This document shows positions 1 to 64,000 of a stretch of DNA of 64,000 nucleotides, one piece after another. The stretch is from positions 1,184,001-1,248,000 of the forward strand of contig CAVOFT010000001.1 in NCBI GenBank assembly GCA_963695095.1, in the 5' to 3' direction. Within the stretch, counting starts at the first letter, position 1; each line of letters starts with the position of its first letter. Below the pieces are notes generated by a model. It was not told the origin of the DNA, did no database searches, and saw only the letters and a list, made by a program, of their open reading frames with translations. The translations under genes were made by a program, and so were the position numbers. This DNA is from an uncultured bacterium (GTDB lineage Bacteria; Krumholzibacteriota; Krumholzibacteriia; JACNKJ01).

Positions 1-656
1 CGTTGCCGAGCGTCTCCCAGATGGTCTGCCGCGCTTCCTTGTTGCCGGCGTAGATGACGGGCAGCTTGTAGCTCATGCCCAGGCGCGGCTTCGGATTGGC
101 GGCGGCGAGGATCTCGGCCAGCTCGACGACGTGGCTGACCGTGCCGCCGTCGATGCCGCCGGAGAGCAGGATCATGTCCGGCCGCAGCTGGCGGATGCGG
201 CGCGATCTTCTCGTGGGGCAGGCGGCCGTCGTTGCTGGCCAGCACGTCCATCACGATGGCGCCGGCGCCCAGGGCGGCGCGCTGGGCGCTCTCGCCCGGT
301 CATCGACTTGACGACGCCGGCCACCATCATCTGCAGGCCGCCGCCCGCGCTCGACGTGGAGATGTAGATGTCCACGCCGCGGTCGCCCGCCATGGGCGTG
401 ATGATCGTCTCGCCGTCGAGGAGCCGGCGCTCGGGGTTCTTCTGACGGCGAGCTCCTCCACCTCGAGCACCGCGTTGAGCACGCCGCGCGTGACGTCCTC
501 GAAGGGCGCCTCCACGGTGGTGGGGGCCTCGCCGCGGAAGGTCTGCCGGTACTCGCCGTCCACCAGCTCGATCAGGATGGCCTTGGTGGTGGTGGAGCCG
601 CAGTCCGTGGCTAGGATGGAACGGGCCTGGGCGTAATCCCGCTGCTTCTCGGACAC
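1..656 (-). CDS. Glutamate mutase L (GlmL/MutL-like, ASKHA-type) family protein, N-terminal part; runs off the window edge; about 3 frameshifts
   Basis: Joining frames gives VSEKQRDYAQARSILATDCGSTTTKAILIE...GEAPTTVEAPFEDVTRGVLNAV / YISTSSAGGGLQMMVAGVVKSMT / ESAQRAALGAGAIVMDVLASNDGR / RIRQLRPDMILLSGGIDGG...LPVIYAGN. Indels near 445, 297 and 200. GTG start preceded by GAGGT. Confidence 0.8.
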
Positions 657-911
657 GTCAACCTCTGCCTGGGTTCGAGCATGACAAGGCACTGCCGGAG
701 CCGATCCGACGGTGCAAGCGCTTGAATGCGTGCATCCTAGGGAATTCGGCCTGGAAAATCAAGGCCGGCCGTCCGGGTTGTCGGGCGGGGCGGCCCGGGG
801 CGCTGGCCGCGCTTTGCCGATCCCGCGCTCCGGAAGCTCCTTGGCAGGGAGGCAGGCCCCCGCTATTGTGCCCCATCGCGCCGGGATGCCGCCGGCGGGC
901 CAGGAGTGGCG

Positions 912-1658
912 ATGGAGCTGCGCAGCGGACTCGAACAGCAGGGCGACTGGCTCTTCCGCCATCGGGGCACGCTGCCGCTGCTCCTGCTCGCGGTCCTGTT
1001 GCCGGCGCTCTGGGTGTCACCGCAGGTCGATTTCCCCTTCGGCGCCGTCGGCGCCCGCGTCTACCGGGGGCTGTGCATCGGCGCCGGCTTCGCGGGCCTG
1101 CTCATCCGCGTGCTCACGGTGGGCTGCGTGCCCGGCGGCAGTTCCGGACGCAACACCCAGGGGCAGGTGGCGGCGGCGCTCAACACCACGGGCATCTACT
1201 CGCTGCTGCGCCACCCGCTCTACTTCGGCAATGTCCTCACCTATCTGGCCATCGTCTCCTTCCCGGGCGTCTGGTGGGCCGCCCTGCTGGCGGCGCTGAT
1301 GCTGGCGCTCTACTACGAGCGCATCATCCTCGCCGAGGAGGCCTTCCTGCGCGCGCAGTTCGGGGAGGAGTTCCGCGCCTGGGCTCGGCGCACGCCGGCC
1401 TTCTTCCCGCGCTTCGGAGGCTGGCAGCCGGCCCAGCTCCGCTTCTGCCCCCGCACCGCCGCCCGCCGCGAGTACTCGGGGCTGCTGGCCCTCGTCCTGG
1501 CCTTCGCCCTGCTGCAGCAGGGCATGGACGATATCAGCCAGGGCGACTTCGTGCTCAACCGCCTCTGGGCGTCGCTGCTCGCCGCCGCCACGCTCGTCTA
1601 CCTGACCCTGCGCACGCTCAAGCGGCGGACCCGCCTGCTGCACATGCCCGGGCGTTAG
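912..1658 (+). CDS. Isoprenylcysteine carboxyl methyltransferase/PEMT-family membrane methyltransferase (LmtA lipid A methyltransferase-like)
   Basis: GDWLFRHRGTLP N-terminus, SGRNT, LNTTGIYSLLRHPLYFGN, YYERIILAEEAFL, WARRTPAFFP and REYSG motifs; several TM helices; AGGAG RBS. Confidence 0.8.
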   Translation: MELRSGLEQQGDWLFRHRGTLPLLLLAVLLPALWVSPQVDFPFGAVGARVYRGLCIGAGFAGLLIRVLTVGCVPGGSSGRNTQGQVAAALNTTGIYSLLRHPLYFGNVLTYLAIVSFPGVWWAALLAALMLALYYERIILAEEAFLRAQFGEEFRAWARRTPAFFPRFGGWQPAQLRFCPRTAARREYSGLLALVLAFALLQQGMDDISQGDFVLNRLWASLLAAATLVYLTLRTLKRRTRLLHMPGR

Positions 1659-1672
1659 GCCCCGCTGGGGAC

Positions 1673-1700
1673 TGGACCCGCGCGGCGCAGCTGCTATACT
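1673..1700 (+). promoter_or_regulatory. Putative sigma70 promoter (extended -10)
   Basis: TGGACC-N16-TATACT, with TG upstream of the -10, ahead of the 1753 gene. Confidence 0.45.
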
Positions 1701-1752
1701 GCCGCGGCTTGGCCGGGCGGTCCGGCCGAGCCTGCCCCCGGAGGTCGTCCCC

Positions 1753-2520
1753 ATGTTTCGAGTCCCGCGCCATCTCCAGCTCGCCGCCACCTCTCTTGCC
1801 CTGCTGCTCGCCTGCGGGCCAGGCGCCGGGAGCGCGGCCGCGGCGGAGGGCGTCGTCGACGGCAGTTTCGAAGCCCAGAAATCGAGCGGAGACCTGCGCA
1901 AGGACGGCAAGGGCCCGGACTGGTACGAGAGCCGCGACGACGGCGAGGGGGCCAAGCTGCTCATGCTGAGCAGCAAGGACATCGGCGGCAACGCGACCAA
2001 GAAGGCCATGATCAAGGCCCACCCCGATCTCAACACCTACCTGAGCCAGCGCCTGCCGGCGCCGATCAAGGTGGCGGCCACGCTGCGCTACGACCTCTTC
2101 GTGCGCGAGATCCTGCCCGATGACAACCGCTCGGCCTTCTGCTTCATGGGCGGCATCAAGGACAAGCAGGGCGGACCCAATAGCACCGGTTCCGAACGCT
2201 TCGTCTTTCTCGGCTGCGAGAACGCGGCCACGCCCGGCAAGATGAATCTCTTCGCCCGCGAAGGGGCCAAGGGCTGGGACGCGCGCACCCTGGTGGCCAA
2301 GGACCTGGAGCTCGGCAAGTGGCACACGATCGTGGTGGAAGTGAACGTGCCCGAGGGCTTCTACGCGGTGCGCATCGAGGGGCGGACGCAGCCCTTCGAG
2401 CTGGAGTCCTTCTTCACCAAGGGCAGGACGCCGAGCCAGCTCACCCATCTCAGCTTCGCGAGCTGGAACGACGGCGCCGGCACCTTCTACGTGGACAAGG
2501 TCTCGCTCGAGGGCAACTGA
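1753..2520 (+). CDS. Secreted hypothetical protein (beta-rich, possibly jelly-roll fold)
   Basis: GGAGG RBS, signal peptide, typical GC3-rich codons, ends GTFYVDKVSLEGN before a terminator hairpin. Confidence 0.7.
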   Translation: MFRVPRHLQLAATSLALLLACGPGAGSAAAAEGVVDGSFEAQKSSGDLRKDGKGPDWYESRDDGEGAKLLMLSSKDIGGNATKKAMIKAHPDLNTYLSQRLPAPIKVAATLRYDLFVREILPDDNRSAFCFMGGIKDKQGGPNSTGSERFVFLGCENAATPGKMNLFAREGAKGWDARTLVAKDLELGKWHTIVVEVNVPEGFYAVRIEGRTQPFELESFFTKGRTPSQLTHLSFASWNDGAGTFYVDKVSLEGN

Positions 2521-2539
2521 GCTCCCAGCGGTAAAATCG

Positions 2540-2571
2540 AGCGCCCCCCGGAGCGATCCGGGGGGCGCTTT
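2540..2571. terminator. Intrinsic terminator between convergent genes (probably bidirectional)
   Basis: AGCGCCCCCCGGA-GCGA-TCCGGGGGGCGCT perfect stem, followed by TT and preceded by AAAA. Confidence 0.75.
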
Positions 2572-2597
2572 GCTTGCACCGAGCGGGAGCGCGTCGA

Positions 2598-3671
2598 TCA
2601 GGGCGCGCAGCCGGCATCCAGCCAGCGGCCGGCGAAGAAGCCGCCGCGGCCGGGGCCGCTGCGGAAGTGGCCGGCCAGGGTGCCCATCAGGGTCTCGGTC
2701 TCGTCGATCCAGTCGCCCTCGAAGCTGCCGGCGCCGCCGCTGCCGACGGGATCAGCCGCCCAGCTGCCGCGCAGGAAGCCGCGGAAGCTGCCGTCCCGGG
2801 CAATCCACTTGCCGCGGAAGCGCTGCTCGCCCTCGTCGGTGACGCCCCAGTGGCCGCGCAGGTGGCCGAGCAGCTCGCCCTCGTAGCTGAGGAAGGCGCC
2901 GCGGAAGATGCCGCGCAAGGCGGCCTCGCCCGGCCGATGCACCCAGATGCCCGCGAGGAAGCCGTTGGGGCAGTCCAGGATGGCCGGCGCCTGCAGGGAC
3001 ATCTGGTTGCCCAGCTCATCGACGTCCAGCAGGCCCTCGTAGCCGTCCAGGTCCGCCACGGGCAGGCTGGTGGTCGCCGGTCCCATCGCGATCGTGAGGG
3101 CGTTCGCCTCCGGGGCGTCCGGCGTGGGATCGATGACCTGCAGGAGCAGGCCGTCATAATGGGTGGTCGTGAGCGAGTGCAGGTCGACGACCTTCACATC
3201 CTCGCGGGGGAAGACCACCCAATCGGTCTGCCGCTCGAAGGCGATGCGGCGCAGGACCACGATGCCGCCGCGATCGACGCGGATCGACCCGGACCAGTCC
3301 GTCGCGGTCTCGATGTCCGGGTTGCCGGCGAGCTGGCCCCAGCTCAAGTAGAGATAGTGGACCTGGACGCCGGGCGTCGCCAGCATGGCCCGGATCTCGG
3401 GACCCATGCAGTGGTTGTCCCCGGCGGCGACGGCCAGCTCGAAGCGGTGGCGGAAGAAGTTGGGCTCGCCGAAGCCCGGCTCCTCATCCTCGGTGCCGTA
3501 GCCACCGTTGGCTTCTTCGAGATCGAGGTTGAGGTCGCTGTAGAGCTCGGCGTCGTAGAGCTCGGCCTCGGGATCGGCGCTGACGGCCTCGCTGCCTCCG
3601 AAGAGGCTGTTGCAGCCGGCGGCGCCCAGGGCGAGCAGGCCGATGAGCAGCAAGAGCGGAGTGAGTCGCAT
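2598..3671 (-). CDS. Hypothetical lipoprotein with Gly-rich beta-hairpin repeats at the C-terminus
   Basis: MRLTPLLLLIGLLALGAAG-C lipobox; repeated F(R/E)GxW...G.(F/L).G.L.G.W units; GAGGAG RBS. Confidence 0.75.
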   Translation of the reverse strand: MRLTPLLLLIGLLALGAAGCNSLFGGSEAVSADPEAELYDAELYSDLNLDLEEANGGYGTEDEEPGFGEPNFFRHRFELAVAAGDNHCMGPEIRAMLATPGVQVHYLYLSWGQLAGNPDIETATDWSGSIRVDRGGIVVLRRIAFERQTDWVVFPREDVKVVDLHSLTTTHYDGLLLQVIDPTPDAPEANALTIAMGPATTSLPVADLDGYEGLLDVDELGNQMSLQAPAILDCPNGFLAGIWVHRPGEAALRGIFRGAFLSYEGELLGHLRGHWGVTDEGEQRFRGKWIARDGSFRGFLRGSWAADPVGSGGAGSFEGDWIDETETLMGTLAGHFRSGPGRGGFFAGRWLDAGCAP

Positions 3672-3955
3672 GGTAGGTCTCCTCGTTCGCGGTTCCGGTG
3701 GGCCAGGGGTCGTCCCCTGCGGGGGACGAGCAGGGCAGGGCAAGGGGCATACCCGGGCAGCGTGGGGACTCGGGGTATTTCTCCAAGTGACTGGTAATGA
3801 ATGTCTTGCCGCGGAAGGGGGGGGGAGGGTTTCCAGCCTGGCGCCCGCGGCGCTGCACCCTTTGGTGCGGCCGGCCGTCCGCTGCGGTGCGGGCTCAAAC
3901 GCCGAGCGCCTCCCCGGGATCGGGAAGGCGCCGCCGGGAAGCCGCTGGGCGAGGA

Positions 3956-4147
3956 CTAGGCCTTGGCCTGCTTCTCCAGGGTGCGCAGGGCGCGCGTGGA
4001 GATCCAGACGCGCTTCGTCACGCCGTCGATGGTGACGAGCTTCTTCTGGAGATTGGGGCGGAACCAGCGCGGGGTGCGGTTCTTGGCGTGGCTCACGTTG
4101 CGGCCGGCCCGCGGACCCATCCCGGTCAAGGCGCAGCGCTTGGACAT
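3956..4147 (-). CDS. rpmB: 50S ribosomal protein L28
   Basis: MSKRCALTGMGPRAGRNVSHAKNRTPRWFRPNLQKK...VWISTRALRT. Confidence 0.97.
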   Translation of the reverse strand: MSKRCALTGMGPRAGRNVSHAKNRTPRWFRPNLQKKLVTIDGVTKRVWISTRALRTLEKQAKA

Positions 4148-4208
4148 GGCGATCTCCCCTGGAGCGTGGCGTCGAGAAGCCGGGCGCAGGCCCGGCCGAA
4201 GGATGCGC

Positions 4209-4237
4209 AATATACCAGGCGATCCGGCACCCGTCAA
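4209..4237 (-). promoter_or_regulatory. sigma70 promoter of rpmB
   Basis: TTGACG-N17-TATATT on the minus strand. Confidence 0.7.
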
Positions 4238-4279
4238 GTGCGCCTGGCGCCCGGCCTTTCGCCTTGCGGGTCGCCGTCG

Positions 4280-5185
4280 CTACTTGAGCAAGGTCATTTT
4301 CCCCGGTGCATCGAGGTCGCGGCCGGCGGCGTCCTGCAGGCGGGCGAAGTAGACGCCCGATGCACTCTGCTCGCCCTGGGCATCGCGGCCGTCCCAGGCG
4401 AAGTCATGCGCGCCGCCGGCGATGGGGCCGGCGTGCAGCACCTTCACCAGGCGACCCGCACTGTCGAGGATGCTCAGGCGCACGCTGGCCGGCTGACCGA
4501 GGTCGAAGCTCAGGCGCGTCTTCGGATTGAAGGGATTCGGGAAGTTGGGCGCGAGCAGGGCCGCCAGCGGCGCGCTCTCGGCGGCAGTGGGCTGGGCCTC
4601 GTCGAGGGACAGGACCAAGCTATAGATGTAGTCGTCCAGGACCGATCCGCTGTTGTCGGCCGCGTTGCCCATGCCGTAGAGCGTGACCGGGCCGCTGCCG
4701 GCCGCGGGCGCCTGCCACTGCATCGTCCAGGTCTTGCTGCCGAGGGTGCCGGGCGCGGAGCCGGCCAGGGTCTGCTTGCCGTACTGGCGCAGGTGCGTGG
4801 CGATCACGCTGTCGGCCACCTGGGTCTCGGCGTCCACGGGCGAGAGCAAGCCCGCCTTGTCACCCGCGGCGTCGATCAGCGTGATCTCGAAGCCCCAGCG
4901 GCTGGCTCCGGGATCGGCGAGCTCGAGGCAGATGGTGTAGCTGTTGCCGGGGACGTACTGGCCGCCGCCCGCAATGCAGTTTTCGGCGAAGCTGCCGCTG
5001 CCGGAGTCCAGATCGAAACTGAAGTGGCACTGGGTGCAGTTGCCTTCGCCGGGGGCGCCGGTCTTGCCGTTGTAGGGGCCCTAGAGGAAGGCGAGGGCCA
5101 TCTCCACATCGATCAGGGCGCTGAGCGTGACGAGCACGGCGAAAAGAGAGAGCAGGGCGAAGAAGAGGGGACGCGTGACGCGCAT
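4280..5185 (-). pseudogene. Secreted choice-of-anchor V/Reeler-like protein with CxxCH and C-terminal FlgD-Ig domain, interrupted by one in-frame TAG at 5081-5083 (pseudogene, base error or readthrough)
   Basis: GGGAGG RBS; MRVTRPLFFALLSLFAVLVTLSALIDVEMALAFL*GPYNGKTGAPGEGNCTQCHF...YVPGNSYTI...RWGFEIT...WTMQWQAPAAGSGPVTLYGMGNAADNSG...PNPFNP...KMTLLK all in one frame. Confidence 0.75.
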
Positions 5186-5483
5186 GGGGACCTCCCGATC
5201 AGGGGTGCGCGGCGTCACCGGGTGAGGGGCTGGCGCCGGCGAGATACCGTAGAGCTTACGCTATTTCCCTCCACCGCGGCAAGCAGCGACAGCGGCTAAT
5301 ACGTTGAAAGATCAAGACTTAGGGATCCCGATTTCCCTCCCGGCCCGAGGCGCTCGAGGACGCAGGCCGGCGGCGAGCATCCATCGCTCTCTCGTTGAAG
5401 CGCTTGCGGCGCTGTGCTAGCCTGCCCTGCCTTGCCCGTTGCGGCCCATCGACCCACCGCTCCCTGATCCCAGGAGGTTTCGC

Positions 5484-7001
5484 ATGTCCTGCCGGACACG
5501 CCTGGCGCTCTGCGCCGCCACCCCGCTTCTCGCGCTGCTCCTTGCCGCCGGCGCCGGGCCGGCGCAGGCCGGCTATGAAGAGATGGCCGGCCAGGTCCAG
5601 GAGATCACCCTGGACAACGGTCTCAAGATCCTGCTCCTGGAGCGCCATGACGTGCCCGTCTTCTCCTTCTGGACCTACGTCGGCGTGGGCGGCGTCGACG
5701 AGGAAGGCGGCAAGAGCGGCATCGCCCACATGTTCGAGCACATGGCCTTCAAGGGCACGCACGAGCTGGGCAGCCTGGACATCAAGCGCGAGCTGAAGGC
5801 GATGGACGCCATGGAGGAGGTCTATGCGCAGATCCAGGCCGAGCGGCTCAAGGGCGACGCAGCCGACGCCGCTCGCCTGGCCACGCTCGAGGCCCGCTTC
5901 GACGCCCTCGAGGCCGAGGCGGACGGCCTCGTCGACACGAACGCCTTCGGCAAGCTCGTCGAGGCCCACGGCGGCGTCGGCATGAACGCGATGACGAGCT
6001 GGGACGAGACGCAGTACTTCTACAGCATGCCGTCGAACAAGCTCGAGCTGTGGTGCCTGCTCGAGAGCGACCGCTTCATCAATCCGGTGCTGCGCGAGTT
6101 CTACAAGGAGAAGAACGTCATCCTCGAGGAGCGCAACATGCGCACCGAGAGCCAGCCCCAGGGGCGCCTGTTCGAGGAGTGGGTCTGCGCCGCCTATCTC
6201 GGCCATCCCTACGGCCGGCCCGTCATCGGCCACCGCAGGGATATCGAGCTGTGGAGCCGCCGCGACGCGGAGGACTTCTACCAGCGGCACTACGGCGCGC
6301 GCAACATGGTGATCGCGGTGGTGGGCGACGTCTACCGCGCCGAGATGGAGCAGCTCGCCCAGAAGTACTTCGCGAAGATCCCGGCCGGCCCCGGTCCGCA
6401 GCCCGTGCGCACGGTGGAGCCGGAGCAGCTCGGCGAGCGGCGCGTGGTGATCGAGGAGAACACCCAGCCCTTCATCTTCATCGGCTATCACATTCCGGCC
6501 AAGCGGCACGCCGACCGCCCGGCCATCGGCGCCCTGGCCAGCATCCTCGGCCAGGGCCGCGCGAGCCGGCTCAACGTGCGCCTCGTCAAGCAGGAGAAGC
6601 TGGCGCTCTTCTCGGGCGCCTTCGAGGGGCTGCCCGGAGACCGCTATCCCGCGCTCCTCACCCTGATCGCCGTGCCGAACAAGGATATCACCGTCGAGGA
6701 CGTGGAGGCGGCCATCTACGCAGAGGCTGCGCGCATCGTCGATGAGGGCGTCACCGAGACCGAGCTGGCCGGGTACAAGAGCCGCGCCCGGGCCCAGTTC
6801 ATCCGGGACCTGGAAGGCAACCAGGGCATGGCCGGCCAGCTCTGCTGGGCGCAGATGATCCTGGGCGACTGGCGCGAGCTGTTCACCCAGCTCGCGGCCA
6901 TCGACGCCGTCACCGCCGCCGACGTGCAGCGGGTGGCCGGTGAGATCTTCCGCACATCCAACCGGACGGTGGGCGTCATCAAGACCACCGTGGGCAGCTA
7001 G
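5484..7001 (+). CDS. M16 family zinc metallopeptidase (catalytic subunit), secreted
   Basis: Signal peptide, TLDNGLKILLLE, GIAHMFEHMAFKG (HxxEH), NAMTSWDET, HPYGRPVIG; AGGAGG RBS. Confidence 0.93.
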   Translation: MSCRTRLALCAATPLLALLLAAGAGPAQAGYEEMAGQVQEITLDNGLKILLLERHDVPVFSFWTYVGVGGVDEEGGKSGIAHMFEHMAFKGTHELGSLDIKRELKAMDAMEEVYAQIQAERLKGDAADAARLATLEARFDALEAEADGLVDTNAFGKLVEAHGGVGMNAMTSWDETQYFYSMPSNKLELWCLLESDRFINPVLREFYKEKNVILEERNMRTESQPQGRLFEEWVCAAYLGHPYGRPVIGHRRDIELWSRRDAEDFYQRHYGARNMVIAVVGDVYRAEMEQLAQKYFAKIPAGPGPQPVRTVEPEQLGERRVVIEENTQPFIFIGYHIPAKRHADRPAIGALASILGQGRASRLNVRLVKQEKLALFSGAFEGLPGDRYPALLTLIAVPNKDITVEDVEAAIYAEAARIVDEGVTETELAGYKSRARAQFIRDLEGNQGMAGQLCWAQMILGDWRELFTQLAAIDAVTAADVQRVAGEIFRTSNRTVGVIKTTVGS

Positions 7002-7016
7002 GCGAGGAGGCCAACG

Positions 7017-9182
7017 ATGCTCAAGTCCCTGAAGCTGAAGACGCGTGCCTGGGGGCGGCTCGGCCTCGTCGCGCTCGCCCTGATCGCGCTCGTCCCGGCG
7101 GCCGGCCAGGCCGGCGAGAGCCGCTATGACAAGGTCGTCACTTCCCTGCCCGCGCTCCGCGACTTCCAGGTGCCGCAGGTCACGCGCGAGCAGCTCGCCA
7201 ACGGCATGGTGCTCTACCTGGTCGAGGACCACGACCTGCCGGTCGTCCGCCTCTCCGCGATGATCCGCGCCGGGCGCATCTACGAGCCGGCCGCCCAGAC
7301 GGGACTGGCCGACCTGGTCGGCGAGGTGATGCGCACCGGCGGCACCGAGCGCTACCCCGGCGACGAGCTGGACGAGCTGCTCGAGAACATGGGCGCCAGC
7401 GTCGAGACCGGCATGGACGAGGCGAACGCCAGCGCCTCCCTGAACTGCCTCACCGAGAATTTCGACGAGGTGCTCGCCGTCTTCGTGGACGTGCTGCGCT
7501 ACCCGGCCTTCCCCGATGAGAAGCTCGACCTCGCCATCACGCAGGCGAAGACTGCCATCAGCCGCCGCAACGACGACGCTTCGGGGATCGCCAATCGCGA
7601 GATCCAGCGCCTCTACTTCGGCGCGGACAGCCCCTACGCCCGCGAACCGGAGTACGATACCCTGGCCGCCATCGAGCGCGCGGACCTGGTTGCCTTTCAC
7701 GAGTACTTCTATCACCCGAACAACATGATCCTCGTGGCCGGCGGCGATTTCGACACGGCAACGATGAAGGCCAAGCTCAGCGCGGCCTTCGCCGACTGGC
7801 CGCAGGGGGAGACCTTCTTCCCGCCGGATCCCCTGATCTCCGACACGCCGATGTCGGTCAACTACATCGCCAAGGAAGACGTCAACCAGTCGAAGATCCG
7901 CATGGGGCACCTCGGCATCCGCTGGGACGACGAGCATCTCTTTCCCCTGCAGGTGCTCAACGAGATTCTCGGCGGCGGCTTCTCGAGCCGGCTCTTCAGC
8001 GAGGTGCGCAGCAAGCGCGAGCTGGCCTACGGCGTCTGGGCCTGGATGATCGTGGGCAACCACCACCGCATGCCCTTCACGGTGGGCGTCGACACCAAGA
8101 GCGAGTCGACGGTGGAGGCGATCACCATCATCATGGACGAGCTGCGCAAGGTGCGCGAGGAGCCCGTCACCGCCGACGAGCTGCGGCGCGCCAAGGAGGG
8201 CCTGAAGAACGGCTTCGTCTTCAACTTCTCCAATCCCTTCTCGATCGCCAGCCGCAAGGCTTCCTACGAGTTCTGGGGCCGGCCGGCCGACTACCTGGAC
8301 ACCTTCCTGGACAAGGTGGACGCCGTCACCGCCGCCGATATCCTCGCCGCAGCCAAGGCGCGCATCCACCCGGAGCAGATGGCGATTCTCGTCGTCGGCC
8401 GCGCGGCGGACTTCGATGCGCCCCTGGCCAGCCTCGGCTTCGGCGAGCCGACCGAGATCGACATCACCATTCCGGAGCCCAAGTTCGCCCTGGAACTGCC
8501 GGAGGCGACGAGCGAGAACCTGGCCGCCGGTCGCGCGCTGATGGACAAGGCCCTGGCGGCCCACGGCGGCGCCAAGGCCCTGGCGGCGGTCAAGTCGCTG
8601 CGTTTCAAGGGCGACTTCCTGATCAAGGAAACGGGCATGGGCCCGATGACCTTCGGTATCGTCCAGCAGCGTTTGGGCGAAGATCGCCTGCGCCTGGAGA
8701 CGACGACGCCCTTCGGCAACATGGTTCAGATCCTCACGCCGGACGCGGCCTGGGTGATCAGCCCGCGCGGCAAGCAGACCGTCACCGGGAAGGACCTGGC
8801 CGAGATGTGGCGCAGCGAAAGGAGCGACGCCCTGCACCTGCTTCGCCACCTCGACGACTATCGCGCGCTGTCCCTGGGTCGCGAGGCCTTTGCCGGGGAG
8901 GACTGCGCCGTGGTCTACCTGCAGGGTGAGGGCGACGAAGGCTACAGGGTCTTCCTGGGCGTGGATCACCTGTTCCGCGGCATGGAATACAAGGATAGCG
9001 GCCAGGCGGGGCCGGTGATGAATCTCACGACCTTCGGCGACTACGCGGCGACGGGCGGCGTGCAGTTCGCGCGCAGCTTCACGATCGACCACGACGGCAC
9101 CCCCTTCGCGACGCTGACGATCAAGGAGGTGGTGGTGAATCCGACGCTGCCGGCATCGCTCTTCGCCGAGCCCGCCGACTAG
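7017..9182 (+). CDS. M16 family peptidase, non-catalytic partner subunit, with C-terminal extension
   Basis: LANGMVLYLVEDHDLP, lacks HxxEH, ILGGGFSSRLFSEVRSKRELAY (conserved R/Y motif); about 230 extra C-terminal residues. Confidence 0.88.
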   Translation: MLKSLKLKTRAWGRLGLVALALIALVPAAGQAGESRYDKVVTSLPALRDFQVPQVTREQLANGMVLYLVEDHDLPVVRLSAMIRAGRIYEPAAQTGLADLVGEVMRTGGTERYPGDELDELLENMGASVETGMDEANASASLNCLTENFDEVLAVFVDVLRYPAFPDEKLDLAITQAKTAISRRNDDASGIANREIQRLYFGADSPYAREPEYDTLAAIERADLVAFHEYFYHPNNMILVAGGDFDTATMKAKLSAAFADWPQGETFFPPDPLISDTPMSVNYIAKEDVNQSKIRMGHLGIRWDDEHLFPLQVLNEILGGGFSSRLFSEVRSKRELAYGVWAWMIVGNHHRMPFTVGVDTKSESTVEAITIIMDELRKVREEPVTADELRRAKEGLKNGFVFNFSNPFSIASRKASYEFWGRPADYLDTFLDKVDAVTAADILAAAKARIHPEQMAILVVGRAADFDAPLASLGFGEPTEIDITIPEPKFALELPEATSENLAAGRALMDKALAAHGGAKALAAVKSLRFKGDFLIKETGMGPMTFGIVQQRLGEDRLRLETTTPFGNMVQILTPDAAWVISPRGKQTVTGKDLAEMWRSERSDALHLLRHLDDYRALSLGREAFAGEDCAVVYLQGEGDEGYRVFLGVDHLFRGMEYKDSGQAGPVMNLTTFGDYAATGGVQFARSFTIDHDGTPFATLTIKEVVVNPTLPASLFAEPAD

Positions 9183-9203
9183 CGGCGGCCGGGAGGACGC
9201 GGC

Positions 9204-10295
9204 ATGGCCTGGCGGCGCACGATCGCCGAGTTCGCCGGAGCGATGCTGCGCCAGCGCAGCTACAACCCGCGGCGCAATCTGTACCTGATCTTCGGCCTCC
9301 TCTGGGGGCTGCCGATTCCGCTCTTCTCGCTCGGCCTCGGCTTCTCCCTGGCCGAGCTGAAGCCCTCGCTCGGGAACCTGCCGGGGCTGCTCCGCACGCA
9401 GCCCTGGCAGTTCGTCTTCATGCTGCATCCGCTGCTCTTCTCGGCGGTCTTCGGCATCCTGGGCACCGTCTACGCCATCAAGGAAGAGCAGGTCGCCCGC
9501 CTGCTGCGGGACCTGCGCGGCAAGGTACGCGAGCTGGGCGCCGCCAACCGCGAGCTGCAGGAGCTCGACCAGATGAAGGACGAATTCCTCAGCAACGTCA
9601 CGCACGAGCTGAAGACGCCGCTGGTCACCATCCAGGGCTACAGCGAGATGCTCGACTCGGGGCGCCTCGGCGAGATCAGCGACCGCCAGCGGCGGGCCCT
9701 GGCCGTGATGCGGCGCAACCAGGAACGGCTGCAGGAGCTGATCCGCCAGCTCCTGCGTTACGGCAAGATGGAGGAGAGCACCGCCCAGGTCTTCATCGGC
9801 GAGATCAGCGTGGTCAAGCTCTTCCGCTTCCTCGAGCAGAGCTTCCTGCCCGCCATGGAGCAAAAGGGGATCGACTTTCAGGTGATTCCGCCGGAGGTCG
9901 ACCTGCACGTCGCCGGCCAGGAGGATCTCATCGAGCAGGCGCTGCGCAACCTGATCGGCAACGCGCGCAAGTTCACGGATGCCGGCGGGCGCGTTGCGCT
10001 TACCGTTGATACCACCGAGGTGCCCGAGAGCCTGGGGCTCGTCGTGTCGGACAGCGGTTGCGGCATCGCGAAAGATGCGCTACCCTTCATCTTCGAGCGC
10101 TTTCGGCAGGGCGACGGCTCCATCCGCCGCAAGTACGGCGGCACCGGGCTTGGCCTGGCGATCGTCAAGAAGATTGCCGACGCGCATCGCGCGACGGTGA
10201 AGGTGGACAGCACGGTGGGCCAGGGGTCGCGCTTCACCATCATGCTGCCGATCGTGCCCCGTGACCAGCCCCAGACGAGGAGGATGTCCCGATGA
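9204..10295 (+). CDS. Membrane sensor histidine kinase
   Basis: 2 TM helices, FLSNVTHELKTPL H-box, NLIGNARKFT, DSGCGI, FERF, GGTGLGLAI. Confidence 0.95.
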   Translation: MAWRRTIAEFAGAMLRQRSYNPRRNLYLIFGLLWGLPIPLFSLGLGFSLAELKPSLGNLPGLLRTQPWQFVFMLHPLLFSAVFGILGTVYAIKEEQVARLLRDLRGKVRELGAANRELQELDQMKDEFLSNVTHELKTPLVTIQGYSEMLDSGRLGEISDRQRRALAVMRRNQERLQELIRQLLRYGKMEESTAQVFIGEISVVKLFRFLEQSFLPAMEQKGIDFQVIPPEVDLHVAGQEDLIEQALRNLIGNARKFTDAGGRVALTVDTTEVPESLGLVVSDSGCGIAKDALPFIFERFRQGDGSIRRKYGGTGLGLAIVKKIADAHRATVKVDSTVGQGSRFTIMLPIVPRDQPQTRRMSR

Positions 10296-11038
10296 ACGCT
10301 GAGCCGAATCGCCGCATTCTCGTCGTTGACGACGAGCCGGATATCGTCGAGATGCTGCATAGCCTGCTCGAGATCGAGGGCTTCACCGTGAGCACCGCCA
10401 CCAGCGGCGCCCAGGCCGTGGCCGCCCTCGCCGAGCGGCCGGCTCTCGTGCTCCTGGACATCATGATGCCGGACATGGACGGCCACGCCGTGCTGGCGAC
10501 CATCCGTGAGCAGTACGACCAGGCGGCTCTGCCCGTGCTCATGGTAACGGCGCGCAACGACGTCGTCGACATCGGTGCCGCCTTGGACACCGGTGCCAAC
10601 GGTTTCGTGGTCAAGCCCTTCGAAACCGAGAACCTCCTGCGCACGCTGCGGGCGGTGATCGCCCGCCGCCCTGCCGACTTCTACACCAACTACGAGGCCG
10701 TCAAAGGGATTACCGCCCGCGACGGCGTCGGCTACCAGCAGGGCGATCGCATCATCTTCCTCGACCTGCACGAGGCCGATCCCGGCGCCGACCACATCCT
10801 CGAGGCACTTGCCAGCGAGGGCGTGCACATGATGAGCATTCTCCAGTTCGACACCGAACGCGGCGGTCGGCAGAGCTCGGTGCTGGTGACGGCCGAGAAC
10901 GGCCGCGCCTTCGGCGGCTTCCTCAACGCGCTGATGGCCACGGGCAGCGTCGGTGTGACCGCCTGTCAGATCTACAAGGATGCCCTCGATCTGCCCCATG
11001 ACCTGATCACCGGCGACCAGGAGTACAGCCTGGACTAG
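10292..11038 (+). CDS. Response regulator (receiver plus an atypical C-terminal domain)
   Basis: ILVVDDEP, LLDIMMPDMDG, VTA, VKPF; ATGA overlap with the kinase. Confidence 0.9.
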   Translation: MNAEPNRRILVVDDEPDIVEMLHSLLEIEGFTVSTATSGAQAVAALAERPALVLLDIMMPDMDGHAVLATIREQYDQAALPVLMVTARNDVVDIGAALDTGANGFVVKPFETENLLRTLRAVIARRPADFYTNYEAVKGITARDGVGYQQGDRIIFLDLHEADPGADHILEALASEGVHMMSILQFDTERGGRQSSVLVTAENGRAFGGFLNALMATGSVGVTACQIYKDALDLPHDLITGDQEYSLD

Positions 11039-11064
11039 CCGCGGAGACTGCAAGGAGAAACCCC

Positions 11065-13041
11065 ATGCGCATCCTGCTCGCCGCGTTCGTTCTGCTCGCC
11101 GCCGCGAGCAACCCGGCAGCCGGCCCTGCCGTGCCGGCGGACCCGCTTCTCGATCTCAAGGCGAACTTCTGCCGCGCGGGCGCCGGCCTGCTGGCGGGCC
11201 GGGCGCCGCAGGCGCGGGACTACGACTGGGACATCCTCCACGCCGAGCTGCACTTCACCCCGGACTTCGCGGCCGAGACCCTCGCCGGCAGCGTGCGCTT
11301 CGACAGCCGCGCCGAGACGGCCGGCCTGGCCACCGTCAGCCTCGACTTCGACCAGGCGATGAACCTGCTCGCCGTCCGCCAGGACGGCAGCCCCGTCGCC
11401 TGGACCCACGGCGGCGATCTCGCGGTCGTCACCCTGAGCGCCCCCTTGGCGGCTGGGCAGCTCTTCAGCCTCGAGCTGGACTTCGTCGGCTCGCCCGGCT
11501 CCACCGGCTTCGGCAGCTTCACCTGGACGGATCACGGCGGCGTGCCCCTGGTCGCCACGCTCAGCGAACCCGAGGGCGCCCGCGACTGGTGGCCCTGCAA
11601 GGACGTCCCCGACGAGAAGTTCACCGCCGATCTCTACTACCGCGTGCCCAGCGCCTACTCGGCGCCGGGGCCGGGCCTGCTCCAGTCCGTCACCGATCAC
11701 GGCGACGGCAGCAGCACCTGGCACTGGCGCGAAAGCTACCCGATCAACTCCTACCTGATCGCGCTCACGGTGACGAACTACCAGCACTACACCGATTGGT
11801 ACGTGAGCAGCAGCGGCGACTCGCTGCCCATCGAGAACTACGTCTACCCGGAGAACTACACGAACTCGGTCGAGGACCTCAGCATCACGCCGCTCGCCCT
11901 GGCCATCATGGACAGCCTCTTCGGCGAGTATCCCTTCATGGACGAGAAGTACGGCCACATGGTCTTCCACTGGGCCGGCGCCATGGAGCATCAGACCTGC
12001 ACGAGCATGGGCAACGCGGTGCTCGGCGGCGGCCACTACTACGACCGCATCGTGATGCACGAGCTGGCCCATCAGTGGTTCGGCGACGCCGTGACGCTGC
12101 AGGACTGGGAGAACGTCTGGCTGAACGAGGGCTTCGCGAGCTACTGCGAGGCAATCTGGTTCGAGTACGTGGGTGGCCAGGCCGGCCTCACCACATGGAT
12201 GACCCAGACCACCTCCGACTTCGTCGGGCCGGTGTACAACAACCCCGCCCTCTTCGGCAGCGTGGTCTACCGCAAGGGCGCCTGGGTGCTGCACATGTTG
12301 CGCTTCATGCTCGGCGACGAGACCTTCTTCGGCGCCCTGCGCTACTACTACGGCCAGCACCTCTACGGCAACGCGCATACCACGGACCTGGAGGCCGACC
12401 TCGAGGCCTACACGGGCCGGGACCTGACCGGCTTCTTCCAGCAGTGGGTCTACGGCGAGAACAGACCGGTCTACCAGTGGGCCTGGCAGGCCAGGAGCGG
12501 CACCGGCGGCTGGTGGCTGGACCTGCAGATCCGCCAGGTGCAGACCAATGCCGGCCTGTTCACGATGCCTCTGCCCTTTCGCGTGACGACGGCTCTGGGC
12601 CCGCTCGACCTGCGCGTGGACAACGACGCCTGGCATCAGAACTACAGCCTGCCCTTGGGACCCCAGGAACCGCTGGACCTCGCCTTCGACCCCGACAACT
12701 GGGTGCTGGAGTCCAGCAGCGAAGTGGCCTTCGATCCCACGGCCGCGGGAGGGGTCCCGCTAGTGGCCACGGGCCTCGCCGGCTGCTACCCGAATCCCTT
12801 CAATCCGTCCACGCGCGTGGCCTTCACGCTGGCGACGCCGGGTCCCGTGCGCCTGGAGGTCTTCGACACCGCGGGCCGCCGTCTGCGCGTGCTGGCGGAG
12901 GGGCCGCGCCCGGCGGGGCCGCAGAGCCTCGCCTTCGACGGCCTCGATGCGCACGGCGAGCCCCTGGCCAGCGGCGTCTACCTGCTGCGCCTCAGCGCCG
13001 GCGGCCGGGAGTTCAGCCAGCGCGCCGTCTTGCTCAAGTAG
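11065..13041 (+). CDS. Secreted M1 family aminopeptidase with C-terminal FlgD-Ig domain
   Basis: ARDWWPCKD, GAMEH, HELAHQWFGD...WLNEGFASY, VYRKGA; C-terminal PNPFNP...ASGVYLLRL. Confidence 0.93.
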   Translation: MRILLAAFVLLAAASNPAAGPAVPADPLLDLKANFCRAGAGLLAGRAPQARDYDWDILHAELHFTPDFAAETLAGSVRFDSRAETAGLATVSLDFDQAMNLLAVRQDGSPVAWTHGGDLAVVTLSAPLAAGQLFSLELDFVGSPGSTGFGSFTWTDHGGVPLVATLSEPEGARDWWPCKDVPDEKFTADLYYRVPSAYSAPGPGLLQSVTDHGDGSSTWHWRESYPINSYLIALTVTNYQHYTDWYVSSSGDSLPIENYVYPENYTNSVEDLSITPLALAIMDSLFGEYPFMDEKYGHMVFHWAGAMEHQTCTSMGNAVLGGGHYYDRIVMHELAHQWFGDAVTLQDWENVWLNEGFASYCEAIWFEYVGGQAGLTTWMTQTTSDFVGPVYNNPALFGSVVYRKGAWVLHMLRFMLGDETFFGALRYYYGQHLYGNAHTTDLEADLEAYTGRDLTGFFQQWVYGENRPVYQWAWQARSGTGGWWLDLQIRQVQTNAGLFTMPLPFRVTTALGPLDLRVDNDAWHQNYSLPLGPQEPLDLAFDPDNWVLESSSEVAFDPTAAGGVPLVATGLAGCYPNPFNPSTRVAFTLATPGPVRLEVFDTAGRRLRVLAEGPRPAGPQSLAFDGLDAHGEPLASGVYLLRLSAGGREFSQRAVLLK

Positions 13042-13122
13042 GGGAGGGCGAACTCCGCTTCTCGGCTCGGCACGGTGTCTGCTATACTGGACACCGCTAC
13101 ACCCTGGGAGAGGAGGACCCCT

Positions 13123-15516
13123 GTGCTGCTTCGCGCCACCACCCTTGGGCGCTTCGGCGCCATTCTGTGCCTGCTGGCCCTTGCCGTCGCCACCGCAGCG
13201 GCGAGCACCGAACACCATGCCCAGCTCCGCTACTGGCTCGACACGAGCGAGGATCGCGCCTTCATCGAGCGCGAAGCGGGCCGACTGGACCTCGTCCCCA
13301 GCCGTGAGGGCGACTACGTCGACATCTTCGTTCCCAGCACCGAGCGCGAGGCCTTCATGGGTCTGGGCAGCCGCGTCGAGCTGATCCACGCCGACGTCGA
13401 GAGCTTCTACGCGGAGCGCCTGGGCGATCGCGCCGACTACGGCCTCTACCACACCTATGCCGAGTCCGTGGCCTGGATGGACAGCCTGCGCACGCTCTAC
13501 CCGCAGGTGATCAGCGCGCGCTGGGCGCTCGGCCAGGGGCACCTGGGCAACCAGATCTGGTGCGCCCGCCTCTCGGACAATCCCGATCTCGACGAGGTCG
13601 GCGAGCCCGAGGTGCTCTTCGACGGCGCGCATCACGCCCGCGAGATCATGGCCTCCGAGATGCCGATGATGCTGGCCCAGTACCTCTGCGAGCAGTACGA
13701 CGCCGGCAACCCGGAGATCGTCGATCTGCTCGATGCGAACGAGGTCTACATCGTGCCCATCGTCAACCCGGACGGCTTTCTCTACAACGAGCAGACGAAT
13801 CCCAACGGCGGCGGCATGTGGCGCAAGAACCGTCGCAACAACGGCAGCAGCTACGGCGTGGATCCGAACCGCAACTACCCCTACGAGTGGGGCTGCGACT
13901 GGGGCAGCAGCGGCGTGCCCAGCGACGAGACCTACCGCGGGCCCGCGCCGGGCAGCGAGCCCGAGGTGCAGGCGATGATGACCTTCATCAACGCCCACGA
14001 TTTCGTCGTTCGCCAGAGTCTCCACACTTACGGCGAGCTGACGCTCTACCCCTGGGGCTACACGACCGCGAATACCCCGGATGAGGATGTCTTCCGCGAG
14101 TTGGCCGCCGCGATGGTGCAGTTCAACGGCTACACGCCGGGCCAGCCGGGCGAGGTGCTCTACGACGTCTGCGGCGGCACTTTCGACTGGGACTACGGCG
14201 CCCAGGGCGAGCACGGCAAGATCTACGGCTTCACCAACGAGATGGGCAACAGCACCGACGGCTTCTGGCCGACGAATGCCCGCCGCCAGGCGCTCTTCGA
14301 CGACAACCTCTGGCCCGCGCTCTACCTGATCCAGGCGGCGGGCAGCCTGCGCGGGGTGACCTGGCAGCACAGCCCGCTCCCCTTCACGGCCGCGCCCGGC
14401 GGCGGCTACCTCACCGTCGGCGTGCCGCAGGGCTTCGCCGGCGCGGCCATCGAGCCCGGCAGCGTGACCCTGCGGTATCGGGTGAACGGCGGGGCCTTCT
14501 CGGCCATCGCGATGACGCCCACGGGCCAGCCCGGCGAGTACGGCGCCTCGATTCCGAGCCAGGCCGAGGGGAGCGCCGTCGAGTACTACCTGAGCGCGAC
14601 GGATGTGAGCGGCAACGACGGCTCGAGCCCGCGCAACGCGCCCGATGCCCTGCACTACTTCGAGGTGGGCGCGAGCTTTGCCCATGACATGGAAGCCGAT
14701 CGCGGCTGGACGGTCGGCGATGCCGCCGACGACGCCACCAGCGGCCTCTGGGTGCGCGTCGATCCCGTGGGCACGGCGGCGCAGCCGGAGGACGACCACA
14801 GCGCCGCCGGCGCCCAGTGCTGGGTGACCGGGCAGCACGTGGCCGGCCAGACCGTCGGCTACAATGACGTGGACGGCGGCGCGACAACGCTCTTCTCGCC
14901 GGTCTACGATCTGACGGGGGCCGAGTCGGTCAGCTTCAGCTACTGGCGCTGGTACTCGAACGATCAGGGCAGCAACCCGGGCGCCGACAACTGGCAGGTC
15001 TTCGTCTCCAACAACGCCGGCCAGAGCTGGGCGGCGGTGGAGAACACCACGATCTCATCCAACGCCTGGGAGAGCCACAGCTTCGATCTCGCCACCTTCT
15101 TCGCCCTGGCGGGCGAGGTGCAACTCAAGTTCGTCGCCAGCGACACGGGTAGCGGCTCGGTGGTCGAGGGCGCCGTGGACGATTTCATGATCGCCGGCGT
15201 CTTCGACACGACCGCCACGGAAGAGACTCCGGCCGGCCTGCGCCTCAGCCTGGCCCAGGCCTTCCCGAATCCCTTCAATCCGACGACGACCGTGCGCTTC
15301 ACGATCGCCAGGCCGGGCTTCGCCAGCTTGGGCATCTACGACGCACAGGGGCGCCTGCTGCGGTCGCTGCTGACCGGCGAACTGCCGGCCGGCGAGCAGG
15401 CGGTGAGCTGGAACGGGCGCGACGCCCTCGGGCGGCCGGTGGCCAGCGGCGTCTACTTCATCCGCTTGCAGAGCGGCGGCAAGGAACTGACGCGAAAGGT
15501 CGTGCTCGCCAAGTAA
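13123..15516 (+). CDS. Secreted M14 zinc carboxypeptidase (carboxypeptidase T-like) with accessory domains and FlgD-Ig tail
   Basis: HHARE, VNPDG, WRKNR, GVDPNRNY, SEPE, HTYGE; PNPFNP tail; AGGAGG RBS before GTG; TGCTATACT extended -10 at about 13080. Confidence 0.92.
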   Translation: MLLRATTLGRFGAILCLLALAVATAAASTEHHAQLRYWLDTSEDRAFIEREAGRLDLVPSREGDYVDIFVPSTEREAFMGLGSRVELIHADVESFYAERLGDRADYGLYHTYAESVAWMDSLRTLYPQVISARWALGQGHLGNQIWCARLSDNPDLDEVGEPEVLFDGAHHAREIMASEMPMMLAQYLCEQYDAGNPEIVDLLDANEVYIVPIVNPDGFLYNEQTNPNGGGMWRKNRRNNGSSYGVDPNRNYPYEWGCDWGSSGVPSDETYRGPAPGSEPEVQAMMTFINAHDFVVRQSLHTYGELTLYPWGYTTANTPDEDVFRELAAAMVQFNGYTPGQPGEVLYDVCGGTFDWDYGAQGEHGKIYGFTNEMGNSTDGFWPTNARRQALFDDNLWPALYLIQAAGSLRGVTWQHSPLPFTAAPGGGYLTVGVPQGFAGAAIEPGSVTLRYRVNGGAFSAIAMTPTGQPGEYGASIPSQAEGSAVEYYLSATDVSGNDGSSPRNAPDALHYFEVGASFAHDMEADRGWTVGDAADDATSGLWVRVDPVGTAAQPEDDHSAAGAQCWVTGQHVAGQTVGYNDVDGGATTLFSPVYDLTGAESVSFSYWRWYSNDQGSNPGADNWQVFVSNNAGQSWAAVENTTISSNAWESHSFDLATFFALAGEVQLKFVASDTGSGSVVEGAVDDFMIAGVFDTTATEETPAGLRLSLAQAFPNPFNPTTTVRFTIARPGFASLGIYDAQGRLLRSLLTGELPAGEQAVSWNGRDALGRPVASGVYFIRLQSGGKELTRKVVLAK

Positions 15517-15538
15517 GACTGCCCGGAACGCGATCGAA

Positions 15539-15603
15539 GCCGCCGCACTCAACTCCTCCCGCGCGCGAGAGAACGCGCGCGGCGAGAAGTCGAGTGCGGC
15601 GGC
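15539..15603. repeat. Long imperfect inverted repeat (about 29-bp stem)
   Basis: GCCGCCGCACTC-AACTCCTC-CCGCGCGCG [AGAGAA] CGCGCGCGG-C-GAGAAGTC-GAGTGCGGCGGC. Confidence 0.8.
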
Positions 15604-15736
15604 CCGTTTGTGGCCTGGGCAGCCCCGCCCGCGAACACGGCCGGGCGAAGCGCGCTGATACCCACCCGGGAGCTGCACCAGCCGCCGCTTCGCGGCCTGA
15701 TACCGGGTGGACTTCATCGCTTTTTTCTGGACGAGA

Positions 15737-15765
15737 TTGCGCGCCTGTGAAACCGTCTCCATAAT
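15737..15765 (+). promoter_or_regulatory. Putative sigma70 promoter of the small ORF at 15815
   Basis: TTGCGC-N17-CATAAT. Confidence 0.5.
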
Positions 15766-15814
15766 CTGCGGGGATGCTGTCGTCGGCGGCTCGCCGGCGA
15801 CGGAGGAGGTCAGG

Positions 15815-16045
15815 ATGAGCCTCGGTGTGGACAAGGGTCGCCAGGATCACATGGTCGTGCTCGCTGCCGACGGCGACGAGCGCGAAAAGCGGGAGATGGC
15901 CACCATTCTGCGCAGTCTGGCGCAGGCCATGGACGATCAGGACTTTGTCGGCTGTCCCCTGCTGGTCATGGAACAGCGCTGCTACGAGCGCCTTCTGGGC
16001 TTGCACCGCCGCGCGGTGCGGGCTGCGGGCGGCCAGCAGACCTGA
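15815..16045 (+). CDS. Small hypothetical protein (76 aa)
   Basis: Strong GGAGGAGG RBS, upstream promoter, MSLGVDKGRQDHMVVLAADG... Confidence 0.55.
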   Translation: MSLGVDKGRQDHMVVLAADGDEREKREMATILRSLAQAMDDQDFVGCPLLVMEQRCYERLLGLHRRAVRAAGGQQT

Positions 16046-16213
16046 GCGGCGGCGGCCGGCGCGGGACTGCCCTCGCCGGGAGGGGTAGGGCGGCTTACCA
16101 TCGTGTTTGTTCGGGGCTGGTCAAAGCCCTCGGGTGGGGCTAGAGTTGTGGCATTCGATAACCACGGCGAGATGTCCCGCTGCGGACGCTCCCTCTCAGC
16201 GAAAGGACGGAAC

Positions 16214-16786
16214 ATGACTACAATGCGCTACCGCCTGCTGCTGGCCGCGGTCGCCCTGCTGGCCTTGCTGCCAGTCGGCGCCTTCGCCCAGGACAAGGTG
16301 CTCGAACTGGACACGCTGCCCGGCCGGGAGCCGATTCCGCCCGACTGTTCGGGCTGGCACGAGCTGTGGCCGAACTTCTGCGCCCCCGCTCACCAGGACA
16401 GCGTCGAGGACAATGGAGACGGTGAGCTCACCGCCTGCGACTTCATCTACCTGGACGGCGTGCGTTACCACATCGACTGGATCGGCCCCACCTACTGGCT
16501 GGACTGCGAGCTGATTCTCGAGCCCACCGATTACCAGCCAGGCGATCCGGTCTGCCAGACCTGGATCGAGATCTGGCCCGACTATGGCCAGCTCTGGCAT
16601 GTCGACGCCTGGGAGGACAACGGCAACGGTGTCGTGGATGCCTGCGATATCATCACCGTCACCGGCCCCGGCGGCACCTTGGCCTGTCACGTGAACGAGG
16701 TGGCGACGAACATTCGCGTCACCGGCGATCCGACGCCCGTCGAGGAAGGCACCTGGAGCCGCATCAAGAGCTTCTTCGGCTTCTAG
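16214..16786 (+). CDS. Secreted Cys/Asp-rich protein with two internal repeats and a short C-terminal TWxxIK motif
   Basis: Signal peptide; CSGWHELWPNF...EDNGDGELTACDFI and CQTWIEIWPDY...EDNGNGVVDACDII; ends TPVEEGTWSRIKSFFGF. Confidence 0.8.
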   Translation: MTTMRYRLLLAAVALLALLPVGAFAQDKVLELDTLPGREPIPPDCSGWHELWPNFCAPAHQDSVEDNGDGELTACDFIYLDGVRYHIDWIGPTYWLDCELILEPTDYQPGDPVCQTWIEIWPDYGQLWHVDAWEDNGNGVVDACDIITVTGPGGTLACHVNEVATNIRVTGDPTPVEEGTWSRIKSFFGF

Positions 16787-16817
16787 GCTTTCCCGCTGCC
16801 CCTGCGATTTCCGCTTC

Positions 16818-16849
16818 GGCCCGGCGCCCTGAGGGCGCCGGGCCTCTTT
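16818..16849 (+). terminator. Intrinsic terminator
   Basis: GGCCCGGCGCCC-TGA-GGGCGCCGGGCC followed by TCTTT. Confidence 0.75.
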
Positions 16850-17068
16850 GTGCACCGGTGAGGATTGGCTCTGATCCGCCGAGAAGCGGAGAAGGCCGCC
16901 ACCGGCAGGGCCGCGGTGAGCCAGCCGCCGCACTCCTTGCAGCGGCAGATCACGACCTGGGAGGGCGCCTCGTTTTGTACACGTGTACACTCCGCCACGA
17001 CTGGGGCCGCGAAGGCAGCCGGCAGCAGCTCGGTCTTCGCCTCGGCGTGTCCTCTTGCCGGACCGAGG

Positions 17069-18404
17069 TCAGCGCTCGCGCTTGGGCGGGATGGGGACGA
17101 GAGGCTGGGGGCCGCGCCCCGGCAGGGGCAGCCCGGCCCGCCGCCAGCCGGGCACGCCCTCCTGGTAGATCAGTGTGCGCAGCCAGCCCAGCCGAGCGGC
17201 CTTCGTGGCCGCGATGCGGCTGCGCACGCAATCGGCCCCGTAGCAGTAGAAGGCCAAGGAGTCGCGGGCGGGCGCCGTTCCCGGCCAATGCGCGGCGATG
17301 AGCGCGCTGAGCGAGTCGTCGACCACTTGCGCGGGCAGGGCGATGGCCCCGGGCAGATGCTCGCGCGTGAAGTCGCGGTGGCCGCGCAGGTCGAAGAGGG
17401 GCAGCCGCGGGCGGCGCCGATCGGCGAGTTCGGGATTGCCGTCGGCGAGCAGGGCGCGCATCGCCTCCGTGTCGAGGATGCGCGTCGTGGGTAGCGTCCA
17501 GTCTGCCTGCCAGGCCGCCCAGCCGCCGAGCTGCACGGCGGCCTTCACGCCGATCATCCGCAGCAGCAGATAGCCCAGGCCCGGCGCCGGGTCGGTGGCA
17601 TCCGCCCCGCAGAGCACGAAGGTGGCCTCCAGGTCCACGGTGTCCCGCTTGCGGGGGCCGAAGCTCGCCGAGGGCCTCGCGGGCGGCCTTTGGCTCCGGC
17701 CAGCCGTCGTTGGCGCCGAGCAGGGCGGGCAGGTCGATGGCCAGGGCATGGGGGATGTGCCCCGCGGGCCCGGCCCAGGCGGCTTCGCCGCGCAGGTCGA
17801 GGATCTCGCAGGTCCGGGTCTCGCCCATGCGGGCCAGGATCCAGGCCGCGTCGACGGCGAGCGCGGCGTCCGGTGTGGGGCCGGCGACCGCGGTCGCCCC
17901 CGCCGCCGGCTCGCGGCTCAACTCGCCCCCCTCGCGCAGCCAGGCCTCGATGCCGCCCGCGAGCACCCGCGGCATTCGGCAGCCCGCCCACTCCAGGGCC
18001 CAGAAGGCACGGCCGAGGGCCGGCAGGCCGAGGCCGTCCGTGTAGAGGAGCAGAGGGGTCTCGCTGTCGATGCCCTGCGCGCCTAGCCAGGCGGCGAGGG
18101 AGCCGGCCTCACCTGCGGCGAGCGCGGTGGCCAGCGGCAGCTCCAGGTCGAAGGGGCGCGCGGCTGGGAGATGGCCTCGCGCGAAGGCCTCGGCGGGGCG
18201 CAGGTCGAGCGCGAGCGGGCGCTTCCGCTCGGGCGTCCTCGCCAACTCGCGGGGGCCGATCAGGATCTCCGGGTAGACGGGCTCGCGCGGCGGGGTGCGA
18301 CCCAGCCAGGGGAAGGGGTCGCGCGGGGCCTTGGTGTCGGCCCCGGTGGGGCCGCTCAAGGCGAGCCCGGCGAGGGCCAGGGCGAGGAGGGCGAGCTGGC
18401 GCAT
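17069..18404 (-). CDS. Exported three-domain rhodanese/sulfurtransferase; one frameshift near 17665
   Basis: Signal peptide; DLRPAEAFARGHLPAA, RVLAGGIEAW, LDLRG...GHIPHA; after the frame change FGPRKRDTVDLEATFVL...LGGWAAW, FDLRGHRDFTREHLPGA, FYCYGADCVRS, YQEGVPGW. Confidence 0.8.
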
Positions 18405-18410
18405 GGGGGC

Positions 18411-18483
18411 ATCCTAGCCCCGGAGCGCGGCGGGGGCAAGGCGCAGGGCGCCGCTTGGCAGGCGAGCCCAAAACTGTTAGAAT
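18411..18483. promoter_or_regulatory. Back-to-back divergent sigma70 promoters (rhodanese, leaderless; beta-propeller gene)
   Basis: Minus strand: TTGCCC(18439-18434)-N17-TAGGAT(18416-18411), 6 nt before the ATG. Plus strand: TTGGCA(18455)-N17-TAGAAT(18478-18483) with TG extension. Confidence 0.6.
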
Positions 18484-18545
18484 CATCTGGAATTGCCGCC
18501 GGGCCTGGGCTCGGGGCTGCCACCACATCCACAAAAGGACACCGA

Positions 18546-20201
18546 ATGAAGGGCTTACGCTTTGCCCTCGCCGCGGCGCTGGCGGGTCTGCCCGCCCTGA
18601 GCGGAGCGGCGCCCGAGCTCGAGTGGGCCGCGACCCACGACGGCGGCGGCCTCTACGTGGACGAGGCCCGCCTTGCCCTCACGGACCCCGCGGGCAACCT
18701 GGTGCTGGCCGGCACCAGCCACGACGGCGTGGACGGCCTGGACCTGCTGGCCATGAAGCTGGCCAAGGACACGGGCGCCGTGCTCTGGGAGCGCCGCCAG
18801 CCCTCCTTCGACACCAACGACATGGCCGTGAGCGCGCTGAGCTGGGACGGGCTCGGCGACCTGCTCCTCGTCGGCTATGTCGTCGGCTGCGTGGGTTGAG
18901 GCCACGGCGACGACATCGTCGTCCTGAAGCTGGACGGCGAGACCGGAGAGGTTCTCTGGTTACAGCACTACGCTCCCGCAGGTGATCAGCACGAAACGGC
19001 CTACGCCGTGGCCGCGGCGCCGAACGGCGATGCCTTTGTCGTGGGGCGCGCCTACACGGCCGGCCGCATGGACGACGTCATCGCCCTGCGCCTGGCTGCC
19101 GCCGACGGCCACATCCTCTGGCTGAACCGCCTCGACGGCGGCAATGCCCGCAATGACCGCGGCTACGCCTGCGTGGCGGACGCCGCCGGTGACCTCGTCA
19201 TCACCGGCATCGCGGTGAACCCGGACGAATCGGCGGACTTCCTCACCCTCAAGCTGGCCGGCGAGGACGGCCAGCTGCACTGGACGCGGCGCGAGCCCGG
19301 CGCCGTCAACAACGAGACGCCGTCGGGCTGGCTGGGCCTGGCTGCGGAGGGCGGCGACGTCTTCATGGCCAACAAGACCTGGCAGACGGGCTACTCCTTC
19401 GACGCCGTGCTCGCGCGCTACGCGGGCGCTGACGGCGCCGTGCTCTGGAGCCGGCAATACGACAACGCCGGCGCGGCGGACGACCCGCGGCAGATGATCG
19501 TCGACGGCGCGGGCTGGCCCGTGGTGGCCGGCGTCTCGGCGGGCAACATGATGACGATGCGCGTGGACCCGACCAGCGGCGATCCCCTCTGGACCCGCTT
19601 CAAGGACGGGCCCATGGGCTGGTACGACCTCGCCAACTGCCTGGGCCTGGGCCCCGAGGGGCTGATCCTCGCCGCCGGCTTCATGGACGGCGGTGCGTCC
19701 ACCTGGGACGCGGCCGTGGTTGCCTACGCACCCGATACGGGCGATGAGGCCTGGACACTGGTCTGGGACGGCGCGGACAGCCTCACCGACGAGCTGCGCG
19801 CGCTCGCGCTCGCGCCCACGGGCGAGCTCTATGCCGTGGGCTACAGCTACGCGACCTCGACGGACATGGACATGCTCGCCCTGCAGTATCGCTTCGCGCC
19901 GACGGCGGTGGACTCGCCCTGGCAGCCGGCCGCGCTCGAGGCGCGCGCCTGGCCCAATCCCTTCCGCGAATCCGTGCAGCTTCGCCTCGCCCTGCCCGCC
20001 GCGGGCAGCTATCGCGCGGAGATCTTCGATGCGCAGGGCCGCCGCGTGCGGAGCCTCGACGGCGAGGCCGCGTCCGGCGAACTGAGCCTGCTGTGGGACG
20101 GCCGGGACGCGGAGGGGCGCGCGGCTCCGGCCGGTCTCTACTTCGTGCGCATCACGAGCGGCGGCGGCGAGTGGCGGGGGCGGCTGCTGCGCCTGCGCTA
20201 G
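18546..20201 (+). CDS. Secreted 8-blade beta-propeller (SBBP/PQQ-like repeats) with FlgD-Ig tail; in-frame TGA at 18897-18899 in a CxxU motif; candidate selenoprotein (551 aa)
   Basis: AAGGA RBS; signal peptide; ...LLLVGYVVGCVG*GHGDDIVVLKLDGETGEVLWLQHY... continues in frame into ORF 19008-20201; blade repeats G..D....(K/R)L...G..LW; PNPFR...AGLYFVRI tail. Confidence 0.8.
18897..18940 (+). promoter_or_regulatory. Candidate bacterial SECIS element
   Basis: UGA + 16 nt, then stem TCGTCGTCC(18916-18924), loop TGAAGCT, GGACGGCGA(18932-18940); loop 25 nt from the UGA with G at loop position 2. Confidence 0.55.
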
Positions 20202-20233
20202 TTGCCCGCTTCGGTCCGCTGAAGAACGATTCG

Positions 20234-20264
20234 ACGCCCCGGTGCTCTGGTCCGGGGCGTTTCT
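20234..20264 (+). terminator. Intrinsic terminator
   Basis: ACGCCCCGG...CCGGGGCGT followed by TTCT. Confidence 0.6.
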
Positions 20265-20356
20265 GTAGCGTGCGGCAGGAAGTGCGAGCGATCGGCAGCG
20301 GGTGTATACTCCCAAGCGTCGGGCAAGGGTGCTGCCGATGAGGGGAGGTCCTGGTG

Positions 20357-21949
20357 ATGGGCAAACGCTGCTTCGCAGCTGGGATAGTGCTTGCGATGCT
20401 GCCAAGCGGCTTTGCGAGCGGGGCAGAGGCCGCTCAGCTCCACGTCCCGCTCGAGTACCCCACGATCCAGGCAGCGGTCGATGCAGCGGCGCCGGGGGAC
20501 AGCGTCATGGTCTCACCTGGAATCTATGCCGCTCCGCCAGATTCAACACGGATCCTCCGGTGCATCGGAAAGGCCATTTACGTCATCGGCACGGCCGGTA
20601 GCGATTCCACCATCCTGTACGGGGCTGGCGGGGGAGGCCTATCCCTCATCGATGTGCCTCCTCCCGGGTTGAGCCTTCAGGGACTGACCATTGAAGAGTG
20701 CGCTGGTGGGATCTACTGCAGCGGCAGCGACCTCCTATGTTCGGAGATCCAGTGGCGCGGGAACTGCAGCGACCTTTACGCTGGCGGGCTGACGCTGATC
20801 AACTCCGTGGCTCGCATCACCGGTTCGGGTTTCGCAGACAACCGCAGCGGCTGGGATACCATTAGCGGTGGGTTTGGTGGAGCCCTCTATCTCTGGGGGG
20901 AGTCCTCCGCCTATCTCTCCGAGGTGGAGTTTTTGCGAAACGAGGCAAGCTTTGGAGGCGGTGCAATCGCCATGCTCCACGCGGATTCGCTCACCCTCGA
21001 TCGCGTGAGTTTCGAAGACAACAGCGGGCACTCCGGCGGCGCGCTGTACGTGGAAGCCAGCTCTGCCGAGGATTCGTCCAGTGTTCGGATACAGGAGTCG
21101 GTCTTCCATAGCAATTCGGCGGTGGGGGACGGCGGTGCAATCCGAGCTGCTGGCGGCCGACTGGAGCTTGAGGCTGTGGTCATCAGCGGAAACGAAGCGG
21201 GCCAGTATGGGGGCGGTATCGATTGCTCGCGGACTGCGTTGAGAATCGCCAGCTGCACGATCGCGCGCAACCAATCCACAGTGGGCGGCGCGGCCATTCA
21301 CGTCGACGACGGCGGCGAAGCGGGGAGCGTGAGCTTGGAGGTCTGCATCGTCGCCCTGAACACGGGCTCAAGCAGCCTCGAGTGGGCCGGCGACGGGGCA
21401 GCGCCCGTGCTCGCGTGCTGCGATGTCTTTGCCACGAACGGCGACCACTTCGGCGGCGCTTGGCCGGATGTCATCGGCCAGGACGGCAACTTCTCGGCGT
21501 ATCCCTACTTCTGCGGTACAGGGCCCTACGATGAGCAGAGCGGAGCGGACTTCAGCTACGAGCTTCAGACGAACTCGCCCTGCCTGCCGGGAGGCAATCC
21601 CTGCGGCATCTTGGTCGGTGCTTTCGGCGAGGGTTGTATCGCCAGCGTCGCAGGGGATTCGGATAGCGCCGACTGGCAGCCCGCCCGCGCGCTTCCGAAT
21701 CCCTTCGTGGAGACCACGCGGATTCGCGGCGCACTGCCGGGAGCGGGACCTGCGATGCTGTGCATCTACGACATCAGGGGGCGCAAGCTGCGCGAGCTGA
21801 AAGCTCTCGCGGGCGCCAACGAGTCCGCTGTCGAGTTTGCCTGGGACGGCCGCGACGGCGAGGGCCGACCCGCGCCGTGTGGCGTGTACCTGTACCGGAT
21901 TGAACGGGAAGGCCGGCGGCTCTCGGGGCGAGTCACCAGGCTGCGCTAA
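20357..21949 (+). CDS. Secreted right-handed beta-helix protein (Pmp-like GGA[I/L]/FxxN repeats) with FlgD-Ig tail
   Basis: VPLEYPTIQAAVDAA, repeated FxxN...GGA(I/L), YELQTNSPCLPG, PNPFV...GVYLYRI; GGAGG RBS. Confidence 0.85.
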   Translation: MGKRCFAAGIVLAMLPSGFASGAEAAQLHVPLEYPTIQAAVDAAAPGDSVMVSPGIYAAPPDSTRILRCIGKAIYVIGTAGSDSTILYGAGGGGLSLIDVPPPGLSLQGLTIEECAGGIYCSGSDLLCSEIQWRGNCSDLYAGGLTLINSVARITGSGFADNRSGWDTISGGFGGALYLWGESSAYLSEVEFLRNEASFGGGAIAMLHADSLTLDRVSFEDNSGHSGGALYVEASSAEDSSSVRIQESVFHSNSAVGDGGAIRAAGGRLELEAVVISGNEAGQYGGGIDCSRTALRIASCTIARNQSTVGGAAIHVDDGGEAGSVSLEVCIVALNTGSSSLEWAGDGAAPVLACCDVFATNGDHFGGAWPDVIGQDGNFSAYPYFCGTGPYDEQSGADFSYELQTNSPCLPGGNPCGILVGAFGEGCIASVAGDSDSADWQPARALPNPFVETTRIRGALPGAGPAMLCIYDIRGRKLRELKALAGANESAVEFAWDGRDGEGRPAPCGVYLYRIEREGRRLSGRVTRLR

Positions 21950-21967
21950 GGTGGACCACGCCAGCGC

Positions 21968-22537
21968 CTAGTTGCCCGCTGACACCAGCGCGTAGATGAC
22001 CGGCAGCAGGATGCCGATCAGCATCAGCACGCCGCCGCGGCCCATGAGGCCCTTCTTGCCGCGCACGAGGAAGATCCCCGAGATGGCCAGCACGATGACG
22101 ATGCCGGCATAGACATCGGCCACGCCCGTCCAGAGGCGCTTGCCCGTGTTCAAGTGCATGAAGTTCATCTCGAAGAGCCAGGGCCGCTTGGCCGCGCTGT
22201 CCCGCTGGTACTCGCCGGTGACGAGGTTCACCTCGATCTTGCCGCCGCTCTCGAGGAAGACGGCCAGGTAGTCCTGGCCCGAGCGCCAGGTGCTCTTCAC
22301 GGCCAGCTCGGGGTCCTGCGCGCGCAGGCGATCGAGCACCAGCGGCGTGACGAGCGCGGTCTCACCCGCCCCCGGGGGCGCCATCTGCTCGCGCACGCGC
22401 GTGCGCGCGTAGTTCGCGTCCCAGTGGTGGACGTGGTTCAGCGCCAGACCGCTGATCGCGTAGACGAGGGTCAGCCCCACCGCGAGGAAACCCAGCTCGC
22501 GGTGGAGCCAGAGGCATACCCGACGAAAAGTGCTCAT
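21968..22537 (-). CDS. PepSY-associated TM helix domain protein
   Basis: LWLHRELGFLAVGLTLVYAISGLALNH, NFMHLN, W...AD.Y....AISG. Confidence 0.8.
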   Translation of the reverse strand: MSTFRRVCLWLHRELGFLAVGLTLVYAISGLALNHVHHWDANYARTRVREQMAPPGAGETALVTPLVLDRLRAQDPELAVKSTWRSGQDYLAVFLESGGKIEVNLVTGEYQRDSAAKRPWLFEMNFMHLNTGKRLWTGVADVYAGIVIVLAISGIFLVRGKKGLMGRGGVLMLIGILLPVIYALVSAGN

Positions 22538-22547
22538 GCTGCTGCGG

Positions 22548-23090
22548 CTAGCCTTTGTGCTGGGGCTTCACGGCCTCCAGCGCGTTCGGCTCGGCCTTGG
22601 GATCCGCCTTGGGGGCGGCGGCCGCCTCGAGCGCCACGGCGCCCGTGCCCGAGAGCTGATAGAGCGTCATGCAGTCGGTCACGTGCTCGGGGTTGAACTC
22701 CTCGCCCTTCTTCTCGGCCTGCGCGCCGCAGTACTGCTTGGTCGTCTCGAGATCCAGCTTGTTGGCCGTCCAGACGCCCTCGGCGATGACAGTGGAGCCC
22801 AGGATGCTCGCCGGGAAGACGATGACGCCGTCCTCCACCTTGACCCGCAGGGTCTCGCCTTCCTTGTCCGAGCCGATGTTGATCCAGCAGCCGCGGTGCT
22901 CGCAGACGCCCACGGCGAGGCCCTCGACGCGCAGGGTCTGGCCGACATAGGCATCCGGGGTGGCCAGGAGCTGGCTCACGGGGATCGTCTCGCGGGAGCT
23001 GACACCCTTGCCGTAGACGGTCTCGCCGGCCAGGCTGAGGGCGGGAACGAGGAGGGCGAGGCAGAAAGCGACGATGATTCCCTTGCGCAT
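22548..23090 (-). CDS. Exported OB-fold protein (DUF4920-like)
   Basis: Signal peptide, YGKGV, LRVEGLAVGVCEHRGCWINI, RVKVEDGVIVFP, YQLSGTGAV. Confidence 0.75.
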   Translation of the reverse strand: MRKGIIVAFCLALLVPALSLAGETVYGKGVSSRETIPVSQLLATPDAYVGQTLRVEGLAVGVCEHRGCWINIGSDKEGETLRVKVEDGVIVFPASILGSTVIAEGVWTANKLDLETTKQYCGAQAEKKGEEFNPEHVTDCMTLYQLSGTGAVALEAAAAPKADPKAEPNALEAVKPQHKG

Positions 23091-23301
23091 GTGCGCGTCT
23101 CCTTGGGTGAGGGGGTGAGCCGCCAGGATAGCAGTAATCCATAACAAGGTGAAGGAGATCCTCAACCCGCGCAAGGGGCTGGGGTTCCCAATCCGGACCC
23201 CTTTCCCCTCAATATTCCCGCGGCGGCTGCCGATGAAGGCTCTGGCGGGGCGTCCCTGGGCCGGGGCGCCTCCGTCCGCGCCGCAGGCGGAAAGGGGGGC
23301 C

Positions 23302-25236
23302 ATGCCCAGTCTCCACGAGGATCGCCTGGCCGACCTGCTCGGCCAGCGCCGCCTGCTCAGCGAGGCCGAGATCCGGGGCCTGCTGGAGCGCAGTGCCGGC
23401 GCGGGGCGGGATTTCGAGGCGCAGCTGCTCAGCGAGGGCGGCTTCAGCCGTCGCCAGTTGCTGGAAATCCTCGAAAATCAGTACTTCTGCCCCTCGGCGG
23501 ACCTGCCCGATGAGAGCCCGGCGCCGGCCGCCCTCCTGCTCCTGCCCCGCGCCCTCGCCGAGCGCCACGACTGCCTGCCCGTGGACCTCCGCGGGGACGC
23601 CCTGCGGGTGGCCTTTGCCGATCCCGACGACAAGCCGGCCCGGGAGGCGGTCGCCCGGGCGACCGGCCGCGAGATCCTGCCCCTCGTCGCCCTGCGCACG
23701 GAGCTGGCCCGCTGCCGCCGCGACTGGTATGCGCAGCAGGAGGCGGGCCTGGCCTCGATCCGCCCCGCGGCGCCGGCGGCCTCTGCCGCGGCCCCCGCGC
23801 CGCCTCGCATCGAGCCCATTGCCGATCTGGCCGGACGCACGCCGGCCGAGCTCGTGGCGACCCTGCTCGGGGCCGCCGCGCGCCGCGGCGCCACGGATGT
23901 GCACATCGAGCAAGGCGACGAGGCGCTGGTCCTGCGGCTGCGCCTGGACGGCATCCTGCACACGGTGGCCCGCCTGCCGCGGGAGCAGGCGGCCGGCGTG
24001 ATCTCGCGCATCAAGATCCTCGCCAGCCTGGACATCGCCGAGCACCGCCTGCCCCAGGACGGCCGTTTCAGCACGCGCGAAGGCGACCGCCTCTTCGACC
24101 TGCGCGTGAGCGTGCTGCCCGCCCAGCACGGGGAAAAGATCGTGCTGCGCCTGCTCGAGAAGAAGCTCGAGCTGCTCGACCTGGAGCGGCTCCATCTACC
24201 GCCCGCCATTCGCGAGGCCTACCAGGCCGTGCTCACGAACCCCATGGGCTTCTACCTGGTCTCGGGACCCACCGGCAGCGGCAAGACGACGACGCTCTAC
24301 GCGACCCTGCAATCGCTGGATCGCGAGGTGCTCAACATCGCCACCCTGGAAGATCCCATCGAGTACTCGCTGCCCGGCATCACCCAGACCCAGGTGCAGG
24401 AGGAGATCGGCCTCACCTTCTCCGCTGGCCTGCGCTCGCTCTTGCGGCAGGATCCGGACGTCATCCTCGTCGGCGAGATGCGCGACCTGGAGACGGTGGA
24501 GGTGGCCTGCCGCGCCGCGCTGACGGGACACAAGGTGCTCAGCACCATCCACACCAACGATGCCTGCCAGGTGATCACCCGCCTTCTGGACATGGGCACG
24601 GCGCCGCACCTGATCGCGGCCACCCTGCGCGGCGTGCTCGCCCAGCGCCTCGTGCGCCGCGTCTGCCCCCAGTGCAACGAACGCTATGCGCCGAGCGAGG
24701 CCGAACGCGCCCTGCTCGGCTATCCCGAAGTCGAGGCTCTCGTGCGCGGCCGCGGCTGTGCGCACTGCGCCGGCACCGGCTACAAGGGCCGCATGGGCAT
24801 CTACGAGTACTTCCCAGTGGAGGAGGACATCCACCGGCTCATCCTCGATCGCGCCTCGCCCTATGCCATCCGCTACGCTGCCAAGCGCGCGGGCATGCTG
24901 CTCTTGGCCGACCATGCCAAGCGCGCCGTGCTGGCCGGCGAGACGACGGTGGCCGAGATCCAGCGCGTCGTGCTGGCCGAGGCGCCCCACGAGCAGCTCT
25001 GCCCGCACTGCCAGCGCGTCGTCAACGTGGAGTTCAGCGTCTGTCCCTACTGCCAGACCACGCTCAAGGAGACCTGCGGCGGCTGCGGCCGCCCGGTGGA
25101 GGCCAACTGGGAGAGCTGCCCCGCCTGCGGCGTCCACCTGGAGCGGGAATGGGAGAAGATCTACTGCCGGCACTGCCTGGCGCCGGTGCGCCCGGACTGG
25201 GAGAGCTGCCACTTCTGCGGAGGTGCCCTGCGATGA
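23302..25236 (+). CDS. GspE/PilB-family secretion ATPase with degenerate MshEN N-terminus and C-terminal zinc ribbons
   Basis: ATDVHIE, RLDG, RIKILASLDIAEHRLPQDGR, GPTGSGKTTTLY, TLEDPIEY, LRQDPDVILVGEMRD, TGHKVLSTIHTN, AQRLVRRVC; six extra CxxC motifs at the end. Confidence 0.92.
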   Translation: MPSLHEDRLADLLGQRRLLSEAEIRGLLERSAGAGRDFEAQLLSEGGFSRRQLLEILENQYFCPSADLPDESPAPAALLLLPRALAERHDCLPVDLRGDALRVAFADPDDKPAREAVARATGREILPLVALRTELARCRRDWYAQQEAGLASIRPAAPAASAAAPAPPRIEPIADLAGRTPAELVATLLGAAARRGATDVHIEQGDEALVLRLRLDGILHTVARLPREQAAGVISRIKILASLDIAEHRLPQDGRFSTREGDRLFDLRVSVLPAQHGEKIVLRLLEKKLELLDLERLHLPPAIREAYQAVLTNPMGFYLVSGPTGSGKTTTLYATLQSLDREVLNIATLEDPIEYSLPGITQTQVQEEIGLTFSAGLRSLLRQDPDVILVGEMRDLETVEVACRAALTGHKVLSTIHTNDACQVITRLLDMGTAPHLIAATLRGVLAQRLVRRVCPQCNERYAPSEAERALLGYPEVEALVRGRGCAHCAGTGYKGRMGIYEYFPVEEDIHRLILDRASPYAIRYAAKRAGMLLLADHAKRAVLAGETTVAEIQRVVLAEAPHEQLCPHCQRVVNVEFSVCPYCQTTLKETCGGCGRPVEANWESCPACGVHLEREWEKIYCRHCLAPVRPDWESCHFCGGALR

Positions 25237-26924
25237 ACAGCGGCAAGGACCTGATGCCCACCGGCATCGCGGGACTGGACCATCTGCTCGGCGGCGGCCT
25301 CGTGCGCGGCAACAGCTTGCTCGTCGAAGGGCCGCCCGGCAGCGGCAAGACCACCGTCGCCCTGCGCACGCTCTATGCCGGCGCTCAGCAGTTCGACGAG
25401 CCGGGCCTCATCCTCACCTTCGAGGAATTCCCGCGCCAGATCTACGAGGAGGCGGCGGGCTTCGGCATGGACCTGGCGGGGCTCGAGAAGCAGGGCAAGC
25501 TGCGCGTGGTGTGGACGCCGCCGGAGCGCATCCTGCAGGGCTTCGCCGGCAAGAGCGATCTCGTCGAGAACATCGTGCGCGAGCTGGGCGTGCGGCGCCT
25601 GGTCATCGACAGCATCACGCACTTCAAGCGGGTTGCCCACTCGGAGACCGAACTGCGCGAGACCCTGGCCGAGATCCTCAACTTCCTCAAGCTGCGCGGG
25701 ATCAACGCCATGCTCGTCAAGGAACTCGAGCGCATGGACGACGCCACCATCGCCTTCGAGGAGTACCTCGTCGACGCGAGCTTGCGCGTCTACAACGCGC
25801 GCTCGGGCCACGGGGGCGACAACGAGCGCTTCCTCGAGGTGCGCAAGACGCGCGGGCAGTCGCACATCTCGGGCCTGCATCCCTTCGAGCTGGGGGAGAC
25901 GGGCGTCGTCGTCTATCCGCGCCTGCGCCCCGAGGACGTGCGGCGTTCGCCGGCGCCGCAGGCCGTTCGCCGCCGCGTGCCGCTGGGCGTGGCCGGCCTG
26001 GACGCCATGCTCGAAGGCGGCTTCTGGACGGGCTCCTTCAACCTGGCCGCCGGCTATCAGGGCACGGGCAAGACGGTGCTCGCCTACCACTTCATCGACG
26101 AGGGCCTGCGCCGCGGCGAGAGCTGCCGCTCGGTGGTCTTCAACCGCCGGCCCGAGGACCTGCTGGGCGAGGCCCGGAGTCTGGGCTTCGACTGGGATGA
26201 AGCCCTGGCTTCCGGTCGCCTCTGCGTGGATGCCTTCACGCGCGGCGGCATGAGCATGGAGAAGCTGCTGGGGGCGCTGGATGTCGCCCTGCACGCGGGG
26301 CCGCCGCAGCGCTTCGTGCTCGAGTCCCTGGACGATCTCTTCGCCCTGCCCGGCCGCGACCGCCGGGTGGCCGACGGCGTGCAGGTGCTGCGCGCCCTGC
26401 TCGCCGACGTGGGCGCCACCGCGCTCCTGCTCCACCGCGCGCAGAGCCTCGCGGGCGACCTCATGGACAATGCCCGCGAGATCGGGGAGTTCACCGACGG
26501 CATCCTGCAGTTCTCCCTGGCCGAGAACGAGGGACGGCTCTGCCGCTTCCTCAGCGTGCGCAAGCACGCGGGCAGCAATCACGCCAAGGAGCTGCGCGAG
26601 CTGGAGATCGGTCCGCGCGGCATGGAGGTGGCCGACAGCGCCGGCCGCCACCGCGGCATCCTCACCGGCCAGCTCGAGCTGGCCCCGGCGGAGGCCGCGC
26701 CCGAGGTGCTGCCGCGCATCAAGGCCGTGCGGGACATCTTCCAGGATCTGCTCGCCGCCACCGGGCTGCCCGAGGACCTGCGCCGCCGCGTGATGGCCGC
26801 GCGGCGGGAGCTGGTGCTGGCCGATGTCGTGCTGCAGGAGCACTTCGGCGGCACGCATTTCGCGCAGATGGCAGTCCGCCGCCGCGAAGAGCCGGCGCCC
26901 GAGCCCGCGGGCGGCCACCGCTAG
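25233..26924 (+). CDS. KaiC-like tandem RecA-fold ATPase
   Basis: PTGIAGLDHLLGGG, GPPGSGKT, TFEE, RLVIDSIT, EEYLVD, LEVRKTRG; second domain LGVAGLDAMLEGG, GYQGTGKT, SVRKHAGSNH; ATGA overlap with the upstream ATPase. Confidence 0.88.
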   Translation: MNSGKDLMPTGIAGLDHLLGGGLVRGNSLLVEGPPGSGKTTVALRTLYAGAQQFDEPGLILTFEEFPRQIYEEAAGFGMDLAGLEKQGKLRVVWTPPERILQGFAGKSDLVENIVRELGVRRLVIDSITHFKRVAHSETELRETLAEILNFLKLRGINAMLVKELERMDDATIAFEEYLVDASLRVYNARSGHGGDNERFLEVRKTRGQSHISGLHPFELGETGVVVYPRLRPEDVRRSPAPQAVRRRVPLGVAGLDAMLEGGFWTGSFNLAAGYQGTGKTVLAYHFIDEGLRRGESCRSVVFNRRPEDLLGEARSLGFDWDEALASGRLCVDAFTRGGMSMEKLLGALDVALHAGPPQRFVLESLDDLFALPGRDRRVADGVQVLRALLADVGATALLLHRAQSLAGDLMDNAREIGEFTDGILQFSLAENEGRLCRFLSVRKHAGSNHAKELRELEIGPRGMEVADSAGRHRGILTGQLELAPAEAAPEVLPRIKAVRDIFQDLLAATGLPEDLRRRVMAARRELVLADVVLQEHFGGTHFAQMAVRRREEPAPEPAGGHR

Positions 26925-26968
26925 TCGAAGTCGGCGGGCCCCGGCGAGCGCCACTGCCCGGCCCGCTC

Positions 26969-28894
26969 TCAGGCCAGTTCGGGCCGATCGCGGAACAGGG
27001 CGAGGGCTTCCGGGTTGGCCAGGGCCTCGGTGTTCTTCACGGGCCGGCCGTGGATGACTTCTCGCACGGCCAGCTCGGAGATCTTGCCGCTGCGGGTGCG
27101 CGGAATGTCGGCCACCTGCAGGATGACCGCCGGCACGTGCCGCGGCGTCGTGTGCTCGCGGATGCGCCGGCCGATGCGGGCGCGCAGGGCGTCGTCGAGC
27201 TGGAGCCCCGCGCGCAGGCGCACGAAGAGCAGCACGCGCTGGTCGCCGCCCACCTCCTGGCCCACGACGATGGCCTCCTCCACCTCGGGCACCTGCTCCA
27301 CCTGCCGGTAGATCTCGGCCGTGCCGATCCTCACGCCGCCCGGGTTCAAGGTCGAATCGCTGCGCCCGTGGATCACGATGCCACCGTGCTCGGTGAGTTC
27401 GACGCGATCCCCATGTCGCCAGACGCCCGGGAAGTGCTCGAAGTAGGCGGCGCGGTAGCGGCTGCCGTCGGCATCGCCCCAGAAGCCGATGGGCATGGAG
27501 GGCGCGGGAGCCGTGCAGACCAGTTCCCCGGGCTCGCCCAGCAGCGGCCGGCCCTCGTCGTCCCAGACCTCCACCTTCATGCCCAGGCCGCGGCACTGGA
27601 TCTCGCCGCGCCAGACGGGCAGCAGGGGATTGCCCAGCATGAAGCAGGAGACGATGTCCGTGCCGCCCGCGATGCTGGCGAGCAGGAGGTCCGCCTTCAC
27701 TTCCGCATAGACCCAGTCGAAGGACTCGGGGGCCAGGGGCGAACCCGTCGAGAGGATCGTCTGCAGGGCCGAGAGCTCGTGCGTGCGACGCGGCGAGAGC
27801 CCGGCCTTCTTGCAGGCGTCCAGGTACTTGGCGCTGGTGCCGAACTGGGTGAGCCGCTCCTCGACGGCCAGGTCCCAGAGCGTCTCCGGCCCCGGGTGGA
27901 AGGGGCTGCCGTCGTAGAGCACCAGCGTGGCGCCGCTGGCCAGGCCCGTGACCAGCCAGTTCCACATCATCCAGCCCGTGGTGGTGAAGTAGAAGAAGCG
28001 GTCGCCGGCGCGCAGGTCCGTGTGCAGGCGATGCTCCTTCAGGTGCTGGAGGAGCGTGCCGCCGGCGCCGTGGGTGATGCACTTGGGCCGCCCGGTGGTG
28101 CCGGACGAGTAGAGGATGTAGAGCGGATGGTCGAAGGGGAAGCGCGGCAGCGCCAGCTCGCCCGCGGGCGCGCTGGCCAGGAAGGCCGCGTAATCCTCGG
28201 TGCCGGGCACGGTGCCCGGCTCCGTGCCGCCCGTGTCGCGGATCACGAAGCAGCGCTCCACGCTGGGCAGTCCGGCGAGCACCCCGCGCAGCTTCTCCTC
28301 GGAGCTGTGTACAACGCCTTTGTAAAGATGGCCGTCGGCCACGATGAGGAACTTGGGCGCGATCTGGCCGAAGCGGTCCACGACGCCCTCGACGCCGAAG
28401 TCCGGCGAGGCCGAGGACCAGATGGCGCCCAGGCTCGTCACGGCGAGGGCGGCGACGATGGTCTCGGGCAGGTTGGGCACGAAGGCGGCGACGCGATCGC
28501 CTTCCCGCAGGCCCGCGGCCTGGAAGGCGCGCTGGAGCCGGCTGACCTGCTCGTGCAGCTGGGCGTAGCTCAGCTCGCGGCGCGCCCCATCCTCGCGGCG
28601 AAAGATGATCGCGGGCGCATCGTCCCGCCGCCAGAGCAGGTTCTCCACGAAGCTGAGCCGCGCGTCGGGAAACCAGCGCGCGCCGGGCAGGCGCTGGCCG
28701 TCCACGAGCGCGCGCGCGCCCACTTCGCCGCGCACGGCGCAGAAGTCCCAGACGGCGCGCCAGAAGGCGGCCGGCTCGGCCACCGACCAGCGATAGAGCC
28801 CATCGTAATCGCCATGACCCGTTGCGCGAAGAAAGGCCATCATCTGCGAGGCCTCGGTGCGGGCCGCGGGCGGGCTCCAGAGCGCTGCGGGCAT
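26969..28894 (-). CDS. Acetoacetate--CoA ligase
   Basis: [95 protein letters not shown]. Confidence 0.95.
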
Positions 28895-28906
28895 CCTCGC
28901 CTCCGC

Positions 28907-29716
28907 CTAGCGCGCCGCGCGCTCGGCGGCCTGGGGCAGGCGCCACTCGCCCGCGTCCAGAGCCGCGTACTCGGCGATGAAGCGCTGCGTGGCCTCGGCG
29001 GCGTAGCGAAGCAGCACCTGCGGATCGGGCGGGAAGGCCAGGCGCTCGATGAGCGCGCGGTCCACGGGCGGGATGTCGCGGTCCAGGTAGCGCCAGCCGT
29101 AGTCGTAGCGCTCGGGGCAGTGGCGCAGGCGCAGGAGCTCCACCAGCGGCTTGAGCACGAGGGCCTGGTAGAAGGCCGAGGCCTCGGCCAGGTGGCCGCG
29201 GCGCACGGCCTTCTCCACCATGGGCACGAAGAGCGGCACCGTGCTGCGCATTGTCTTCAATCGGCCTTCGGCCTTGGCGAGGTGCTCGTCCCAGTCCAGG
29301 GGCGGCGCTGCCAGGTGGTCGCCGCGATCGAAGAGCACCAGGGCCTTGCCGTGGCGCTCCGGCTCGAGCGAGCGCGCCGAAGCCGGCTTGCTGAGCGGGA
29401 CGACGGCCAGGTCGAGCATGTGCTTGGGATCGGCGTCCCGGAGCTGGAAGAACTCCTGCGAGAGGCCGTGCCAGGCCGGCTCGGGCAGGCGGTAGGCGAG
29501 CGAGATCGGCGAGAGCGTCTCCAGGGCCTTGCGCACGAGGACGAAGACGGCCTCGACGTGGGCGTCGGGCACGATGACCTGCAGGTCCACGTCCGAGTAC
29601 TGGTCCGTGCGGCCGCTGGCGTCGCTGCCGCCCAGCCAGGCGGCCAGCACCTCGCTGTCGGCGGCCAGGGCCGCGCTCACGGTGTCGATGATCTGCTGTC
29701 TGGAGACCCTGGGCAT
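28907..29716 (-). CDS. Nucleotidyltransferase-domain protein (aminoglycoside adenylyltransferase-like fold)
   Basis: AAWLGGSDASGRTDQYSDVDL (GS...DxD) plus a helical C-terminal domain. Confidence 0.75.
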   Translation of the reverse strand: MPRVSRQQIIDTVSAALAADSEVLAAWLGGSDASGRTDQYSDVDLQVIVPDAHVEAVFVLVRKALETLSPISLAYRLPEPAWHGLSQEFFQLRDADPKHMLDLAVVPLSKPASARSLEPERHGKALVLFDRGDHLAAPPLDWDEHLAKAEGRLKTMRSTVPLFVPMVEKAVRRGHLAEASAFYQALVLKPLVELLRLRHCPERYDYGWRYLDRDIPPVDRALIERLAFPPDPQVLLRYAAEATQRFIAEYAALDAGEWRLPQAAERAAR

Positions 29717-29790
29717 GCCGATCCTCCCCTGCCGAGACCAGGGTAGAGGCTGGCCCCCTCCATCGCCAGTGCATTTTGGCCGCCCGCCGG

Positions 29791-29820
29791 TGTAACCTCG
29801 CGGGCGCTCGGGGGTCATAT
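29791..29820 (+). promoter_or_regulatory. Putative ECF sigma promoter (autoregulatory)
   Basis: TGTAACC...GGTCAT, resembling the ECF -35 AAC / -10 GTC pattern, about 40 nt upstream of the sigma gene. Confidence 0.5.
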
Positions 29821-29861
29821 CCTGCGGGCCGGGCGGGCCCGCTGCGGCGGCGAGGAGAATC

Positions 29862-30428
29862 GTGAGCGGAAGCTGGAGCAAGGCCTATCGCCGTCACGGG
29901 GCCGACATCCAGGCCTATCTCGCGCGGCGATTGCCCCGGCGCGAGGAGGCCGAGGATCTCTGCCAGGAGACCTTCCTGCGCGCCATGCGCGCCGAGGAGA
30001 AGCTGCGCGACCCCGGCCGCCTGCGCGCCTACCTCTTCAGCACGGCGCACAACCTGCTCGTCAACCACCTGCGCCGCCGGCGGCTCGTGCAGGCGGAGAG
30101 CGAGTTGGGCGAGGGCCTGAGCCTGGAGCTCGTCGCCGGCGCTCGCGGCGCCGAGGGTGAGTCGGGCCCGACGGCGGCGATCCGGGATCGGGAGCTCGCC
30201 CGCGCCCTCGCCGCGGCGCTGGCCGGTCTGCCCGCCGAGCAGCGGCTGGCCTTCACGCTCGGTCCGCTGGAGCGGCGGCCCTATGCGGAGATCGCCGCGA
30301 GCACGGGCTGGAGCTTGAGCAAGGTGAAGATCAACGTCCACCGGGCGCGCAAGTCGCTGATGGCGCGGCTGGAGGAACACGCGCCGGCGGCCCGCGCGGC
30401 CGGAGCGGACAAGGAGGCAAGGGCATGA
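29862..30428 (+). CDS. ECF RNA polymerase sigma factor
   Basis: AEDLCQETFLRA, LRAYLFSTAHNLLVNHLRRR, LPAEQRLAF, YAEIA...SKVKINVHRARKSL. Confidence 0.92.
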   Translation: MSGSWSKAYRRHGADIQAYLARRLPRREEAEDLCQETFLRAMRAEEKLRDPGRLRAYLFSTAHNLLVNHLRRRRLVQAESELGEGLSLELVAGARGAEGESGPTAAIRDRELARALAAALAGLPAEQRLAFTLGPLERRPYAEIAASTGWSLSKVKINVHRARKSLMARLEEHAPAARAAGADKEARA

Positions 30429-30988
30429 AGGACTGCGAGCGGATGGAAGCGCTCGTCTCGGCTCTCCTCGACGGCGAGGGCGAGCCCGGCGAGCAGCGCG
30501 AGGCCCTGGATCACCTGATCGCCTGCGCGGAATGCCGCCGCTTCTACCAGGAGGCGAGCTCCCTGCAGGGGCGCCTGGATCTACTCCCGCCCGGCGCCTG
30601 GCCGGCCGCGCCGCGCCGAACCTGGCCCCGGCTCGGCGGCCGCACCTGGCTGCAGGCCGCGGCCCTCGTCGCCATGCTCGCTCTGGGCCTGGCCCTGGGC
30701 GCGCGCCTCGGCCCCCGGGCTCCGGGGCTGCCGGCCCTGCCCGCCGAGGGGGAGACGATCGAACTGGCCCTCGCCTCCGACGGCGGTGCCATGGACGACC
30801 GCGAGTTCGTCGCCCTCACCCTGCGTCTTCTGCGCGCGGATCGACGCTATCACCGCGAGCTGGCAGCAATCCTCTATCGCGTCGCGCCCGCCCTGGCCGC
30901 CGGCGAGGCGAGCGCCGGCGAGATCGCAGTGGCCACCGAGCAAAGCCCCGGCGACGCGCCCGAACGCGCGGCGCGGGTCATCTACTGA
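30425..30988 (+). CDS. zf-HC2 anti-sigma factor
   Basis: C...VSALLDGE...HLIACAEC, one TM helix; ATGA overlap. Confidence 0.88.
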   Translation: MKDCERMEALVSALLDGEGEPGEQREALDHLIACAECRRFYQEASSLQGRLDLLPPGAWPAAPRRTWPRLGGRTWLQAAALVAMLALGLALGARLGPRAPGLPALPAEGETIELALASDGGAMDDREFVALTLRLLRADRRYHRELAAILYRVAPALAAGEASAGEIAVATEQSPGDAPERAARVIY

Positions 30989-31009
30989 GATTCCAGAAAG
31001 GAGATCCCC

Positions 31010-32260
31010 ATGCGGACGCGCATCGCGAGTGTGCAGGCGGCCCTGCTCCTGATCGGCCTGGCCGCGGCGCCCCTGGCGGCAAAGCAGGCGAACGAGGGCT
31101 TTCTCTACGGCACCATCAGCACCGACTCCGGCAAGGAGTACACCGGCTTCCTGCGCTGGAACACCGACGAGGAGGCCTTCTGGGACGACCTCTTCCAGTC
31201 GGCCAAGGAGGACCTGCCCTATCTCAAGGAAGTGAGCGAGCGCGATCGCCAGCGCGGGCGGGAGAAGAAGCGCACGAACATCAAGATCTTCGGCTTTCGC
31301 GTGAACGTCGAGTCCGACGGCTGGGGCAGCGGCGACTCGCGCATCTTCATCGCGCGCTTCGGCGACATCGAGAGCATCGAGGCGCGGGGCGCGACCGCGG
31401 CCCAGCTCACCATGAAGGGCGGCGAGCGCTACGCGGTGAAGGGCTATGCCAACGATGTCGGCGCCACCATCCTCGTGCGCGACGAAAAGCTGGGCGAGAT
31501 CGAGCTGCGCTGGGACCACATCGAGACCATCCGCTTCGCCGCGGCGCCCGCCGGCGCGGATCCCGGCGCGACCCGCCTCTACGGCACGCTCAGCACCCGC
31601 CACGGCGAGTTCACGGGCTACATCCAGTGGGATCAGGAGGAGTGCCTGAGCAGCGACCGCCTGGACGGAGAGGCCGAGGACGGCAAGCTCTCCGTGCCGA
31701 TGGGGAGCATCGCCGGCATCGAGCGGCGCGGCAGCCAGGGCTGCGCGGTGACGCTGAAGGACGGCCGCAGCTACCGGCTGCGGGGCACCAACGACGTCAA
31801 CGAAGAGAACCGCGGCATCATGGTGGAGGACCCCCGCTTCGGTCGCGTGGTGGTGGGCTGGCGCGAGTTCGACCGGCTCGAGTTCAGCGAGAACCCGGCG
31901 AGCGGGCGCGCCTACGCGGACTACAAGCCGGCGAAACCGCTGGCGGGCACGGTGATCACCAAAGGCGGCGCCACCCATGCGGGCCGGCTCGTCTTCGACC
32001 TGGACGAGGCGGCGAGCTGGGAACTCCTCAACGGCTCGTGGAACGACCTGCAGTACAACATCCCCTTCACGCTCGTGAAGCGCATCGAGCCCGGCCGCGA
32101 CGAGAGCCGCGTGATCCTGCGCAGCGGCGAGGAGCTCCGCCTGGAAGACAGCCATGACGTGACCGGCGACAACGATGGACTGCTCGTCTTCGACCGTGGG
32201 CAGACCGATCCGCTCTATCTGCCGTGGCGGGAACTCGAGAGCATCGAGTTCACCGAGTAG
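31010..32260 (+). CDS. Secreted hypothetical protein with three internal repeats
   Basis: Signal peptide; LYGTISTDSGKEYTGFLRW / LYGTLSTRHGEFTGYIQWD / LAGTVITKGGATHAGRLVFD; AAGGAG RBS. Confidence 0.8.
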   Translation: MRTRIASVQAALLLIGLAAAPLAAKQANEGFLYGTISTDSGKEYTGFLRWNTDEEAFWDDLFQSAKEDLPYLKEVSERDRQRGREKKRTNIKIFGFRVNVESDGWGSGDSRIFIARFGDIESIEARGATAAQLTMKGGERYAVKGYANDVGATILVRDEKLGEIELRWDHIETIRFAAAPAGADPGATRLYGTLSTRHGEFTGYIQWDQEECLSSDRLDGEAEDGKLSVPMGSIAGIERRGSQGCAVTLKDGRSYRLRGTNDVNEENRGIMVEDPRFGRVVVGWREFDRLEFSENPASGRAYADYKPAKPLAGTVITKGGATHAGRLVFDLDEAASWELLNGSWNDLQYNIPFTLVKRIEPGRDESRVILRSGEELRLEDSHDVTGDNDGLLVFDRGQTDPLYLPWRELESIEFTE

Positions 32261-32352
32261 CCGGCGGGAAAGCCTCGACAGCCGGGCGGGCTCTGTGCCT
32301 AAGCTCCTCGGCGCGGACGCAGCGGCCCGCGCCCCTGCGCCGAGGAGGAGCC

Positions 32353-33465
32353 ATGCAGTTGCGGGCCTGGAGCTGGCGGCAAGATGCCCGGCGGAGTACG
32401 GCACCCGGCGCTTCGCCGGGGACCCTGGCGCCCCATGCCGACGCCCATCCGTCGCGGCTCAGCTACATGCGCTATGGTGGCGGCTTGCCGCTGTCGGAGG
32501 GCGCTGCTGCGGATCTGGCCACCCTGAGCGGCCTGGTCGGCGGACCGGGCATTCTCTGGCTCGACGTCGACGGCCTGGCGGACAGCGCGCTCTTGCATGG
32601 AATCGGCGAGCTCTTCGGACTGCACCCGCTGGCCCTGGCGGATGTGGTCAACGTTCCCCAGCGGTCGAAGGCCGAGGTGTACGGCGATCAGGTCTTCATC
32701 GTCGCGCGCATGCCGCGCGCGGCCATGCCCCTGGACAGCGAGCAGCTCAGCCTCTTCCTCGGCCCGAACTTCGTGATCACCTTCGGCGAGAAGGAGGGCG
32801 ATGTCTTCGGTCCCGTGCGCCAGCGCATCCGCGCCGGCCGGCCGGGCCTGATCGAGGGCGGTCCCGACTATCTGGCCTACGCGCTCGTCGACGCCGTCGT
32901 CGATGCCTACTTCCCGCTGCTGGAGAGCTACGGCGAGTACCTCGAGGATCTCGAAGAGGAGATCCTGATCCGGCCGCGCCCGGAGCTGGTGCCGCGCCTG
33001 CACCATCTCAAGCGCGACCTGCTCAACCTGCGCCGCTATGTCTGGCCCTTGCGCGATCTGCTGGGGATGCTCTACCGCGACGAAAACCCGCGCATCGCGC
33101 CCGCCACGCGTATCTACCTGCGGGACAGCCACGATCATGCCGTGCATGTGATGGAGCTGGTCGAGAGCTACCGTGAGATGACTTCCAGCCTGATGGATCT
33201 CTACCTGTCCAGCATCAGCAATCGCATGAACGAGGTGATGAAGGTGCTGACCATCATCGCCACGCTCTTCATGCCGCTGGGCTTCGTCGCCGGCCTTTAC
33301 GGCATGAACTTCGACACCGCCTCGTCCGCGAACATGCCGGAGCTGGGCTGGCGCTACGGCTACTTCTTCGCCCTCGGCCTGATGGCCGCCATCGTGGTGG
33401 TCATGCTCGTCTACTTCCGCCGCAAGGGCTGGCTGGGCGGCAGCCGCAATGCCGACGAGGACTAG
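32353..33465 (+). CDS. corA: Magnesium/cobalt transporter CorA
   Basis: LWLDVDGL, GLHPLALADV, SEQLSLFLG, MNEVMKVLTIIATLFMPL...YGMNF...MPELGWRYGY. Confidence 0.95.
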   Translation: MQLRAWSWRQDARRSTAPGASPGTLAPHADAHPSRLSYMRYGGGLPLSEGAAADLATLSGLVGGPGILWLDVDGLADSALLHGIGELFGLHPLALADVVNVPQRSKAEVYGDQVFIVARMPRAAMPLDSEQLSLFLGPNFVITFGEKEGDVFGPVRQRIRAGRPGLIEGGPDYLAYALVDAVVDAYFPLLESYGEYLEDLEEEILIRPRPELVPRLHHLKRDLLNLRRYVWPLRDLLGMLYRDENPRIAPATRIYLRDSHDHAVHVMELVESYREMTSSLMDLYLSSISNRMNEVMKVLTIIATLFMPLGFVAGLYGMNFDTASSANMPELGWRYGYFFALGLMAAIVVVMLVYFRRKGWLGGSRNADED

Positions 33466-34310
33466 CGCTCGTCGACGATGCGGACGGGGAAGGGCTGGCT
33501 GGCGCTGCCAGCGTAGAGCGAGCGGTGGGGGAAGGGGATCTCGATGCCCGCCGCGTCGAAGGCGGCCTTGATCTCCTCGGGGATGCTGTTGTGCAATTCG
33601 AGGTAGTTCTCCTTCATGGTCCAGACGGAGAACTGGAGCTCGAGGGCCGAGTCCCCGAAACCCTTGAAGATGTACATGGGCGCGGGCTCGACCAGGCAGA
33701 GTGGATTCCGCTCGGCCACGCCGGCCAGCAGTTCGCGCACCCGGGGCAGCGATTCCTTGTAGGCGACGCCGAGCATGAGGTCGAAGCGGCGAATGGGGAA
33801 GTGCGTCAGGTTGCTGACCTGGGTCTTGATGATCGTCTCATTCGGCACCCGCACGAAGGTGTTGTTGAAAGCGCGCAACTTGACCGAGAGCAGGTCGATG
33901 GAGAGCACTTCCCCGGAGATGCCCTCGACGCGGATGATGTCGCCGATGACGAAGGGCCGCTCCACGAGCAGGAACAGGCCGCTGATCAGGTTGGAGGCCG
34001 AGGTTTGCGAGGCGAAGCCGAGCGCCACCGTGAGCAGACCGGCGGCGCCCATGAGGACGCCCAGGTGGAAGCCCAGCTCGTTCAGCACGCCGAGGATCAC
34101 CAGGGCCGCCAGCGGGTAGAAGGTCAGGCGGCGGAGTACCATGACTTCCTGCCTGCCCGTGCGCTTGCGCGCCACGCGCGTGACCATGGCGGCGGCGGTG
34201 CGGGCCAGGGCGAGGCCGACGACCAGCACGATCACGGCGCGGAGCAACGCGACGAGGCGCTCGGTGGTCAGCCAGTCACTCAGACCAGTGGCGATGGTGC
34301 CTAAAGGCAT
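33462..34310 (-). CDS. Small-conductance mechanosensitive channel (MscS family)
   Basis: GAAGLLTVALGFASQTSASNLISG, RPFVIGD, VRVPNE, FKGFGDSALE, GIEIPFP. Confidence 0.92.
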   Translation of the reverse strand: MPLGTIATGLSDWLTTERLVALLRAVIVLVVGLALARTAAAMVTRVARKRTGRQEVMVLRRLTFYPLAALVILGVLNELGFHLGVLMGAAGLLTVALGFASQTSASNLISGLFLLVERPFVIGDIIRVEGISGEVLSIDLLSVKLRAFNNTFVRVPNETIIKTQVSNLTHFPIRRFDLMLGVAYKESLPRVRELLAGVAERNPLCLVEPAPMYIFKGFGDSALELQFSVWTMKENYLELHNSIPEEIKAAFDAAGIEIPFPHRSLYAGSASQPFPVRIVDER

Positions 34311-35142
34311 CGAAACTCCCGCGGAAGAGGCCAGAGAAGGTGTGCACGACGGCCCGTCGCTCGGGCACGCTGCGCGGTCCCGCCACGAGGGCGGCCCCCG
34401 GCGCCTCGCGCGGCGCGCCGCCGCCCAGGTCGAGGGCCGCCATCTCGCCGTCCTGCTCGTGCACGAGCAGGACGGTCTCGGTCCAGAGCTGGTGGTCGGC
34501 GCCGGCGTAGAGGGACAGGTTCGGCGTGGGCAGGCGCAAGCCATCGACGGGCAGCGGCGCCTCGGCTTCATTGCGAATGTGGATGGCCGCGTGGGCGCGG
34601 AAGGGATCGACCGGCAGGTCCCCCAGGTTCAGGCGCCCGCGCAAGCGGCTGGCGTAACAGAGCTCGCCCGGCCCCGTGCGCGGGCCGAACCAGGTGTCCG
34701 ACAGGGGCTGCAGGCCCGTGTCGAGCAGGCAGTCGCCTCCCGGCACGCAGAGGCGCAGCCAGAGCGGCAGCCGCAGGTAGACGGTGACCTGCTCGCCGCG
34801 GGGGATGACGAGCGGTCCCTCCGGACGCACCACCAGGCCGCGGGGCGGCAGCGCCGGCTCGATGCGCAACCGATCTGCGGTGCGGCGGAAGGCGTAGCGG
34901 GCGCCGCGAACGCCCGCTGCCTCGAATGAGGGCTCTGGACTGCGGGCGGGCAGCTCGAGGGCCGGGGCAGCCGCCCGTTCACCGAGGCAGTGGGAGAGGC
35001 GCCATTCACTGGGAGCGCGGCCAATCCAGAGCGCGAGCGCGTCCAGGCGCACGTGCAGCTCCGTATCGGCGGGCAGCTCCCAGTCGCCCCACCAGCGTCC
35101 CGCGGCGAACAGCTCGCGCCAGTCGATATCGTGGACAGCCAT
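34276..35142 (-). CDS. DUF432-like hypothetical protein
   Basis: LRIEPALPPRGLVVRPEGPLVIP, LSDTWFGP...GELCYA; directly upstream of mscS. Confidence 0.65.
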   Translation of the reverse strand: MAVHDIDWRELFAAGRWWGDWELPADTELHVRLDALALWIGRAPSEWRLSHCLGERAAAPALELPARSPEPSFEAAGVRGARYAFRRTADRLRIEPALPPRGLVVRPEGPLVIPRGEQVTVYLRLPLWLRLCVPGGDCLLDTGLQPLSDTWFGPRTGPGELCYASRLRGRLNLGDLPVDPFRAHAAIHIRNEAEAPLPVDGLRLPTPNLSLYAGADHQLWTETVLLVHEQDGEMAALDLGGGAPREAPGAALVAGPRSVPERRAVVHTFSGLFRGSFDAFRHHRHWSE

Positions 35143-35256
35143 GGCGGTCAGTCTAGGCGCTCGCCGCAGTCGGCGCCACCCTGAATCGCGAATCGGAGCT
35201 TGAGCCCTCGGCCCGCCTCCCCGATGATGCGCAGAGCCCCTTCACGAGGTGAGGCA

Positions 35257-36660
35257 ATGTCCGCGAGTCTGCCCACGCGCATCGAGACCGACAGCCTCGG
35301 CGAGCTGGCCGTGCCGGCCGAGGCCTACTACGGCGCCCAGACCGCGCGCGCCGTGGCGAACTTTCCCATCGGCGAGGCGCGCTGGCCGCGGGCCATGCTC
35401 GCGGCCCTCGGCCAGGTGAAGGCTGCGGCTGCGGCGGCCAACGCCGAACTGGGCGTCCTGCCGCTGGGCCTGGCCGCGCTCATCGAGCAGGCCGCAGGCG
35501 AGGTCGCGGCCGGCGCGCTGGACGCGCACTTCCCGGTGCCGCTCTGGCAGACGGGCAGCGGCACCCAGCTCAACATGAATGCCAACGAGGTCATCGCCGG
35601 CCGGGCCAACGAGCTGGCGGGCGCCGGCCGGGGCGGCAAGCAACCCGTGCATCCCAACGACCACGTCAACTGCAGCCAGTCGAGCAACGACGCCATCCCC
35701 ACGGCGATGCACATCGCTGCGGCGGGGGAGATCCGCGGCCAGCTGCTGCCGGCGCTCGCCGGCCTCGAGGCGGCGCTGGCGGAGCGGGCAGAGGCCTTCG
35801 CCGAGCTCGTCAAGATCGGGCGCACCCACCTGATGGACGCCGTCCCGCTCACGCTCGGCCAGGAGTTCTCGGGCTGGGCCGCGCAGGTCGCGGCCGCCCG
35901 CGCCCGCGTCGAGGCGACGCTGCCGGGCCTCTGCGAGCTGGCCCTGGGCGGCACGGCCGTGGGCACGGGGCTGAGCGCGCCGGCCGGCTTCGCCGCGGCG
36001 GCCATCGCGCGCCTCGCCGCCGCCACGGGTCTGCCACTCCTGCGGGCCGCCAACGCCTTCGCGGCGCAGGGGGCCCACGATGCGATCGTGGCCGCCAGCG
36101 GCGCCCAGCGCGATCTGGCCGTCGCCTTGATCAAGATCGCGAATGACATCCGACTGCTCGGCTCGGGCCCGCGCGCGGGGCTGGGCGAGCTGATCCTGCC
36201 CGCCAACGAGCCGGGCAGCTCGATCATGCCCGGCAAGGTGAACCCCACGCAGGCCGAGGCCCTCGTCATGGTCTGCGCGCGGGCCATCGGCAACGACGCC
36301 GCGGTGGGGATCGGCGGCCTCTCCGGTCACCTGCAGCTCAACGCCTGCAAGCCCTTGCTTGCCCACTGCCTGCTCGAGTCCACCGGACTGCTGGCCGACG
36401 CGGCGCGCAGCTTCACCGAGCGCTGCGTGGCCGGCCTCGAGCCGGACCGGGCGGCGATCGCCCGCCACCTCGAGCGCTCCCTGATGCTGGTCACCGCTCT
36501 CGCGCCGGTGATCGGCTACGACCGCGCCGCGGCGGCCGCCAAGAAGGCCCACGCCGAGGGCATCAGCCTGCGCGAGGCCGTGCTCGCCCTCGGCTTCCTC
36601 GAAGCCGGCGAGCTGGACCGCCGCCTGCGGCCCGAGTCGATGACCGATGGCCGCTGGTAG
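35257..36660 (+). CDS. fumC: Fumarate hydratase class II
   Basis: RIETDSLG, YYGAQTAR, WQTGSGTQLNMNANEVI, HPNDHVN, KIGRTHLMDA, GSSIMPGKVNPTQ. Confidence 0.95.
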   Translation: MSASLPTRIETDSLGELAVPAEAYYGAQTARAVANFPIGEARWPRAMLAALGQVKAAAAAANAELGVLPLGLAALIEQAAGEVAAGALDAHFPVPLWQTGSGTQLNMNANEVIAGRANELAGAGRGGKQPVHPNDHVNCSQSSNDAIPTAMHIAAAGEIRGQLLPALAGLEAALAERAEAFAELVKIGRTHLMDAVPLTLGQEFSGWAAQVAAARARVEATLPGLCELALGGTAVGTGLSAPAGFAAAAIARLAAATGLPLLRAANAFAAQGAHDAIVAASGAQRDLAVALIKIANDIRLLGSGPRAGLGELILPANEPGSSIMPGKVNPTQAEALVMVCARAIGNDAAVGIGGLSGHLQLNACKPLLAHCLLESTGLLADAARSFTERCVAGLEPDRAAIARHLERSLMLVTALAPVIGYDRAAAAAKKAHAEGISLREAVLALGFLEAGELDRRLRPESMTDGRW

Positions 36661-36805
36661 CGCCCTTACTATACCAGCCAAAAAGACCAGAAATGTAGAT
36701 AATAGTGGAAGTCCGAAATTCGGGCCTTTACACTGATGGCCCTTGCTCGCTGGCGGGCCTGCCCAGGCCCTCAAAGCCTGCGCGGTCCAGCGCCAGGAGT
36801 TGCCC

Positions 36806-37411
36806 ATGACGCGCGCCGCTGTCGCCGGGATCCCGCTGCTCCTCCTGCTCGGCCTCGGCGCCACAGCGCCGGCGGCGAGCGCGCCGGAGCCGGCCAAGCC
36901 GAGCGCGAGCCTGCCCGCGGCGACGCAGGATTACCCCGTTCCGCCGCCGCCGCTGTCCGATGGCATCTTCCCCTGCTCGGACTGCCATGTCGACCTCGAG
37001 CCGGATCCGACCCCGCGCGAGCTGGGGATGCACGAGGAAATCGTGGCGCGCTTCCACCATGCCGAGGAGCAGCGCTGGTGCCTGGACTGCCACAATCCCG
37101 ACGACCGCGACAAGCTGCGGCTGGCCAACGGCCAGCTCATCGGCTTCGACGAATCCTACAAGCTCTGCGGACAGTGCCATGGCACGAACTACCGGGACTG
37201 GAAGGCCGGCGTGCACGGCAAGCGCACCGGCATGTGGAACGGGCCCAAGGAGTACCGGCTCTGCGTGCACTGCCACGATCCCCATCGGCCGCGCTTCGCG
37301 CCGATCGCTCCCGACCCGGCGCCCCGGCGCCCGGAGGCGATCGACCGACCTCAGCGCGCCGCGCCTGCCTCGCCCGGCCACGAGAGCCATAGCCAGCCCG
37401 GGAGCCAGTGA
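36806..37411 (+). CDS. Tetraheme c-type cytochrome
   Basis: Signal peptide; CSDCH, CLDCH, CGQCH, CVHCH. Confidence 0.9.
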
Positions 37412-38328
37412 TGGAACGCGAGCCAAATCCAGAGGGCGGCTTCGATCGCCGGCGCTTCCTCAAGCTGGCCGGCCTCGGCAGCCTGGCCATCCCGGCCGGG
37501 ACGGCCAATGCCTCGATCTGGGAATCCTTCTTCCGCAAGAGCTTCCGGGAGATGAACCGGGACGAGGTCGCCACCCTGCTCGAGCGCCTCGAGCGGAGCT
37601 ACGCCGAGGAGCGCGGCCTCCAGTTGAAGGTCAAGGCGACCGGGCCGCTGCCGGGCGTGAAGTACGGCTACGGCCTGGACCTCTCGCGCTGCGTGGGCTG
37701 CCGGCGCTGTGTCTATGGCTGCGTGAAGGAGAACAACCAGTCCCGCGATCCGCAGTTGCACTGGATCAGCGTGCTCCGCTTCGCGAAGGGCGAAAAATGG
37801 GTGAACGACCTCGAGCGGGCGGAGCCCTACTACGAGGCCGAGGCGGTGCCCGAAGCGGGCTACTTCTACATGCCCGTGCAGTGCCAGCATTGCGAGGACT
37901 CGCCCTGCGAGAAGGCCTGTCCGACCAAGGCGACCTGGAAGGCGCCCGACGGCATCGTCGTCATCGACTACGACTGGTGCATCGGCTGCCGCTTCTGCAT
38001 GGCCGCCTGCCCCTACGGCGCCCGCCGCTTCAACTGGGGCAAGCCGGGGCTGCCGGCGGCGGAGCTGAATCCGGACACCCACTACCTGGGCAACCGGCCG
38101 CGGCCCAAGGGCGTGGTGGAGAAGTGCAGCTTCTGCATCCAGCGCGTGCGCGAGGATCCGGGCCGCTATCCGGCCTGCGTCGAGGCCTGTCCGGTGGGGG
38201 CGCGCAAGTTCGGCAACCTGCTGGATCCCGCCAGCGAGATCCGCTACTGCATCGACAACAAGCGGGTCTTCCGGCTCAAGGAGGACCTGAACACGAATCC
38301 CAAGTTCTTCTACTTCTTCGCCACCTGA
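37411..38328 (+). CDS. Tat-exported 4Fe-4S protein (NrfC/DsrO/PsrB family)
   Basis: DRRRFLK Tat motif; [38 protein letters not shown]...PACVEACP. Confidence 0.92.
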
Positions 38329-38350
38329 GGCCGGCCGCCGGGAGGGCACG

Positions 38351-39553
38351 ATGCGCAATCTCCTCGCCACGCTGAGGACGGTGCTCAGGGGCAATCGCTA
38401 CTACTATGCCTGGCTCGCCTGCCTGGCGGGCTTCATCGCGCTGGGCATCGCCGCCTACCTGCGGCAGCACGAGCAGGGCCTGATCGTCACCGCCATGCGC
38501 GACCCCGTGTCCTGGGGCTTCTACATCTCCAACTTCACCTTCCTCGTCGGCGTCGCGGCCGCGGCCGTGCTGCTGGTGGTGCCGGCCTACATCTACAACT
38601 TCAAGCCGATCAAGGAGATCGTCCTCTTCGGCGAGCTGCTGGCCGTGGCGGCCATGGTGATGTGCATGCTCTTCGTGGTGGTGGACATGGGCCACGTGGA
38701 GCGGCTCGGCCACCTGCTGCCGGTGCTGGGCACGATGAACTTTCCCGCCTCCCTGCTCGCCTGGGACATCCTGGCCCTCAGCGGCTACCTGCTGATCAAC
38801 CTGTTCATCTCCTTCTATGCCCTCTACAAGATGGCCCACAGCCGCGACTACAGCCTGAGCATCATCAAGCCGCTGATCATCCTGTCCATTCCCTGGGCCG
38901 TGAGCATCCACACCGTGACGGCCTTTCTCTACAACGGGCTCTCGGCGCGGCCCTTCTGGAACGCCTCCATCCTGGCGCCGCGCTTCCTCGCCTCCGCCTT
39001 CTGCTCCGGCCCGGCCGTGATGATCCTCATCTTCCAGATCGTGCGCCGGGTCTCGCGCATCGAGATCGACAACAAGGCGCTCTTCAAGATCGCCGAGCTG
39101 ATCGCCTACGCGATGGGTGTGAACCTCTTCCTGCTCGCGGCGGAGTTCTTCAAGGAGTTCTACTCGGGCAGCGTTCACCTGGCGCCGATGCAGTACCTCT
39201 ACTTCGGCCTGCATGGGCACAACCAGCTCGTGCCCTGGATGTGGACCGCCTTCCTCTTCAACCTCTGCGCCTTCCTCGTCTTCCTCAATCCGCGGGCGCG
39301 GCAAAACTTCCTCACGCTCAACGTGGCCTGCGTGCTGGTCATCATCGGCGTCTACATCGAGAAGGGGATGGGCCTGGTGATCCCCGGCTTCGTGCCCAGC
39401 ACTCTGGGCGAGATCTACGACTACTCGCCCACGATGGTGGAGAAGGGCGTGACGGTGGGGATCTGGGCAGTGGGCGCGCTCGTCTACACCTTGCTGCTCA
39501 AGTTCGCGATGCCGGTCTACACGGGCGTCCTGCGCTTCTACGTCAAGGGCTGA
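38351..39553 (+). CDS. NrfD/PsrC/DsrP-family membrane subunit
   Basis: GLIVTAMRDPVSWGFYISNFTFLVG, VDMGHVER, SIHTVTAFL, LAPRFLASAF; about 10 TM helices. Confidence 0.92.
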   Translation: MRNLLATLRTVLRGNRYYYAWLACLAGFIALGIAAYLRQHEQGLIVTAMRDPVSWGFYISNFTFLVGVAAAAVLLVVPAYIYNFKPIKEIVLFGELLAVAAMVMCMLFVVVDMGHVERLGHLLPVLGTMNFPASLLAWDILALSGYLLINLFISFYALYKMAHSRDYSLSIIKPLIILSIPWAVSIHTVTAFLYNGLSARPFWNASILAPRFLASAFCSGPAVMILIFQIVRRVSRIEIDNKALFKIAELIAYAMGVNLFLLAAEFFKEFYSGSVHLAPMQYLYFGLHGHNQLVPWMWTAFLFNLCAFLVFLNPRARQNFLTLNVACVLVIIGVYIEKGMGLVIPGFVPSTLGEIYDYSPTMVEKGVTVGIWAVGALVYTLLLKFAMPVYTGVLRFYVKG

Positions 39554-39568
39554 GCGCGAGCGCGAGGC

Positions 39569-41344
39569 TCAGGCCGCGGGCTCGGGGGCGCCCGGCTCCG
39601 CCTCCTCGCGCCGGCGCAGGAGCCAGGGCGCGGCGATGAGGGCGCCGCCGTAGAGGCCGCAGTCCAGGACGAGGGCCGTCGCGTGGCTTTGCTTCAGCCC
39701 GAGCAGCAGCGCGAGCCCGCCGAGCGCCAGCACCGGGTAGACCAGCCAGGACATCTCCCGCAGCATCGCGCCCCGCCCGCCGCCGGCGAGCAGCACGGCG
39801 GCGACGGAGAGCACGGCGATGCGCGCGGCCACGGTGGCGGCGGCCAGGTCCGTCACCCCCCAGGCGCGGACGGCCTGCAGCAGCAGGCCGGTCGCGAGCC
39901 CGGCCAGGCAGACCAGCACGGCCAGTAGCACGACCAGGCGCGGCAGGCGCAGCATCCCCAGCGCGGCGCGGCGGCCCTGGGTGACGACGAGCGTGGCGTA
40001 GGTGAGCGCGGTGACTGCCAGCACGGCCAGGAGCGCCGCGCCGGGGCTCGCTGGGACCCGGCCCGCCGGCGCCAGGAAGGCGTCGAAGCCCAGGCGGAGC
40101 AGGCCGCCGTACCAGGCGGCGGCAAGCGTGAACAGGGCGCCGTGCACGCGCAGGGTGACCCGGTCGTAGCGGCCGCCCAGGTAGGCGGTGGCCAGGGCGA
40201 GCGCGCTCCAGATCAGGGCCAGGGCGCCGCCCTGGGCCAGCAGGCGGCTGCCGGTGACGATGAGCACGAAGGCGAGCGTGGTGTAGAAGATGAAGTTGCG
40301 TCCGCGGCCGAGCCGCCGGTCGACGAAGGCGAAGGCGACGAGATAGCAGGCGGCGGCGGCGATGAGCGTGACCACGCCCAGCGCGGCGCCGCCGGAGCCG
40401 ACCGCCTGCGCGATGCGCAGAGCGCCGCCGAAGCCGATCGCCAGCGCCGCTGCCGACTGGATGACCTCGAAGGGGGTGACGTCGCGGCGGCGCCAGAGCG
40501 TGCGCAGCGCGAAGCTGCCGAGGTAGACGATGAGCAGGCCGCCGGCCAGGAGCTGCGCGCGCGCGATCGAGAAGTTCGCGTAGCGCTCGGGGACGCCGAG
40601 CGGGCTGGAGGCGATGGAGACCATGAAGAAGACCATGAAGTTGGCCGCGGCGGCCACCCACCAGCGCAAGCCGCGCCACTTCTTCGCATAGCCCAGCCAG
40701 ACGCTGGCCAGGCCCAGGAGCAGGAGCAGGGCCACGGCGGGCTCGACCGCTCCCGCGGCGAAGACGAGGGCGATGGCCGTGAGCAGCGCTCCCGAGACGA
40801 AGATCCAGGCCAGCAGCTGCAGGCTCCGTCGCCAGGCGACGGCGAGGGCCACGGCGGCCATCAGCGCGGCGAGCAGGATGGCGAGCGCGGGCGCCAGGGC
40901 GCCGAAGCGCGTGGGCGCTTCGTAGAGAATCGGGAAGGCGATGAGCGCTGCGGTGACGCCGTTGACCTGGGCGCGCACGAGCTTGTCGCGCGCGGCGGCG
41001 CGATCGGCGAGATAGACCCAGACGAGAGCGTAAAGCAATCCGAGCAGGATGCCGCCGGCCAGGGGCAACAGGCGCATGTCGGTCAAGGCGCGCAGCAGGA
41101 AGGCGCCGGCCATCACGAGGAAGGCGCGCCCGAGATCGCCGACCGTGAGGCCAGGAAGCGCCGGGCGAATGCCGCCCACGGGCTCGGCTGCGCCCACGGC
41201 GAGTTCCGGGATCGACGGCGTCGTCGCGGCCAGCGGCGTGGCGGCGAGTCCGCCTTCCAGGCGTGCCACGCGCTGCTCGAGGCGCTCCAGCGCAGCGGTG
41301 AGCTCCGCTAGCCGATCATGGCCGGGGATCTGGTTCGCGCTCAT
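39569..41344 (-). CDS. Polytopic membrane protein (DUF2339-like)
   Basis: N-terminal coiled coil LERLEQRVARLE, then many TM helices; GGAGG RBS. Confidence 0.7.
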   Translation of the reverse strand: MSANQIPGHDRLAELTAALERLEQRVARLEGGLAATPLAATTPSIPELAVGAAEPVGGIRPALPGLTVGDLGRAFLVMAGAFLLRALTDMRLLPLAGGILLGLLYALVWVYLADRAAARDKLVRAQVNGVTAALIAFPILYEAPTRFGALAPALAILLAALMAAVALAVAWRRSLQLLAWIFVSGALLTAIALVFAAGAVEPAVALLLLLGLASVWLGYAKKWRGLRWWVAAAANFMVFFMVSIASSPLGVPERYANFSIARAQLLAGGLLIVYLGSFALRTLWRRRDVTPFEVIQSAAALAIGFGGALRIAQAVGSGGAALGVVTLIAAAACYLVAFAFVDRRLGRGRNFIFYTTLAFVLIVTGSRLLAQGGALALIWSALALATAYLGGRYDRVTLRVHGALFTLAAAWYGGLLRLGFDAFLAPAGRVPASPGAALLAVLAVTALTYATLVVTQGRRAALGMLRLPRLVVLLAVLVCLAGLATGLLLQAVRAWGVTDLAAATVAARIAVLSVAAVLLAGGGRGAMLREMSWLVYPVLALGGLALLLGLKQSHATALVLDCGLYGGALIAAPWLLRRREEAEPGAPEPAA

Positions 41345-41589
41345 GCTGCCTCCGATCTGGTGCGGTGCCGCTCCCCCGCCCTTCCTGGTTATTCAAGTCA
41401 ATTCAGATCGTTTAGCCCTTTTTTATCGCAGCAATTCTCCTACCCTGCACTCCCTTCCTCATGTCGGCATGATATCCGATGATTTCATGCATCATTGAGC
41501 GAAAGCAAGGCGTTTATCGGGTGGGAGCGGCGGAGCGGCCGACGATTTCGAGTCCCGGCGACGCTCCAGAATGAGGGCGAGGAGGGGGC

Positions 41590-41630
41590 TTGACGAGGGG
41601 AGGGGAATCGTCAATCATACGAACGTATGA
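41590..41630 (+). promoter_or_regulatory. Promoter and TetR operator palindrome overlapping the tetR start codon
   Basis: TTGACG at 41590; perfect inverted repeat TCATACG-AA-CGTATGA (41615-41630) containing the ATG. Confidence 0.65.
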
Positions 41631-42238
41631 ATCAAACCCAGAGCACTCGCGACACGATCCTGGACGAAGCCCGCCGGCTCTTCGCCAGCCGGGGCTTCGG
41701 CGGCGCCTCCGTGCGGGCGATCACCGGGGCCGCCGGCGTCAACCTGGGGGCGATCGGCTATCACTTCGGCTCCAAGGAGGCCCTCTACCACGCCGTCCTC
41801 GCGGGGATCTGGGCCGAGGCCGGCGAGGCCATCCAGTGCGAGGCCGGGCGCCCGGAGCCGCCCCTGGAGCGCATCGAGGGCATCCTGCGCCTCATCTTCG
41901 CCAATCTCGCCGGCCAGCCCGATCTCGCCGGCCTCGTGCTGCGCGAGCTGGCCGAGCCGCGGGGCGTCCCCGAGCCCCTGCGCGCGCAGGTGGCCCGGCT
42001 CGCCCTCACCCTGCGCGAGCTCCTCGTCGCCGGGCAGGCCGAGGGCAGCATCGTCGCCGGGGACGCCCAGCTGCTGATCCTGAGCATCGTCGCCCAGCCC
42101 TTTCACGTGCTTGCCCTGCGCAACAAGATGCGCGAGGTGCTGGGTCTGCCTGCGGACGACCCGGCCGTCTTCGCGCGGGTGGTGGACAATGCCGTGGCCT
42201 TCGTGCGCCGCGGCCTGAGCCCTGAGGGGAGGACCTGA
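41627..42238 (+). CDS. TetR/AcrR family regulator (CecR/YbiH-like)
   Basis: TRDTILDEARRLFASRGFGGASVRAITGAAGVNLGAIGYHFGSKEALY. Confidence 0.93.
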   Translation: MNQTQSTRDTILDEARRLFASRGFGGASVRAITGAAGVNLGAIGYHFGSKEALYHAVLAGIWAEAGEAIQCEAGRPEPPLERIEGILRLIFANLAGQPDLAGLVLRELAEPRGVPEPLRAQVARLALTLRELLVAGQAEGSIVAGDAQLLILSIVAQPFHVLALRNKMREVLGLPADDPAVFARVVDNAVAFVRRGLSPEGRT

Positions 42239-43572
42239 TGACCCCGCGCCGATTCCTGCTGCCGATCGCCCTGATCCCCGCGCTGCTGCTTCCGGCAGCC
42301 GGGCAGGCGGGGGAGCCGCTTCGACTCGAGGCCGCCGTCGAGGCAGCGCTCGCCAGCCATCCCGCGCTCGCCGCCGCGCGGGCGGAGGCCGAACTCGCCC
42401 GCGCCGCCCTGCGCGAGAGCCGAGCCGCCTGGCTGCCCTCGCTCAGTTTGACCGGCTCGGCCACGCGCTTCGAGGAGCCGATGGTGGCCACGCCCATCCA
42501 CGGCTTCGCGCCGGGCAGCCTGCCCGTCTTCGATCGTACGCTGATGCAGGGCGCGGGCTCGCTCAGCTACACGCTCTTCGATGGCCCCACCCGCCCCGCC
42601 CGCATCCGCCAGGCGCGGGCCGGCGCCGCGGGGGCGGCGGCCCGCCTCGACGCGGACGGGCAAGCGCTCGCGGCCCGCAGCGTCCAGGCCTACCTGGAGG
42701 TGCTCAGCCAGGCCGAACTGCTGGATGCCCAGGCGGCCCGCCTGGCGGCCCTTGCCGCCGAGGCCGACCGCATCGGCCAGCGGCGCGCCCTCGGCAAGGC
42801 CGCCGCCGTCGAGGCGCTGCGCCTGGACGCCACCCTGGCCGCCGCTGAGGCGGAGCGCGTGCACCTGGCCGGCGCCCTCGACCTGGCCGAGCGGGAGCTG
42901 GCGCGGCTGACCGGCCGCCCCCTCGCGGATTGTCGGCGCGCGCAGCTGCTGCCGGTTGCGCGGGCTCCCGGCGGGACCCTGCCGCCCGAGAGCGAGACGA
43001 TGGGCTCGCCCGCCCTCGTCGAGGGCGTGGCGCGAGTGGCGGGCGCGGCAGCCGGCGTCAGTCTCGCCCGTGGCGCGCGCTGGCCGCAGCTCAAGCTCTC
43101 CGCCGCCCTCGTCGCTTACGACAGTCCTGAGATCGAGCCCCTCGGCGAGTGGAACGCGGGGCTGAGCGTCTCGCTGCCCCTCTTCACGGGCGGGGCCATC
43201 AAGGCGCGCGTCGCCCAGGCCGAGGCGGCGCTGACGGCGAGCCGCGAGCGCCTGGCCGCGCTGCGCCTGCAGAGCGCGGCCGAGGCCGAGCGCGCGCGGC
43301 GGGCCATGGCCGAGGCAGGTGCCCGCGCGTTCAGCTTCGAGCGCGCTGTGGCGGGTTTCGCCGAGGTCGAGCGCATCGAGCGGCTCGCGCTGGAGGTGGG
43401 CACCGGCGACAGCGCCCGCTATCTGGATGCCGAGGCCTCGCTCGCCGCCGCCCGGGCCGGCCTCATCGAAACCCGTCACCGTGAGATCGCCGCCCGCGTG
43501 GAGCTCGCCCGCGCTGTGGGCGAACTGGATGTCGCCTGGATCCTTCGCGAACTGGAGCACGCCCATGACTAA
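42238..43572 (+). CDS. TolC family outer membrane efflux protein
   Basis: Signal peptide, LEAAVEAALASHP, WLPSLSL, LSVSLPLFTGG. Confidence 0.88.
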   Translation: MTPRRFLLPIALIPALLLPAAGQAGEPLRLEAAVEAALASHPALAAARAEAELARAALRESRAAWLPSLSLTGSATRFEEPMVATPIHGFAPGSLPVFDRTLMQGAGSLSYTLFDGPTRPARIRQARAGAAGAAARLDADGQALAARSVQAYLEVLSQAELLDAQAARLAALAAEADRIGQRRALGKAAAVEALRLDATLAAAEAERVHLAGALDLAERELARLTGRPLADCRRAQLLPVARAPGGTLPPESETMGSPALVEGVARVAGAAAGVSLARGARWPQLKLSAALVAYDSPEIEPLGEWNAGLSVSLPLFTGGAIKARVAQAEAALTASRERLAALRLQSAAEAERARRAMAEAGARAFSFERAVAGFAEVERIERLALEVGTGDSARYLDAEASLAAARAGLIETRHREIAARVELARAVGELDVAWILRELEHAHD

Positions 43573-44563
43573 GCGACGCCGCCTCGCCATCGCAGTCCCC
43601 CTGCTCCTCCTGCTGGTCGCCCTCGCCGTTCTGCTCATCCGGCGCGGCGGCAAGGACGACGGGCTGCTCCTTGCCTCGGGCACCGTCGAGGCCACCGAGG
43701 CCCGACTGGGCTTCCAGGCCGTGGGCAGGCTCGAAAGCGTGGCCGTGCAGGAGGGGGAGGCCGTCCGCGCGGGCCAGGAGCTGGCCGCCCTCGATCGCCG
43801 GGAGCCGCGCGCGCGCCTGGAGGCCGCCCAGGCCCAGGCGGCTGCCGCGCGGGCGCTGCTGGCCGAGCTCGAAGCCGGCGCCCGACCGGAGGAACTGGCC
43901 CAGGCGCAGGCTGCGCTGGCCGCCGCCCGCGATCGCGAAGCGGATGCCCGCCGCGACGCCGAGCGCGTGGCCCGGCTCCATGCCGGCGGCGCGGTCAGCC
44001 AGGAGGCCGACGACAAGGCGCGCCTGGCCGTGGACCTCGCGGCGAGCCAGGCCGAACAGGCCGCGCAGCAGCTGGCCTTGCTCAGAGCCGGCGCGCGACC
44101 CGAGCGCCTGGCCGCCCAGCGCGCCCTGGTCGAGCAGGCGGAGGCGGCGGCCCGCGCCCTCGAGGCCGGCCTGGCGACGATGGCGATCCAGGCTCCCATC
44201 GCCGGGGTCGTCACGCTGCGCCACCGCGAGCCCGGCGAGATCGTCGCCCTGGGCTCGCCGGTGATCAGCCTCATGGACCCGCGCGATCGCTGGGTGCGCA
44301 TCTTCGTGCCCGAGACGCGCGTGGGCGCCCTGCGCCTGGGCCAGCGGGCCGAGATCCGCGGCGACAGCTTCCCCGACCGCCGCTACGAGGGCGAGGTGGT
44401 GATGATCGCCAGCGAGGCCGAGTTCACGCCGCGCAGCGTGCAGACCACCGAGGAGCGCGTGAAGCTGGTATACGCGGTGAAGGTGCGCATCCTGGGCGAC
44501 GAGACGGGCGACCTCAAGCCCGGCATGCCGGCCGATCTGCGCCTGGACCTGGAGCCCCGATGA
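43565..44563 (+). CDS. HlyD family membrane fusion protein (YbhG-like)
   Basis: ASGTVEATE, APIAGVV, IASEAEFTPRSVQTTEERVKLVYAVKV, LKPGMPAD. Confidence 0.92.
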   Translation: MTKRRRLAIAVPLLLLLVALAVLLIRRGGKDDGLLLASGTVEATEARLGFQAVGRLESVAVQEGEAVRAGQELAALDRREPRARLEAAQAQAAAARALLAELEAGARPEELAQAQAALAAARDREADARRDAERVARLHAGGAVSQEADDKARLAVDLAASQAEQAAQQLALLRAGARPERLAAQRALVEQAEAAARALEAGLATMAIQAPIAGVVTLRHREPGEIVALGSPVISLMDPRDRWVRIFVPETRVGALRLGQRAEIRGDSFPDRRYEGEVVMIASEAEFTPRSVQTTEERVKLVYAVKVRILGDETGDLKPGMPADLRLDLEPR

Positions 44564-45482
44564 GCGAGTTCGCGCTCGCGGCCCGGGGCCTGGCGCGCCG
44601 CTTCGGCGATCTCATCGCCGTGGCCGGGCTCGACTTCACGGTGGGCAGGGGCGAGCTCTTCGGCATCGTCGGCCCGGACGGCGCCGGCAAGACGACGACC
44701 CTGCGCATGCTGGCCGGCGTGCTCAGGCCCAGCGCGGGCGATGCCGAGATCCTCGGTCTGTCCGTGCGCCGCGAGCCCGAGCGCCTGAAGGCCCGCATCG
44801 CCTACATGTCGCAGCGCTTCGGCCTCTACGGCGACCTCACCGTGCGCGAGAACCTGGACTTCTACGCCGACCTCTACGGCGTGCCGAGCGCCGAGCGGCC
44901 GGCGCGCCTGGCGCGGCTCTACGAGTTCTCGGGCCTCGGGCCCTTCCAGGGCCGACTGGCCGGCCAGCTCTCGGGCGGCATGAAGCAGAAGCTCGGCCTC
45001 TCCTGCGCGCTGGTGCACGAGCCGGAGCTGCTCCTGCTCGATGAGCCCACCTTCGGCGTCGATCCCGTCTCGCGGCGGGACCTCTGGCTCATCGTCCACG
45101 AGATGGTGGCCCGAGGAGTCACGGTGATCGTCAGCACGGCCTACCTCGACGAGGCCGAGCGCTGCGACCGGGTGGCCCTGCTCCACCAGGGGCGGCTGCT
45201 CGCGCTCGACACGCCGGCGGCGCTGAAGGCCGCTCTGCCCGGTGCGCTCTTCGCATTGCGTGGAGACGGGCTGCGCGAAGCGCGGCGCCTGCTCGCCGAG
45301 GAGCCGCTGGTGCGGGGCGTGGCCGTCTTCGGCGACACCCTGCACCTGAGCCTGGACTCGCCGGCGGCCGCCGGGCCGCTGGGCGCCCGCCTGGCGGCGG
45401 CCGGCCTGGCCGAGTTCAGCCTCGCGCCCCTTGCGCCCAGTCTCGAGGACGTCTTCATCGCTCGGGTCCGGGAGGTCACGCC

Positions 45483-45486
<4 letters not shown>
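44560..45486 (+). CDS. ABC transporter ATP-binding protein (YbhF N-half-like)
   Basis: GPDGAGKTT, LSGGMKQKL, LLLDEPT. Confidence 0.93.
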
Positions 45487-46430
<944 letters not shown>

Positions 46431-46444
46431 GCGAGGAGTCGGTC

Positions 46445-47551
46445 ATGCAACTGCGTCGATTGATCGCCGTCGCCCGCAAGGAGGCCATCCAGCTCCGCCG
46501 CGACACGCGCAGCCTGATCCTGGCCTTCCTGCTGCCGGTGCTGCTGCTGATCCTCTTCGGCTACGCGATCACCTGGGACGTGGACGACATTCCCCTGGCC
46601 GTCGTCGATCTGGACCACAGCCAGGCGAGCCGCGGCCTCGTCGAGGCCTTCACCGCCTCCGGTCAGTTCCGCGCCGTGGCCTGGCCCGCTCGCGCTGCCG
46701 ATGCCGAGCCCCTGCTGGCCCGCGGCAAGGTGCGCATGGCCCTCGTCGTGCCGCGCGGCTTCGCGGCGGCGAGCGCCGCCGAGCGCGTGCCGCTGCAGGC
46801 CATCGTCGACGGCAGCGACGCCAACACGGCCGAGATCGCCATCAACTACGCGCAGGCGGCCGTGGCCGCCCACGCCCTGCGCGCGGCCGGCGGGCAGGCG
46901 CGGCCGCCCATCCTCGCCGTCAGCCGCGTCTGGTACAACGAGGAGCTGTCCAGCCGCAACATGATCGTGCCCGGCCTGATCGCCGTGATCATGATGATCA
47001 TCGCCGCCATGCTCACCGCGCTCACCATCGCCCGCGAGTGGGAACGCGGCACGATGGAGCAGCTGGCGGCCACGCCCGTCACCCGGGGCGAGATCGTGCT
47101 CGGCAAGCTGCTGCCCTATCTCGCCATCGGCCTCGCCGACGTGCTGGTGATCAGCCTGCTCGGCATCGCCCTCTTCGGCGTGCCCCTGCGCGGCAGCGTG
47201 CCGCTGCTGGCCATGCTGTCGACCGCGTTCCTCACCGGCGCGCTGGGGCTGGGCCTCTTCATCTCGGCGGTGACGCGCTCGCAGCTGCTCGCCACCCAGG
47301 TCTCGATGCTGACCAGCTTCCTGCCGGCGCTCTTGCTCTCCGGCTTCATGTACGCGATCAGCGTGATGCCCCTTCCCTTGCAAGCGATCTCCTTCCTCAT
47401 CCCCGCCCGCTACTTCCTCGTCGTCACGCGAGGCATCTTCCTCAAGGGCGTGGGCGTGGAGGTGCTCTACGTGCAGGGCCTCCTGATGATCGCTTTCGCC
47501 CTGCTCGGCGTGTTCGCCGCGATGCGGGCCTTCAAGAAGGAGCTGGGATGA
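46445..47551 (+). CDS. ABC-2 type permease (YbhS-like)
   Basis: KEAIQLRRD, WYNEEL, AREWERGTMEQL, LLSGF. Confidence 0.92.
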   Translation: MQLRRLIAVARKEAIQLRRDTRSLILAFLLPVLLLILFGYAITWDVDDIPLAVVDLDHSQASRGLVEAFTASGQFRAVAWPARAADAEPLLARGKVRMALVVPRGFAAASAAERVPLQAIVDGSDANTAEIAINYAQAAVAAHALRAAGGQARPPILAVSRVWYNEELSSRNMIVPGLIAVIMMIIAAMLTALTIAREWERGTMEQLAATPVTRGEIVLGKLLPYLAIGLADVLVISLLGIALFGVPLRGSVPLLAMLSTAFLTGALGLGLFISAVTRSQLLATQVSMLTSFLPALLLSGFMYAISVMPLPLQAISFLIPARYFLVVTRGIFLKGVGVEVLYVQGLLMIAFALLGVFAAMRAFKKELG

Positions 47552-48696
47552 GCCGCGCTTCCCTGCCGAGTCCGCGGCGAGTGCTGGAGCTGCTGCGCAA
47601 GGAGTTCATCCAGATCCGGCGCGATCCACGGCTCCTGCGCATCATCTTCGTGGCGCCGGTGATCCAGCTCGTCATCTTCGGCTACGCGGTGTCCACCGAC
47701 GTGCGCAACACCCGGCTCTTCCTCGTCGACCTGGATCAGAGCCAGGCCTCGCGCGAGCTGGTGACGGCCTTCACGGCCTCGGGCTACTTCCGCCTGAGCG
47801 GCAGCTCATCGCGGCCCGCGGACCTGGCCGCGGCTCTGGCCGCGGGCAGCGCCGTGCTCGGCCTCGAGATCCCGCGCGGCTATGGGGCGGATCTGGCGGT
47901 GGGCGAGGCCAGCGTGCAGCTTCTGCTGGACGGCACGAACTCGAACATCGCCACCATCGCCCGCGGCTACGCCGAGCGCATCGTGCAGAGCCACGGGCTG
48001 CGCGCGGCGCAGGACGGCGGGCAGGGCGCGCCGCTGGCGGCCGGCGCCGGCGCCACCGTCGAACTGCGCGAGCGCGCCTGGTACAACCCGGCGCTGGAGA
48101 GTCGCAACTACAACGTGCCGGCGGTGGTGGGGACCATCATGATGCTGATCTCGCTGCTGCTCACGTCCCTGGCCATCGTGCGCGAGCGCGAGATCGGCAC
48201 GCTCGAGCAGCTCCTGGTCAGCCCGCTGCGGCCCGGGGAGATCATCGCCGGCAAGACCCTGCCCTTCGCGATCATCGCCATGCTCGATCTCGTCGCCATC
48301 ACGGCGCTGGCCCTGCTCTGGTTCCGCGTGCCCTTCGCCGGCAGCTTCCCGCTGCTGGTGCTGGGCAGCCTGCTCTACCTGCTGGCCGCCCTCGGCCTGG
48401 GCCTGCTCGTCTCCACGGTCTCCAGCACGCAGCAGGAGGCCTTCCTCACCACCTTCCTGATCTTCATGCCGGTCATCCTGCTCTCGGGCTTCATGTTCCC
48501 GGTGAGCAGCATGCCCGCGCTCTTTCGCTGGCTCACCCTGCTCAACCCCATGCGCCACTACCTGGAGATCGTGCGGGGCATCTTCCTCAAAGGCAGCGGC
48601 CTCGGCCTGCTCTGGCCGCAGTTCCTGGCTCTGGCGGGGATGGGACTCGGTGTGCTCTGGCTGGCCGCGCGGCGCTTCCAGCGCTTGACCGGCTAG
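47548..48696 (+). CDS. ABC-2 type permease (YbhR-like)
   Basis: KEFIQIRRDP, WYNPALES, VREREIGTLEQL, LLSGFMFP. Confidence 0.92.
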   Translation: MSRASLPSPRRVLELLRKEFIQIRRDPRLLRIIFVAPVIQLVIFGYAVSTDVRNTRLFLVDLDQSQASRELVTAFTASGYFRLSGSSSRPADLAAALAAGSAVLGLEIPRGYGADLAVGEASVQLLLDGTNSNIATIARGYAERIVQSHGLRAAQDGGQGAPLAAGAGATVELRERAWYNPALESRNYNVPAVVGTIMMLISLLLTSLAIVREREIGTLEQLLVSPLRPGEIIAGKTLPFAIIAMLDLVAITALALLWFRVPFAGSFPLLVLGSLLYLLAALGLGLLVSTVSSTQQEAFLTTFLIFMPVILLSGFMFPVSSMPALFRWLTLLNPMRHYLEIVRGIFLKGSGLGLLWPQFLALAGMGLGVLWLAARRFQRLTG

Positions 48697-49346
48697 CGTG
48701 TCTGCCGCGCCTGCGCGCGGCGGCGCGCCCTCCAGCCCTCGATGGCCATGGGCACGAGCGAAAGCGCGATGATGGCGAGCACGGCGATCGAGAAGTTCTC
48801 CTTCACCACCTGCAGGCCGCCGAAGTAGTAGCCGAGCAGGGTGAAGAGCAGCACCCAGAAGCAGCCGCCGCCCACGCTGAAGGCGAGGAAGCGCAGGTAG
48901 CGCATGCGGCCAATGCCGGCCACGAAGGGCGCGAAGGTGCGCACGATGGGCACGAAGCGGGCGAGCACGAGGGTCTTGCCGCCATGGCGTTCGTAGAAGG
49001 CATGCGTGCGGTCCAGGTACTCCTGCTTGAAGAAGCGGCCGCCGCCCCGGAACACGCGCGGGCCCAGGTGGCGGCCGATCGTGTAGTTCAGGTTGTCGCC
49101 GATGACCGCAGCGGCAATGAGCAGGGGAATCAGGACCCGGATCTCCAGCGCTCCCGCGCCCGCGAGGGCGCCCGCGGCAAAGAGCAGGGAGTCGCCGGGC
49201 AGGAAGGGCGTGACGACGAGGCCCGTCTCCATGAAGACGATGCCGAAGAGGATGCCGTAGACCCAGCCGCCGTAGCTCTGCACGAGCTCGAGCAGGTGCT
49301 TGTCCACGTGGAGAATGAAGGAGAAGAGATCGGTCAGCCAGTCCAT
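48693..49346 (-). CDS. dedA: DedA family membrane protein
   Basis: FMETGLVVTPFLPGDSLLFAAG, LARFVPIVRTFAPFVAG. Confidence 0.93.
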   Translation of the reverse strand: MDWLTDLFSFILHVDKHLLELVQSYGGWVYGILFGIVFMETGLVVTPFLPGDSLLFAAGALAGAGALEIRVLIPLLIAAAVIGDNLNYTIGRHLGPRVFRGGGRFFKQEYLDRTHAFYERHGGKTLVLARFVPIVRTFAPFVAGIGRMRYLRFLAFSVGGGCFWVLLFTLLGYYFGGLQVVKENFSIAVLAIIALSLVPMAIEGWRARRRAQARQTR

Positions 49347-49522
49347 AGGCGGGTCAATATACAGAAGGCGTCGGTCGCGGCCAAGGGCCCGCAGGCCGGA
49401 ATCGCCTCCCGTGCCCCGCGTTCGCCGAGTCAGGGCTTGGCGGCGAGCTCGCGATCGTGCATGCTGGGTCGCTGCGGGCCCCGCCGCGCACTCCCCACCG
49501 ACCCCGCTCAGGAGATCGACCC

Positions 49523-51205
49523 ATGGCCGAGAAGTTCATCTTTCACATGTACGGCGTCAGCATGGCCTATGGGCCCAAGCAGGTGCTGAAGGAGATCAAC
49601 CTCAGCTTCTTCCCGGGCGCGAAGATCGGCATCGTCGGCGAGAACGGCTCGGGCAAGAGCACCGTGCTGCGCATCATGGCGGGCCTGGAGCCGAACTTCC
49701 AGGGCCACGCCGAGCTCACGCCCGGCTTTCGCGCCGGCATGGTGGCCCAGGAGCCCGAGCTCGACGACGCGCTCACCGTGCGCGCGACCATCGAGTCCGC
49801 CTTCGGGGCGATCAAGGCGCTGATGGCCGAGTACGACGCCGTTGCCGCCAGCATGGGCGAGGATCTCGACGAGGCCGCGATGGCCAAGGCCATGGACCGC
49901 ATGAGTGCCCTGCAAGACCGCATCGAGGCCGCTGACGGCTGGAACCTGGATCAGAAGCTGGATGTCGCCAGCGACGCCCTCTGCCTGCCCGAGGACGAGC
50001 GGCTGGTGGGCACCCTCTCGGGCGGCGAACGGCGGCGCGTGGCCCTCTGCAAGATCTTGCTCGAGCAGCCTGACTTGCTGCTGCTCGACGAGCCCACCAA
50101 TCACCTCGACGCCGAGACCGTGAACTGGCTCGAGGAGCAGCTGCGCGTCTATCCCGGCACGGTGATCGTGGTCACGCACGACCGCTACTTCCTCGACAAC
50201 GTCACCGGCTGGATCCTCGAACTGGAGGGCGGCCGCGGCATCCCCTGGCAGGGCAATTACAGCTCCTGGCTGGAGCAGAAGCTGGCCAAGCTGGCCGAAG
50301 GCGAGCGGGGGGACTCCGCGCGCGGCCGCGCCCTGCGGCGGGAGCTGGACTGGATCCGCATGAGCCGCGGCGACCGCCGGGCGCTGGCCCAGGCGCGCCT
50401 GCGCGAGTACGAGCAGCTCGTCGCCCGCGAGCGGTCCGAGCAGCGGGGCGAGGCCGAGGCGGCCATCCGCATCGCGCCGGGGCCGGAGCTGGGCGCGCAG
50501 GTGGTGGAGTTCAAGGACGTGGCCTTCGGCTACGCGGGGCGCACACTCTTCGAGCAGCTCAGCTTCAGCGTGCCGCGCGGGGCGGTGATCGGCCTGGTCG
50601 GTCCCAACGGCGCGGGCAAGACGAGCCTGTTCAAGCTGATCGCCGGCGGGCTGAAGCCGCAGGCGGGCAGCGTGAGCGTGGGCGCCTCGGTGAAACTGGT
50701 CCACGGCGACCAGGAGCGCAGCGGTCTCGACGCGAACCGCACGCTCATCGAGGACGTGGGGGGCGGCGAGGAGGAGATCGCGATCGGCAGCGAGAAGATC
50801 CCGATTCGCAAGTACCTGGCCCAGTTCGGCTTCAAGGGGGCCTCGCAGCAGAAGCGGACGGGCGAGTTCTCCGGCGGCGAGCGCAACCGCTGCCACCTGG
50901 CCAAGCTGCTCAAGGCGGGCGGGAACCTGATCCTGCTCGACGAGCCGACCAACGACCTCGATGTGAACACTCTACGCCTGCTCGAGGAGGCCATCCTCGA
51001 GTTCTCCGGCTGCGTGCTGGCGATCAGCCACGATCGCTTCTTCCTCGATCGCATCTGCACGCACACGCTCGTCTTCGAGGGCGAGGGCAAGGTGCGCTTC
51101 TACGAGGGCAACTTCTCGGCCTACGAGGAGTGGCGGCAGCGCGAACTGGGCGACCGGCTCTTCGCGAATCGCCGCAACCGCTATCGGACGCTGGTGAAGG
51201 GCTAG
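49523..51205 (+). CDS. ettA: Energy-dependent translational throttle ABC-F protein EttA
   Basis: INLSFFPGAKIGIVGENGSGKST, LSGGERRRVAL, GRGIPWQGNYSSWLEQK, SGGERNR; no TM domains. Confidence 0.9.
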   Translation: MAEKFIFHMYGVSMAYGPKQVLKEINLSFFPGAKIGIVGENGSGKSTVLRIMAGLEPNFQGHAELTPGFRAGMVAQEPELDDALTVRATIESAFGAIKALMAEYDAVAASMGEDLDEAAMAKAMDRMSALQDRIEAADGWNLDQKLDVASDALCLPEDERLVGTLSGGERRRVALCKILLEQPDLLLLDEPTNHLDAETVNWLEEQLRVYPGTVIVVTHDRYFLDNVTGWILELEGGRGIPWQGNYSSWLEQKLAKLAEGERGDSARGRALRRELDWIRMSRGDRRALAQARLREYEQLVARERSEQRGEAEAAIRIAPGPELGAQVVEFKDVAFGYAGRTLFEQLSFSVPRGAVIGLVGPNGAGKTSLFKLIAGGLKPQAGSVSVGASVKLVHGDQERSGLDANRTLIEDVGGGEEEIAIGSEKIPIRKYLAQFGFKGASQQKRTGEFSGGERNRCHLAKLLKAGGNLILLDEPTNDLDVNTLRLLEEAILEFSGCVLAISHDRFFLDRICTHTLVFEGEGKVRFYEGNFSAYEEWRQRELGDRLFANRRNRYRTLVKG

Positions 51206-51231
51206 AAGACGGCGATGGCGCTGCCGGTCCC

Positions 51232-51828
51232 TCAGCGATAGAGCGCCTTCACGGAGCCTAGATGCGCTTGCCGAACGGGTGTGGCGGGATTGAGGCAGAG
51301 GCGGTCGGCCAGATTGAAGAGCCCGTCCAAGATCTCGACGCGCGCGATGTAGTCGCCGGCGTCCAGTTGGAGCGGGCCGCTCCCGGCGGCCCAGACGAGG
51401 GGATCGGGTCAGCCCAGACCGGCGCCGTAGTAGCTGATCTCGCGGCTCTGCGCCGCGCCGCCGGCCGCGGGGCGGAGGCTGAGTTCGAGCACGTTGAGCA
51501 TGCCGAACTGGCTCTTGAAGCTGGCCGAGACCTCGTAGCTGCCCGGCTCGGGCAGCGCGATGAGGATCTCGATCCACTCGCCGAGCTGATCGAAGCCCGC
51601 GACGGCGTAGCCGCCCCCGGCGTTGTTGCACTCCGCGTAGGGATTGATGTCCGCCCCGCCGAGGTCCAGGAAGTCGTAGAGCGGCGGTCCCCACTCGAAG
51701 TAAAGCGGCAGGACCTCATCGGCCGCCGCGCCTGCGGCGCAGCATAGCAGCGCCGACACCAGCAGTACGTGGCCGAGCGCCCCGACCCGGCTCCATCCGC
51801 TCGGCAGCATTCCAGTTCGCAGTAACAT
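51232..51828 (-). CDS. Secreted CBM6/CBM35-like protein with C-terminal xxGSVKALYR tail; in-frame TGA at 51409-51411; candidate selenoprotein (198 aa)
   Basis: Signal peptide...GEWIEILIALPEPGSYEV...ISYYGAGLG*PDPLVWAAGSGPLQLDAGDYIARVEILDGLFNLADRLCLNPATPVRQAHLGSVKALYR*. Confidence 0.72.
51374..51411 (-). promoter_or_regulatory. Candidate bacterial SECIS element
   Basis: UGA + 16 nt, then perfect stem GGGCCGC, loop CGGGA, GCGGCCC; loop 23 nt from the UGA with G at loop position 2. Confidence 0.55.
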
Positions 51829-51968
51829 TTCCCACCTTCCCCCTCGACCGCGCCTTGATGCAGCCTAGCTGCGGCCCGGGGTGCGTACCCCCGAGCCGAC
51901 TGCTTCGCAGCGACGGATCTCTCCTGCGCCATGCTCTCCCTGCTGACACCGAGCGGCGGCGTTGGGAG

Positions 51969-53378
51969 CTACTTCAGCAGGAGGGCCTTCTGTGTGCGCA
52001 CGGTCCCCTCCGCTTCCAGCCGGATGACGTAGAGTCCGCTGGTTAAGGGCTGCCCTTGCGCATCCCTCGCCTCCCAGTCCAGGCGCCGCTCGCCCGCGGG
52101 CAGGCGCGCGTCCAGGACCTCGGCGACCCGCCGCCCAGCAGCGTCGTATGCCGTCACGCGGACGCGCTGCTCCTGCGCCAGGCTGAAGCGGATCTCCGCT
52201 CTTGGGTTGAAGGGATTCGGGTGAATACTCAGGTCGCCGCTCCTGGCCGGCGGGGCATCGACGCCGGTCATCAGGTTGCCGCGGCCCAGCCAAATCTCAC
52301 CGGTCGGCTCGGGATCGCCCAGCTCGAAGATCAGGGCGACGGCGCCCTCAAGGCCCAGGGCGAGGTCGTTGTGCCTGCAGATCCTCCCACCGAGAAGATC
52401 CGAGCGATCCTCCCACGCCCCACCCGGCGGTTTGACCTTGTAGTAGCTGGCATAGCTCGTCTGCGCGGCGTAGTCGAACTGCTGGAACCAGAAAGCGTGG
52501 GCGGCGCCATCCGCATCCACGGCCAGCGCCGGCCAGCGCGGCCAGTCGTCGCCGAGCCCGTTCACGGTGAGCTCCTCCGGCTCCGTCCACTGGCCCTCAC
52601 CGAGTTCCCGGCAATAGTAGAGGTGGTTGCAGAGGCAGAGGGGCTGCGGCTTCATGCCGATGAGATGGTGACCACTGGGGCCAATGGCCGTGTCGAAGTA
52701 ACCGCCGAAGTAGCCGCCCTCGGGCCAGACGGAATAGGGGATGCCATAGAGGTCGAAGTAGCCGATGCACTCCTCGACGGGATTCGCCAGGTACAGGCGG
52801 GGGAAGCACACGTCCAGCCAGCAAGCCATCTGGGCCTGGGGGTAGAGGCGCATGGCGTCCTCACCCTCCGTGCAGAACTGCCAGCCGCCGGAGAAGTCTC
52901 CACCCCAGCCTTCATAGAGGAGGGCGCAGAGATCGTCCATCTCCACCGCGAGCGCGTTCTCCGAGCCCTGCCAACCCGGCTGCCAGCTTGCCACCGCCAA
53001 GCCTCGAACGGGCCGATCCCCGGGATCATCGCGGATCTCGACAAGCTCGCCCCATTCGCCGCCGGCCAGCTCGCGCGTGAGGACCCTGTCGCCCTCCGCC
53101 CAGACCAGGCTGAAGCCCCAAGTGGTCCAGCAGACGCCCGGATCGATACCTGGCCCGTGGAAGATGGGAGCTTGCAGCGTGCCAGCGACCAGGCGACGGG
53201 TCCAGATTCCCACGCCCTCCTCCTCCCAGGCGGCCAGGATGTCGCCTGAGGAGCTCATGGTCACGGCGCAGTTCGAGTAGTCTCCCGGAACGGGGCTGAG
53301 CACGGCGAAATCGAGGGTCTGGGCGGTCGCGGTCGCAGCCAAGGCTGTCAGGCAGAGCACAGTGGTCAGCAGGCGCAT
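51969..53378 (-). CDS. Secreted beta-rich (probable propeller) protein with FlgD-Ig tail
   Basis: MRLLTTVLCLTALAATATAQ signal, PALAVDADGAAHAFW, PNPFNP...TSGLYVIRL. Confidence 0.8.
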   Translation of the reverse strand: MRLLTTVLCLTALAATATAQTLDFAVLSPVPGDYSNCAVTMSSSGDILAAWEEEGVGIWTRRLVAGTLQAPIFHGPGIDPGVCWTTWGFSLVWAEGDRVLTRELAGGEWGELVEIRDDPGDRPVRGLAVASWQPGWQGSENALAVEMDDLCALLYEGWGGDFSGGWQFCTEGEDAMRLYPQAQMACWLDVCFPRLYLANPVEECIGYFDLYGIPYSVWPEGGYFGGYFDTAIGPSGHHLIGMKPQPLCLCNHLYYCRELGEGQWTEPEELTVNGLGDDWPRWPALAVDADGAAHAFWFQQFDYAAQTSYASYYKVKPPGGAWEDRSDLLGGRICRHNDLALGLEGAVALIFELGDPEPTGEIWLGRGNLMTGVDAPPARSGDLSIHPNPFNPRAEIRFSLAQEQRVRVTAYDAAGRRVAEVLDARLPAGERRLDWEARDAQGQPLTSGLYVIRLEAEGTVRTQKALLLK

Positions 53379-53487
53379 CGGCACTACCCCCCTCACGTTC
53401 GTCGCCGTTCGGTGCACGCTCCAGCCCCATTATATCTGCGAATGCGCCCAGAGTCACGTCCCCTAGCGGCCCCGGCGGGCACACACG

Positions 53488-53523
53488 AAAACAGCCCGCC
53501 TCCAATTCCTTGGAAACGGGCTG
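53488..53523 (-). terminator. Intrinsic terminator downstream of the tRNA
   Basis: CAGCCCGTTTCCAA-GGAA-TTGGAGGCGGGCTG followed by TTTT on the minus strand. Confidence 0.75.
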
Positions 53524-53532
53524 CTTGCTAGG

Positions 53533-53606
<74 letters not shown>

Positions 53607-53619
53607 TCAGAGGCTGGCC

Positions 53620-53648
53620 AATATAGACCGGCCGGCCCGCCCTGTCAA
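53620..53648 (-). promoter_or_regulatory. sigma70 promoter of tRNA-fMet
   Basis: TTGACA-N17-TATATT, then a GC-rich discriminator. Confidence 0.8.
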
Positions 53649-53787
53649 GCCGCGATCACCTTGATCTTTTTCGAGTTACGACGCCTGCCGCCCTCGCGAT
53701 TCCAGCCGGCGCCCTGGGCGCGGCCGGCCTCGCCTGCTATAGTCGGCCTTGGCGGCCGGCGCGGCCGGCCACTGCGCGAGGAGTCCA

Positions 53788-56187
53788 ATGGCCGAGGCAC
53801 GCGATCCAGCTTCCCCCGCCGGCGGCGCTGGCCGCGCGCGCCTGCGCCTGGACTTCCGCGGGCGCGTGCAGGGCGTGGGCTTTCGGCCCTGGATCTATCG
53901 CCTGGCCACGGAGGAGGGCCTGGCCGGCCACGTGGGCAACGACCTGCGCGGCGCCTTCGTCGAAGTCGAGGGCGCCCCGGTGGCCATCGCCCGCTTTCTT
54001 GCGCGCGTCGAAACCGAAGCGCCGGCCCTGGTGGCCATCGTCGCGCGCGAGGAGCAGGCGCTCGCGCCCCTCGGCGAGCGCGAGTTCCGCATCCTCTCGA
54101 GCCGCAGCGGCGGCGAGCAGCGCGCGGAGATCGCGCCCGATGCCGCCACCTGCCCCGACTGCCTGCGCGAACTCTTCGATCCCGCGGATCGCCGCTACCG
54201 CTACCCCTTCATCAACTGCACGAACTGCGGGCCGCGCTACTCGATCGTGAAGTCCCTGCCCTACGACCGGCCGCGCACCACGATGGCCGCCTTCACGATG
54301 TGCCCGCGCTGCCAGGCCGAGTACGATGACCCCGCCGACCGCCGCTTCCACGCCCAGCCCAACGCCTGCGGCGACTGTGGCCCGCGCGTGGAACTCACCG
54401 ACGCCGTGGGCCGCGCGCGCGCGGGCGAGCCCATCGCCGAGAGCGTCCGCCGCCTCCTGGCCGGCGAAATCCTCGCCATCAAGGGGCTCGGCGGCTTTCA
54501 CCTCGCCTGTCGCGCGGATCGCGAAGATGTGGTCGCCCGCCTGCGCGCGCGCAAGGGCCGCGAGGCCAAGCCCCTCGCGCTCATGGTGGCCGAGCTGGCT
54601 GCTGCCCACGCGCTGGTGCAGCTCGACCCGCCCAGCGAGGCCCTGCTCGCGAGCGTCGCGCGGCCCATCGTGCTGGCGCCCGCGCATGCGGGCATCCCGA
54701 TCGCGCCCGCCGTGGCGCCCGGCAGCCACACGCTGGGCATCATGCTGCCCTACACGCCCCTGCACCACCTGCTCTTCGCCACGGCCGCCGCGGGCGAGCA
54801 GCTCGGCCCCCTGGTCATGACCTCGGGCAACCCCAGCGCGGAGCCCCTCTGCGCGGACAACGCCGAAGCCCTCGCGCGGCTCGGCTCCATCGCCGACGCC
54901 TTCCTCCTCCACGATCGCGACATCGAGCGCCGCGTGGACGACTCGGTGGCCCTCGCCCTGCGCCTTGCCGCCCCCGGGGGCGAGGCCGCGCGCACCCTGC
55001 CGCTGCGCCGCGCGCGCGGCTTCGCGCCGGCGCCGATCATCCTGAGCGAGGCGGTCGCCACGACGGTCCTCGCCCTCGGCGGCGAGCTGAAGAGCACCGT
55101 CTGCTATCTCGCCGGCGATCAGGCTCTGCTCAGCGAGCACCTGGGCGACCTGGACAACCCGGCCGCCTACCGCGCCTTCCTCGGCACCATCGAGCGCCTG
55201 GGCGAACTGGTGGGCGTGGAGCCCGCGCTCATCGCCTGCGACCTGCACCCCGACTACGCCGCCAGCCGCCACGCGCGCGGCCTCTCCCTGCCGCGCGTCG
55301 AGGTGCAGCACCACCACGCGCACATCGTCAGCTGCATGGCCGACAACGGCCTGCCGCTGGACGCCGAGGTGCTGGGCCTGGCCTGCGACGGCACGGGCTA
55401 CGGAGACGACGGCAGCATCTGGGGCTGCGAGCTGCTGCAGTGCAGCGCAGCGCGCTACGCGCGCCTGGGGTCCCTGCGCCCCTTCGTGCTGCTGGGCGGC
55501 GACGCCGCGGCCCGCGAGACCTGGCGGCCCGCGGCGGGCCTGCTCGCCGAGACCTACGGGCCCGACTGGCCCGCGGCCGCACCTGGCGCCGCGGCGCGCA
55601 TCCGGCCCGAGGCGCTGGCGCTCGCCCGCCGCTTCCTGGCCGCGCCCGCGCCGCCCGGACCGCGCACGAGCAGCCTGGGTCGGCTCTTCGACGCCGTGGC
55701 CTTCCTGCTTGGCCTCTGCGACTACAACCAGGCCGAGGCCCAGGCGGCGATGGCCCTGGAGGCGGCCGCTGCCCGCCACGGCGCCGCCGCGCCGCTGCCC
55801 TTGCCGGTGATCCCCGAGGGCGGCCTGCTGCTGCTCGACCCGCGGCCGCTCATCGCGGCCCTCGTGGGGGGCCGGGACGCCGGCCGCCCGGCGGGCGAAC
55901 TCGCCGCCGCTTTCCACGCCGGGCTGGCCCAGGGCCTGGCGGCCCTCGCGGCCGCTGCTGCCGCCCAGGGAGCGCCTCGCCGCCTGCTGCTCTCCGGGGG
56001 CTGCTTCGCCAATCGCATTCTCACGGAAGGGCTTGCGGGCCTGTTGCAGGATCATGACCTTGATGTCAGTATTCACCAGCGCGTGCCCACCGGCGACGGG
56101 GGCCTGGCCCTGGGCCAGGCCCTCATCGCCGCCGCGCAGGCCGAACGCGGCCAGCTGCCTCCCACCGGCGCGCACAGCGAGGAGTGA
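53788..56187 (+). CDS. hypF: Hydrogenase maturation carbamoyltransferase HypF
   Basis: GRVQGVGFRP, CPDC...CTNCGPR, CPRC...RRFHAQPNAC, HHHAH, DGTGYG, GDGGLALGQ. Confidence 0.96.
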   Translation: MAEARDPASPAGGAGRARLRLDFRGRVQGVGFRPWIYRLATEEGLAGHVGNDLRGAFVEVEGAPVAIARFLARVETEAPALVAIVAREEQALAPLGEREFRILSSRSGGEQRAEIAPDAATCPDCLRELFDPADRRYRYPFINCTNCGPRYSIVKSLPYDRPRTTMAAFTMCPRCQAEYDDPADRRFHAQPNACGDCGPRVELTDAVGRARAGEPIAESVRRLLAGEILAIKGLGGFHLACRADREDVVARLRARKGREAKPLALMVAELAAAHALVQLDPPSEALLASVARPIVLAPAHAGIPIAPAVAPGSHTLGIMLPYTPLHHLLFATAAAGEQLGPLVMTSGNPSAEPLCADNAEALARLGSIADAFLLHDRDIERRVDDSVALALRLAAPGGEAARTLPLRRARGFAPAPIILSEAVATTVLALGGELKSTVCYLAGDQALLSEHLGDLDNPAAYRAFLGTIERLGELVGVEPALIACDLHPDYAASRHARGLSLPRVEVQHHHAHIVSCMADNGLPLDAEVLGLACDGTGYGDDGSIWGCELLQCSAARYARLGSLRPFVLLGGDAAARETWRPAAGLLAETYGPDWPAAAPGAAARIRPEALALARRFLAAPAPPGPRTSSLGRLFDAVAFLLGLCDYNQAEAQAAMALEAAAARHGAAAPLPLPVIPEGGLLLLDPRPLIAALVGGRDAGRPAGELAAAFHAGLAQGLAALAAAAAAQGAPRRLLLSGGCFANRILTEGLAGLLQDHDLDVSIHQRVPTGDGGLALGQALIAAAQAERGQLPPTGAHSEE

Positions 56188-56190
56188 ACC

Positions 56191-56472
56191 ATGTGCTTGG
56201 CCGTTCCGGGCAAGATCCTGAGCGTCAGCGCCGTCGATGAGGGCCCCCTGGGACCGATGGCGATGGTCGACTTCCAGGGCAGCCGCCTCGAGGTCTCCCT
56301 CGCGATGACCCCCGAGGCCGGCCCCGGCGACTGGCTGCTCGTGCATGCCGGCTTCGCCCTCACCGTGCTCGACGAGGCCGAGGCCCGCGAGACCTGGGAG
56401 ACCCTGCGCCTGGCCCTGGGCGACGACTTCGAGCTGCCCGGCGCGCAGGCCGGGCCGGCAGTGGAGTCCTGA
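56191..56472 (+). CDS. hypC: Hydrogenase chaperone HypC
   Basis: MCLAVPGK...LVHAGFA. Confidence 0.96.
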   Translation: MCLAVPGKILSVSAVDEGPLGPMAMVDFQGSRLEVSLAMTPEAGPGDWLLVHAGFALTVLDEAEARETWETLRLALGDDFELPGAQAGPAVES

Positions 56473-57557
56473 TGCCTGCGGCCGCCCAGCTCGCCGCGGA
56501 GATCGCCGAGCTCGTCGCCGCGCAGGCGCGGCCCGTCACCCTCATGGAGGTCTGCGGCACGCACACGGTGAGCCTCTTTCGCACGGGGGCGCGCTCGCTG
56601 CTGCCCGCCGCGCTCAAGCTGCTCAGCGGACCGGGCTGCCCGGTCTGCGTCACCAGCCAGGGCTATCTCGACGCCGCCTGCGCGCTGGCCGCCCGCCCCG
56701 GCATCATCCTCGCCACCTACGGCGACATGATGCGCGTGCCGGGCAGCACGGGCAGCCTCGAGCGCCTGCGCGGCGAGGGGGCCGAGATCGCCGTCGTCTT
56801 CTCGGCCCGCGACGCGCTGCGCCTGGCTCGCGAGCGGCCCCGCGAGCAGATCGTCTTTCTCGCCGTCGGCTTCGAGACCACGGCGCCGGCCACGGCCGCC
56901 ACCCTGCTGGCCGCGGCCGCCGAGGGGATCGACAACTTCAGCATCCTGCCGGGGCACAAGCTCGTCATCCCGGCGATGGCGGCCCTGCTCAGCGCGGGCG
57001 AGGTGCCGGTGGACGGCTTCCTCTGCCCCGGCCACGTGAGCGTGGTGATCGGCGCCGACGCCTTTTTGCCCATCGCCGAGGGCTTCGGCAAGCCCTGCGC
57101 GGTGGCCGGCTTCGAGCTGGCGGGGATGCTCGCGGGCATTCGCGCCCTGCTCGCGCAGCTCGCCGCGGGCGAGGCCAGGGTGGACAATGCCTACCCGGCC
57201 GTCGTCAGCGCCGCGGGCAACCGGCGCGCCTGGGAGCTGGTGCTCTCGGTGTTCGAGCCCGGCGACGACGCCTGGCGGGCCATGGGCGTGATTCCCGCCA
57301 GCGGGCTCGCCCTGCGCCCGGCCTTCCGGCGCTTCGACGCCCGCGCGCGCTTCGGCGTGGAGTTCGGGCCCGACGTCCATCCCCCCGGCTGCCTCTGCGG
57401 CGAGGTGATCCAGGGCAAGGCGAGCCCGGTCGACTGCGCGCTCTTCGCCGAAGGCTGCACGCCGCTGGCCCCCGTGGGTCCCTGCATGGTCAGCAGCGAG
57501 GGCACCTGCGCCGCCTGGTACCGCTACGGCCGGCTGAGCGCCGGCGCCCGCGAGTAG
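56472..57557 (+). CDS. hypD: Hydrogenase maturation protein HypD
   Basis: MEVCGTHT, GPGCPVC, GFETT, PGHVS, GPCMVSSEGTC. Confidence 0.96.
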   Translation: MPAAAQLAAEIAELVAAQARPVTLMEVCGTHTVSLFRTGARSLLPAALKLLSGPGCPVCVTSQGYLDAACALAARPGIILATYGDMMRVPGSTGSLERLRGEGAEIAVVFSARDALRLARERPREQIVFLAVGFETTAPATAATLLAAAAEGIDNFSILPGHKLVIPAMAALLSAGEVPVDGFLCPGHVSVVIGADAFLPIAEGFGKPCAVAGFELAGMLAGIRALLAQLAAGEARVDNAYPAVVSAAGNRRAWELVLSVFEPGDDAWRAMGVIPASGLALRPAFRRFDARARFGVEFGPDVHPPGCLCGEVIQGKASPVDCALFAEGCTPLAPVGPCMVSSEGTCAAWYRYGRLSAGARE

Positions 57558-57564
57558 GAGCCGC

Positions 57565-58582
57565 ATGCGCGAGTCCGAACAGATCCTGATGGCCCACGGC
57601 GGCGGCGGCGAGTTGACGCAGCGCCTCGTCGCCGAGCACATCCTGCCGCGCCTGGGCAACCCCCTGCTGGCGCCGCTGGCCGACGGCGCCCTGCTCGCGC
57701 CCGTGGCCGGCAGGCTCTGCCTGACGACGGACTCCTTCGTCGTGCAGCCGCTCGAATTCCCGGGCGGCGACATCGGCCGGCTCGCCGTCTGCGGCACCGT
57801 CAACGACCTGGCGATGATGGGCGCGCGACCGCTGGCCCTCAGCCTCGGCCTCATTCTCGAGGAGGGGCTCGCCCTGGCCACCCTCGACCGCGTGCTGGAC
57901 TCCATCGCCGTCGCGGCGGCCGCGGCCGGCGTGCCCGTGGCGACGGGCGACACCAAGGTCATCGAGCGGCGGGGCGCGGGCGGGCTGCTCATCAATACCA
58001 CCGGCCTCGGCGAGCTGCGCGCCGGCGCCCTGCTCGGCGCCGAGCGCGTGGAGGCGGGCGACTTGCTGCTCGTCAGCGGCGGCATCGCCGAGCACGGCCT
58101 GGCCGTGCTCTCCATGCGCCAGCACCTGGAGTTCGCCACCGATCTCGTCAGCGACGTCGCCGCGCTGGACACGCTGGCCGCCGCTCTCATCGCGGCCTGC
58201 GGCGAGGCGCTCAAGTTCATGCGGGATCCGACGCGCGGCGGCCTGGCGGGCCTGGTCTGCGACCTCGCAGCGGCGGCGGGGCTCGGCGTGGAAGTGGACG
58301 AGGCGGCGGTGCCGATCCTGCCGGCCGCCCTGGCCACGGCGGAGTTGCTGGGGCTCGATCCCCTGGGCATCGCCAACGAAGGCAAGCTGGTGGCCGTGGT
58401 GGCCGCCGGCGGCGGCGCCGCGCGCCCTCGCCGCGCTGCGCGCGCACCCGCTGGGCGCGCGCGCAGCGCTCGTCGGCCGCTGCCTGCGCGCCGCGCCGCC
58501 CCTGGCGGAGCTGATCACGCGGGGCGGTGGCCGCCGGCTCATCGCCCGGCCCTACGGCGAAGATCTGCCGCGCATCTGCTGA
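57565..58582 (+). CDS. hypE: Hydrogenase maturation protein HypE; one frameshift near 58405-58420
   Basis: AHGGGG, TTDSFVV, GTVNDL, GDTKV, RDPTRGG, ANEGKL; shifted frame gives ALAALRAHPLG...GEDLPRIC*. Confidence 0.92.
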
Positions 58583-58591
58583 AGGAGCGCC

Positions 58592-58963
58592 GTGCACGAG
58601 CTGAGTATCGCCCTCGCCCTGCTCGAGCAACTCGAGGCGCTGGCCGCCGAGCGCGATATCGAGTGCTTCGAGAGCATCGAGCTGAGGGCCGGCGCCAGGC
58701 GGGGCATCGTACCCGAAGCGCTGGAGCTGGCCTTCCGTGAGGCGGCTCGGGGCGGCGTGGCGGCCCAGGCGCGGCTGGAGTTGACGATCGTGCCCACGCA
58801 GGCGCGCTGCCGGGGCTGCGGCCACGAGTTCGCGCCTGCAGTCGCCGACTACCTCTGCGCCCGCTGCGGTCAGGCCGATGTGGAAATTCTCAGCGGCGAC
58901 GATATCGTGCTCAGTCGCGTGACCTGCGCCCTCGCCGGCGCGGATGAGGAGGACCCCTCGTGA
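58592..58963 (+). CDS. hypA: Hydrogenase nickel chaperone HypA
   Basis: (M)HELSIA, CRGC, CARC. Confidence 0.95.
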   Translation: MHELSIALALLEQLEALAAERDIECFESIELRAGARRGIVPEALELAFREAARGGVAAQARLELTIVPTQARCRGCGHEFAPAVADYLCARCGQADVEILSGDDIVLSRVTCALAGADEEDPS

Positions 58964-59628
58964 ACAAGGTGGAACGGACGATCAATGTCGTCACCAGCGT
59001 GCTCAAGGCCAACGACGCCGTGGCGCGGGCCAATCGCGCGCGCCTGGATGCGGCCGGCGTGCTGGCCCTGAACATCACCAGCGCGCCGGGCAGCGGCAAG
59101 ACGGCCCTGCTCGAGGCCACGCTGCCGGCCCTGGCGCCCCTGCGGGTGGCGGTGATCGTGGGCGACCTGCAGACCACGCGCGACGCCGAGCGCCTGCGGT
59201 CGCTGGCTGTCGCCGTCACCCAGATCAACACCGAGGGCGGCTGCCACCTGGCCGCCACCCAGGTGGCCGAGGCCCTGGACGGCCTGCCGCTGGACGCCCT
59301 GGACCTGCTCTTCATCGAGAACGTCGGCAACATGGTCTGCCCGGCCGGCTTCGACCTCGGCGAGCACCGGCGGGTGGCCATGCTCTCGGTGCCGGAGGGG
59401 GCGGACAAGGTGGCCAAGTACCCGACGCTTTTTCAGCCGGCCGACCTGATCCTGCTGAACAAGATCGATCTGGCGCCGCTCTTGGACTACGATGTGGAGC
59501 TGGTGCGGACCGACCTGGCCCAGATCAACACGCGAGCGCCGCTCGTCCTGCTCTCCGCTCGCAGCGGCGAAGGGCTGGCGGGCTGGCTGGACTGGTTGCG
59601 CGCGGAGCTGGCGGCCCGGCGGGGCTGA
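58960..59628 (+). CDS. hypB: Hydrogenase nickel GTPase HypB
   Basis: SAPGSGKT, GGCHL, IENVGNMVCPAGFDLGE, KYP, NKIDL. Confidence 0.96.
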   Translation: MNKVERTINVVTSVLKANDAVARANRARLDAAGVLALNITSAPGSGKTALLEATLPALAPLRVAVIVGDLQTTRDAERLRSLAVAVTQINTEGGCHLAATQVAEALDGLPLDALDLLFIENVGNMVCPAGFDLGEHRRVAMLSVPEGADKVAKYPTLFQPADLILLNKIDLAPLLDYDVELVRTDLAQINTRAPLVLLSARSGEGLAGWLDWLRAELAARRG

Positions 59629-59656
59629 GTCCGGGCAGCGGCTGGGAAGGAGGGGG

Positions 59657-61552
59657 ATGAGCGAACACAGCGCGCGGCGGCGCATGCGGCGACTCAGCCA
59701 GGAGCTGAGCGGCGCCAATCTGCCCCGGGTCTGGGGCCGCCGCTCTTTCTGGCAGATCCGTCTGCGCTGGTGGGTGCCGCCGCTCATCCTGGGCACGGTC
59801 CTGCTTGCCCGCTTCGTCGGCTTCGGCTTCCCCGTGCGGCCGGTGCTCTTCACCGCCCTTGGCATCCTCAGCTACAATCTGCTGCTCACGATCGGCGTCC
59901 GCCGCCTGCGCGCGGACCTCGAGCGCCAGTCGGTCCGCGATCGGGGCTGGACCATCGCCGAGGTGGCGCTGGACTACGGCGCCATGTTCCTGCTCGTCTA
60001 CTTCACGGGGGGCGTGGCTAGCCCGCTGATCTTCTTTTTTCTCTTCCACATCATCTTCGCCGCCATCCAGTTCACGGCCAGCACGGCCTACGGCTTTGCC
60101 GGCGTGAGCGTCTTCGGTCTCTGGCTGCTCGCCCTGCTGGAGCTGGAGGGCGTCGTGGCCAGCCATCCGCTGCTCTGGCGCGGCCAGGTTCTCGAGTTGC
60201 TCGACTATCCCGGGCACCTGCTGGCCCTGCTGATCGTCTTCAGCACGACGGCGATCACGACGGCGATGCTGACCACGCGCATCATGGTCCGCCTGCGCCG
60301 GCGGGTGGGGGAACTGACTGCGGCAAGCCAGCAGGTACTCACGCTCAACGAGCGCTTCCACAGCCTCTACGCAATGCTGCGCGCCATCGGTTCCGCGCAT
60401 GAGCCGCAGGCCCTGCTCGATCTCGTGTGCCGCGAGCTGGCAGGCGTGATGGAAGTGCGAGTGGTGGCCGTCAAGCTGCTCAGCGAAGACGGTTGCCGCT
60501 TGAACTTCGTCGCCGCCGAGGGGCTATCCGCGGAGTTCCTGGCCGGCCAGGTAGTACGGCTCGCCGACAGTCCGCTCAATCAGCGGGTGATCGCCGGGGA
60601 GACCCTGGTCGAGGGGGACATCGACACGGAGGCCGCCTTCCAGCAGTACGAGGAGCTGCGCCGCCAGGGCATCCGCTCGCTGGCCTTCGCGCCGCTGCGC
60701 CTCGAATCCCGCGTGATCGGCGTTCTCAGCGCCTACTGCGACCGCCCCCAGCGCTTCACCAAGGACGACACTGCTTTCCTCAGTCTCGCCGCCGAGCTGG
60801 TCGCCGTGGCGATCGAGAACGCCCGCGCTCACGCCGCGGCGGAGCGCCTGCTCGCCGAGCGGTCCCAGTTCCTGCTGCGCGTCACCCACAACATGCGCTC
60901 CCCGCTGGCGGCAGCGCTCAGCCTGCTCTCTGCGGTGCGGGAGGGCATTCTCGGCGTCATCAGTCCGCGGCAGGATGAGTTCCTGCAGCGCATCGATCTG
61001 CGCCTGCGCAACCTGAACCAGACCATCGGCGAGCTGCTCACGCTCGCCCGCGGGCGCGAGCAGGGTGAGGTGGCGCCGCCGGCGCGCCTGGAGCCATCGC
61101 GGCTGGCGGCGCGGCTGAGCGAGCTCTTCGCCGAGCGGGCAGCGGCGAAGTCGCTGGAGCTGAGCATCGCGGTCGCCGACGGCAGCCCCGCGGTCATGGG
61201 CCGAGAGGAGGCCATCGGCCAGCTGCTCGAGAACCTCGTCTCCAATGCGGTCAAGTACACGGCGCCGGGCGGCTTCGTTCGGGTCGGCTTCCAGCCATCG
61301 CCGGCCGGTGAGCTGCGCATCGAGGTGCGCGACAGCGGCATCGGCATCCCGGCCGCCGAGCAGGTGGAGCTCTTCAGCGAGTTCTTCCGCGCCAGCAACG
61401 CCAAGAAGCTGGCCGAGGAAGGCACCGGCCTCGGCCTGGCCCTGGTCAAGCAGGCGGTGGAGCGGCATGGCGGCCGCCTCCACCTGGCCAGCGAAGAGGG
61501 GGTGGGCACCACCGTGGTCGTGGACCTGCCAGCGGCGGCCGAGAGCCCCTGA
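59657..61552 (+). CDS. Membrane GAF-domain sensor histidine kinase
   Basis: About 6 TM helices, GAF domain (SLAFAPL...IGVL...F), VTHNMRSPL, NLVSNAVKY, DSGIGI, GTGLGL. Confidence 0.9.
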   Translation: MSEHSARRRMRRLSQELSGANLPRVWGRRSFWQIRLRWWVPPLILGTVLLARFVGFGFPVRPVLFTALGILSYNLLLTIGVRRLRADLERQSVRDRGWTIAEVALDYGAMFLLVYFTGGVASPLIFFFLFHIIFAAIQFTASTAYGFAGVSVFGLWLLALLELEGVVASHPLLWRGQVLELLDYPGHLLALLIVFSTTAITTAMLTTRIMVRLRRRVGELTAASQQVLTLNERFHSLYAMLRAIGSAHEPQALLDLVCRELAGVMEVRVVAVKLLSEDGCRLNFVAAEGLSAEFLAGQVVRLADSPLNQRVIAGETLVEGDIDTEAAFQQYEELRRQGIRSLAFAPLRLESRVIGVLSAYCDRPQRFTKDDTAFLSLAAELVAVAIENARAHAAAERLLAERSQFLLRVTHNMRSPLAAALSLLSAVREGILGVISPRQDEFLQRIDLRLRNLNQTIGELLTLARGREQGEVAPPARLEPSRLAARLSELFAERAAAKSLELSIAVADGSPAVMGREEAIGQLLENLVSNAVKYTAPGGFVRVGFQPSPAGELRIEVRDSGIGIPAAEQVELFSEFFRASNAKKLAEEGTGLGLALVKQAVERHGGRLHLASEEGVGTTVVVDLPAAAESP

Positions 61553-61705
61553 CCCTTCGCCATGGCGCCGAACTCGCGAGATGGCGATCCGGCCAGCGAC
61601 ATGGGACAAATCATATCTGATTCCGTATCTGAATCTAATCCAAGAAGTTAGCACTGCTATCGGGCATGTTCCGCCCACGGTGTCCCGTTTTCCTGATTTC
61701 GGATC

Positions 61706-61752
61706 TTGACGACTCTCCGGCGTCGCCTACCTTGCCGTTACAAAAATAACGG
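61706..61752 (+). promoter_or_regulatory. sigma70 promoter with an adjacent Rex-like 18-bp operator
   Basis: TTGACG-N16-TACCTT (61706-61733), then palindrome CCGTTA-CAAAAA-TAACGG (61735-61752). Confidence 0.6.
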
Positions 61753-61790
61753 GGCGTCCACGGGCGGCCAGGAACAGCAGGGATCCGGCG

Positions 61791-62438
61791 ATGCGCGAGC
61801 GAAGCGGGCAGTGGTTGAGCGCAAAGGCCATCGGCCGGCTCAGCCTGTATCGGCGGATGCTGCAGGTGCTCGAACTGCACGGCGTGGAGGCCGTCTTCTC
61901 CCACGAGCTGGCCACGCTGGCCGGCACCACGCCCTCGCAGGTGCGGCGGGACCTGATGAGCGTCGAGAGTCTGGGCACACCCAGCCAGGGCTACCCTGTG
62001 CTGGCGACGAGCCAGGCGATCGCATCGCTCCTGATCGGCGAGGCGAAGCAGCGCGTCATCCTCGTCGGCGTCGGCAGTCTGGGCCGCGCGGTTCTGCACT
62101 ATTTCCAGCGCAATCATCCGCACCTCGAACTGGCGGCCGTCTTCGACAGCGACCCCGCGAAGGTGGGTCGCCAGATCGACGGCACGCTCGTCCACGGCAT
62201 CGCCGAGCTGGCAAGCCTGGTGGCGGAGCTTCAGGTGCGCACGGCCATCCTCACGCTCACCGCCGAGGGCGCGCAGGAGACGGCCGATCGACTTGTCAGC
62301 TGCGGCATCGTCAGCATGCTGAATTTCACTAACGTCAGGCTGCGTGTCCGCGAGGGCGTCTACGTGGAGAACACGGACATCGGCATCGCTCTCGAGCGTG
62401 TGGCCTATTACGGGCAACGGGCGGCAGAGGAGGACTAA
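61791..62438 (+). CDS. rex: Redox-sensing transcriptional repressor Rex
   Basis: AIGRLSLYRRML, SHELA...SQVRRDL, GYPV, VGVGSLGRA, FDSDPAKVG, LNFT. Confidence 0.93.
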   Translation: MRERSGQWLSAKAIGRLSLYRRMLQVLELHGVEAVFSHELATLAGTTPSQVRRDLMSVESLGTPSQGYPVLATSQAIASLLIGEAKQRVILVGVGSLGRAVLHYFQRNHPHLELAAVFDSDPAKVGRQIDGTLVHGIAELASLVAELQVRTAILTLTAEGAQETADRLVSCGIVSMLNFTNVRLRVREGVYVENTDIGIALERVAYYGQRAAEED

Positions 62439-62441
62439 CGC

Positions 62442-62930
62442 ATGAGCGCCACGGTCGAGAGCATTCTGGCCCGGCACCGGGACGCAGGGCGCGAGGCCCT
62501 GATCCCGCTGCTCCAGGAGCTGCAGGAAGTGGAGGGGTTCATCTCGGAGGCGGCGGTGATGGCCATCGGCCAGCACCTGCACTTGCCGGCCAGCAAGATC
62601 TACGGGGTGGCCACCTTCTACAACCAGTTCCGCTTCCAGCCGCGCGGCCGCTACCACGTCATGGTCTGCCGGGGCACGGCTTGCCACGTGAAGAACTCCG
62701 CCCGCGTGCTGGATACCGTCCGCCGCGTGCTCAAGCTCGAGCCGGGGCAGACCTCGCGCGACCGGCTCTTCAGCCTCGAGGTCGTCGCCTGCATGGGCGC
62801 CTGCGGCCTGTCGCCGGTGATCAACATCAACGGCGAGTTCTACGCCAAGGTGACGCCGCGCAAAGTGGAGCAGATCATCGAGGAGTGCCGGTGCGAAGTG
62901 CGCGCAGACGAGGAGGCGACCCATGTCTAA
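62442..62930 (+). CDS. NuoE-like 2Fe-2S subunit (HydC/HndA/HoxE type)
   Basis: LIPLLQELQ, YGVATFY, VCRGTACHV, ACMGACGLSPV. Confidence 0.93.
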   Translation: MSATVESILARHRDAGREALIPLLQELQEVEGFISEAAVMAIGQHLHLPASKIYGVATFYNQFRFQPRGRYHVMVCRGTACHVKNSARVLDTVRRVLKLEPGQTSRDRLFSLEVVACMGACGLSPVININGEFYAKVTPRKVEQIIEECRCEVRADEEATHV

Positions 62931-64000
62931 GTTCCCGCAGGGCGCCGTCCCCAGCGCCACGATCGGCTGCTGGCAGCCGCCGACCGCGCCCCGTTCCGGG
63001 CTGCTGGCTGCGCTCAAGGCGGGGCCCTTTTCCCGCGTCGACGGAGGCCGGCCGGGTACGGCCGAGCTCATCGCCCGCCTGCGCCGGGAGCGCCTGGAGC
63101 GCCCGGCCATCTTCGTCGGCGCCGGCACCTGCGGCCTCGGCGCGGGCGCCGAGAAGACCATTGGCGCCATCCAGACCTGGCTGGCCGAGACGGGCCAGGC
63201 GGCGGACCTGGTCCGCGTGGGCTGTATCGGCCTCTGCTCGGAGGAGCCCATCGTCGACATCCAGCTGCCGGGGCGCGCGCGCGTCAGCTTCGGCCCCGTC
63301 ATGGCCGACGGCGTTCCCGCCCTGCTCGACGCGGTGATCGCGCAGGGCAGGATCCCGACCGCTGGCCGGCTGGGGCAGTTCGAGGCCGCAGGCCTCGCGC
63401 CCTGGGCGGAGGTGCCCCGCCTGGCCGACCACCCCTTCCTGCGCCTGCAGAAACGCTGGGTGCTGGCCGGCAGCGGCATCATCGAGCCCGACAACATCGA
63501 CGAGTACATCGCGCGCGGCGGCTACTCGGCGGCCTACACGACGCTGCGCGAGCTCGATCCGGATACGGTCTGCGACATCGTCGAGCGCAGCGGCCTGCGC
63601 GGCCGCGGTGGCGGCGGCTTTCCGACCGGCCGCAAGTGGAAGCTGGCCCGCGCCGCCGGCGGCGAGCACAAGTACCTGATCTGCAACGCGGACGAAGGCG
63701 ATCCAGGCGCTTTCATGGACCGGGCGGTCTGCGAGAGCGACCCACACCGCCTGCTCGAGGGCATTCTCATCGCGGCCTATGGGATCGGCGCCGAGGAGGC
63801 GGTCATCTACATTCGCGCCGAGTACCCTCTGGCCGTGCAGCGCCTGCGCGACGCGATCGCCCGGGCTGAGGTCTATGGCCTCCTCGGTGAGCGCATCCTC
63901 GGCAGCGACTACTCGCTCAAGGTCAAGATCAAGATGGGCGCCGGCGCCTTCGTCTGCGGCGAGGAGACAGCTCTCATCCACAGCATCGAGGGCAAGCGGG
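62923..64000 (+). CDS. NuoF-like flavin subunit with N-terminal thioredoxin-like 2Fe-2S domain (HydB/HoxF type); partial
   Basis: GAGTCGLGAGA, GCIGLCSEEP, SGLRGRGGGGFPTG, ICNADEGDPGAFMDR, YIRAEYPLA, GAGAFVCGEETAL. Confidence 0.93.
   Translation, partial: MSKFPQGAVPSATIGCWQPPTAPRSGLLAALKAGPFSRVDGGRPGTAELIARLRRERLERPAIFVGAGTCGLGAGAEKTIGAIQTWLAETGQAADLVRVGCIGLCSEEPIVDIQLPGRARVSFGPVMADGVPALLDAVIAQGRIPTAGRLGQFEAAGLAPWAEVPRLADHPFLRLQKRWVLAGSGIIEPDNIDEYIARGGYSAAYTTLRELDPDTVCDIVERSGLRGRGGGGFPTGRKWKLARAAGGEHKYLICNADEGDPGAFMDRAVCESDPHRLLEGILIAAYGIGAEEAVIYIRAEYPLAVQRLRDAIARAEVYGLLGERILGSDYSLKVKIKMGAGAFVCGEETALIHSIEGKR

Follow-up and report, generated by a model that had tools for sequence, protein, structure and literature searches.

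The question raised by this locus is whether two table-11 open reading frames, one ending at position 18899 and the other beginning at GTG 19008 of the window (the whole 64,000-nt stretch of DNA that was analysed), are two genes or the parts of one gene in which an internal UGA is read as selenocysteine (Sec). Translation of positions 18546 to 20201 yields a single reading frame whose sole internal stop is the TGA at 18897-18899, in the context GCVG-U-GHGDD, which agrees with the initial annotation, where the two pieces had been described as one frame interrupted by this codon alone. The features of the gene are listed in Table 1. Judged from sequence comparisons, it is highly likely that this UGA-containing gene encodes a genuine selenoprotein; the same identification taken jointly with the secretion route described below is also quite likely.

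Table 1. Features of the propeller gene and of the RNA element within it (positions in the window)
Feature	Positions	Strand	Basis
Probable selenoprotein gene of 551 codons, ended by TAG, with one UGA read through	18546..20201	+	Single frame; orthologues colinear over residues 1-551
Predicted N-terminal signal peptide, about residues 1-22, MKGLRFALAAALAGLPALSGAA	18546..18611	+	Read from sequence
Predicted beta-propeller of eight blades with 32 strands (residues 24-449), blade 8 being completed by the N-terminal strand	18615..19892	+	AlphaFold, Foldseek
Invariant Cys115 codon (TGC), putative Sec partner in C-x(2,3)-U	18888..18890	+	16/16 aligned orthologues; 32/32 MAG-record genes
UGA codon 118, probably read as Sec	18897..18899	+	Same column in orthologues; Sec machinery present
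Hairpin H1, 8- to 9-bp stem, 7-nt loop; loop starts 25 nt after UGA	18917..18939	+	Folding, alignment
Hairpin H2, 9-bp stem, GGU loop; loop starts 50 nt after UGA	18941..18961	+	Candidate SelB-binding hairpin
Predicted T9SS type A sorting/FlgD-Ig-like domain, residues 469-551	19950..20198	+	TIGR04183, FlgD_ig, PDB profile search

A conserved in-frame UGA in a genome with Sec machinery

Every orthologue found has the UGA at the same alignment column. It is present in all 16 aligned orthologues (35-81% identity), in which the surrounding motif G114-C115-x-x-U118-x-x-G121-D122-D123 is invariant and the conservation of the protein spans both flanks of the codon. In a search of 208 genomes of the phylum, exactly one in-frame TGA is found in each of 69 orthologue rows (33-81% identity, 69/69), and the sole row lacking it is a paralogue at 32% identity. 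A pattern scan of genome contigs detected the TGA in 32 of 32 genes from named MAG records, a count that leaves out four distant loci, L084-L087, with partial matches of 25-35% that fell under the score filter. One metagenome scan, whose pattern took TGA, TGC or TGT at codon 118, returned 41 matches in the family context with TGA and 0 with TGY. As the initial annotation had anticipated, homologues thus keep the TGA at this column and do not carry varied sense codons in its place.

The accompanying prediction, that homologues with Cys in place of Sec (CxxC) would be found, failed: none was seen in the genome-contig pattern scan, in the phylum genomes, in the TGY-accepting metagenome scan, or among 177 database proteins. 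A profile search of a representative library was swamped by the propeller superfamily, returning 448,777 proteins at E ≤0.001, of which the best 150 sample possible Cys forms without exhausting them. With no Cys homologue found, the classical argument from Sec/Cys pairs is therefore lost for the propeller family. The absence of Cys forms is unusual among selenoproteins, almost all of which have Cys homologues according to the deep-Sep paper.

Among the matches listed, the copies in public databases are only pieces of 346-431 aa, named either "T9SS sorting domain protein" or hypothetical protein; truncated entries of this kind had been expected from the outset. Entries for the downstream half start at scattered internal positions and have no signal peptide, so that this half shows no conserved start or export signal of its own, again as first proposed.

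Every component of the bacterial selenocysteine machinery is encoded by the organism, in which UGA continues to serve as a stop codon as well. All four genes that the initial annotation suggested looking for are encoded in the genome, namely the tRNA-Sec gene selC (71.9 bits, anticodon TCA), selA (430 bits), selB (337 bits), and selD (342 bits), with scores that all exceed the curated cut-offs. The selD gene itself carries an in-frame TGA, and selA is found in all 41 of the 41 genomes of the class. TGA is also the terminal stop in 8 of the same 16 aligned orthologue genes, and therefore the genetic code has not been reassigned. A GC3-based whole-genome filter for in-frame TGA codons gave 60 candidates, which were mostly adjacent genes in the same frame, and missed both the propeller gene and selD, so it does not amount to a census.

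A conserved two-hairpin element downstream of the UGA

The UGA is followed, at a fixed spacing, by a conserved RNA element composed of two hairpins. The first of these, H1, begins 17 nt after the UGA, has the loop UGAAGCU, and is present in the minimum-free-energy fold; this is the hairpin reported in the initial annotation, which placed it correctly and overlooked a second, far more conserved hairpin, H2. In an alignment of 38 distinct genes, none of which has an indel between the UGA and the end of H2, 89.5% of cells in H1 are paired, with three pairs changed on both sides, as are 99.7% of cells in H2. For both hairpins together, 94.9% of cells pair, versus 34-56% when the partners are slid, and there are 16 compensatory cells; these values are not attained in any of 500 shuffles. 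The same picture is seen in 36 distinct metagenome sequences, all of which have an intact 6-bp core of H1 and the H2 loop A-G-[G/U], and divergent metagenome members retain both hairpins through two-sided changes, for example, G-C to C-G. At the level of codons, gene pairs that agree in the amino acid differ in the codon in 0.13-0.16 of cases at codons 131-142 (H2) versus 0.43 gene-wide; the minimum of synonymous variation in the whole gene falls on H2, with H1 at 0.31.

The published consensus for bacterial SECIS elements includes a loop of 3-9 nt in which one of the first two nucleotides is G and which begins 16-37 nt after the UGA (PMC13188914, section 5). Neither H1 nor H2 follows every one of these rules: H1 has a suitable spacing and only in part the required G, whereas H2 has a suitable loop at a spacing of 50 nt. 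The G at the second position of the H1 loop, to which the initial annotation drew attention, is indeed there in the window, and a G is found at loop position 1 or 2 in 24 of the 38 genes, but it is missing from both positions in the remaining 14. The H2 loop is GGU in all 38. An Rfam scan of positions 18800-19050 at E ≤10 produced chance-level matches only, the best of them being mir-598 (17.6 bits versus a cut-off of 69).

We propose that SelB and Sec-tRNA(Sec) would decode UGA-118 as selenocysteine, with H2 as the putative SelB-binding hairpin. Its loop, AGGUU, would be of the same type as the GGUC/GGA loops in the other candidate selenoprotein genes of this genome, four of which have a GG(U/A) loop beginning 17 nt after the UGA. 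H1 would then act as a folded spacer that draws H2 near the ribosome, despite the 50 nt of sequence that separate the H2 loop from the UGA. The alternative assignment, in which the same selenoprotein is made with H1 as the functional SECIS and H2 owes its conservation to something else (such as pausing, the binding of another factor, or a Shine-Dalgarno-like GGAGAGG tract), appears rather unlikely. It would fit the distance of the H1 loop from the UGA, which is within the consensus range, and the true compensatory changes in this stem, such as those at columns 34/54, where G-C is replaced by A-U in 9 genes; the H2 spacing, in turn, exceeds the model and is far from the 17 nt seen in the other candidates. 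However, this assignment leaves 14 of 38 genes with an H1 loop lacking the required G, and the loop sequence is merely that of Leu-Lys codons and is variable. The strongest synonymous constraint lies on H2 and not on H1, and the invariable A-G-[G/U] of H2 (36/36) agrees both with the consensus loop rule and with the loops used elsewhere in the genome.

The assignment of SelB binding to H2 makes the element comparable to the SECIS of the Escherichia coli fdhF type and to the bSECISearch consensus (PMC13188914) in that it is a stem-loop located within the open reading frame after the UGA, has a loop with G followed by G or U, and occurs in a genome that encodes SelB. In contrast to the fdhF type, it consists of two adjacent hairpins at a fixed spacing, its G[G/U] loop is 50 nt away instead of the 16-37 nt of the model, and the hairpin at the canonical distance is the one that often has no G. 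This fixed two-hairpin arrangement amounts to a natural experiment on the distance of the SECIS loop from the UGA.

A predicted exported propeller and its Sec loop

The AlphaFold model of the read-through protein (pLDDT 84.8, pTM 0.81) is an all-beta, eight-bladed propeller with 32 strands, and the motif is found in a blade loop; no thioredoxin-like fold is seen around it in the model. Foldseek matches are likewise propellers, including CylK, BamB, and tetrathionate hydrolase, with E values of 1e-9 to 1e-15 and TM-scores of only 0.4-0.5. Past the TGA, the stretch DIVVLKLDGETGEVLW shows the strand-turn-strand pattern found in the other blades and, in the model, supplies blade 2 with strands 123-130 and 136-142, in line with the initial view that it completes this blade. 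Cys115 and Sec118 are predicted to lie in a glycine-rich loop, G-C-x-G-U-G, which is modelled with moderate confidence (pLDDT 68 for the block of residues 111-120) and is the longest strand-B-to-strand-C loop of the modelled propeller. It comprises 10 residues between strands 105-112 and 123-130, compared with 2-7 residues in the equivalent loops of the other seven blades, and it is at precisely this place that two paralogues without the TGA are shorter by 5 residues, so the greater length of this loop, noted at first by comparison with neighbouring blades, has been confirmed. The loop is presumably located on the "top" face of the propeller, as general propeller topology would have it, and may be surface-exposed, as first suggested, with Cys115 and Sec118 putatively close to each other.

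The fold places the protein close to the PQQ-like and BamB-like propellers (PF13360), such as BamB, quinohemoprotein alcohol dehydrogenase, tetrathionate hydrolase, and CylK, with which it shares a repeat consisting of a strand, a D-x-x-T-G turn, and a strand with W. The likeness is at the level of the fold only: quinohemoprotein alcohol dehydrogenase is a weak profile match to the propeller (E 1e-4), and a Pfam search with the window protein at E ≤1 does not return PF13360, which appears only in precomputed annotations of truncated homologues. Judging by entry titles, none of the solved examples is called a selenoprotein, and the Sec loop is an insertion that is missing even from the closest TGA-less paralogues.

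Both ends of the protein carry candidate export features. The N-terminus is hydrophobic and has an A-x-A-like end in 16 of 16 aligned orthologues, as read from the sequence; in the model, this region contains a helix at residues 2-13 with low pLDDT. The C-terminal domain scores 29 bits against TIGR04183 of NCBIfam (cut-off 23, residues 469-542) and is also recognized by Pfam FlgD_ig above its cut-off (E 5.6e-11), in accordance with the FlgD-Ig tail initially described, whereas Por_Secre_tail remains below its cut-off (19.6 versus 27). In the PDB profile search, this domain is matched by FlgD and by the C-terminal domain of PorU. The type IX secretion system (T9SS) is represented in the genome by PorU (438 bits versus a cut-off of 420) and SprA (532 versus 200), and a PorV-like gene adjoining porU scores only 112 bits versus a cut-off of 250. 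The protein would therefore be exported by means of its signal peptide, cross the outer membrane through the type IX system by virtue of the C-terminal sorting domain, and work outside the cytoplasm as an eight-bladed propeller.

As for the function of the loop, we tentatively prefer a redox mechanism, in which Cys115 and Sec118 would form a flexible selenenylsulfide/selenol-thiol pair acting on an extracellular substrate. A model for such a shuttle is provided by mammalian thioredoxin reductase, a cytosolic flavoenzyme with adjacent Cys and Sec in a C-terminal Gly-Cys-Sec-Gly arm. The propeller loop resembles this arm in that its Cys and Sec are flanked by glycine and sit on a flexible segment, and differs from it in the 2-3 residues between Cys and Sec, in the internal position of the loop, in belonging to an exported propeller, and in having no flavin domain. 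Across the family, the Cys-to-Sec spacing is 2 or 3 residues (CxxU or CxxxU), and the residue at Sec+2 can be H, Q, S, or E in the 32 MAG-record genes, which excludes a fixed catalytic His.

Alternatively, the same loop of the same selenoprotein might bind, at the cell surface, a soft metal or metalloid (for example, Hg, Cu, Cd, or As) or else species of sulfur or selenium and have no catalytic redox role, which we regard as unlikely. The 2026 review table gives CxxU, UxxU, or UxxC motifs for a predicted mercuric transport protein, a metal-binding protein, and a cation ATPase; the loop is glycine-rich and flexible, with an acidic G-D-D adjoining it; and it is not obvious which reductant might regenerate a redox enzyme at an extracellular site. 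On the other hand, the varying C-U spacing and the replacement of the flanking H by Q, S, or E are looser than would be expected of a defined metal site. Nor does the neighbourhood favour it: when the flanking ORFs were clustered in the window and 31 further loci, nothing beyond the two pieces of the gene itself recurred in more than 6 loci, and neither a redox partner nor a metal-resistance or transport gene was conserved nearby. A gene for a secreted multi-rhodanese protein, which could have spoken for binding, lies divergently upstream in just 4 of 45 loci, all from close relatives, and for this reason was dropped as a functional argument.

Relation to known selenoproteins

Two further readings would do away with selenium at this position, the less improbable of which is that the UGA is read as Trp, Cys, Gly, or Arg through near-cognate or local recoding in an ordinary propeller. 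The atypical character of the recoding element for a SECIS would suit this reading, which is nevertheless very improbable: use of an arbitrary residue predicts sense codons at this column, and none is found in more than 100 genes; the adjoining invariant Cys gives C-x(2,3)-U, a classical selenoprotein context; selA is present in all 41 tested genomes of the class; and the H2 loop fits the SECIS loop rule. That the TGA is a real stop, leaving either a secreted peptide of 117 residues with an independent protein downstream of it or a pseudogene, is how gene callers in all public sources have it and how the table-11 ORF from GTG 19008 would be read, but it has a negligible probability, given that the break would fall within blade 2 of a continuous modelled propeller, that all orthologues continue in frame through the TGA and 38 distinct genes are free of indels from the UGA to the end of H2, that the downstream pieces start variably and without a signal peptide and yet carry a T9SS domain, which presumably needs prior export, and that a pseudogene would not keep a single TGA in the same column across sequences 33-81% identical.

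With Sec as the favoured reading of codon 118, the secreted propeller very probably represents a new selenoprotein family, as judged by a 2026 table, which covers 119 families of prokaryotic selenoproteins, and by NCBIfam, neither of which has an entry for it; the initial annotation, too, had not recognized it among described families. Its closest parallels in the motif are the CxxU/UxxC redox selenoproteins (SelW-like, AhpD-like, GrdA, and thioredoxin-like; PMC13188914, Table 1). Like these, it has Sec 2-3 residues from a conserved Cys, comes from a genome whose selA, selB, selC, and selD would serve to decode UGA, and has a hairpin element directly downstream in the coding region. Unlike them, it has no Cys forms among the sequences found and uses either CxxU or CxxxU, and, in contrast to CxxU selenoproteins of the thioredoxin-like or AhpD fold, it is a predicted eight-bladed propeller that would be exported by way of a T9SS sorting domain. 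A surface location would be shared with predicted selenoproteins of the cell envelope or surface, among which a receptor has CxxU; however, these are membrane beta-barrels, with Cys homologues reported for the receptor (deep-Sep paper, Table 3), whereas the propeller would be a soluble T9SS protein with no Cys form found.

In bacteria, selenoproteins are discovered by means of two filters, namely the existence of a homologue with Cys and the fit of a hairpin to the SECIS consensus. The propeller family cleanly passes neither, yet its UGA is kept in more than 100 genes, which reveals a blind spot of the pipelines and of genome annotation. A more far-reaching interpretation, possible but doubtful at present, is that the family exemplifies an obligate-Sec extracellular class: a T9SS propeller in which Sec is never replaced by Cys in any known member and whose bipartite SECIS, with H2 at 50 nt and H1 as a spacer, has not been described before. 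If so, the known rules of bacterial Sec insertion would be extended, and searches based on Cys homology and a consensus SECIS would systematically overlook whole selenoprotein families. On the main reading of codon 118, too, the family would bring selenium chemistry to a beta-propeller that leaves the cell through the type IX system.

A search of sequencing runs with sampled words gave matching shares of ≤0.07, with no RNA run among the matches. Contigs from four metagenome runs span positions 18884-18960; three contigs of greater length reach across the TGA, and both observations concern coverage only. The records of family members come from uncultured bacteria and are labelled Eisenbacteria, Krumholzibacteriia, and similar names.

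The in-frame TGA and its conservation

We are highly confident that the propeller gene truly encodes a selenoprotein, one that is unusual in three respects: a propeller fold predicted to be exported by the type IX secretion system (T9SS), a lack of Cys-form relatives in the surveys described here, and a conserved two-hairpin recoding element outside the consensus SECIS model. Translation bears out the initial annotation in that a single frame is interrupted solely by the TGA at codon 118 (18897-18899; surrounding residues G-C-V-G-U-G-H-G-D-D), at which translation table 11 splits the region into an ORF ending at 18899 and another starting with GTG at 19008. A reassigned TGA is excluded because TGA genuinely terminates 8 of the 16 orthologues described below.

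With the read-through protein as query, a search of 40 relatives and of the genome containing the window yielded 16 full-length genes in 15 genomes (37 to 100% identity), every one with exactly one in-frame TGA, located at the identical alignment column. Residues G114, C115, U118, G121, D122, and D123 are invariant around this site; between Cys and Sec, most genes have two residues and some have three (GCGTGU, GCGGTU). An in-frame TGA is absent from two distant paralogues (32% and 28% identity), both of which are devoid of the Sec loop, with a five-residue gap at the site and no Cys. Across the phylum, the gene is present in 68 of 208 genomes and confined to two of the nine families (10 of 11 genomes in one and 57 of 91 in the other); 69 of the 70 rows of this survey contain one TGA, the lone exception being the 32% paralogue. 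A collection of 185,579 species-representative genomes contributed 31 loci with 32 genes, labeled as Candidatus Eisenbacteria/Eiseniibacteriota, Krumholzibacteriia, Latescibacterota, Gemmatimonadetes, and “Fibrobacteraceae.” All 32 genes, a set that leaves out four weak loci below the filter (L084 to L087), carry the TGA within the motif G-C-x(2,3)-U-[G/D/S]-[H/Q/S/E]-G-D-[D/E]. A single scan of metagenomes, with a DNA pattern in which the Sec codon could be TGA, TGC, or TGT, gave 75 loci, with 74 matches re-found in them. In the family context, defined by the downstream peptide G[HQ]GDD[VIL]..K, there were 41 TGA and 0 TGY matches, and the flanks were unrelated in the other 29 TGY and 4 TGA matches. 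Thus, the TGA is conserved at one column in homologues, as had been anticipated; the Cys-for-TGA (CxxC) homologues that were also envisaged did not turn up, and no Cys-coded member was seen among the relatives, the phylum genomes, the representative genomes, or the metagenomes. In one locus (L025, G008:C3), a run of N lies upstream of the orthologue, in another frame and outside the analyzed region.

The family is uncatalogued in the selenoprotein sources examined. Public databases contain only pieces of 346 to 431 residues that begin after the TGA, annotated as “T9SS type A sorting domain-containing protein” or as hypothetical. None of the selenoprotein models in NCBIfam release 20 matches, and no propeller or T9SS-cargo entry appears among the 119 families and subfamilies in Table 1 of a 2026 review (PMC13188914). 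Propeller, T9SS, PQQ, and FlgD are mentioned neither in that review nor in the main texts of deep-Sep and BSepDB (the BSepDB family list is supplementary). A full-text literature search returned, by title or abstract, no bacterial propeller selenoprotein and no link between selenocysteine and type IX secretion; none of the literature matches listed for Krumholzibacteriota, Eisenbacteria, or Latescibacterota mentions selenoproteins.

The genome (3.64 Mb, 2 contigs) encodes all four components of the selenocysteine machinery that the initial annotation had named: tRNA-Sec (selC; 71.9 bits versus a cut-off of 47, anticodon TCA), selA (430 bits), selB (337 bits), and selD (342 bits). All 41 class genomes surveyed have selA. 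Further candidate selenoprotein genes were chosen by a crude GC3/TGA filter; among their motifs, FVUPTE (peroxiredoxin-like), GGUAC, and GUPAC are those that we take to be candidate selenoprotein motifs.

Features of the propeller locus and selenoprotein-related genes elsewhere in the genome (window positions, or contig C1 of the window's own genome where prefixed G000:C1)
Feature	Position	Strand	Remarks
Propeller gene	18546-20201	+	One frame, 551 codons, ends with TAG
Hairpin H1	18917-18939	+	89.5% of cells pair; three pairs change on both sides (38 genes)
Hairpin H2	18941-18961	+	99.7% of cells pair (38 genes)
Multi-rhodanese gene	17069-18404	-	Secreted product; divergently upstream of propeller gene; split over two frames
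Right-handed beta-helix/PMP-repeat protein gene	20354-21949	+	Next gene downstream; same sorting tail
selD	G000:C1:69142-70107	-	In-frame TGA, itself a selenoprotein gene; 6-bp hairpin, GGA loop starting 17 nt after UGA
Candidate, FVUPTE	G000:C1:2731343	-	Crude GC3/TGA filter
Candidate, GGUAC	G000:C1:1064804	+	Crude GC3/TGA filter
Candidate, GUPAC	G000:C1:2963424	+	Crude GC3/TGA filter
Candidate, WUGSC	G000:C1:1611446	-	Crude GC3/TGA filter
Candidate, GGUC	G000:C1:2603228	-	Crude GC3/TGA filter

A two-hairpin element downstream of the UGA

The RNA fold of 18890-18975 (z = -2.5 versus shuffles) contains the 9-bp hairpin noticed initially, whose stem starts 17 nt after the UGA and whose loop is UGAAGCU (H1), and immediately behind it another 9-bp stem, capped by a GGU loop (H2). 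There are no indels between the UGA and the end of H2 in 38 distinct genes, in which 94.9% of cells pair over the whole structure, versus 34 to 56% with the 3' partners slid. The hairpin was to be judged by covariation, and the covariation observed over the whole element was matched by none of 500 shuffles. At columns 34 and 54 of H1, for example, G-C is replaced by A-U in nine genes, a Val-to-Ile change being matched by a synonymous Gly change. H2 has the stem GACCGGRGA/UCUCUGGUY and a GGU loop in all 38 genes. Synonymous variation, that is, how often gene pairs sharing the amino acid at a codon differ in the codon, averages 0.43 gene-wide and about 0.31 over H1, and the minimum of the whole gene (0.13 to 0.16, codons 131 to 142) falls exactly over H2. 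Divergent metagenome members (peptides SGQLVW, TGELLW, and TGEDLW) keep both hairpins in place by compensatory changes, such as G-C to C-G, and in all 36 distinct metagenome sequences the central five nucleotides of H2 start with A-G-[G/U]. One relative has a tandem pair of propeller genes (L033/L052/L080, G037:C8:45332-48673), each with the TGA and the two hairpins; at the loop-closing pair of H2, the second copy has C-G instead of A-U.

This conserved element escapes the consensus SECIS model. According to PMC13188914 (section 5), that model calls for a loop of 3 to 9 nt with a G at loop position 1 or 2, usually preceding a G or U, and for 16 to 37 nt from UGA to loop. H1 could alternatively be the SECIS itself, as its distance of 25 nt fits the model; the G at loop position 1 or 2 is missing in 14 of the 38 genes. 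H2 has a fitting loop at a distance of 50 nt. In the mechanism that we propose, H2 would be the SelB-binding hairpin and H1 would act as a folded spacer. The two-hairpin arrangement is atypical for its own genome, because selD and the FVUPTE, GGUAC, and GUPAC candidates (4 of 4) have GGUC or GGA loops beginning 17 nt after the UGA.

Predicted fold, export, and function

The beta-propeller of the initial annotation is recovered by AlphaFold (16-sequence alignment; pLDDT 84.8, pTM 0.81), which predicts 32 strands in eight four-stranded blades, blade 8 being completed by the N-terminal strand 24-31. The strand-turn-strand repeat motif D-x-x-T-G-x-x-x-W is presumably the “tryptophan-docking” pattern of PQQ-type propellers. 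Going by this pattern, the Sec site would be in the blade 2 loop that joins strand B (105-112) to strand C (123-130), presumably, from general propeller topology, on the face built by the B-C and D-A loops. This loop, previously described as longer than those of neighboring blades, is the longest of its type in the model. Foldseek retrieved generic propellers only, namely, CylK (E = 7.6e-16, TM 0.51), BamB, and tetrathionate hydrolase. Sequence profile searches of the PDB gave a weak match of the propeller part to quinohemoprotein alcohol dehydrogenase (E = 1e-4) and matches of the tail to FlgD Ig-like domains and the PorU C-terminal domain.

The proposed FlgD-Ig tail is likewise confirmed by a Pfam FlgD_ig match, and the C-terminus scores above the cut-off for the T9SS type A sorting domain. 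A hydrophobic signal-like N-terminal segment is present in 16 of 16 aligned proteins. The genome encodes PorU and SprA, both above cut-offs, and a PorV-like gene adjoins porU. At least 149 places in this 3.6-Mb genome match the sorting tail of the propeller protein, an indication that the T9SS-dependent secretome is very large.

As to function, we tentatively favor a flexible redox loop in which Cys115 and Sec118 may form a selenenylsulfide. Binding of a soft metal or chalcogen by the same loop is the main alternative and appears rather unlikely.

Neighboring genes

The flanking genes code for secreted M1 and M14 peptidases and a beta-helix protein, which all share the sorting tail, and for a divergently encoded multi-rhodanese protein. 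Comparison of flanking genes across loci revealed no partner gene conserved across the family: only the M14 peptidase recurs nearby, in a minority of loci, and the rhodanese neighbor is limited to four close relatives. The N-terminal part of the rhodanese gene runs from 18404 downwards and the C-terminal part spans 17917-17072; both are in one frame in the three closest relatives, and the split seen here apparently reflects a frameshift, a misassembly, or a pseudogene. Third-position GC of the beta-helix gene is 0.76, clearly below that of its neighbors (~0.9).

Farther downstream, a gene at about 56185 (G000:C1:1240185) with the start MCLAVPGKI, which we take to be HypC-like, begins immediately behind the gene before it, which ends with an in-frame TGA stop. 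A weak selD-family match (33.9 bits) at 57748-58344 (G000:C1:1241748-1242344) probably represents a related protein of the AIR-synthase type, such as HypE, and the two genes suggest a hydrogenase maturation cluster.

Follow-up and report, generated by a model that had tools for sequence, protein, structure and literature searches.

Two genes of an uncultured bacterium with in-frame UGA codons as probable members of new families of exported selenoproteins

The Omp28-related selenoproteins (NCBIfam NF045500), listed as 'Hypothetical protein GOS_C' (UxxC) in Table 1 of PMC9312934, are among the closest described counterparts of the two genes analysed here. Like genes 1 and 2, members of this family are exported, carry an in-frame UGA and are split by gene callers, but they are thioredoxin-like, with a UxxC redox motif, whereas gene 1 encodes a propeller with CxxU in a blade loop and gene 2 a CBM-like sandwich with a GxGU motif; neither gene matches NF045500 in the NCBIfam search. 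Redox selenoproteins with a CxxU motif are represented by the SelW-like, AhpD-like, GrdA and HdrA proteins, and the DUF1573 / OS_HP2 and cytochrome c554-family selenoproteins are also already catalogued (PMC9312934, Table 1). The latter two are unrelated to genes 1 and 2 in sequence and fold; their members in the present genome have signal-peptide-like N-termini, with the TGA conserved in relatives, so the idea of extracytoplasmic selenocysteine (Sec) proteins is not in itself new. The folds of the gene 1 and gene 2 products are both absent from the 2022 list of 87 selenoprotein families, and the two genes almost certainly add two new, uncatalogued families of exported selenoproteins to a selenoproteome that is mostly exported.

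The analysed window is a 64,000-nt stretch from an uncultured bacterium (CAVOFT010000001.1:1184001-1248000, GCA_963695095.1), and the coordinates are positions within it. Gene 1 (18546..20201, plus strand) is a single frame of 551 codons when TGA is read as U, and encodes a predicted exported beta-propeller with a T9SS-type C-terminal domain; its lone in-frame TGA (18897-18899) corresponds to U118 in the context VGCVG-U-GHGDD. Gene 2 (51232..51828, minus strand) is likewise a single frame, of 198 codons, for a predicted exported CBM6/CBM35-like beta-sandwich; the TGA at 51411-51409 gives U140 in the context GAGLG-U-PDP, and the product ends in HLGSVKALYR*. In each gene a Gly codon precedes the TGA, the hairpin begins 16-17 nt beyond it, and the C-terminal tail lies further downstream, an arrangement described in the initial annotation and confirmed in both genes by translation and RNAfold. 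Gene callers split gene 1 into 18546-18899 and 19008-20201 and cut gene 2 at 51409; public databases hold gene 1 only as C-terminal pieces of 373-412 aa and gene 2 only as N-terminal pieces of 133-139 aa, which agrees with the earlier suggestion that such genes would be broken up by gene calling. The UGA codon is still an ordinary stop in this genome (387/857 confident ORFs end in TGA), so the remark that it is not globally reassigned also holds.

Both loci are very likely genuine selenoprotein genes, with hairpin-directed Sec insertion and export of the full-length products, and the two UGAs are, judging from the evidence below, almost certainly Sec codons. The mRNA hairpin that begins 16-17 nt past the UGA would bring in SelB with Sec-tRNA(Sec), leading to insertion of selenocysteine; the full-length precursors, by means of N-terminal signal peptides, would be exported from the cytoplasm by the Sec translocon, and the T9SS-type C-terminal domain of the gene 1 product would then take this protein over the outer membrane and onto the surface of the cell.

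The gene 1 protein starts with a predicted signal peptide (MKGLRFALAAALAGLPALSGA, cut before AP; 18546..18608, plus strand), read by eye from its basic n-region, hydrophobic core and A-x-A type end; all aligned orthologues have the same signal-peptide-like N-terminus, with A21 invariant. The Sec loop, G-C-V-G-U-G-H-G-D-D, spans residues 114-123 (18885..18914, plus strand). In an alignment of 16 sequences G114, C115, U118, G121, D122 and D123 are invariant, G117 is nearly so, and the loop is near-invariant as GC(x)xGU[GD][HQ]GDD, with a Cys-to-Sec spacing of CxxU or CxxxU; two distant paralogues lack the entire loop. The TGA occupies one column in 16/16 aligned members of the family, which come from 15 genomes and share 35-81% identity. 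Exactly one TGA is present in each of the 69 matches (E 1e-86 or better) found in 68 of the 208 genomes of the phylum, the column being verified in the 16 aligned members and the TGA of the other 53 known only as lying inside the match. Most accepted selenoprotein families have a Cys-containing homologue; no Cys form of gene 1 was found in the 208 genomes of the phylum or among 17 protein-database search hits.

The AF2 model of the gene 1 product is a propeller (pLDDT 84.8), and its fold spans the TGA. Foldseek matches it to CylK (7fh6, E 2e-15), and also to BamB and tetrathionate hydrolase (6l8a); PF13360 gives no hit to gene 1 itself at E <=0.1, with precomputed PF13360 assignments on several truncated relatives. 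The PQQ-like, BamB-like and CylK-type propellers that share this fold are not selenoproteins, and no counterpart of the Sec loop was identified in them. Residues 469-542 (19950..20171, plus strand) form a T9SS type A / FlgD Ig-like C-terminal sorting domain (PF13860, 42.7 bits, cut-off 27; TIGR04183, 29 bits, cut-off 23), while the score for PF18962 is below its cut-off (19.6 bits, cut-off 27). The Cys that precedes Sec by two or three residues, shared with the CxxU selenoproteins, suggests a selenenylsulfide redox pair. Those proteins are, however, cytoplasmic and of thioredoxin-like or other folds, whereas the gene 1 product is a predicted exported propeller with a conserved His-Gly-Asp-Asp after the Sec and with no Cys form in the searches above. 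Its Cys-x-x-Sec-x-His-Gly-Asp-Asp loop is most likely a redox-active selenenylsulfide or a metal-binding centre.

In gene 2, the predicted signal peptide was likewise read by eye (about 36 residues, ending in LLVSALLCCAAGAAA and cut before DEV; 51721..51828, minus strand), and the orthologues have a similar, signal-peptide-like N-terminal architecture. The Sec codon (51409..51411, minus strand) places U140 in a G-x-G-U motif; G135, G137 and U140 are invariant in the 11-sequence alignment, the U140 column being TGA in 8/8 aligned orthologues and Cys in the 3 aligned paralogues. Cys67 (51628..51630, minus strand), a nearly invariant column of the same alignment, is the candidate partner of Sec140, and a pairing of the two is probable; some paralogues have Cys in place of the Sec. 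Family-wide, profile matches come from 53/208 genomes of the phylum, and 61/69 of them contain the TGA, which for most is known only as lying inside the match. The remaining 8 homologues have no stop, and the 3 of them that were aligned all have Cys at the Sec position.

The AF2 model of gene 2 shows a single fold across the TGA, with a core pLDDT >90. Foldseek relates it to CBM6/CBM35 modules (E ~1e-6, TM up to 0.76 normalised to the target), carbohydrate-binding modules exemplified by PDB 2cdp and 2w47; no Pfam or NCBIfam family is matched at E <=0.1, hence CBM_6/CBM_35 membership is not indicated by sequence and the likeness is one of fold only. Unlike the CBM6/CBM35 modules of glycosidases, gene 2 would give a stand-alone secreted protein with a conserved Cys and Sec/Cys pair and a lineage-specific tail. 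Family models find no T9SS C-terminal sorting domain in it. The tail HLGSVKALYR (51235..51264, minus strand) is, by comparison with orthologue tails, a degenerate copy of the lineage tag [ST]W[GS]x[IV]KxLY-COOH: the W is replaced by L in this genome, and the orthologues carry [ST]W[GS]x[IVL]K..Y. Of the 41 six-frame matches to the tail motif in this genome, 35 are found no more than 3 residues from a stop.

The 2005 consensus bSECIS model of Zhang and Gladyshev reportedly gives a distance of the hairpin from the UGA and a G rule for the apical loop. In E. coli fdhF and in the consensus the hairpin starts 10-17 nt after the UGA, with a G in the first two positions of the apical loop, and the same is observed here, both loops having G at position 2. 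The first SECIS-like hairpin of gene 1 (18916..18940, plus strand; positions 20-44 of the RNA in RNAfold) begins 17 nt past the UGA, with a stem of 9 bp and the loop UGAAGCU. Among 15 distinct orthologue sequences 87% of its cells are paired, and 3 pairs show compensatory changes; the G at loop position 2, counted from the alignment, is present in 12/16 orthologues and is thus not invariant. Unlike in fdhF-type bSECIS, gene 1 has a second hairpin (18943..18959, plus strand; from the orthologue alignment) about 44 nt after the UGA, with a 7-bp stem and an invariant GGU loop, which is kept by means of rare codons (GGA, 2.9% of Gly; GTT, 1.8% of Val), the GTT being retained in 15/16 orthologues. 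All of its cells (100%) are paired, with one compensatory change (A-U to C-G). It is possibly a second SECIS element, and the hairpin bound by SelB could be either of the two.

The SECIS-like hairpin of gene 2 (51373..51393, minus strand; RNAfold positions 20-38) has an 8-bp stem and the loop CGGGA, and a U-G pair allows the stem to begin at +16. A hairpin is present in this region in 8/8 orthologues; its register differs between subgroups, and the consensus fold is weak (-2.9 kcal/mol). The folding energies of single sequences are not better than those of shuffles (z = -1.44 for gene 1 and -0.31 for gene 2). With a criterion of a perfect stem of -11 kcal/mol or better, starting at +8 to +20, with a G within the first two loop positions, 7/10 Sec sites pass; the pass rate is 3.2% for random coding positions (n = 3000) and 6.5% for TGA terminators (n = 387). 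The hairpin loops of other selenoprotein genes of this genome are GGUC, GUC or GGC.

At least 11 selenoprotein genes are present in this genome, and 9 of them have signal peptides, as assessed by visual inspection and a crude rule; the proposal of an unannotated set of exported selenoproteins is thus borne out. Besides genes 1 and 2, an FG-GAP protein and an Omp28-like thioredoxin-fold protein have the UGA between signal peptide and tail. The Omp28-related gene (C1:2985511-2987574) encodes a signal peptide, a TW-U-VYC motif and a T9SS-type C-terminal domain, and its TGA is kept in 3/5 full-length orthologue matches. Five more predicted signal-peptide selenoproteins are without a recognised tail: a DUF1573-like protein, two cytochromes, a thioredoxin-TPR protein and a thioredoxin-like protein at C1:2963424, the gene of which is frame-broken. 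More tentatively, in a reading that is more likely wrong than right, the lineage may run selenium chemistry outside the cytoplasm, with gene 1 encoding an obligate-Sec surface enzyme; its UGA would be decoded through an unusual SECIS of two hairpins, SelB binding the GGU loop of the second, about 44 nt downstream. Most of the selenoproteome would then be exported, part of it as T9SS cargo on the cell surface, and the Cys-x-x-Sec-x-His-Gly-Asp-Asp site of the gene 1 propeller would be catalytic or metal-binding without any Cys version.

The UGA between signal peptide and sorting tail could instead be a regulatory device by which selenium supply switches surface display of a set of proteins, as proposed in the initial annotation under the idea of a shared design for a selenium-gated secretome; the identity of the residue would then be secondary. 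Without Sec insertion the products would miss the C-terminal domain or tail, the arrangement is common to the four tail-bearing proteins named above, and in the large ones the UGA falls in the N-terminal quarter. However, in an exported protein every internal codon sits between the signal peptide and the C-terminal tail, and the placement of the UGA is therefore uninformative. A TGA splits, with a signal peptide upstream, only 3/152 ORFs with a T9SS-type C-terminal domain, and gene 2 is the only such case among about 33 SWG-tailed ORFs; the five selenoproteins without a recognised tail also do not fit. The Sec lies inside motifs that hardly vary, and homologues show Cys in alternation with it, which argues for a functional residue and not for a gate. 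In the predicted structures truncation would occur within folded domains, in propeller blade 2 of gene 1 and ahead of the final three strands in the gene 2 sandwich, so the short products would be expected to misfold instead of serving as alternative isoforms. No selenoprotein is made at full length when selenium is lacking. Nothing here shows a selenium gating of secretion, and a regulatory role of this kind is improbable.

The complete Sec system supports Sec as the inserted residue: tRNA-Sec (71.9 bits, cut-off 47), SelA (429.8 bits), SelB (362 bits when summed) and SelD all exceed their curated cut-offs, and selD itself has one in-frame TGA. The selA gene is present in 41/41 relatives, leaving no selA-free relative for comparison. 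Readthrough of the UGA as Trp, Cys or Gly by a near-cognate or suppressor tRNA is very improbable given this machinery, the SECIS-like hairpins at canonical distance, the Cys (never Trp or Gly) in the UGA column of gene 2 paralogues, and the continued use of UGA as a terminator. For the surface step predicted for gene 1, the genome encodes PorU (438.4 bits, cut-off 420) and SprA (532.5 bits, cut-off 200), together with a PorV-like protein adjoining PorU (112 bits, under the cut-off of 250).

That the TGAs are real stops, and the loci pseudogenes, sequencing errors or two adjacent genes, is the least probable alternative of all, since, although gene callers and public databases treat both TGAs as stops and same-frame neighbours are frequent in this genome (156 TAG and 22 TAA cases with coding signal on either side), the TGA column is maintained between divergent proteins with conserved sequence on both flanks, no start codon or signal peptide lies downstream of either TGA, the predicted folds are continuous across it, and the gene 2 paralogues have Cys at the stop position. 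The expectation that split genes would be commoner with TGA than with TAG or TAA stood only in part. By the crude measure of a stop flanked on either side by coding signal it failed (58/1049 for TGA, 156/1426 for TAG, 22/122 for TAA), a count dominated by same-frame neighbouring genes. Where an in-genome paralogue spans the stop, Cys is aligned to it in 4/10 TGA cases and in 0/22 TAG/TAA cases. Among stops flanked by coding signal in this way, the hairpin criterion is passed by 9/58 TGA and by 4/178 TAG/TAA (4/156 TAG, 0/22 TAA), and 8 of these 9 TGAs belong to selenoprotein genes.

In the window, which has a G+C content of 70%, gene 1 (18546-20201, + strand) forms a single 551-codon frame once its sole TGA (18897-18899) is read as selenocysteine (Sec, U118), in the context ...VGCVG-U-GHGDD.... 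Its N-terminus, like that of gene 2, has a signal-peptide-like appearance, and its C-terminus is a FlgD_ig/type IX secretion (T9SS) type A sorting domain (PF13860, 42.7 bits; TIGR04183, 29 bits). The predicted fold is a beta-propeller followed by the sorting domain (AF2 pLDDT 84.8), with CylK, BamB and tetrathionate hydrolase as the best fold matches. In this genome PorU and SprA score above their cut-offs, with a PorV-like gene falling short of its own, so the tail is plausibly a functional T9SS signal.

Searched in all six frames, 41 related genomes yielded 16 full-length members of the gene-1 family including gene 1, with one TGA each, and two distant paralogues with no TGA. In the alignment the TGA occupies a single column in 16/16 members, within the loop G-C-(x)x-G-U-[GD]-[HQ]-G-D-D, in which six positions are invariant; the loop is absent from the two distant paralogues. 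Among 208 genomes of the phylum, exactly one TGA is found in 69/69 matches with E of 1e-86 or better (the column was checked for the 16 aligned members, and the other matches were counted for one TGA inside the match). These matches come from 68 genomes and are restricted to two taxonomic families (10/11 and 57/91). The sole stop-free match in the phylum is a loop-less paralogue. A rhodanese-like gene (17069-17638, - strand) is divergent to gene 1, and it and the other neighbours (PepSY_TM-like, DUF4920) show synteny only among the closest relatives: with ~1.5 kb of flank per locus, the rhodanese is found beside gene 1 in 3 of 14 loci, those of the three closest relatives examined. No functional inference was drawn from the neighbours.

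Gene 2 (51828-51232, - strand) becomes a single 198-codon frame when the TGA at 51411-51409 is read as U140 (...GAGLG-U-PDP...), and it ends in HLGSVKALYR. No match was found in Pfam or NCBIfam, and the predicted fold is a CBM6/CBM35-like sandwich (core pLDDT above 90 in AF2) with a disordered tail. The TGA lies in a shared column (G-x-G-U) in 8 orthologues, and Cys is found there in 3 paralogues. The profile search gave 69 matches in 53 of the 208 genomes, 61 with TGA and 8 with none, and the two kinds are often in tandem. No in-frame TGA interrupts the T9SS-tailed gene that lies upstream of gene 2. The locus adjoins a tRNA gene (53533-53606, - strand), after which come the hydrogenase-maturation genes hypF, hypC and hypD (53866-57557, + strand).

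The genome (3.64 Mb, 2 contigs) encodes a tRNA-Sec (71.9 bits, cut-off 47), SelA (429.8 bits), SelB (362 bits when summed) and SelD, whose own gene carries one in-frame TGA. Since selA is present in 41/41 relatives, there is no Sec-minus genome for comparison. The 857 confident ORFs end in TAG (421), TGA (387) or TAA (49), so UGA is not globally reassigned, in agreement with the initial annotation. TAG is the commonest stop despite the 70% G+C.

A hairpin is placed by RNAfold 17 nt 3' of the UGA in both genes (stem enumeration also allows a start at +16 in gene 2). The loops are UGAAGCU in gene 1 and CGGGA in gene 2, both with G at position 2; the initial annotation had thus described the TGAs, the signal-peptide-like N-termini, the tails and these hairpins accurately. 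The single-sequence folding energies do not differ significantly from those of shuffles (z = -1.44 for gene 1 and -0.31 for gene 2), and the shuffle test was replaced by a positional test against genomic controls, which required a perfect stem of at least 5 bp starting between +8 and +20, a G among the first two loop nucleotides and -11 kcal/mol or better. Seven of the 10 Sec sites of the genome satisfy this rule; among 3000 randomly drawn coding positions the rate is 3.2%, and among the 387 TGA terminators it is 6.5% (binomial P about 4e-9 for the excess). In a blind run on every stop flanked on either side by coding signal, the rule was passed by 9/58 TGA, 4/156 TAG and 0/22 TAA cases; of the nine TGA cases, all but one are selenoprotein genes. 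A hairpin-bearing TGA candidate at 3334989 of contig C1 was discarded, as it consists of a response-regulator gene and, after it, a separate gene for an ATPase. SECIS-like (Sec insertion element) loops elsewhere in the genome read GGUC, GUC, GGC and CGUGA.

The first stem-loop of gene 1 is 87% paired among the family members, with 3 compensatory pairs. The second (18943-18959, + strand) reaches 100% pairing, its GGU loop is invariant, and it is spelled by the rare codons GGA (2.9% of Gly) and GTT (1.8% of Val), the latter retained in 15/16 orthologues; this stem-loop may act as a distal or bipartite SECIS. The hairpin of gene 2 is present in 8/8 orthologues, but its register shifts.

Nine selenoprotein genes were added to genes 1 and 2 by the codon-usage scan, by aligning paralogues and by searching five relatives, giving eleven. 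Two of them carry a T9SS C-terminal domain: an FG-GAP protein (GG-U-C; one TGA in 4/5 full-length orthologue matches, the fifth being a Cys form), with U in the same loop in three aligned TGA forms, and an Omp28-like thioredoxin-fold protein (TW-U-VYC; TGA in 3/5). The others are a DUF1573/OS_HP2 protein (TGA 1/1), a multihaem lipoprotein (2/2), a cytochrome c554-type protein (6/6), a thioredoxin-TPR protein, a peroxiredoxin, SelD and a second thioredoxin-like gene (C1:2963139-2964384; TG-U-PAC). In this last gene the frame is lost ~75 residues after U and a T9SS C-terminal-domain ORF runs on in another frame; the break is a frameshift, a pseudogene or an assembly error. N-termini judged by eye to be signal-peptide-like are found in 9/11 selenoproteins. 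Gly precedes U in 8/11 genes against a background of 9.7% (P about 7e-6 for 7/10), a figure possibly biased by the choice of candidates partly by eye. The codon of this Gly varies, so the preference is a feature of the protein level.

In three genomes, the FG-GAP selenoprotein gene has a member of the gene-2 family (Cys or Sec form) at a distance of no more than about 2 kb. The pairs are C1:2602281-2603543 / 2605711-2606274 in the genome of the window, and C1:28472-29719 / 29736-30308 (G002) and C2:168767-169987 / 172088-172642 (G004) in two related genomes. This proximity hints at a functional link between them.

The initial annotation had interpreted the UGA between signal peptide and sorting tail as the mark of a selenium-gated secretome, with TGA-split genes expected to be the commoner ones. 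The codon-usage scan does not show such an excess, as coding signal on both sides of the stop was found for 156/1426 TAG, 58/1049 TGA and 22/122 TAA codons; it is uninformative, because same-frame neighbouring genes dominate it, and a stricter first version missed both genes 1 and 2. Near-identical repeats (99%) at ~1.75-1.86 Mb of contig C1 (minus-strand script index), probably insertion-sequence copies, have an in-frame TAG that separates two coding stretches. T9SS C-terminal domains were located with an HMM built from an alignment (a regular expression had missed gene 1), and 152 ORFs of the genome end in such a domain. Only 3/152 have a TGA between the signal peptide and the remainder, and the single TAG case was rejected as two genes, a PorV-like outer-membrane protein and then a separate one. 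The placement of UGA between signal peptide and tail has no information value, the Sec residues are located in conserved Cys-type motifs, and the truncation points of genes 1 and 2 at the UGA fall within folded domains of the predicted models. We therefore see no regulatory design, and read the genes as those of ordinary exported proteins functionally dependent on Sec, for which selenium-dependent display is a trivial consequence.

The public protein collections hold gene 1 only as fragments of 373-412 aa (one named 'T9SS type A sorting domain-containing protein') and gene 2 only as 133-139 aa. All public copies found are thus truncated, and the real proteins are hidden from database users and from searches based on Cys homologues. 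The 87 prokaryotic selenoprotein families of Table 1 in PMC9312934 include DUF1573, cytochrome c554, GOS_C, Prx and SelD; the propeller, FG-GAP and CBM-like families are absent from that table. Neither propeller nor secretion wording occurs in the main texts of PMC13188914, PMC13326102 and PMC12013277; that of PMC13188914 does not mention FG-GAP, PQQ, carbohydrate or sorting, and that of PMC12013277 does not mention carbohydrate. Literature searches on selenocysteine in a T9SS context, on selenoproteins of Eisenbacteria and on bacterial UGA selenoproteins with a beta-propeller returned nothing relevant. The propeller and the CBM-like sandwich, folds with no earlier link to selenium, would add two families to the selenoprotein list. 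For one of the two, the propeller, no cysteine counterpart was found; such a lack is rare and speaks for an indispensable role of selenium in the chemistry of that family. With predicted signal peptides in 9/11 selenoproteins, Sec would be used by this organism mainly in the oxidising extracytoplasmic space, a location relevant to the question of what advantage Sec has over Cys. Genome annotation in this phylum should not treat a TGA as a stop when a GGUC-type hairpin lies 10-17 nt 3' of it.

The tail of gene 2 is a variant of a lineage tag, [ST]W[GS]x[IV]KxLY-COOH, or in its longer form ...T-x-x-x-x-x-[ST]W[GS]x[IV]KxLY-COOH. In the six-frame translation of the whole genome, 35/41 tag matches end at most 3 residues from a stop, and two tag-bearing examples compared with the Pfam and NCBIfam models matched no model. 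By a crude rule, 26/33 tag-bearing ORFs have signal-peptide-like starts, and in 16 of about 33 a Cys lies 10-20 residues before the end; one of them is located in the window (16223-16786, + strand). The tag may represent an undescribed sorting or anchoring signal.

Follow-up and report, generated by a model that had tools for sequence, protein, structure and literature searches.

Does the TGA at 51411..51409 (minus strand) end a gene, or is it read as selenocysteine (Sec) within a longer one? The question is raised by a locus in the 64,000-nucleotide stretch of DNA analysed here (the window), where the called open reading frame runs from 51828 to 51412 on the minus strand, encodes 139 amino acids ending in ...YYGAGLG and halts at this TGA. 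The same frame stays open for 58 further codons and closes at a second TGA, at 51234..51232; an earlier note on this DNA, which had proposed a selenoprotein here, described an open frame past the first TGA, and we find it present, 58 codons long and with a peptide identical to the one quoted there. The complete candidate selenoprotein gene thus occupies 51232..51828 on the minus strand and comprises 198 codons with UGA(Sec) as codon 140; its homologues match through the TGA up to residue 197-198, and its product is predicted to adopt a one-domain fold. From the comparative sequence evidence set out below, we conclude that this is almost certainly a genuine selenoprotein gene in which TGA is recoded as Sec.

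The predicted precursor of 198 amino acids begins with a putative signal peptide (residues 1-36; 51721..51828, minus strand), which we read from the sequence and from alignment A1 by its hydrophobic core and its cleavage-type site between AAA and DE. A comparable hydrophobic leader stands at the start of all homologues in the alignments, and a lipobox in the signal peptide is excluded because its two Cys are not conserved. The mature read-through protein would be about 162 amino acids long and consist of a single domain, with Sec in the context GAGLG-U-PDPLV, a G-x-G-x-G-U loop that contains no local Cys. On the 5' side of the gene, 140 nt upstream, lies a same-strand gene of 482 amino acids with a FlgD_ig-type sorting domain; on the other side, a convergent ABC-F ATPase gene ends 26 nt from the selenoprotein gene's stop.

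Homologues share the TGA and the frame beyond it

Besides the window's own protein, a word-indexed database search returned five homologues at 60-79% identity, all of them called as proteins of 133-139 amino acids that end at the same column. Searched in six frames, 208 genomes of the phylum gave 67 matches in 54 genomes. An in-frame TGA interrupts 46 of these matches, once in 45 and twice in 1; these TGA-holding matches are spread over 39 of the 208 genomes and seven of the nine family codes, and most of the six-frame alignments extend to residue 197-198 of 199. When the phylum loci were translated with TGA as U and 53 distinct segments were aligned, the codon at 51409..51411 (codon 140, Sec140 of the precursor and Sec104 of the mature protein) fell into a single column composed of 47 U, 4 Cys, 1 Ala and one gap. 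Setting aside one partial duplicate among the 47 U rows leaves 46 distinct Sec genes, and a TGA column common to 46 distinct genes in 39 genomes far exceeds what a chance pattern would give. The Ala in the column belongs to L042, a frame of 412 amino acids that we rejected as a family member because its similarity derives mostly from the shared tail. One of the Cys forms resides in the same genome as the window gene (G000:C1:2605726-2606274).

Alignable blocks continue after the Sec column, comprising W..AGSG, three strand-like blocks, an invariant-like Asp and a common C-terminal tail. The closest DNA relatives are two metagenomic loci, L072 (64% identity) and L073 (42%), both of which carry the TGA. 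Conservation of the downstream frame, a check that the earlier note had proposed, is borne out in the pair formed with L072, where the 58 codons past the TGA are 69% identical and show a dN/dS of 0.36 against 0.42 in the mature upstream part (a single pair). A related-locus search of the genome contigs returned no relatives for protein P0001 and one locus for the L021 protein.

The same pattern extends to public protein collections. A profile of 50 members (alignment A3), run against 1.84 billion representatives, retrieved 1168 proteins at E <= 0.001, 310 of them at E <= 1e-10. The best 150 of the 1168 divide into 111 short calls cut off at the Sec column, 15 full-length proteins, 13 long multidomain proteins and 11 others. 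Among these 150, the check on annotated homologues that the earlier note had proposed came out in favour of its reading, with a G.G.x(1-4) terminus directly before the TGA in 106 of the 111 short calls. The Cys homologues for which it had suggested looking also exist: forms that lack the TGA have Cys at this position, not Trp, in 4 of 4 cases among the phylum loci and in 15 of 15 full-length representatives (best 150 of 1168). The 13 long multidomain matches among the best 150 resemble generic CBM6-like domains.

A covarying hairpin follows the TGA

The earlier note had placed a perfect 7-bp hairpin 17 nt after the UGA, and GGGCCGC-CGGGA-GCGGCCC is indeed found at nt 17-35 after it (51392..51374, minus strand), with a U.G pair that lengthens the stem to 8 bp. 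The resulting candidate bacterial SECIS stem-loop, UGGGCCGC-CGGGA-GCGGCCCG (51373..51393, minus strand; -15.3 kcal/mol), overlaps the codons for W-A-A-G-S-G-P and presents its apical loop 23 nt after the UGA, with G at loop position 2. It agrees with the published bSECIS model, which describes a loop of 3-9 nt with a G among its first two positions, a stem no shorter than 4 bp, a distance of 16-37 nt from UGA to loop and an energy of <= -7.5 kcal/mol (PMC13188914, section 5). When the scoring admits only perfect stems, the four bSECIS criteria are passed by 33 of 46 Sec forms and by none of four Cys forms, and under this perfect-stem scoring 13 of the 46 Sec forms fall outside the -7.5 kcal/mol criterion.

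Covariation in the stem, which the earlier note had also suggested examining, is clearly present. In alignment A2, which spans UGA-3..+51 from 45 distinct Sec genes, the two loop G are invariant and the 7-bp helix can pair in 77.5% of cells, compared with 62.4% in shuffled alignments, none of 500 shuffles reaching as high a value. Double-sided changes within the helix occupy 60 cells against 23.4 in the shuffles, and at one position of the helix 27 sequences have GC and 12 have AU. The covariation score is accordingly 0.486 against 0.216 for shuffled alignments (0/500 as high), with six slid controls at 0.11-0.17. A single genus-level clade has a different hairpin, CCUCCGC-GUG-GCGGGGG, which begins 10-11 nt after the UGA.

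The helix also leaves its mark on the protein, since it is encoded by A/T-G-S-G codons: of 46 Sec forms, 32 have the motif [AT]GS[GSD] after the column, as against 1 of 19 Cys forms. This AGSG imprint on the peptide is the expected trace of an RNA constraint acting on the coding sequence. The fold of a 96-nt segment of the window region was not better than that of its shuffles (z -1.08), so that the evidence for the hairpin is comparative, not energetic, and a permissive Rfam scan of 51150-51900 brought up no SECIS family, its four hits being weak and unrelated.

The genome encodes the Sec machinery and uses TGA as a stop

The machinery for Sec incorporation, whose absence the earlier note had named as a refutation of its reading, is complete in this genome: a tRNA-Sec (71.9 bits; anticodon tca by ARAGORN) is accompanied by selA (429.8 bits), selB (336.8 bits) and selD (342.4 bits), every machinery match lies above its curated cut-off, and the genome's selD itself holds an in-frame TGA of the Sec type. 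Across the phylum, selA has a match in 200 of 208 genomes and in 125 of 125 good-quality ones; G194, the only genome with a Sec form in which selA was not matched, has a completeness of 75%. This near-universal selA fits the selenoprotein reading, although it has no discriminating power. TGA is also the commonest stop in the genome, closing 1873 of 3313 stop-terminated frames that are 400 amino acids or longer, and is therefore not generally a sense codon here.

The read-through protein is predicted to complete a CBM6/35-type sandwich

For the mature read-through protein (162 amino acids), AF2 with alignment A3 predicts an all-beta domain with a pLDDT of 92.1 and a pTM of 0.84. Sec lies in a coil at 102-108 of the model, flanked by strands 91-98 and 109-119, and the strands past Sec span mature residues 109-119, 122-132 and 136-145 (block pLDDT 95-98). 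By the model and the 2cdo_A alignment, precursor residues 141-181 (51286..51408, minus strand) are the last three beta-strands of a CBM6/35-like sandwich, and all of them are missing from the annotated 139-residue call. The earlier note had taken the downstream peptide for the missing second half of such a sandwich; it does complete the sandwich, but as its last third (three strands, mature 109-145) and not its half. The tail appears in the model as a short helix (154-160) of low confidence.

The CBM6/35-like fold itself, as claimed there, agrees with the match between the AF2 model and known CBM6 and CBM35 structures in both Foldseek and VIA-align. Foldseek gave 116 matches at E <= 0.001, led by CBM35/CBM6 modules (3zm8, 2cdo/2cdp; 2w47 at TMq 0.68), and the top match of VIA-align was the agarase CBM6 2cdo_A (Z 16.2, rmsd 2.3 A over 132 residues, model residues 2..145), followed by CBM35, CBM36 and CBM6 entries. 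In the ESM Atlas, the Cys paralogue matches hypothetical-protein clusters (0.91-0.92) and CBM6/35 clusters (0.83-0.84). Searches by sequence gave a different picture: Pfam returned no family at E 10 for the window protein, whether whole or in halves, the Pfam CBM_6 model was reached by only 1 of 50 members (E 0.006), and PDB profile matches (E 2.7e-6 to 0.005) were confined to the GLDxxGEW strand region. The protein thus has the fold of CBM6/35 by its structure matches yet lacks Pfam membership, and so is not a member by the usual sequence criterion.

Compared with CBM6, CBM35 and CBM36 modules (2cdo/2cdp, 2w47, 4qb1, 1uxz), the family has the same beta-jelly-roll over the whole predicted domain, but it differs in that 46 of the 50 members (those without a type IX domain, the window gene included) are small stand-alone exported proteins with no glycoside hydrolase attached, and in that its loop bears Sec or Cys. 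The window gene sits in a divergent branch with a distal partner Cys, where LYFEWGPPLYDF replaces the xEAExY strand with which other family members begin and which is typical of CBM6/35. An HMM alignment to CtGH5-CBM6 (2y8k/5la2) covers the first half only and sets the C1 Cys 9 residues before the Trp of 'NVGW'. The cleft A aromatics of CtGH11-CBM6 are Tyr34 and Trp92, according to PMC10284105; as a lead, and by linear spacing alone, the Sec loop may stand at the place of the second of these aromatics, the interval from F43 to G101-U104 being 58-61 residues.

Most members have one cysteine, distal or local, as a possible partner of Sec

In 30 of the 50 members, a Cys occurs in a distal loop after the third strand (CSGG, or YAEC in the window), and none of these members has a Cys within 4 residues of Sec. 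The corresponding residue of the window protein is Cys67 (mature Cys31; 51628..51630, minus strand), the distal 'C1-loop' Cys, which we propose as the Sec partner and which lies 73 residues from Sec in the sequence. A local Cys without the distal one is found in 18 of 50 members, as C-G-U, CxU, CxxU or UxC, with UGC in three; no member has both (0/50), and the two Sec members in L018 and L049 lack Cys altogether. The earlier note had offered two possible partners for Sec, the upstream Cys of YAEC and the downstream Cys of RLCLN, and conservation favours the upstream one: although the RLCLN Cys recurs in L072 and L073, just 1 of the 50 members has it in the corresponding column.

Nearly all members thus have one such Cys, whether distal or local, and we read the arrangement as that of a Sec which would require a single thiol close by, as a reactive selenol does that is resolved by a Cys. 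A partner Cys that shifts among several positions is a known pattern of resolving cysteines in redox enzymes. A selenylsulfide would not be obligatory, given the two Sec members that lack any Cys. On a weakly resolved tree built without the Sec/Cys columns, each of the three registers of the local Cys occupies a clade of its own, and Sec-to-Cys forms appear at no fewer than three places; the distal trait requires at least 2 changes and the local trait at least 4. These represent only one or two independent pairs, so no statistic can be attached to the complementarity of distal and local Cys.

The protein ends in a widely shared C-terminal tag

The last 16 residues of the protein, TPVRQAHLGSVKALYR (51235..51282, minus strand), are a variant of a tag that occurs throughout the genome and the phylum. 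Its motif is T-x-x-V/A-E-x-x-S-[WF]-[GS]-x-[IV]-K-x-L-Y, with 0-3 further residues before the stop, and it ends most family members. Within this genome the tag closes 56 stop-to-stop frames, two of which look spurious by eye (hence about 55), and many of the tagged frames begin with a hydrophobic leader-like sequence where a plausible start is visible. One of the 56 lies in the window itself, at 16103..16783, and ends in ...TPVEEGTWSRIKSFFGF; the likeness to the tail of gene 16214 that the earlier note had pointed out is therefore real. No conserved sequence follows the stops of the tagged frames. The tail of the window protein matched no library model in Pfam or NCBIfam, and a literature search on the motif returned no relevant paper.

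In 4 of the 50 members, a type IX secretion sorting domain replaces the tail, at the same position as the SWGxIKxLY tail in the others. As these relatives carry the type IX C-terminal domain in its place, we take the tag to be probably a sorting or attachment signal. The window protein is not type IX cargo by the models for that system (TIGR04183/PF18962/PF13860), whose domain is present in the same 4 of 50 members and in the upstream neighbour of the selenoprotein gene and absent from the window protein. The shared tag may accordingly mark an undescribed sorting route.

Discussion

The explanation that we propose joins these elements into one sequence of events. A ribosome arriving at UGA codon 140 would find a stem-loop 16 nt downstream that serves SelB with Sec-tRNA(Sec), Sec would be inserted, and translation would proceed 58 codons beyond it to the real stop. 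The exported product would be one CBM6/35-type beta-sandwich carrying a short C-terminal tag common to about 55 other frames. Its selenol would form the reactive centre and cycle through a selenylsulfide with one partner Cys, which in the window gene and 29 other members would be the distal YAEC/CSGG-loop Cys and in 18 members a Cys 2-3 residues from Sec. Taken as a whole, an exported protein of CBM6/35 fold, recoded through a SECIS element and bearing a redox selenol and a tag, this account is in our judgement very probably correct. For the function as such, an extracytoplasmic redox selenol with a partner Cys, the case read from the sequences is evenly balanced. The fold, for its part, is a binding fold and not a known redox fold. 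Among 69 flanking frames of 31 loci there is no recurrent neighbour; proteins with FlgD_ig domains adjoin the gene in 4 loci and AhpC/redoxin proteins in 2.

One objection is that the TGA simply ends the gene, or else stems from a sequencing error, a pseudogene lesion or a variant code, and that the frame beyond it contributes nothing to the protein. Gene callers do give the 139-residue form, and the final stop is also TGA, but we consider this reading scarcely credible when 46 distinct genes from 39 genomes have their TGA in this one column and the frame beyond it is conserved at the protein level and needed for the fold. Homologues have Cys at this position, not Trp or Gly, the hairpin covaries, and the Sec machinery is complete; a variant code is further opposed by the 1873 of 3313 long stop-terminated frames that end in TGA.

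Other explanations accept Sec and assign it a different task. Sec and its partner Cys may be a ligand and not a catalyst, capturing a soft metal or chalcogen at the surface (Cu, Hg, As, or an S or Se compound), a possibility that we regard as unlikely: metal-handling genes do not recur beside the family at the 31 loci, one Sec and one Cys make a thin coordination sphere, and the moving partner Cys follows the pattern of resolving cysteines in redox enzymes. It draws some strength from the fold, which is that of a binding module and not of an enzyme, from the two Cys-less members that keep Sec, which suits a ligand better than a selenylsulfide cycle, and from the metal-binding bacterial selenoproteins with CU, UxC and UxxU motifs that are already catalogued (Table 1, PMC13188914). 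Alternatively, Sec may form a structural selenylsulfide staple that joins two loops of an exported lectin binding a carbohydrate or other polymer, as could be supposed of an exported protein, where structural cross-links are common, that keeps the full CBM6/35 fold and has Cys forms in the same genomes, suggesting that S and Se are interchangeable. We find this less probable still, as Sec is costly and elsewhere stands nearly always at reactive sites (PMC13188914), Sec forms outnumber Cys forms by 111 to 15 among the best 150 of 1168 profile matches, and the Cys-less members retain Sec. This reading is further weakened by the absence of Pfam matches for the window protein, by the single member of 50 that reaches CBM_6 (E 0.006) and by the stand-alone members without a glycoside hydrolase.

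A bolder reading, tentative and rather doubtful, is that these proteins are cell-surface selenoenzymes on a lectin scaffold. The Sec/Cys pair in the CBM6 loop might then act as a polymer-directed redox catalyst or as a chalcogen or metal trap, delivered or anchored by the undescribed tag S-[WF]-[GS]-x-[IV]-K-x-L-Y-COOH, which is common to about 55 exported frames and interchangeable with the type IX domain.

The family resembles catalogued bacterial selenoproteins in its in-frame UGA with a bSECIS-type stem-loop, its Cys homologues and the accompanying selA, selB, selD and tRNA-Sec, but its lectin-type beta-sandwich sets it apart from most catalogued families, which are thioredoxin-like. With the DsbA-, DsbG- and TlpA-like selenoproteins (UxxC/UGC) and the DUF1573 selenoproteins (PF07610, UGC) it shares a signal peptide and, in 18 of 50 members, a Cys near Sec; it differs from them in having no sequence match to their models, in a fold that is not thioredoxin and, in the window protein, in a partner Cys 73 residues away. 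DUF1573 is a small secreted beta-sandwich domain. The DUF1573 selenoprotein (PF07610, UGC) is listed in Table 1 of a May 2026 review (PMC13188914), and none of the 119 families or subfamilies in that table has the fold, motif or domain described here. The selenoprotein models of NCBIfam release 20, among them those to which the review refers, match 0 of 50 members, the sole matches being to the secretion domain in four of them, and a literature search found no such protein. Within these sources, the exported lectin-fold selenoprotein family is uncatalogued.

Public annotation cuts at least 111 clusters of the family (at 50% identity) after about 120 residues, which means that an exported family of an uncultured phylum is being systematically mis-called. 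To our knowledge, the bacterial selenoproteins described so far are nearly all either thioredoxin-like or enzymes with a metal centre. Sec in a stand-alone secreted CBM fold widens the set of scaffolds in which Sec occurs and points to selenium-dependent chemistry outside the cytoplasm. The covarying hairpin and its AGSG imprint also provide a clean natural data set for the rules of bacterial SECIS elements, in a phylum where selA is nearly universal.

Selenium machinery and replacement of the SECIS element

Selenocysteine use appears, from gene content, to be a trait of the whole phylum, as suggested by the presence of selA in 200 of the 208 genomes and in all 125 of those of good quality (125/125). 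In the genome that holds the window (G000), SelD is also a selenoprotein, because its gene (locus L068, G000:C1:69142-70107, minus strand) contains one in-frame TGA. In the lectin-fold family, in the Sec forms of four loci from a single genus, coded g5 (L023, L025, L028 and L030), the CGGGA-loop element gives way to a different hairpin, CCUCCGC-GUG/GUU-GCGGGGG, which begins 10-11 nt 3' of the UGA, and the SECIS has therefore been replaced within the family.

Variation and neighbors of family genes

Family genes frequently occur as tandem pairs (L019, L026, L018 and L030); at L030 a Sec form adjoins a Cys form, and at L018 a Cys-free Sec form adjoins a CGU form, in which Cys accompanies Sec (C-G-U). 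One family gene (L029, G080:C20, 1528-2016, minus strand) carries a second in-frame TGA, at the position of the tail's Trp (SS-U-GLIKAIYKN), and this codon could encode a second Sec, could be an early stop, or could reflect a TGG-to-TGA lesion or error.

Just upstream of the selenoprotein locus in the window lie plus-strand genes for the hydrogenase maturation proteins HypF (53749-56187) and a HypE-like (AIRS) protein (57565-58740), for which the window's gene context makes no link with the selenoprotein evident. Nearer to it, 140 nt upstream and on the same minus strand, is a gene (51969-53417) whose 482-aa product is exported and has a C-terminal domain of the FlgD_ig type (type IX-like); the two genes may be co-transcribed. 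Among 31 loci of the family, 4 have a FlgD_ig-domain gene next to the family member.

A C-terminal tag across the genome

The tail motif of the selenoprotein (51235-51282, minus strand) recurs in the window in a plus-strand frame (16103-16783). Across the G000 genome, 56 of the stop-to-stop frames that are 60 aa or longer terminate in [WFL][GSA]x[IVLM]Kxx[YF] followed by 0-3 further residues, usually as T-T-A-V-E-x-x-S-W-G-x-I-K-S-L-Y-stop. The N-terminal bodies of these frames are dissimilar, with Cys-rich 'SPC...C' modules in several, and the tag looks like an undescribed C-terminal sorting signal. We looked for conservation 3' of the stop in the 56 frames and found none. TAG is the stop codon in 40 of them (71%), and its share among G000 frames of at least 400 aa is about 38% (1257 TAG, 1873 TGA and 183 TAA).
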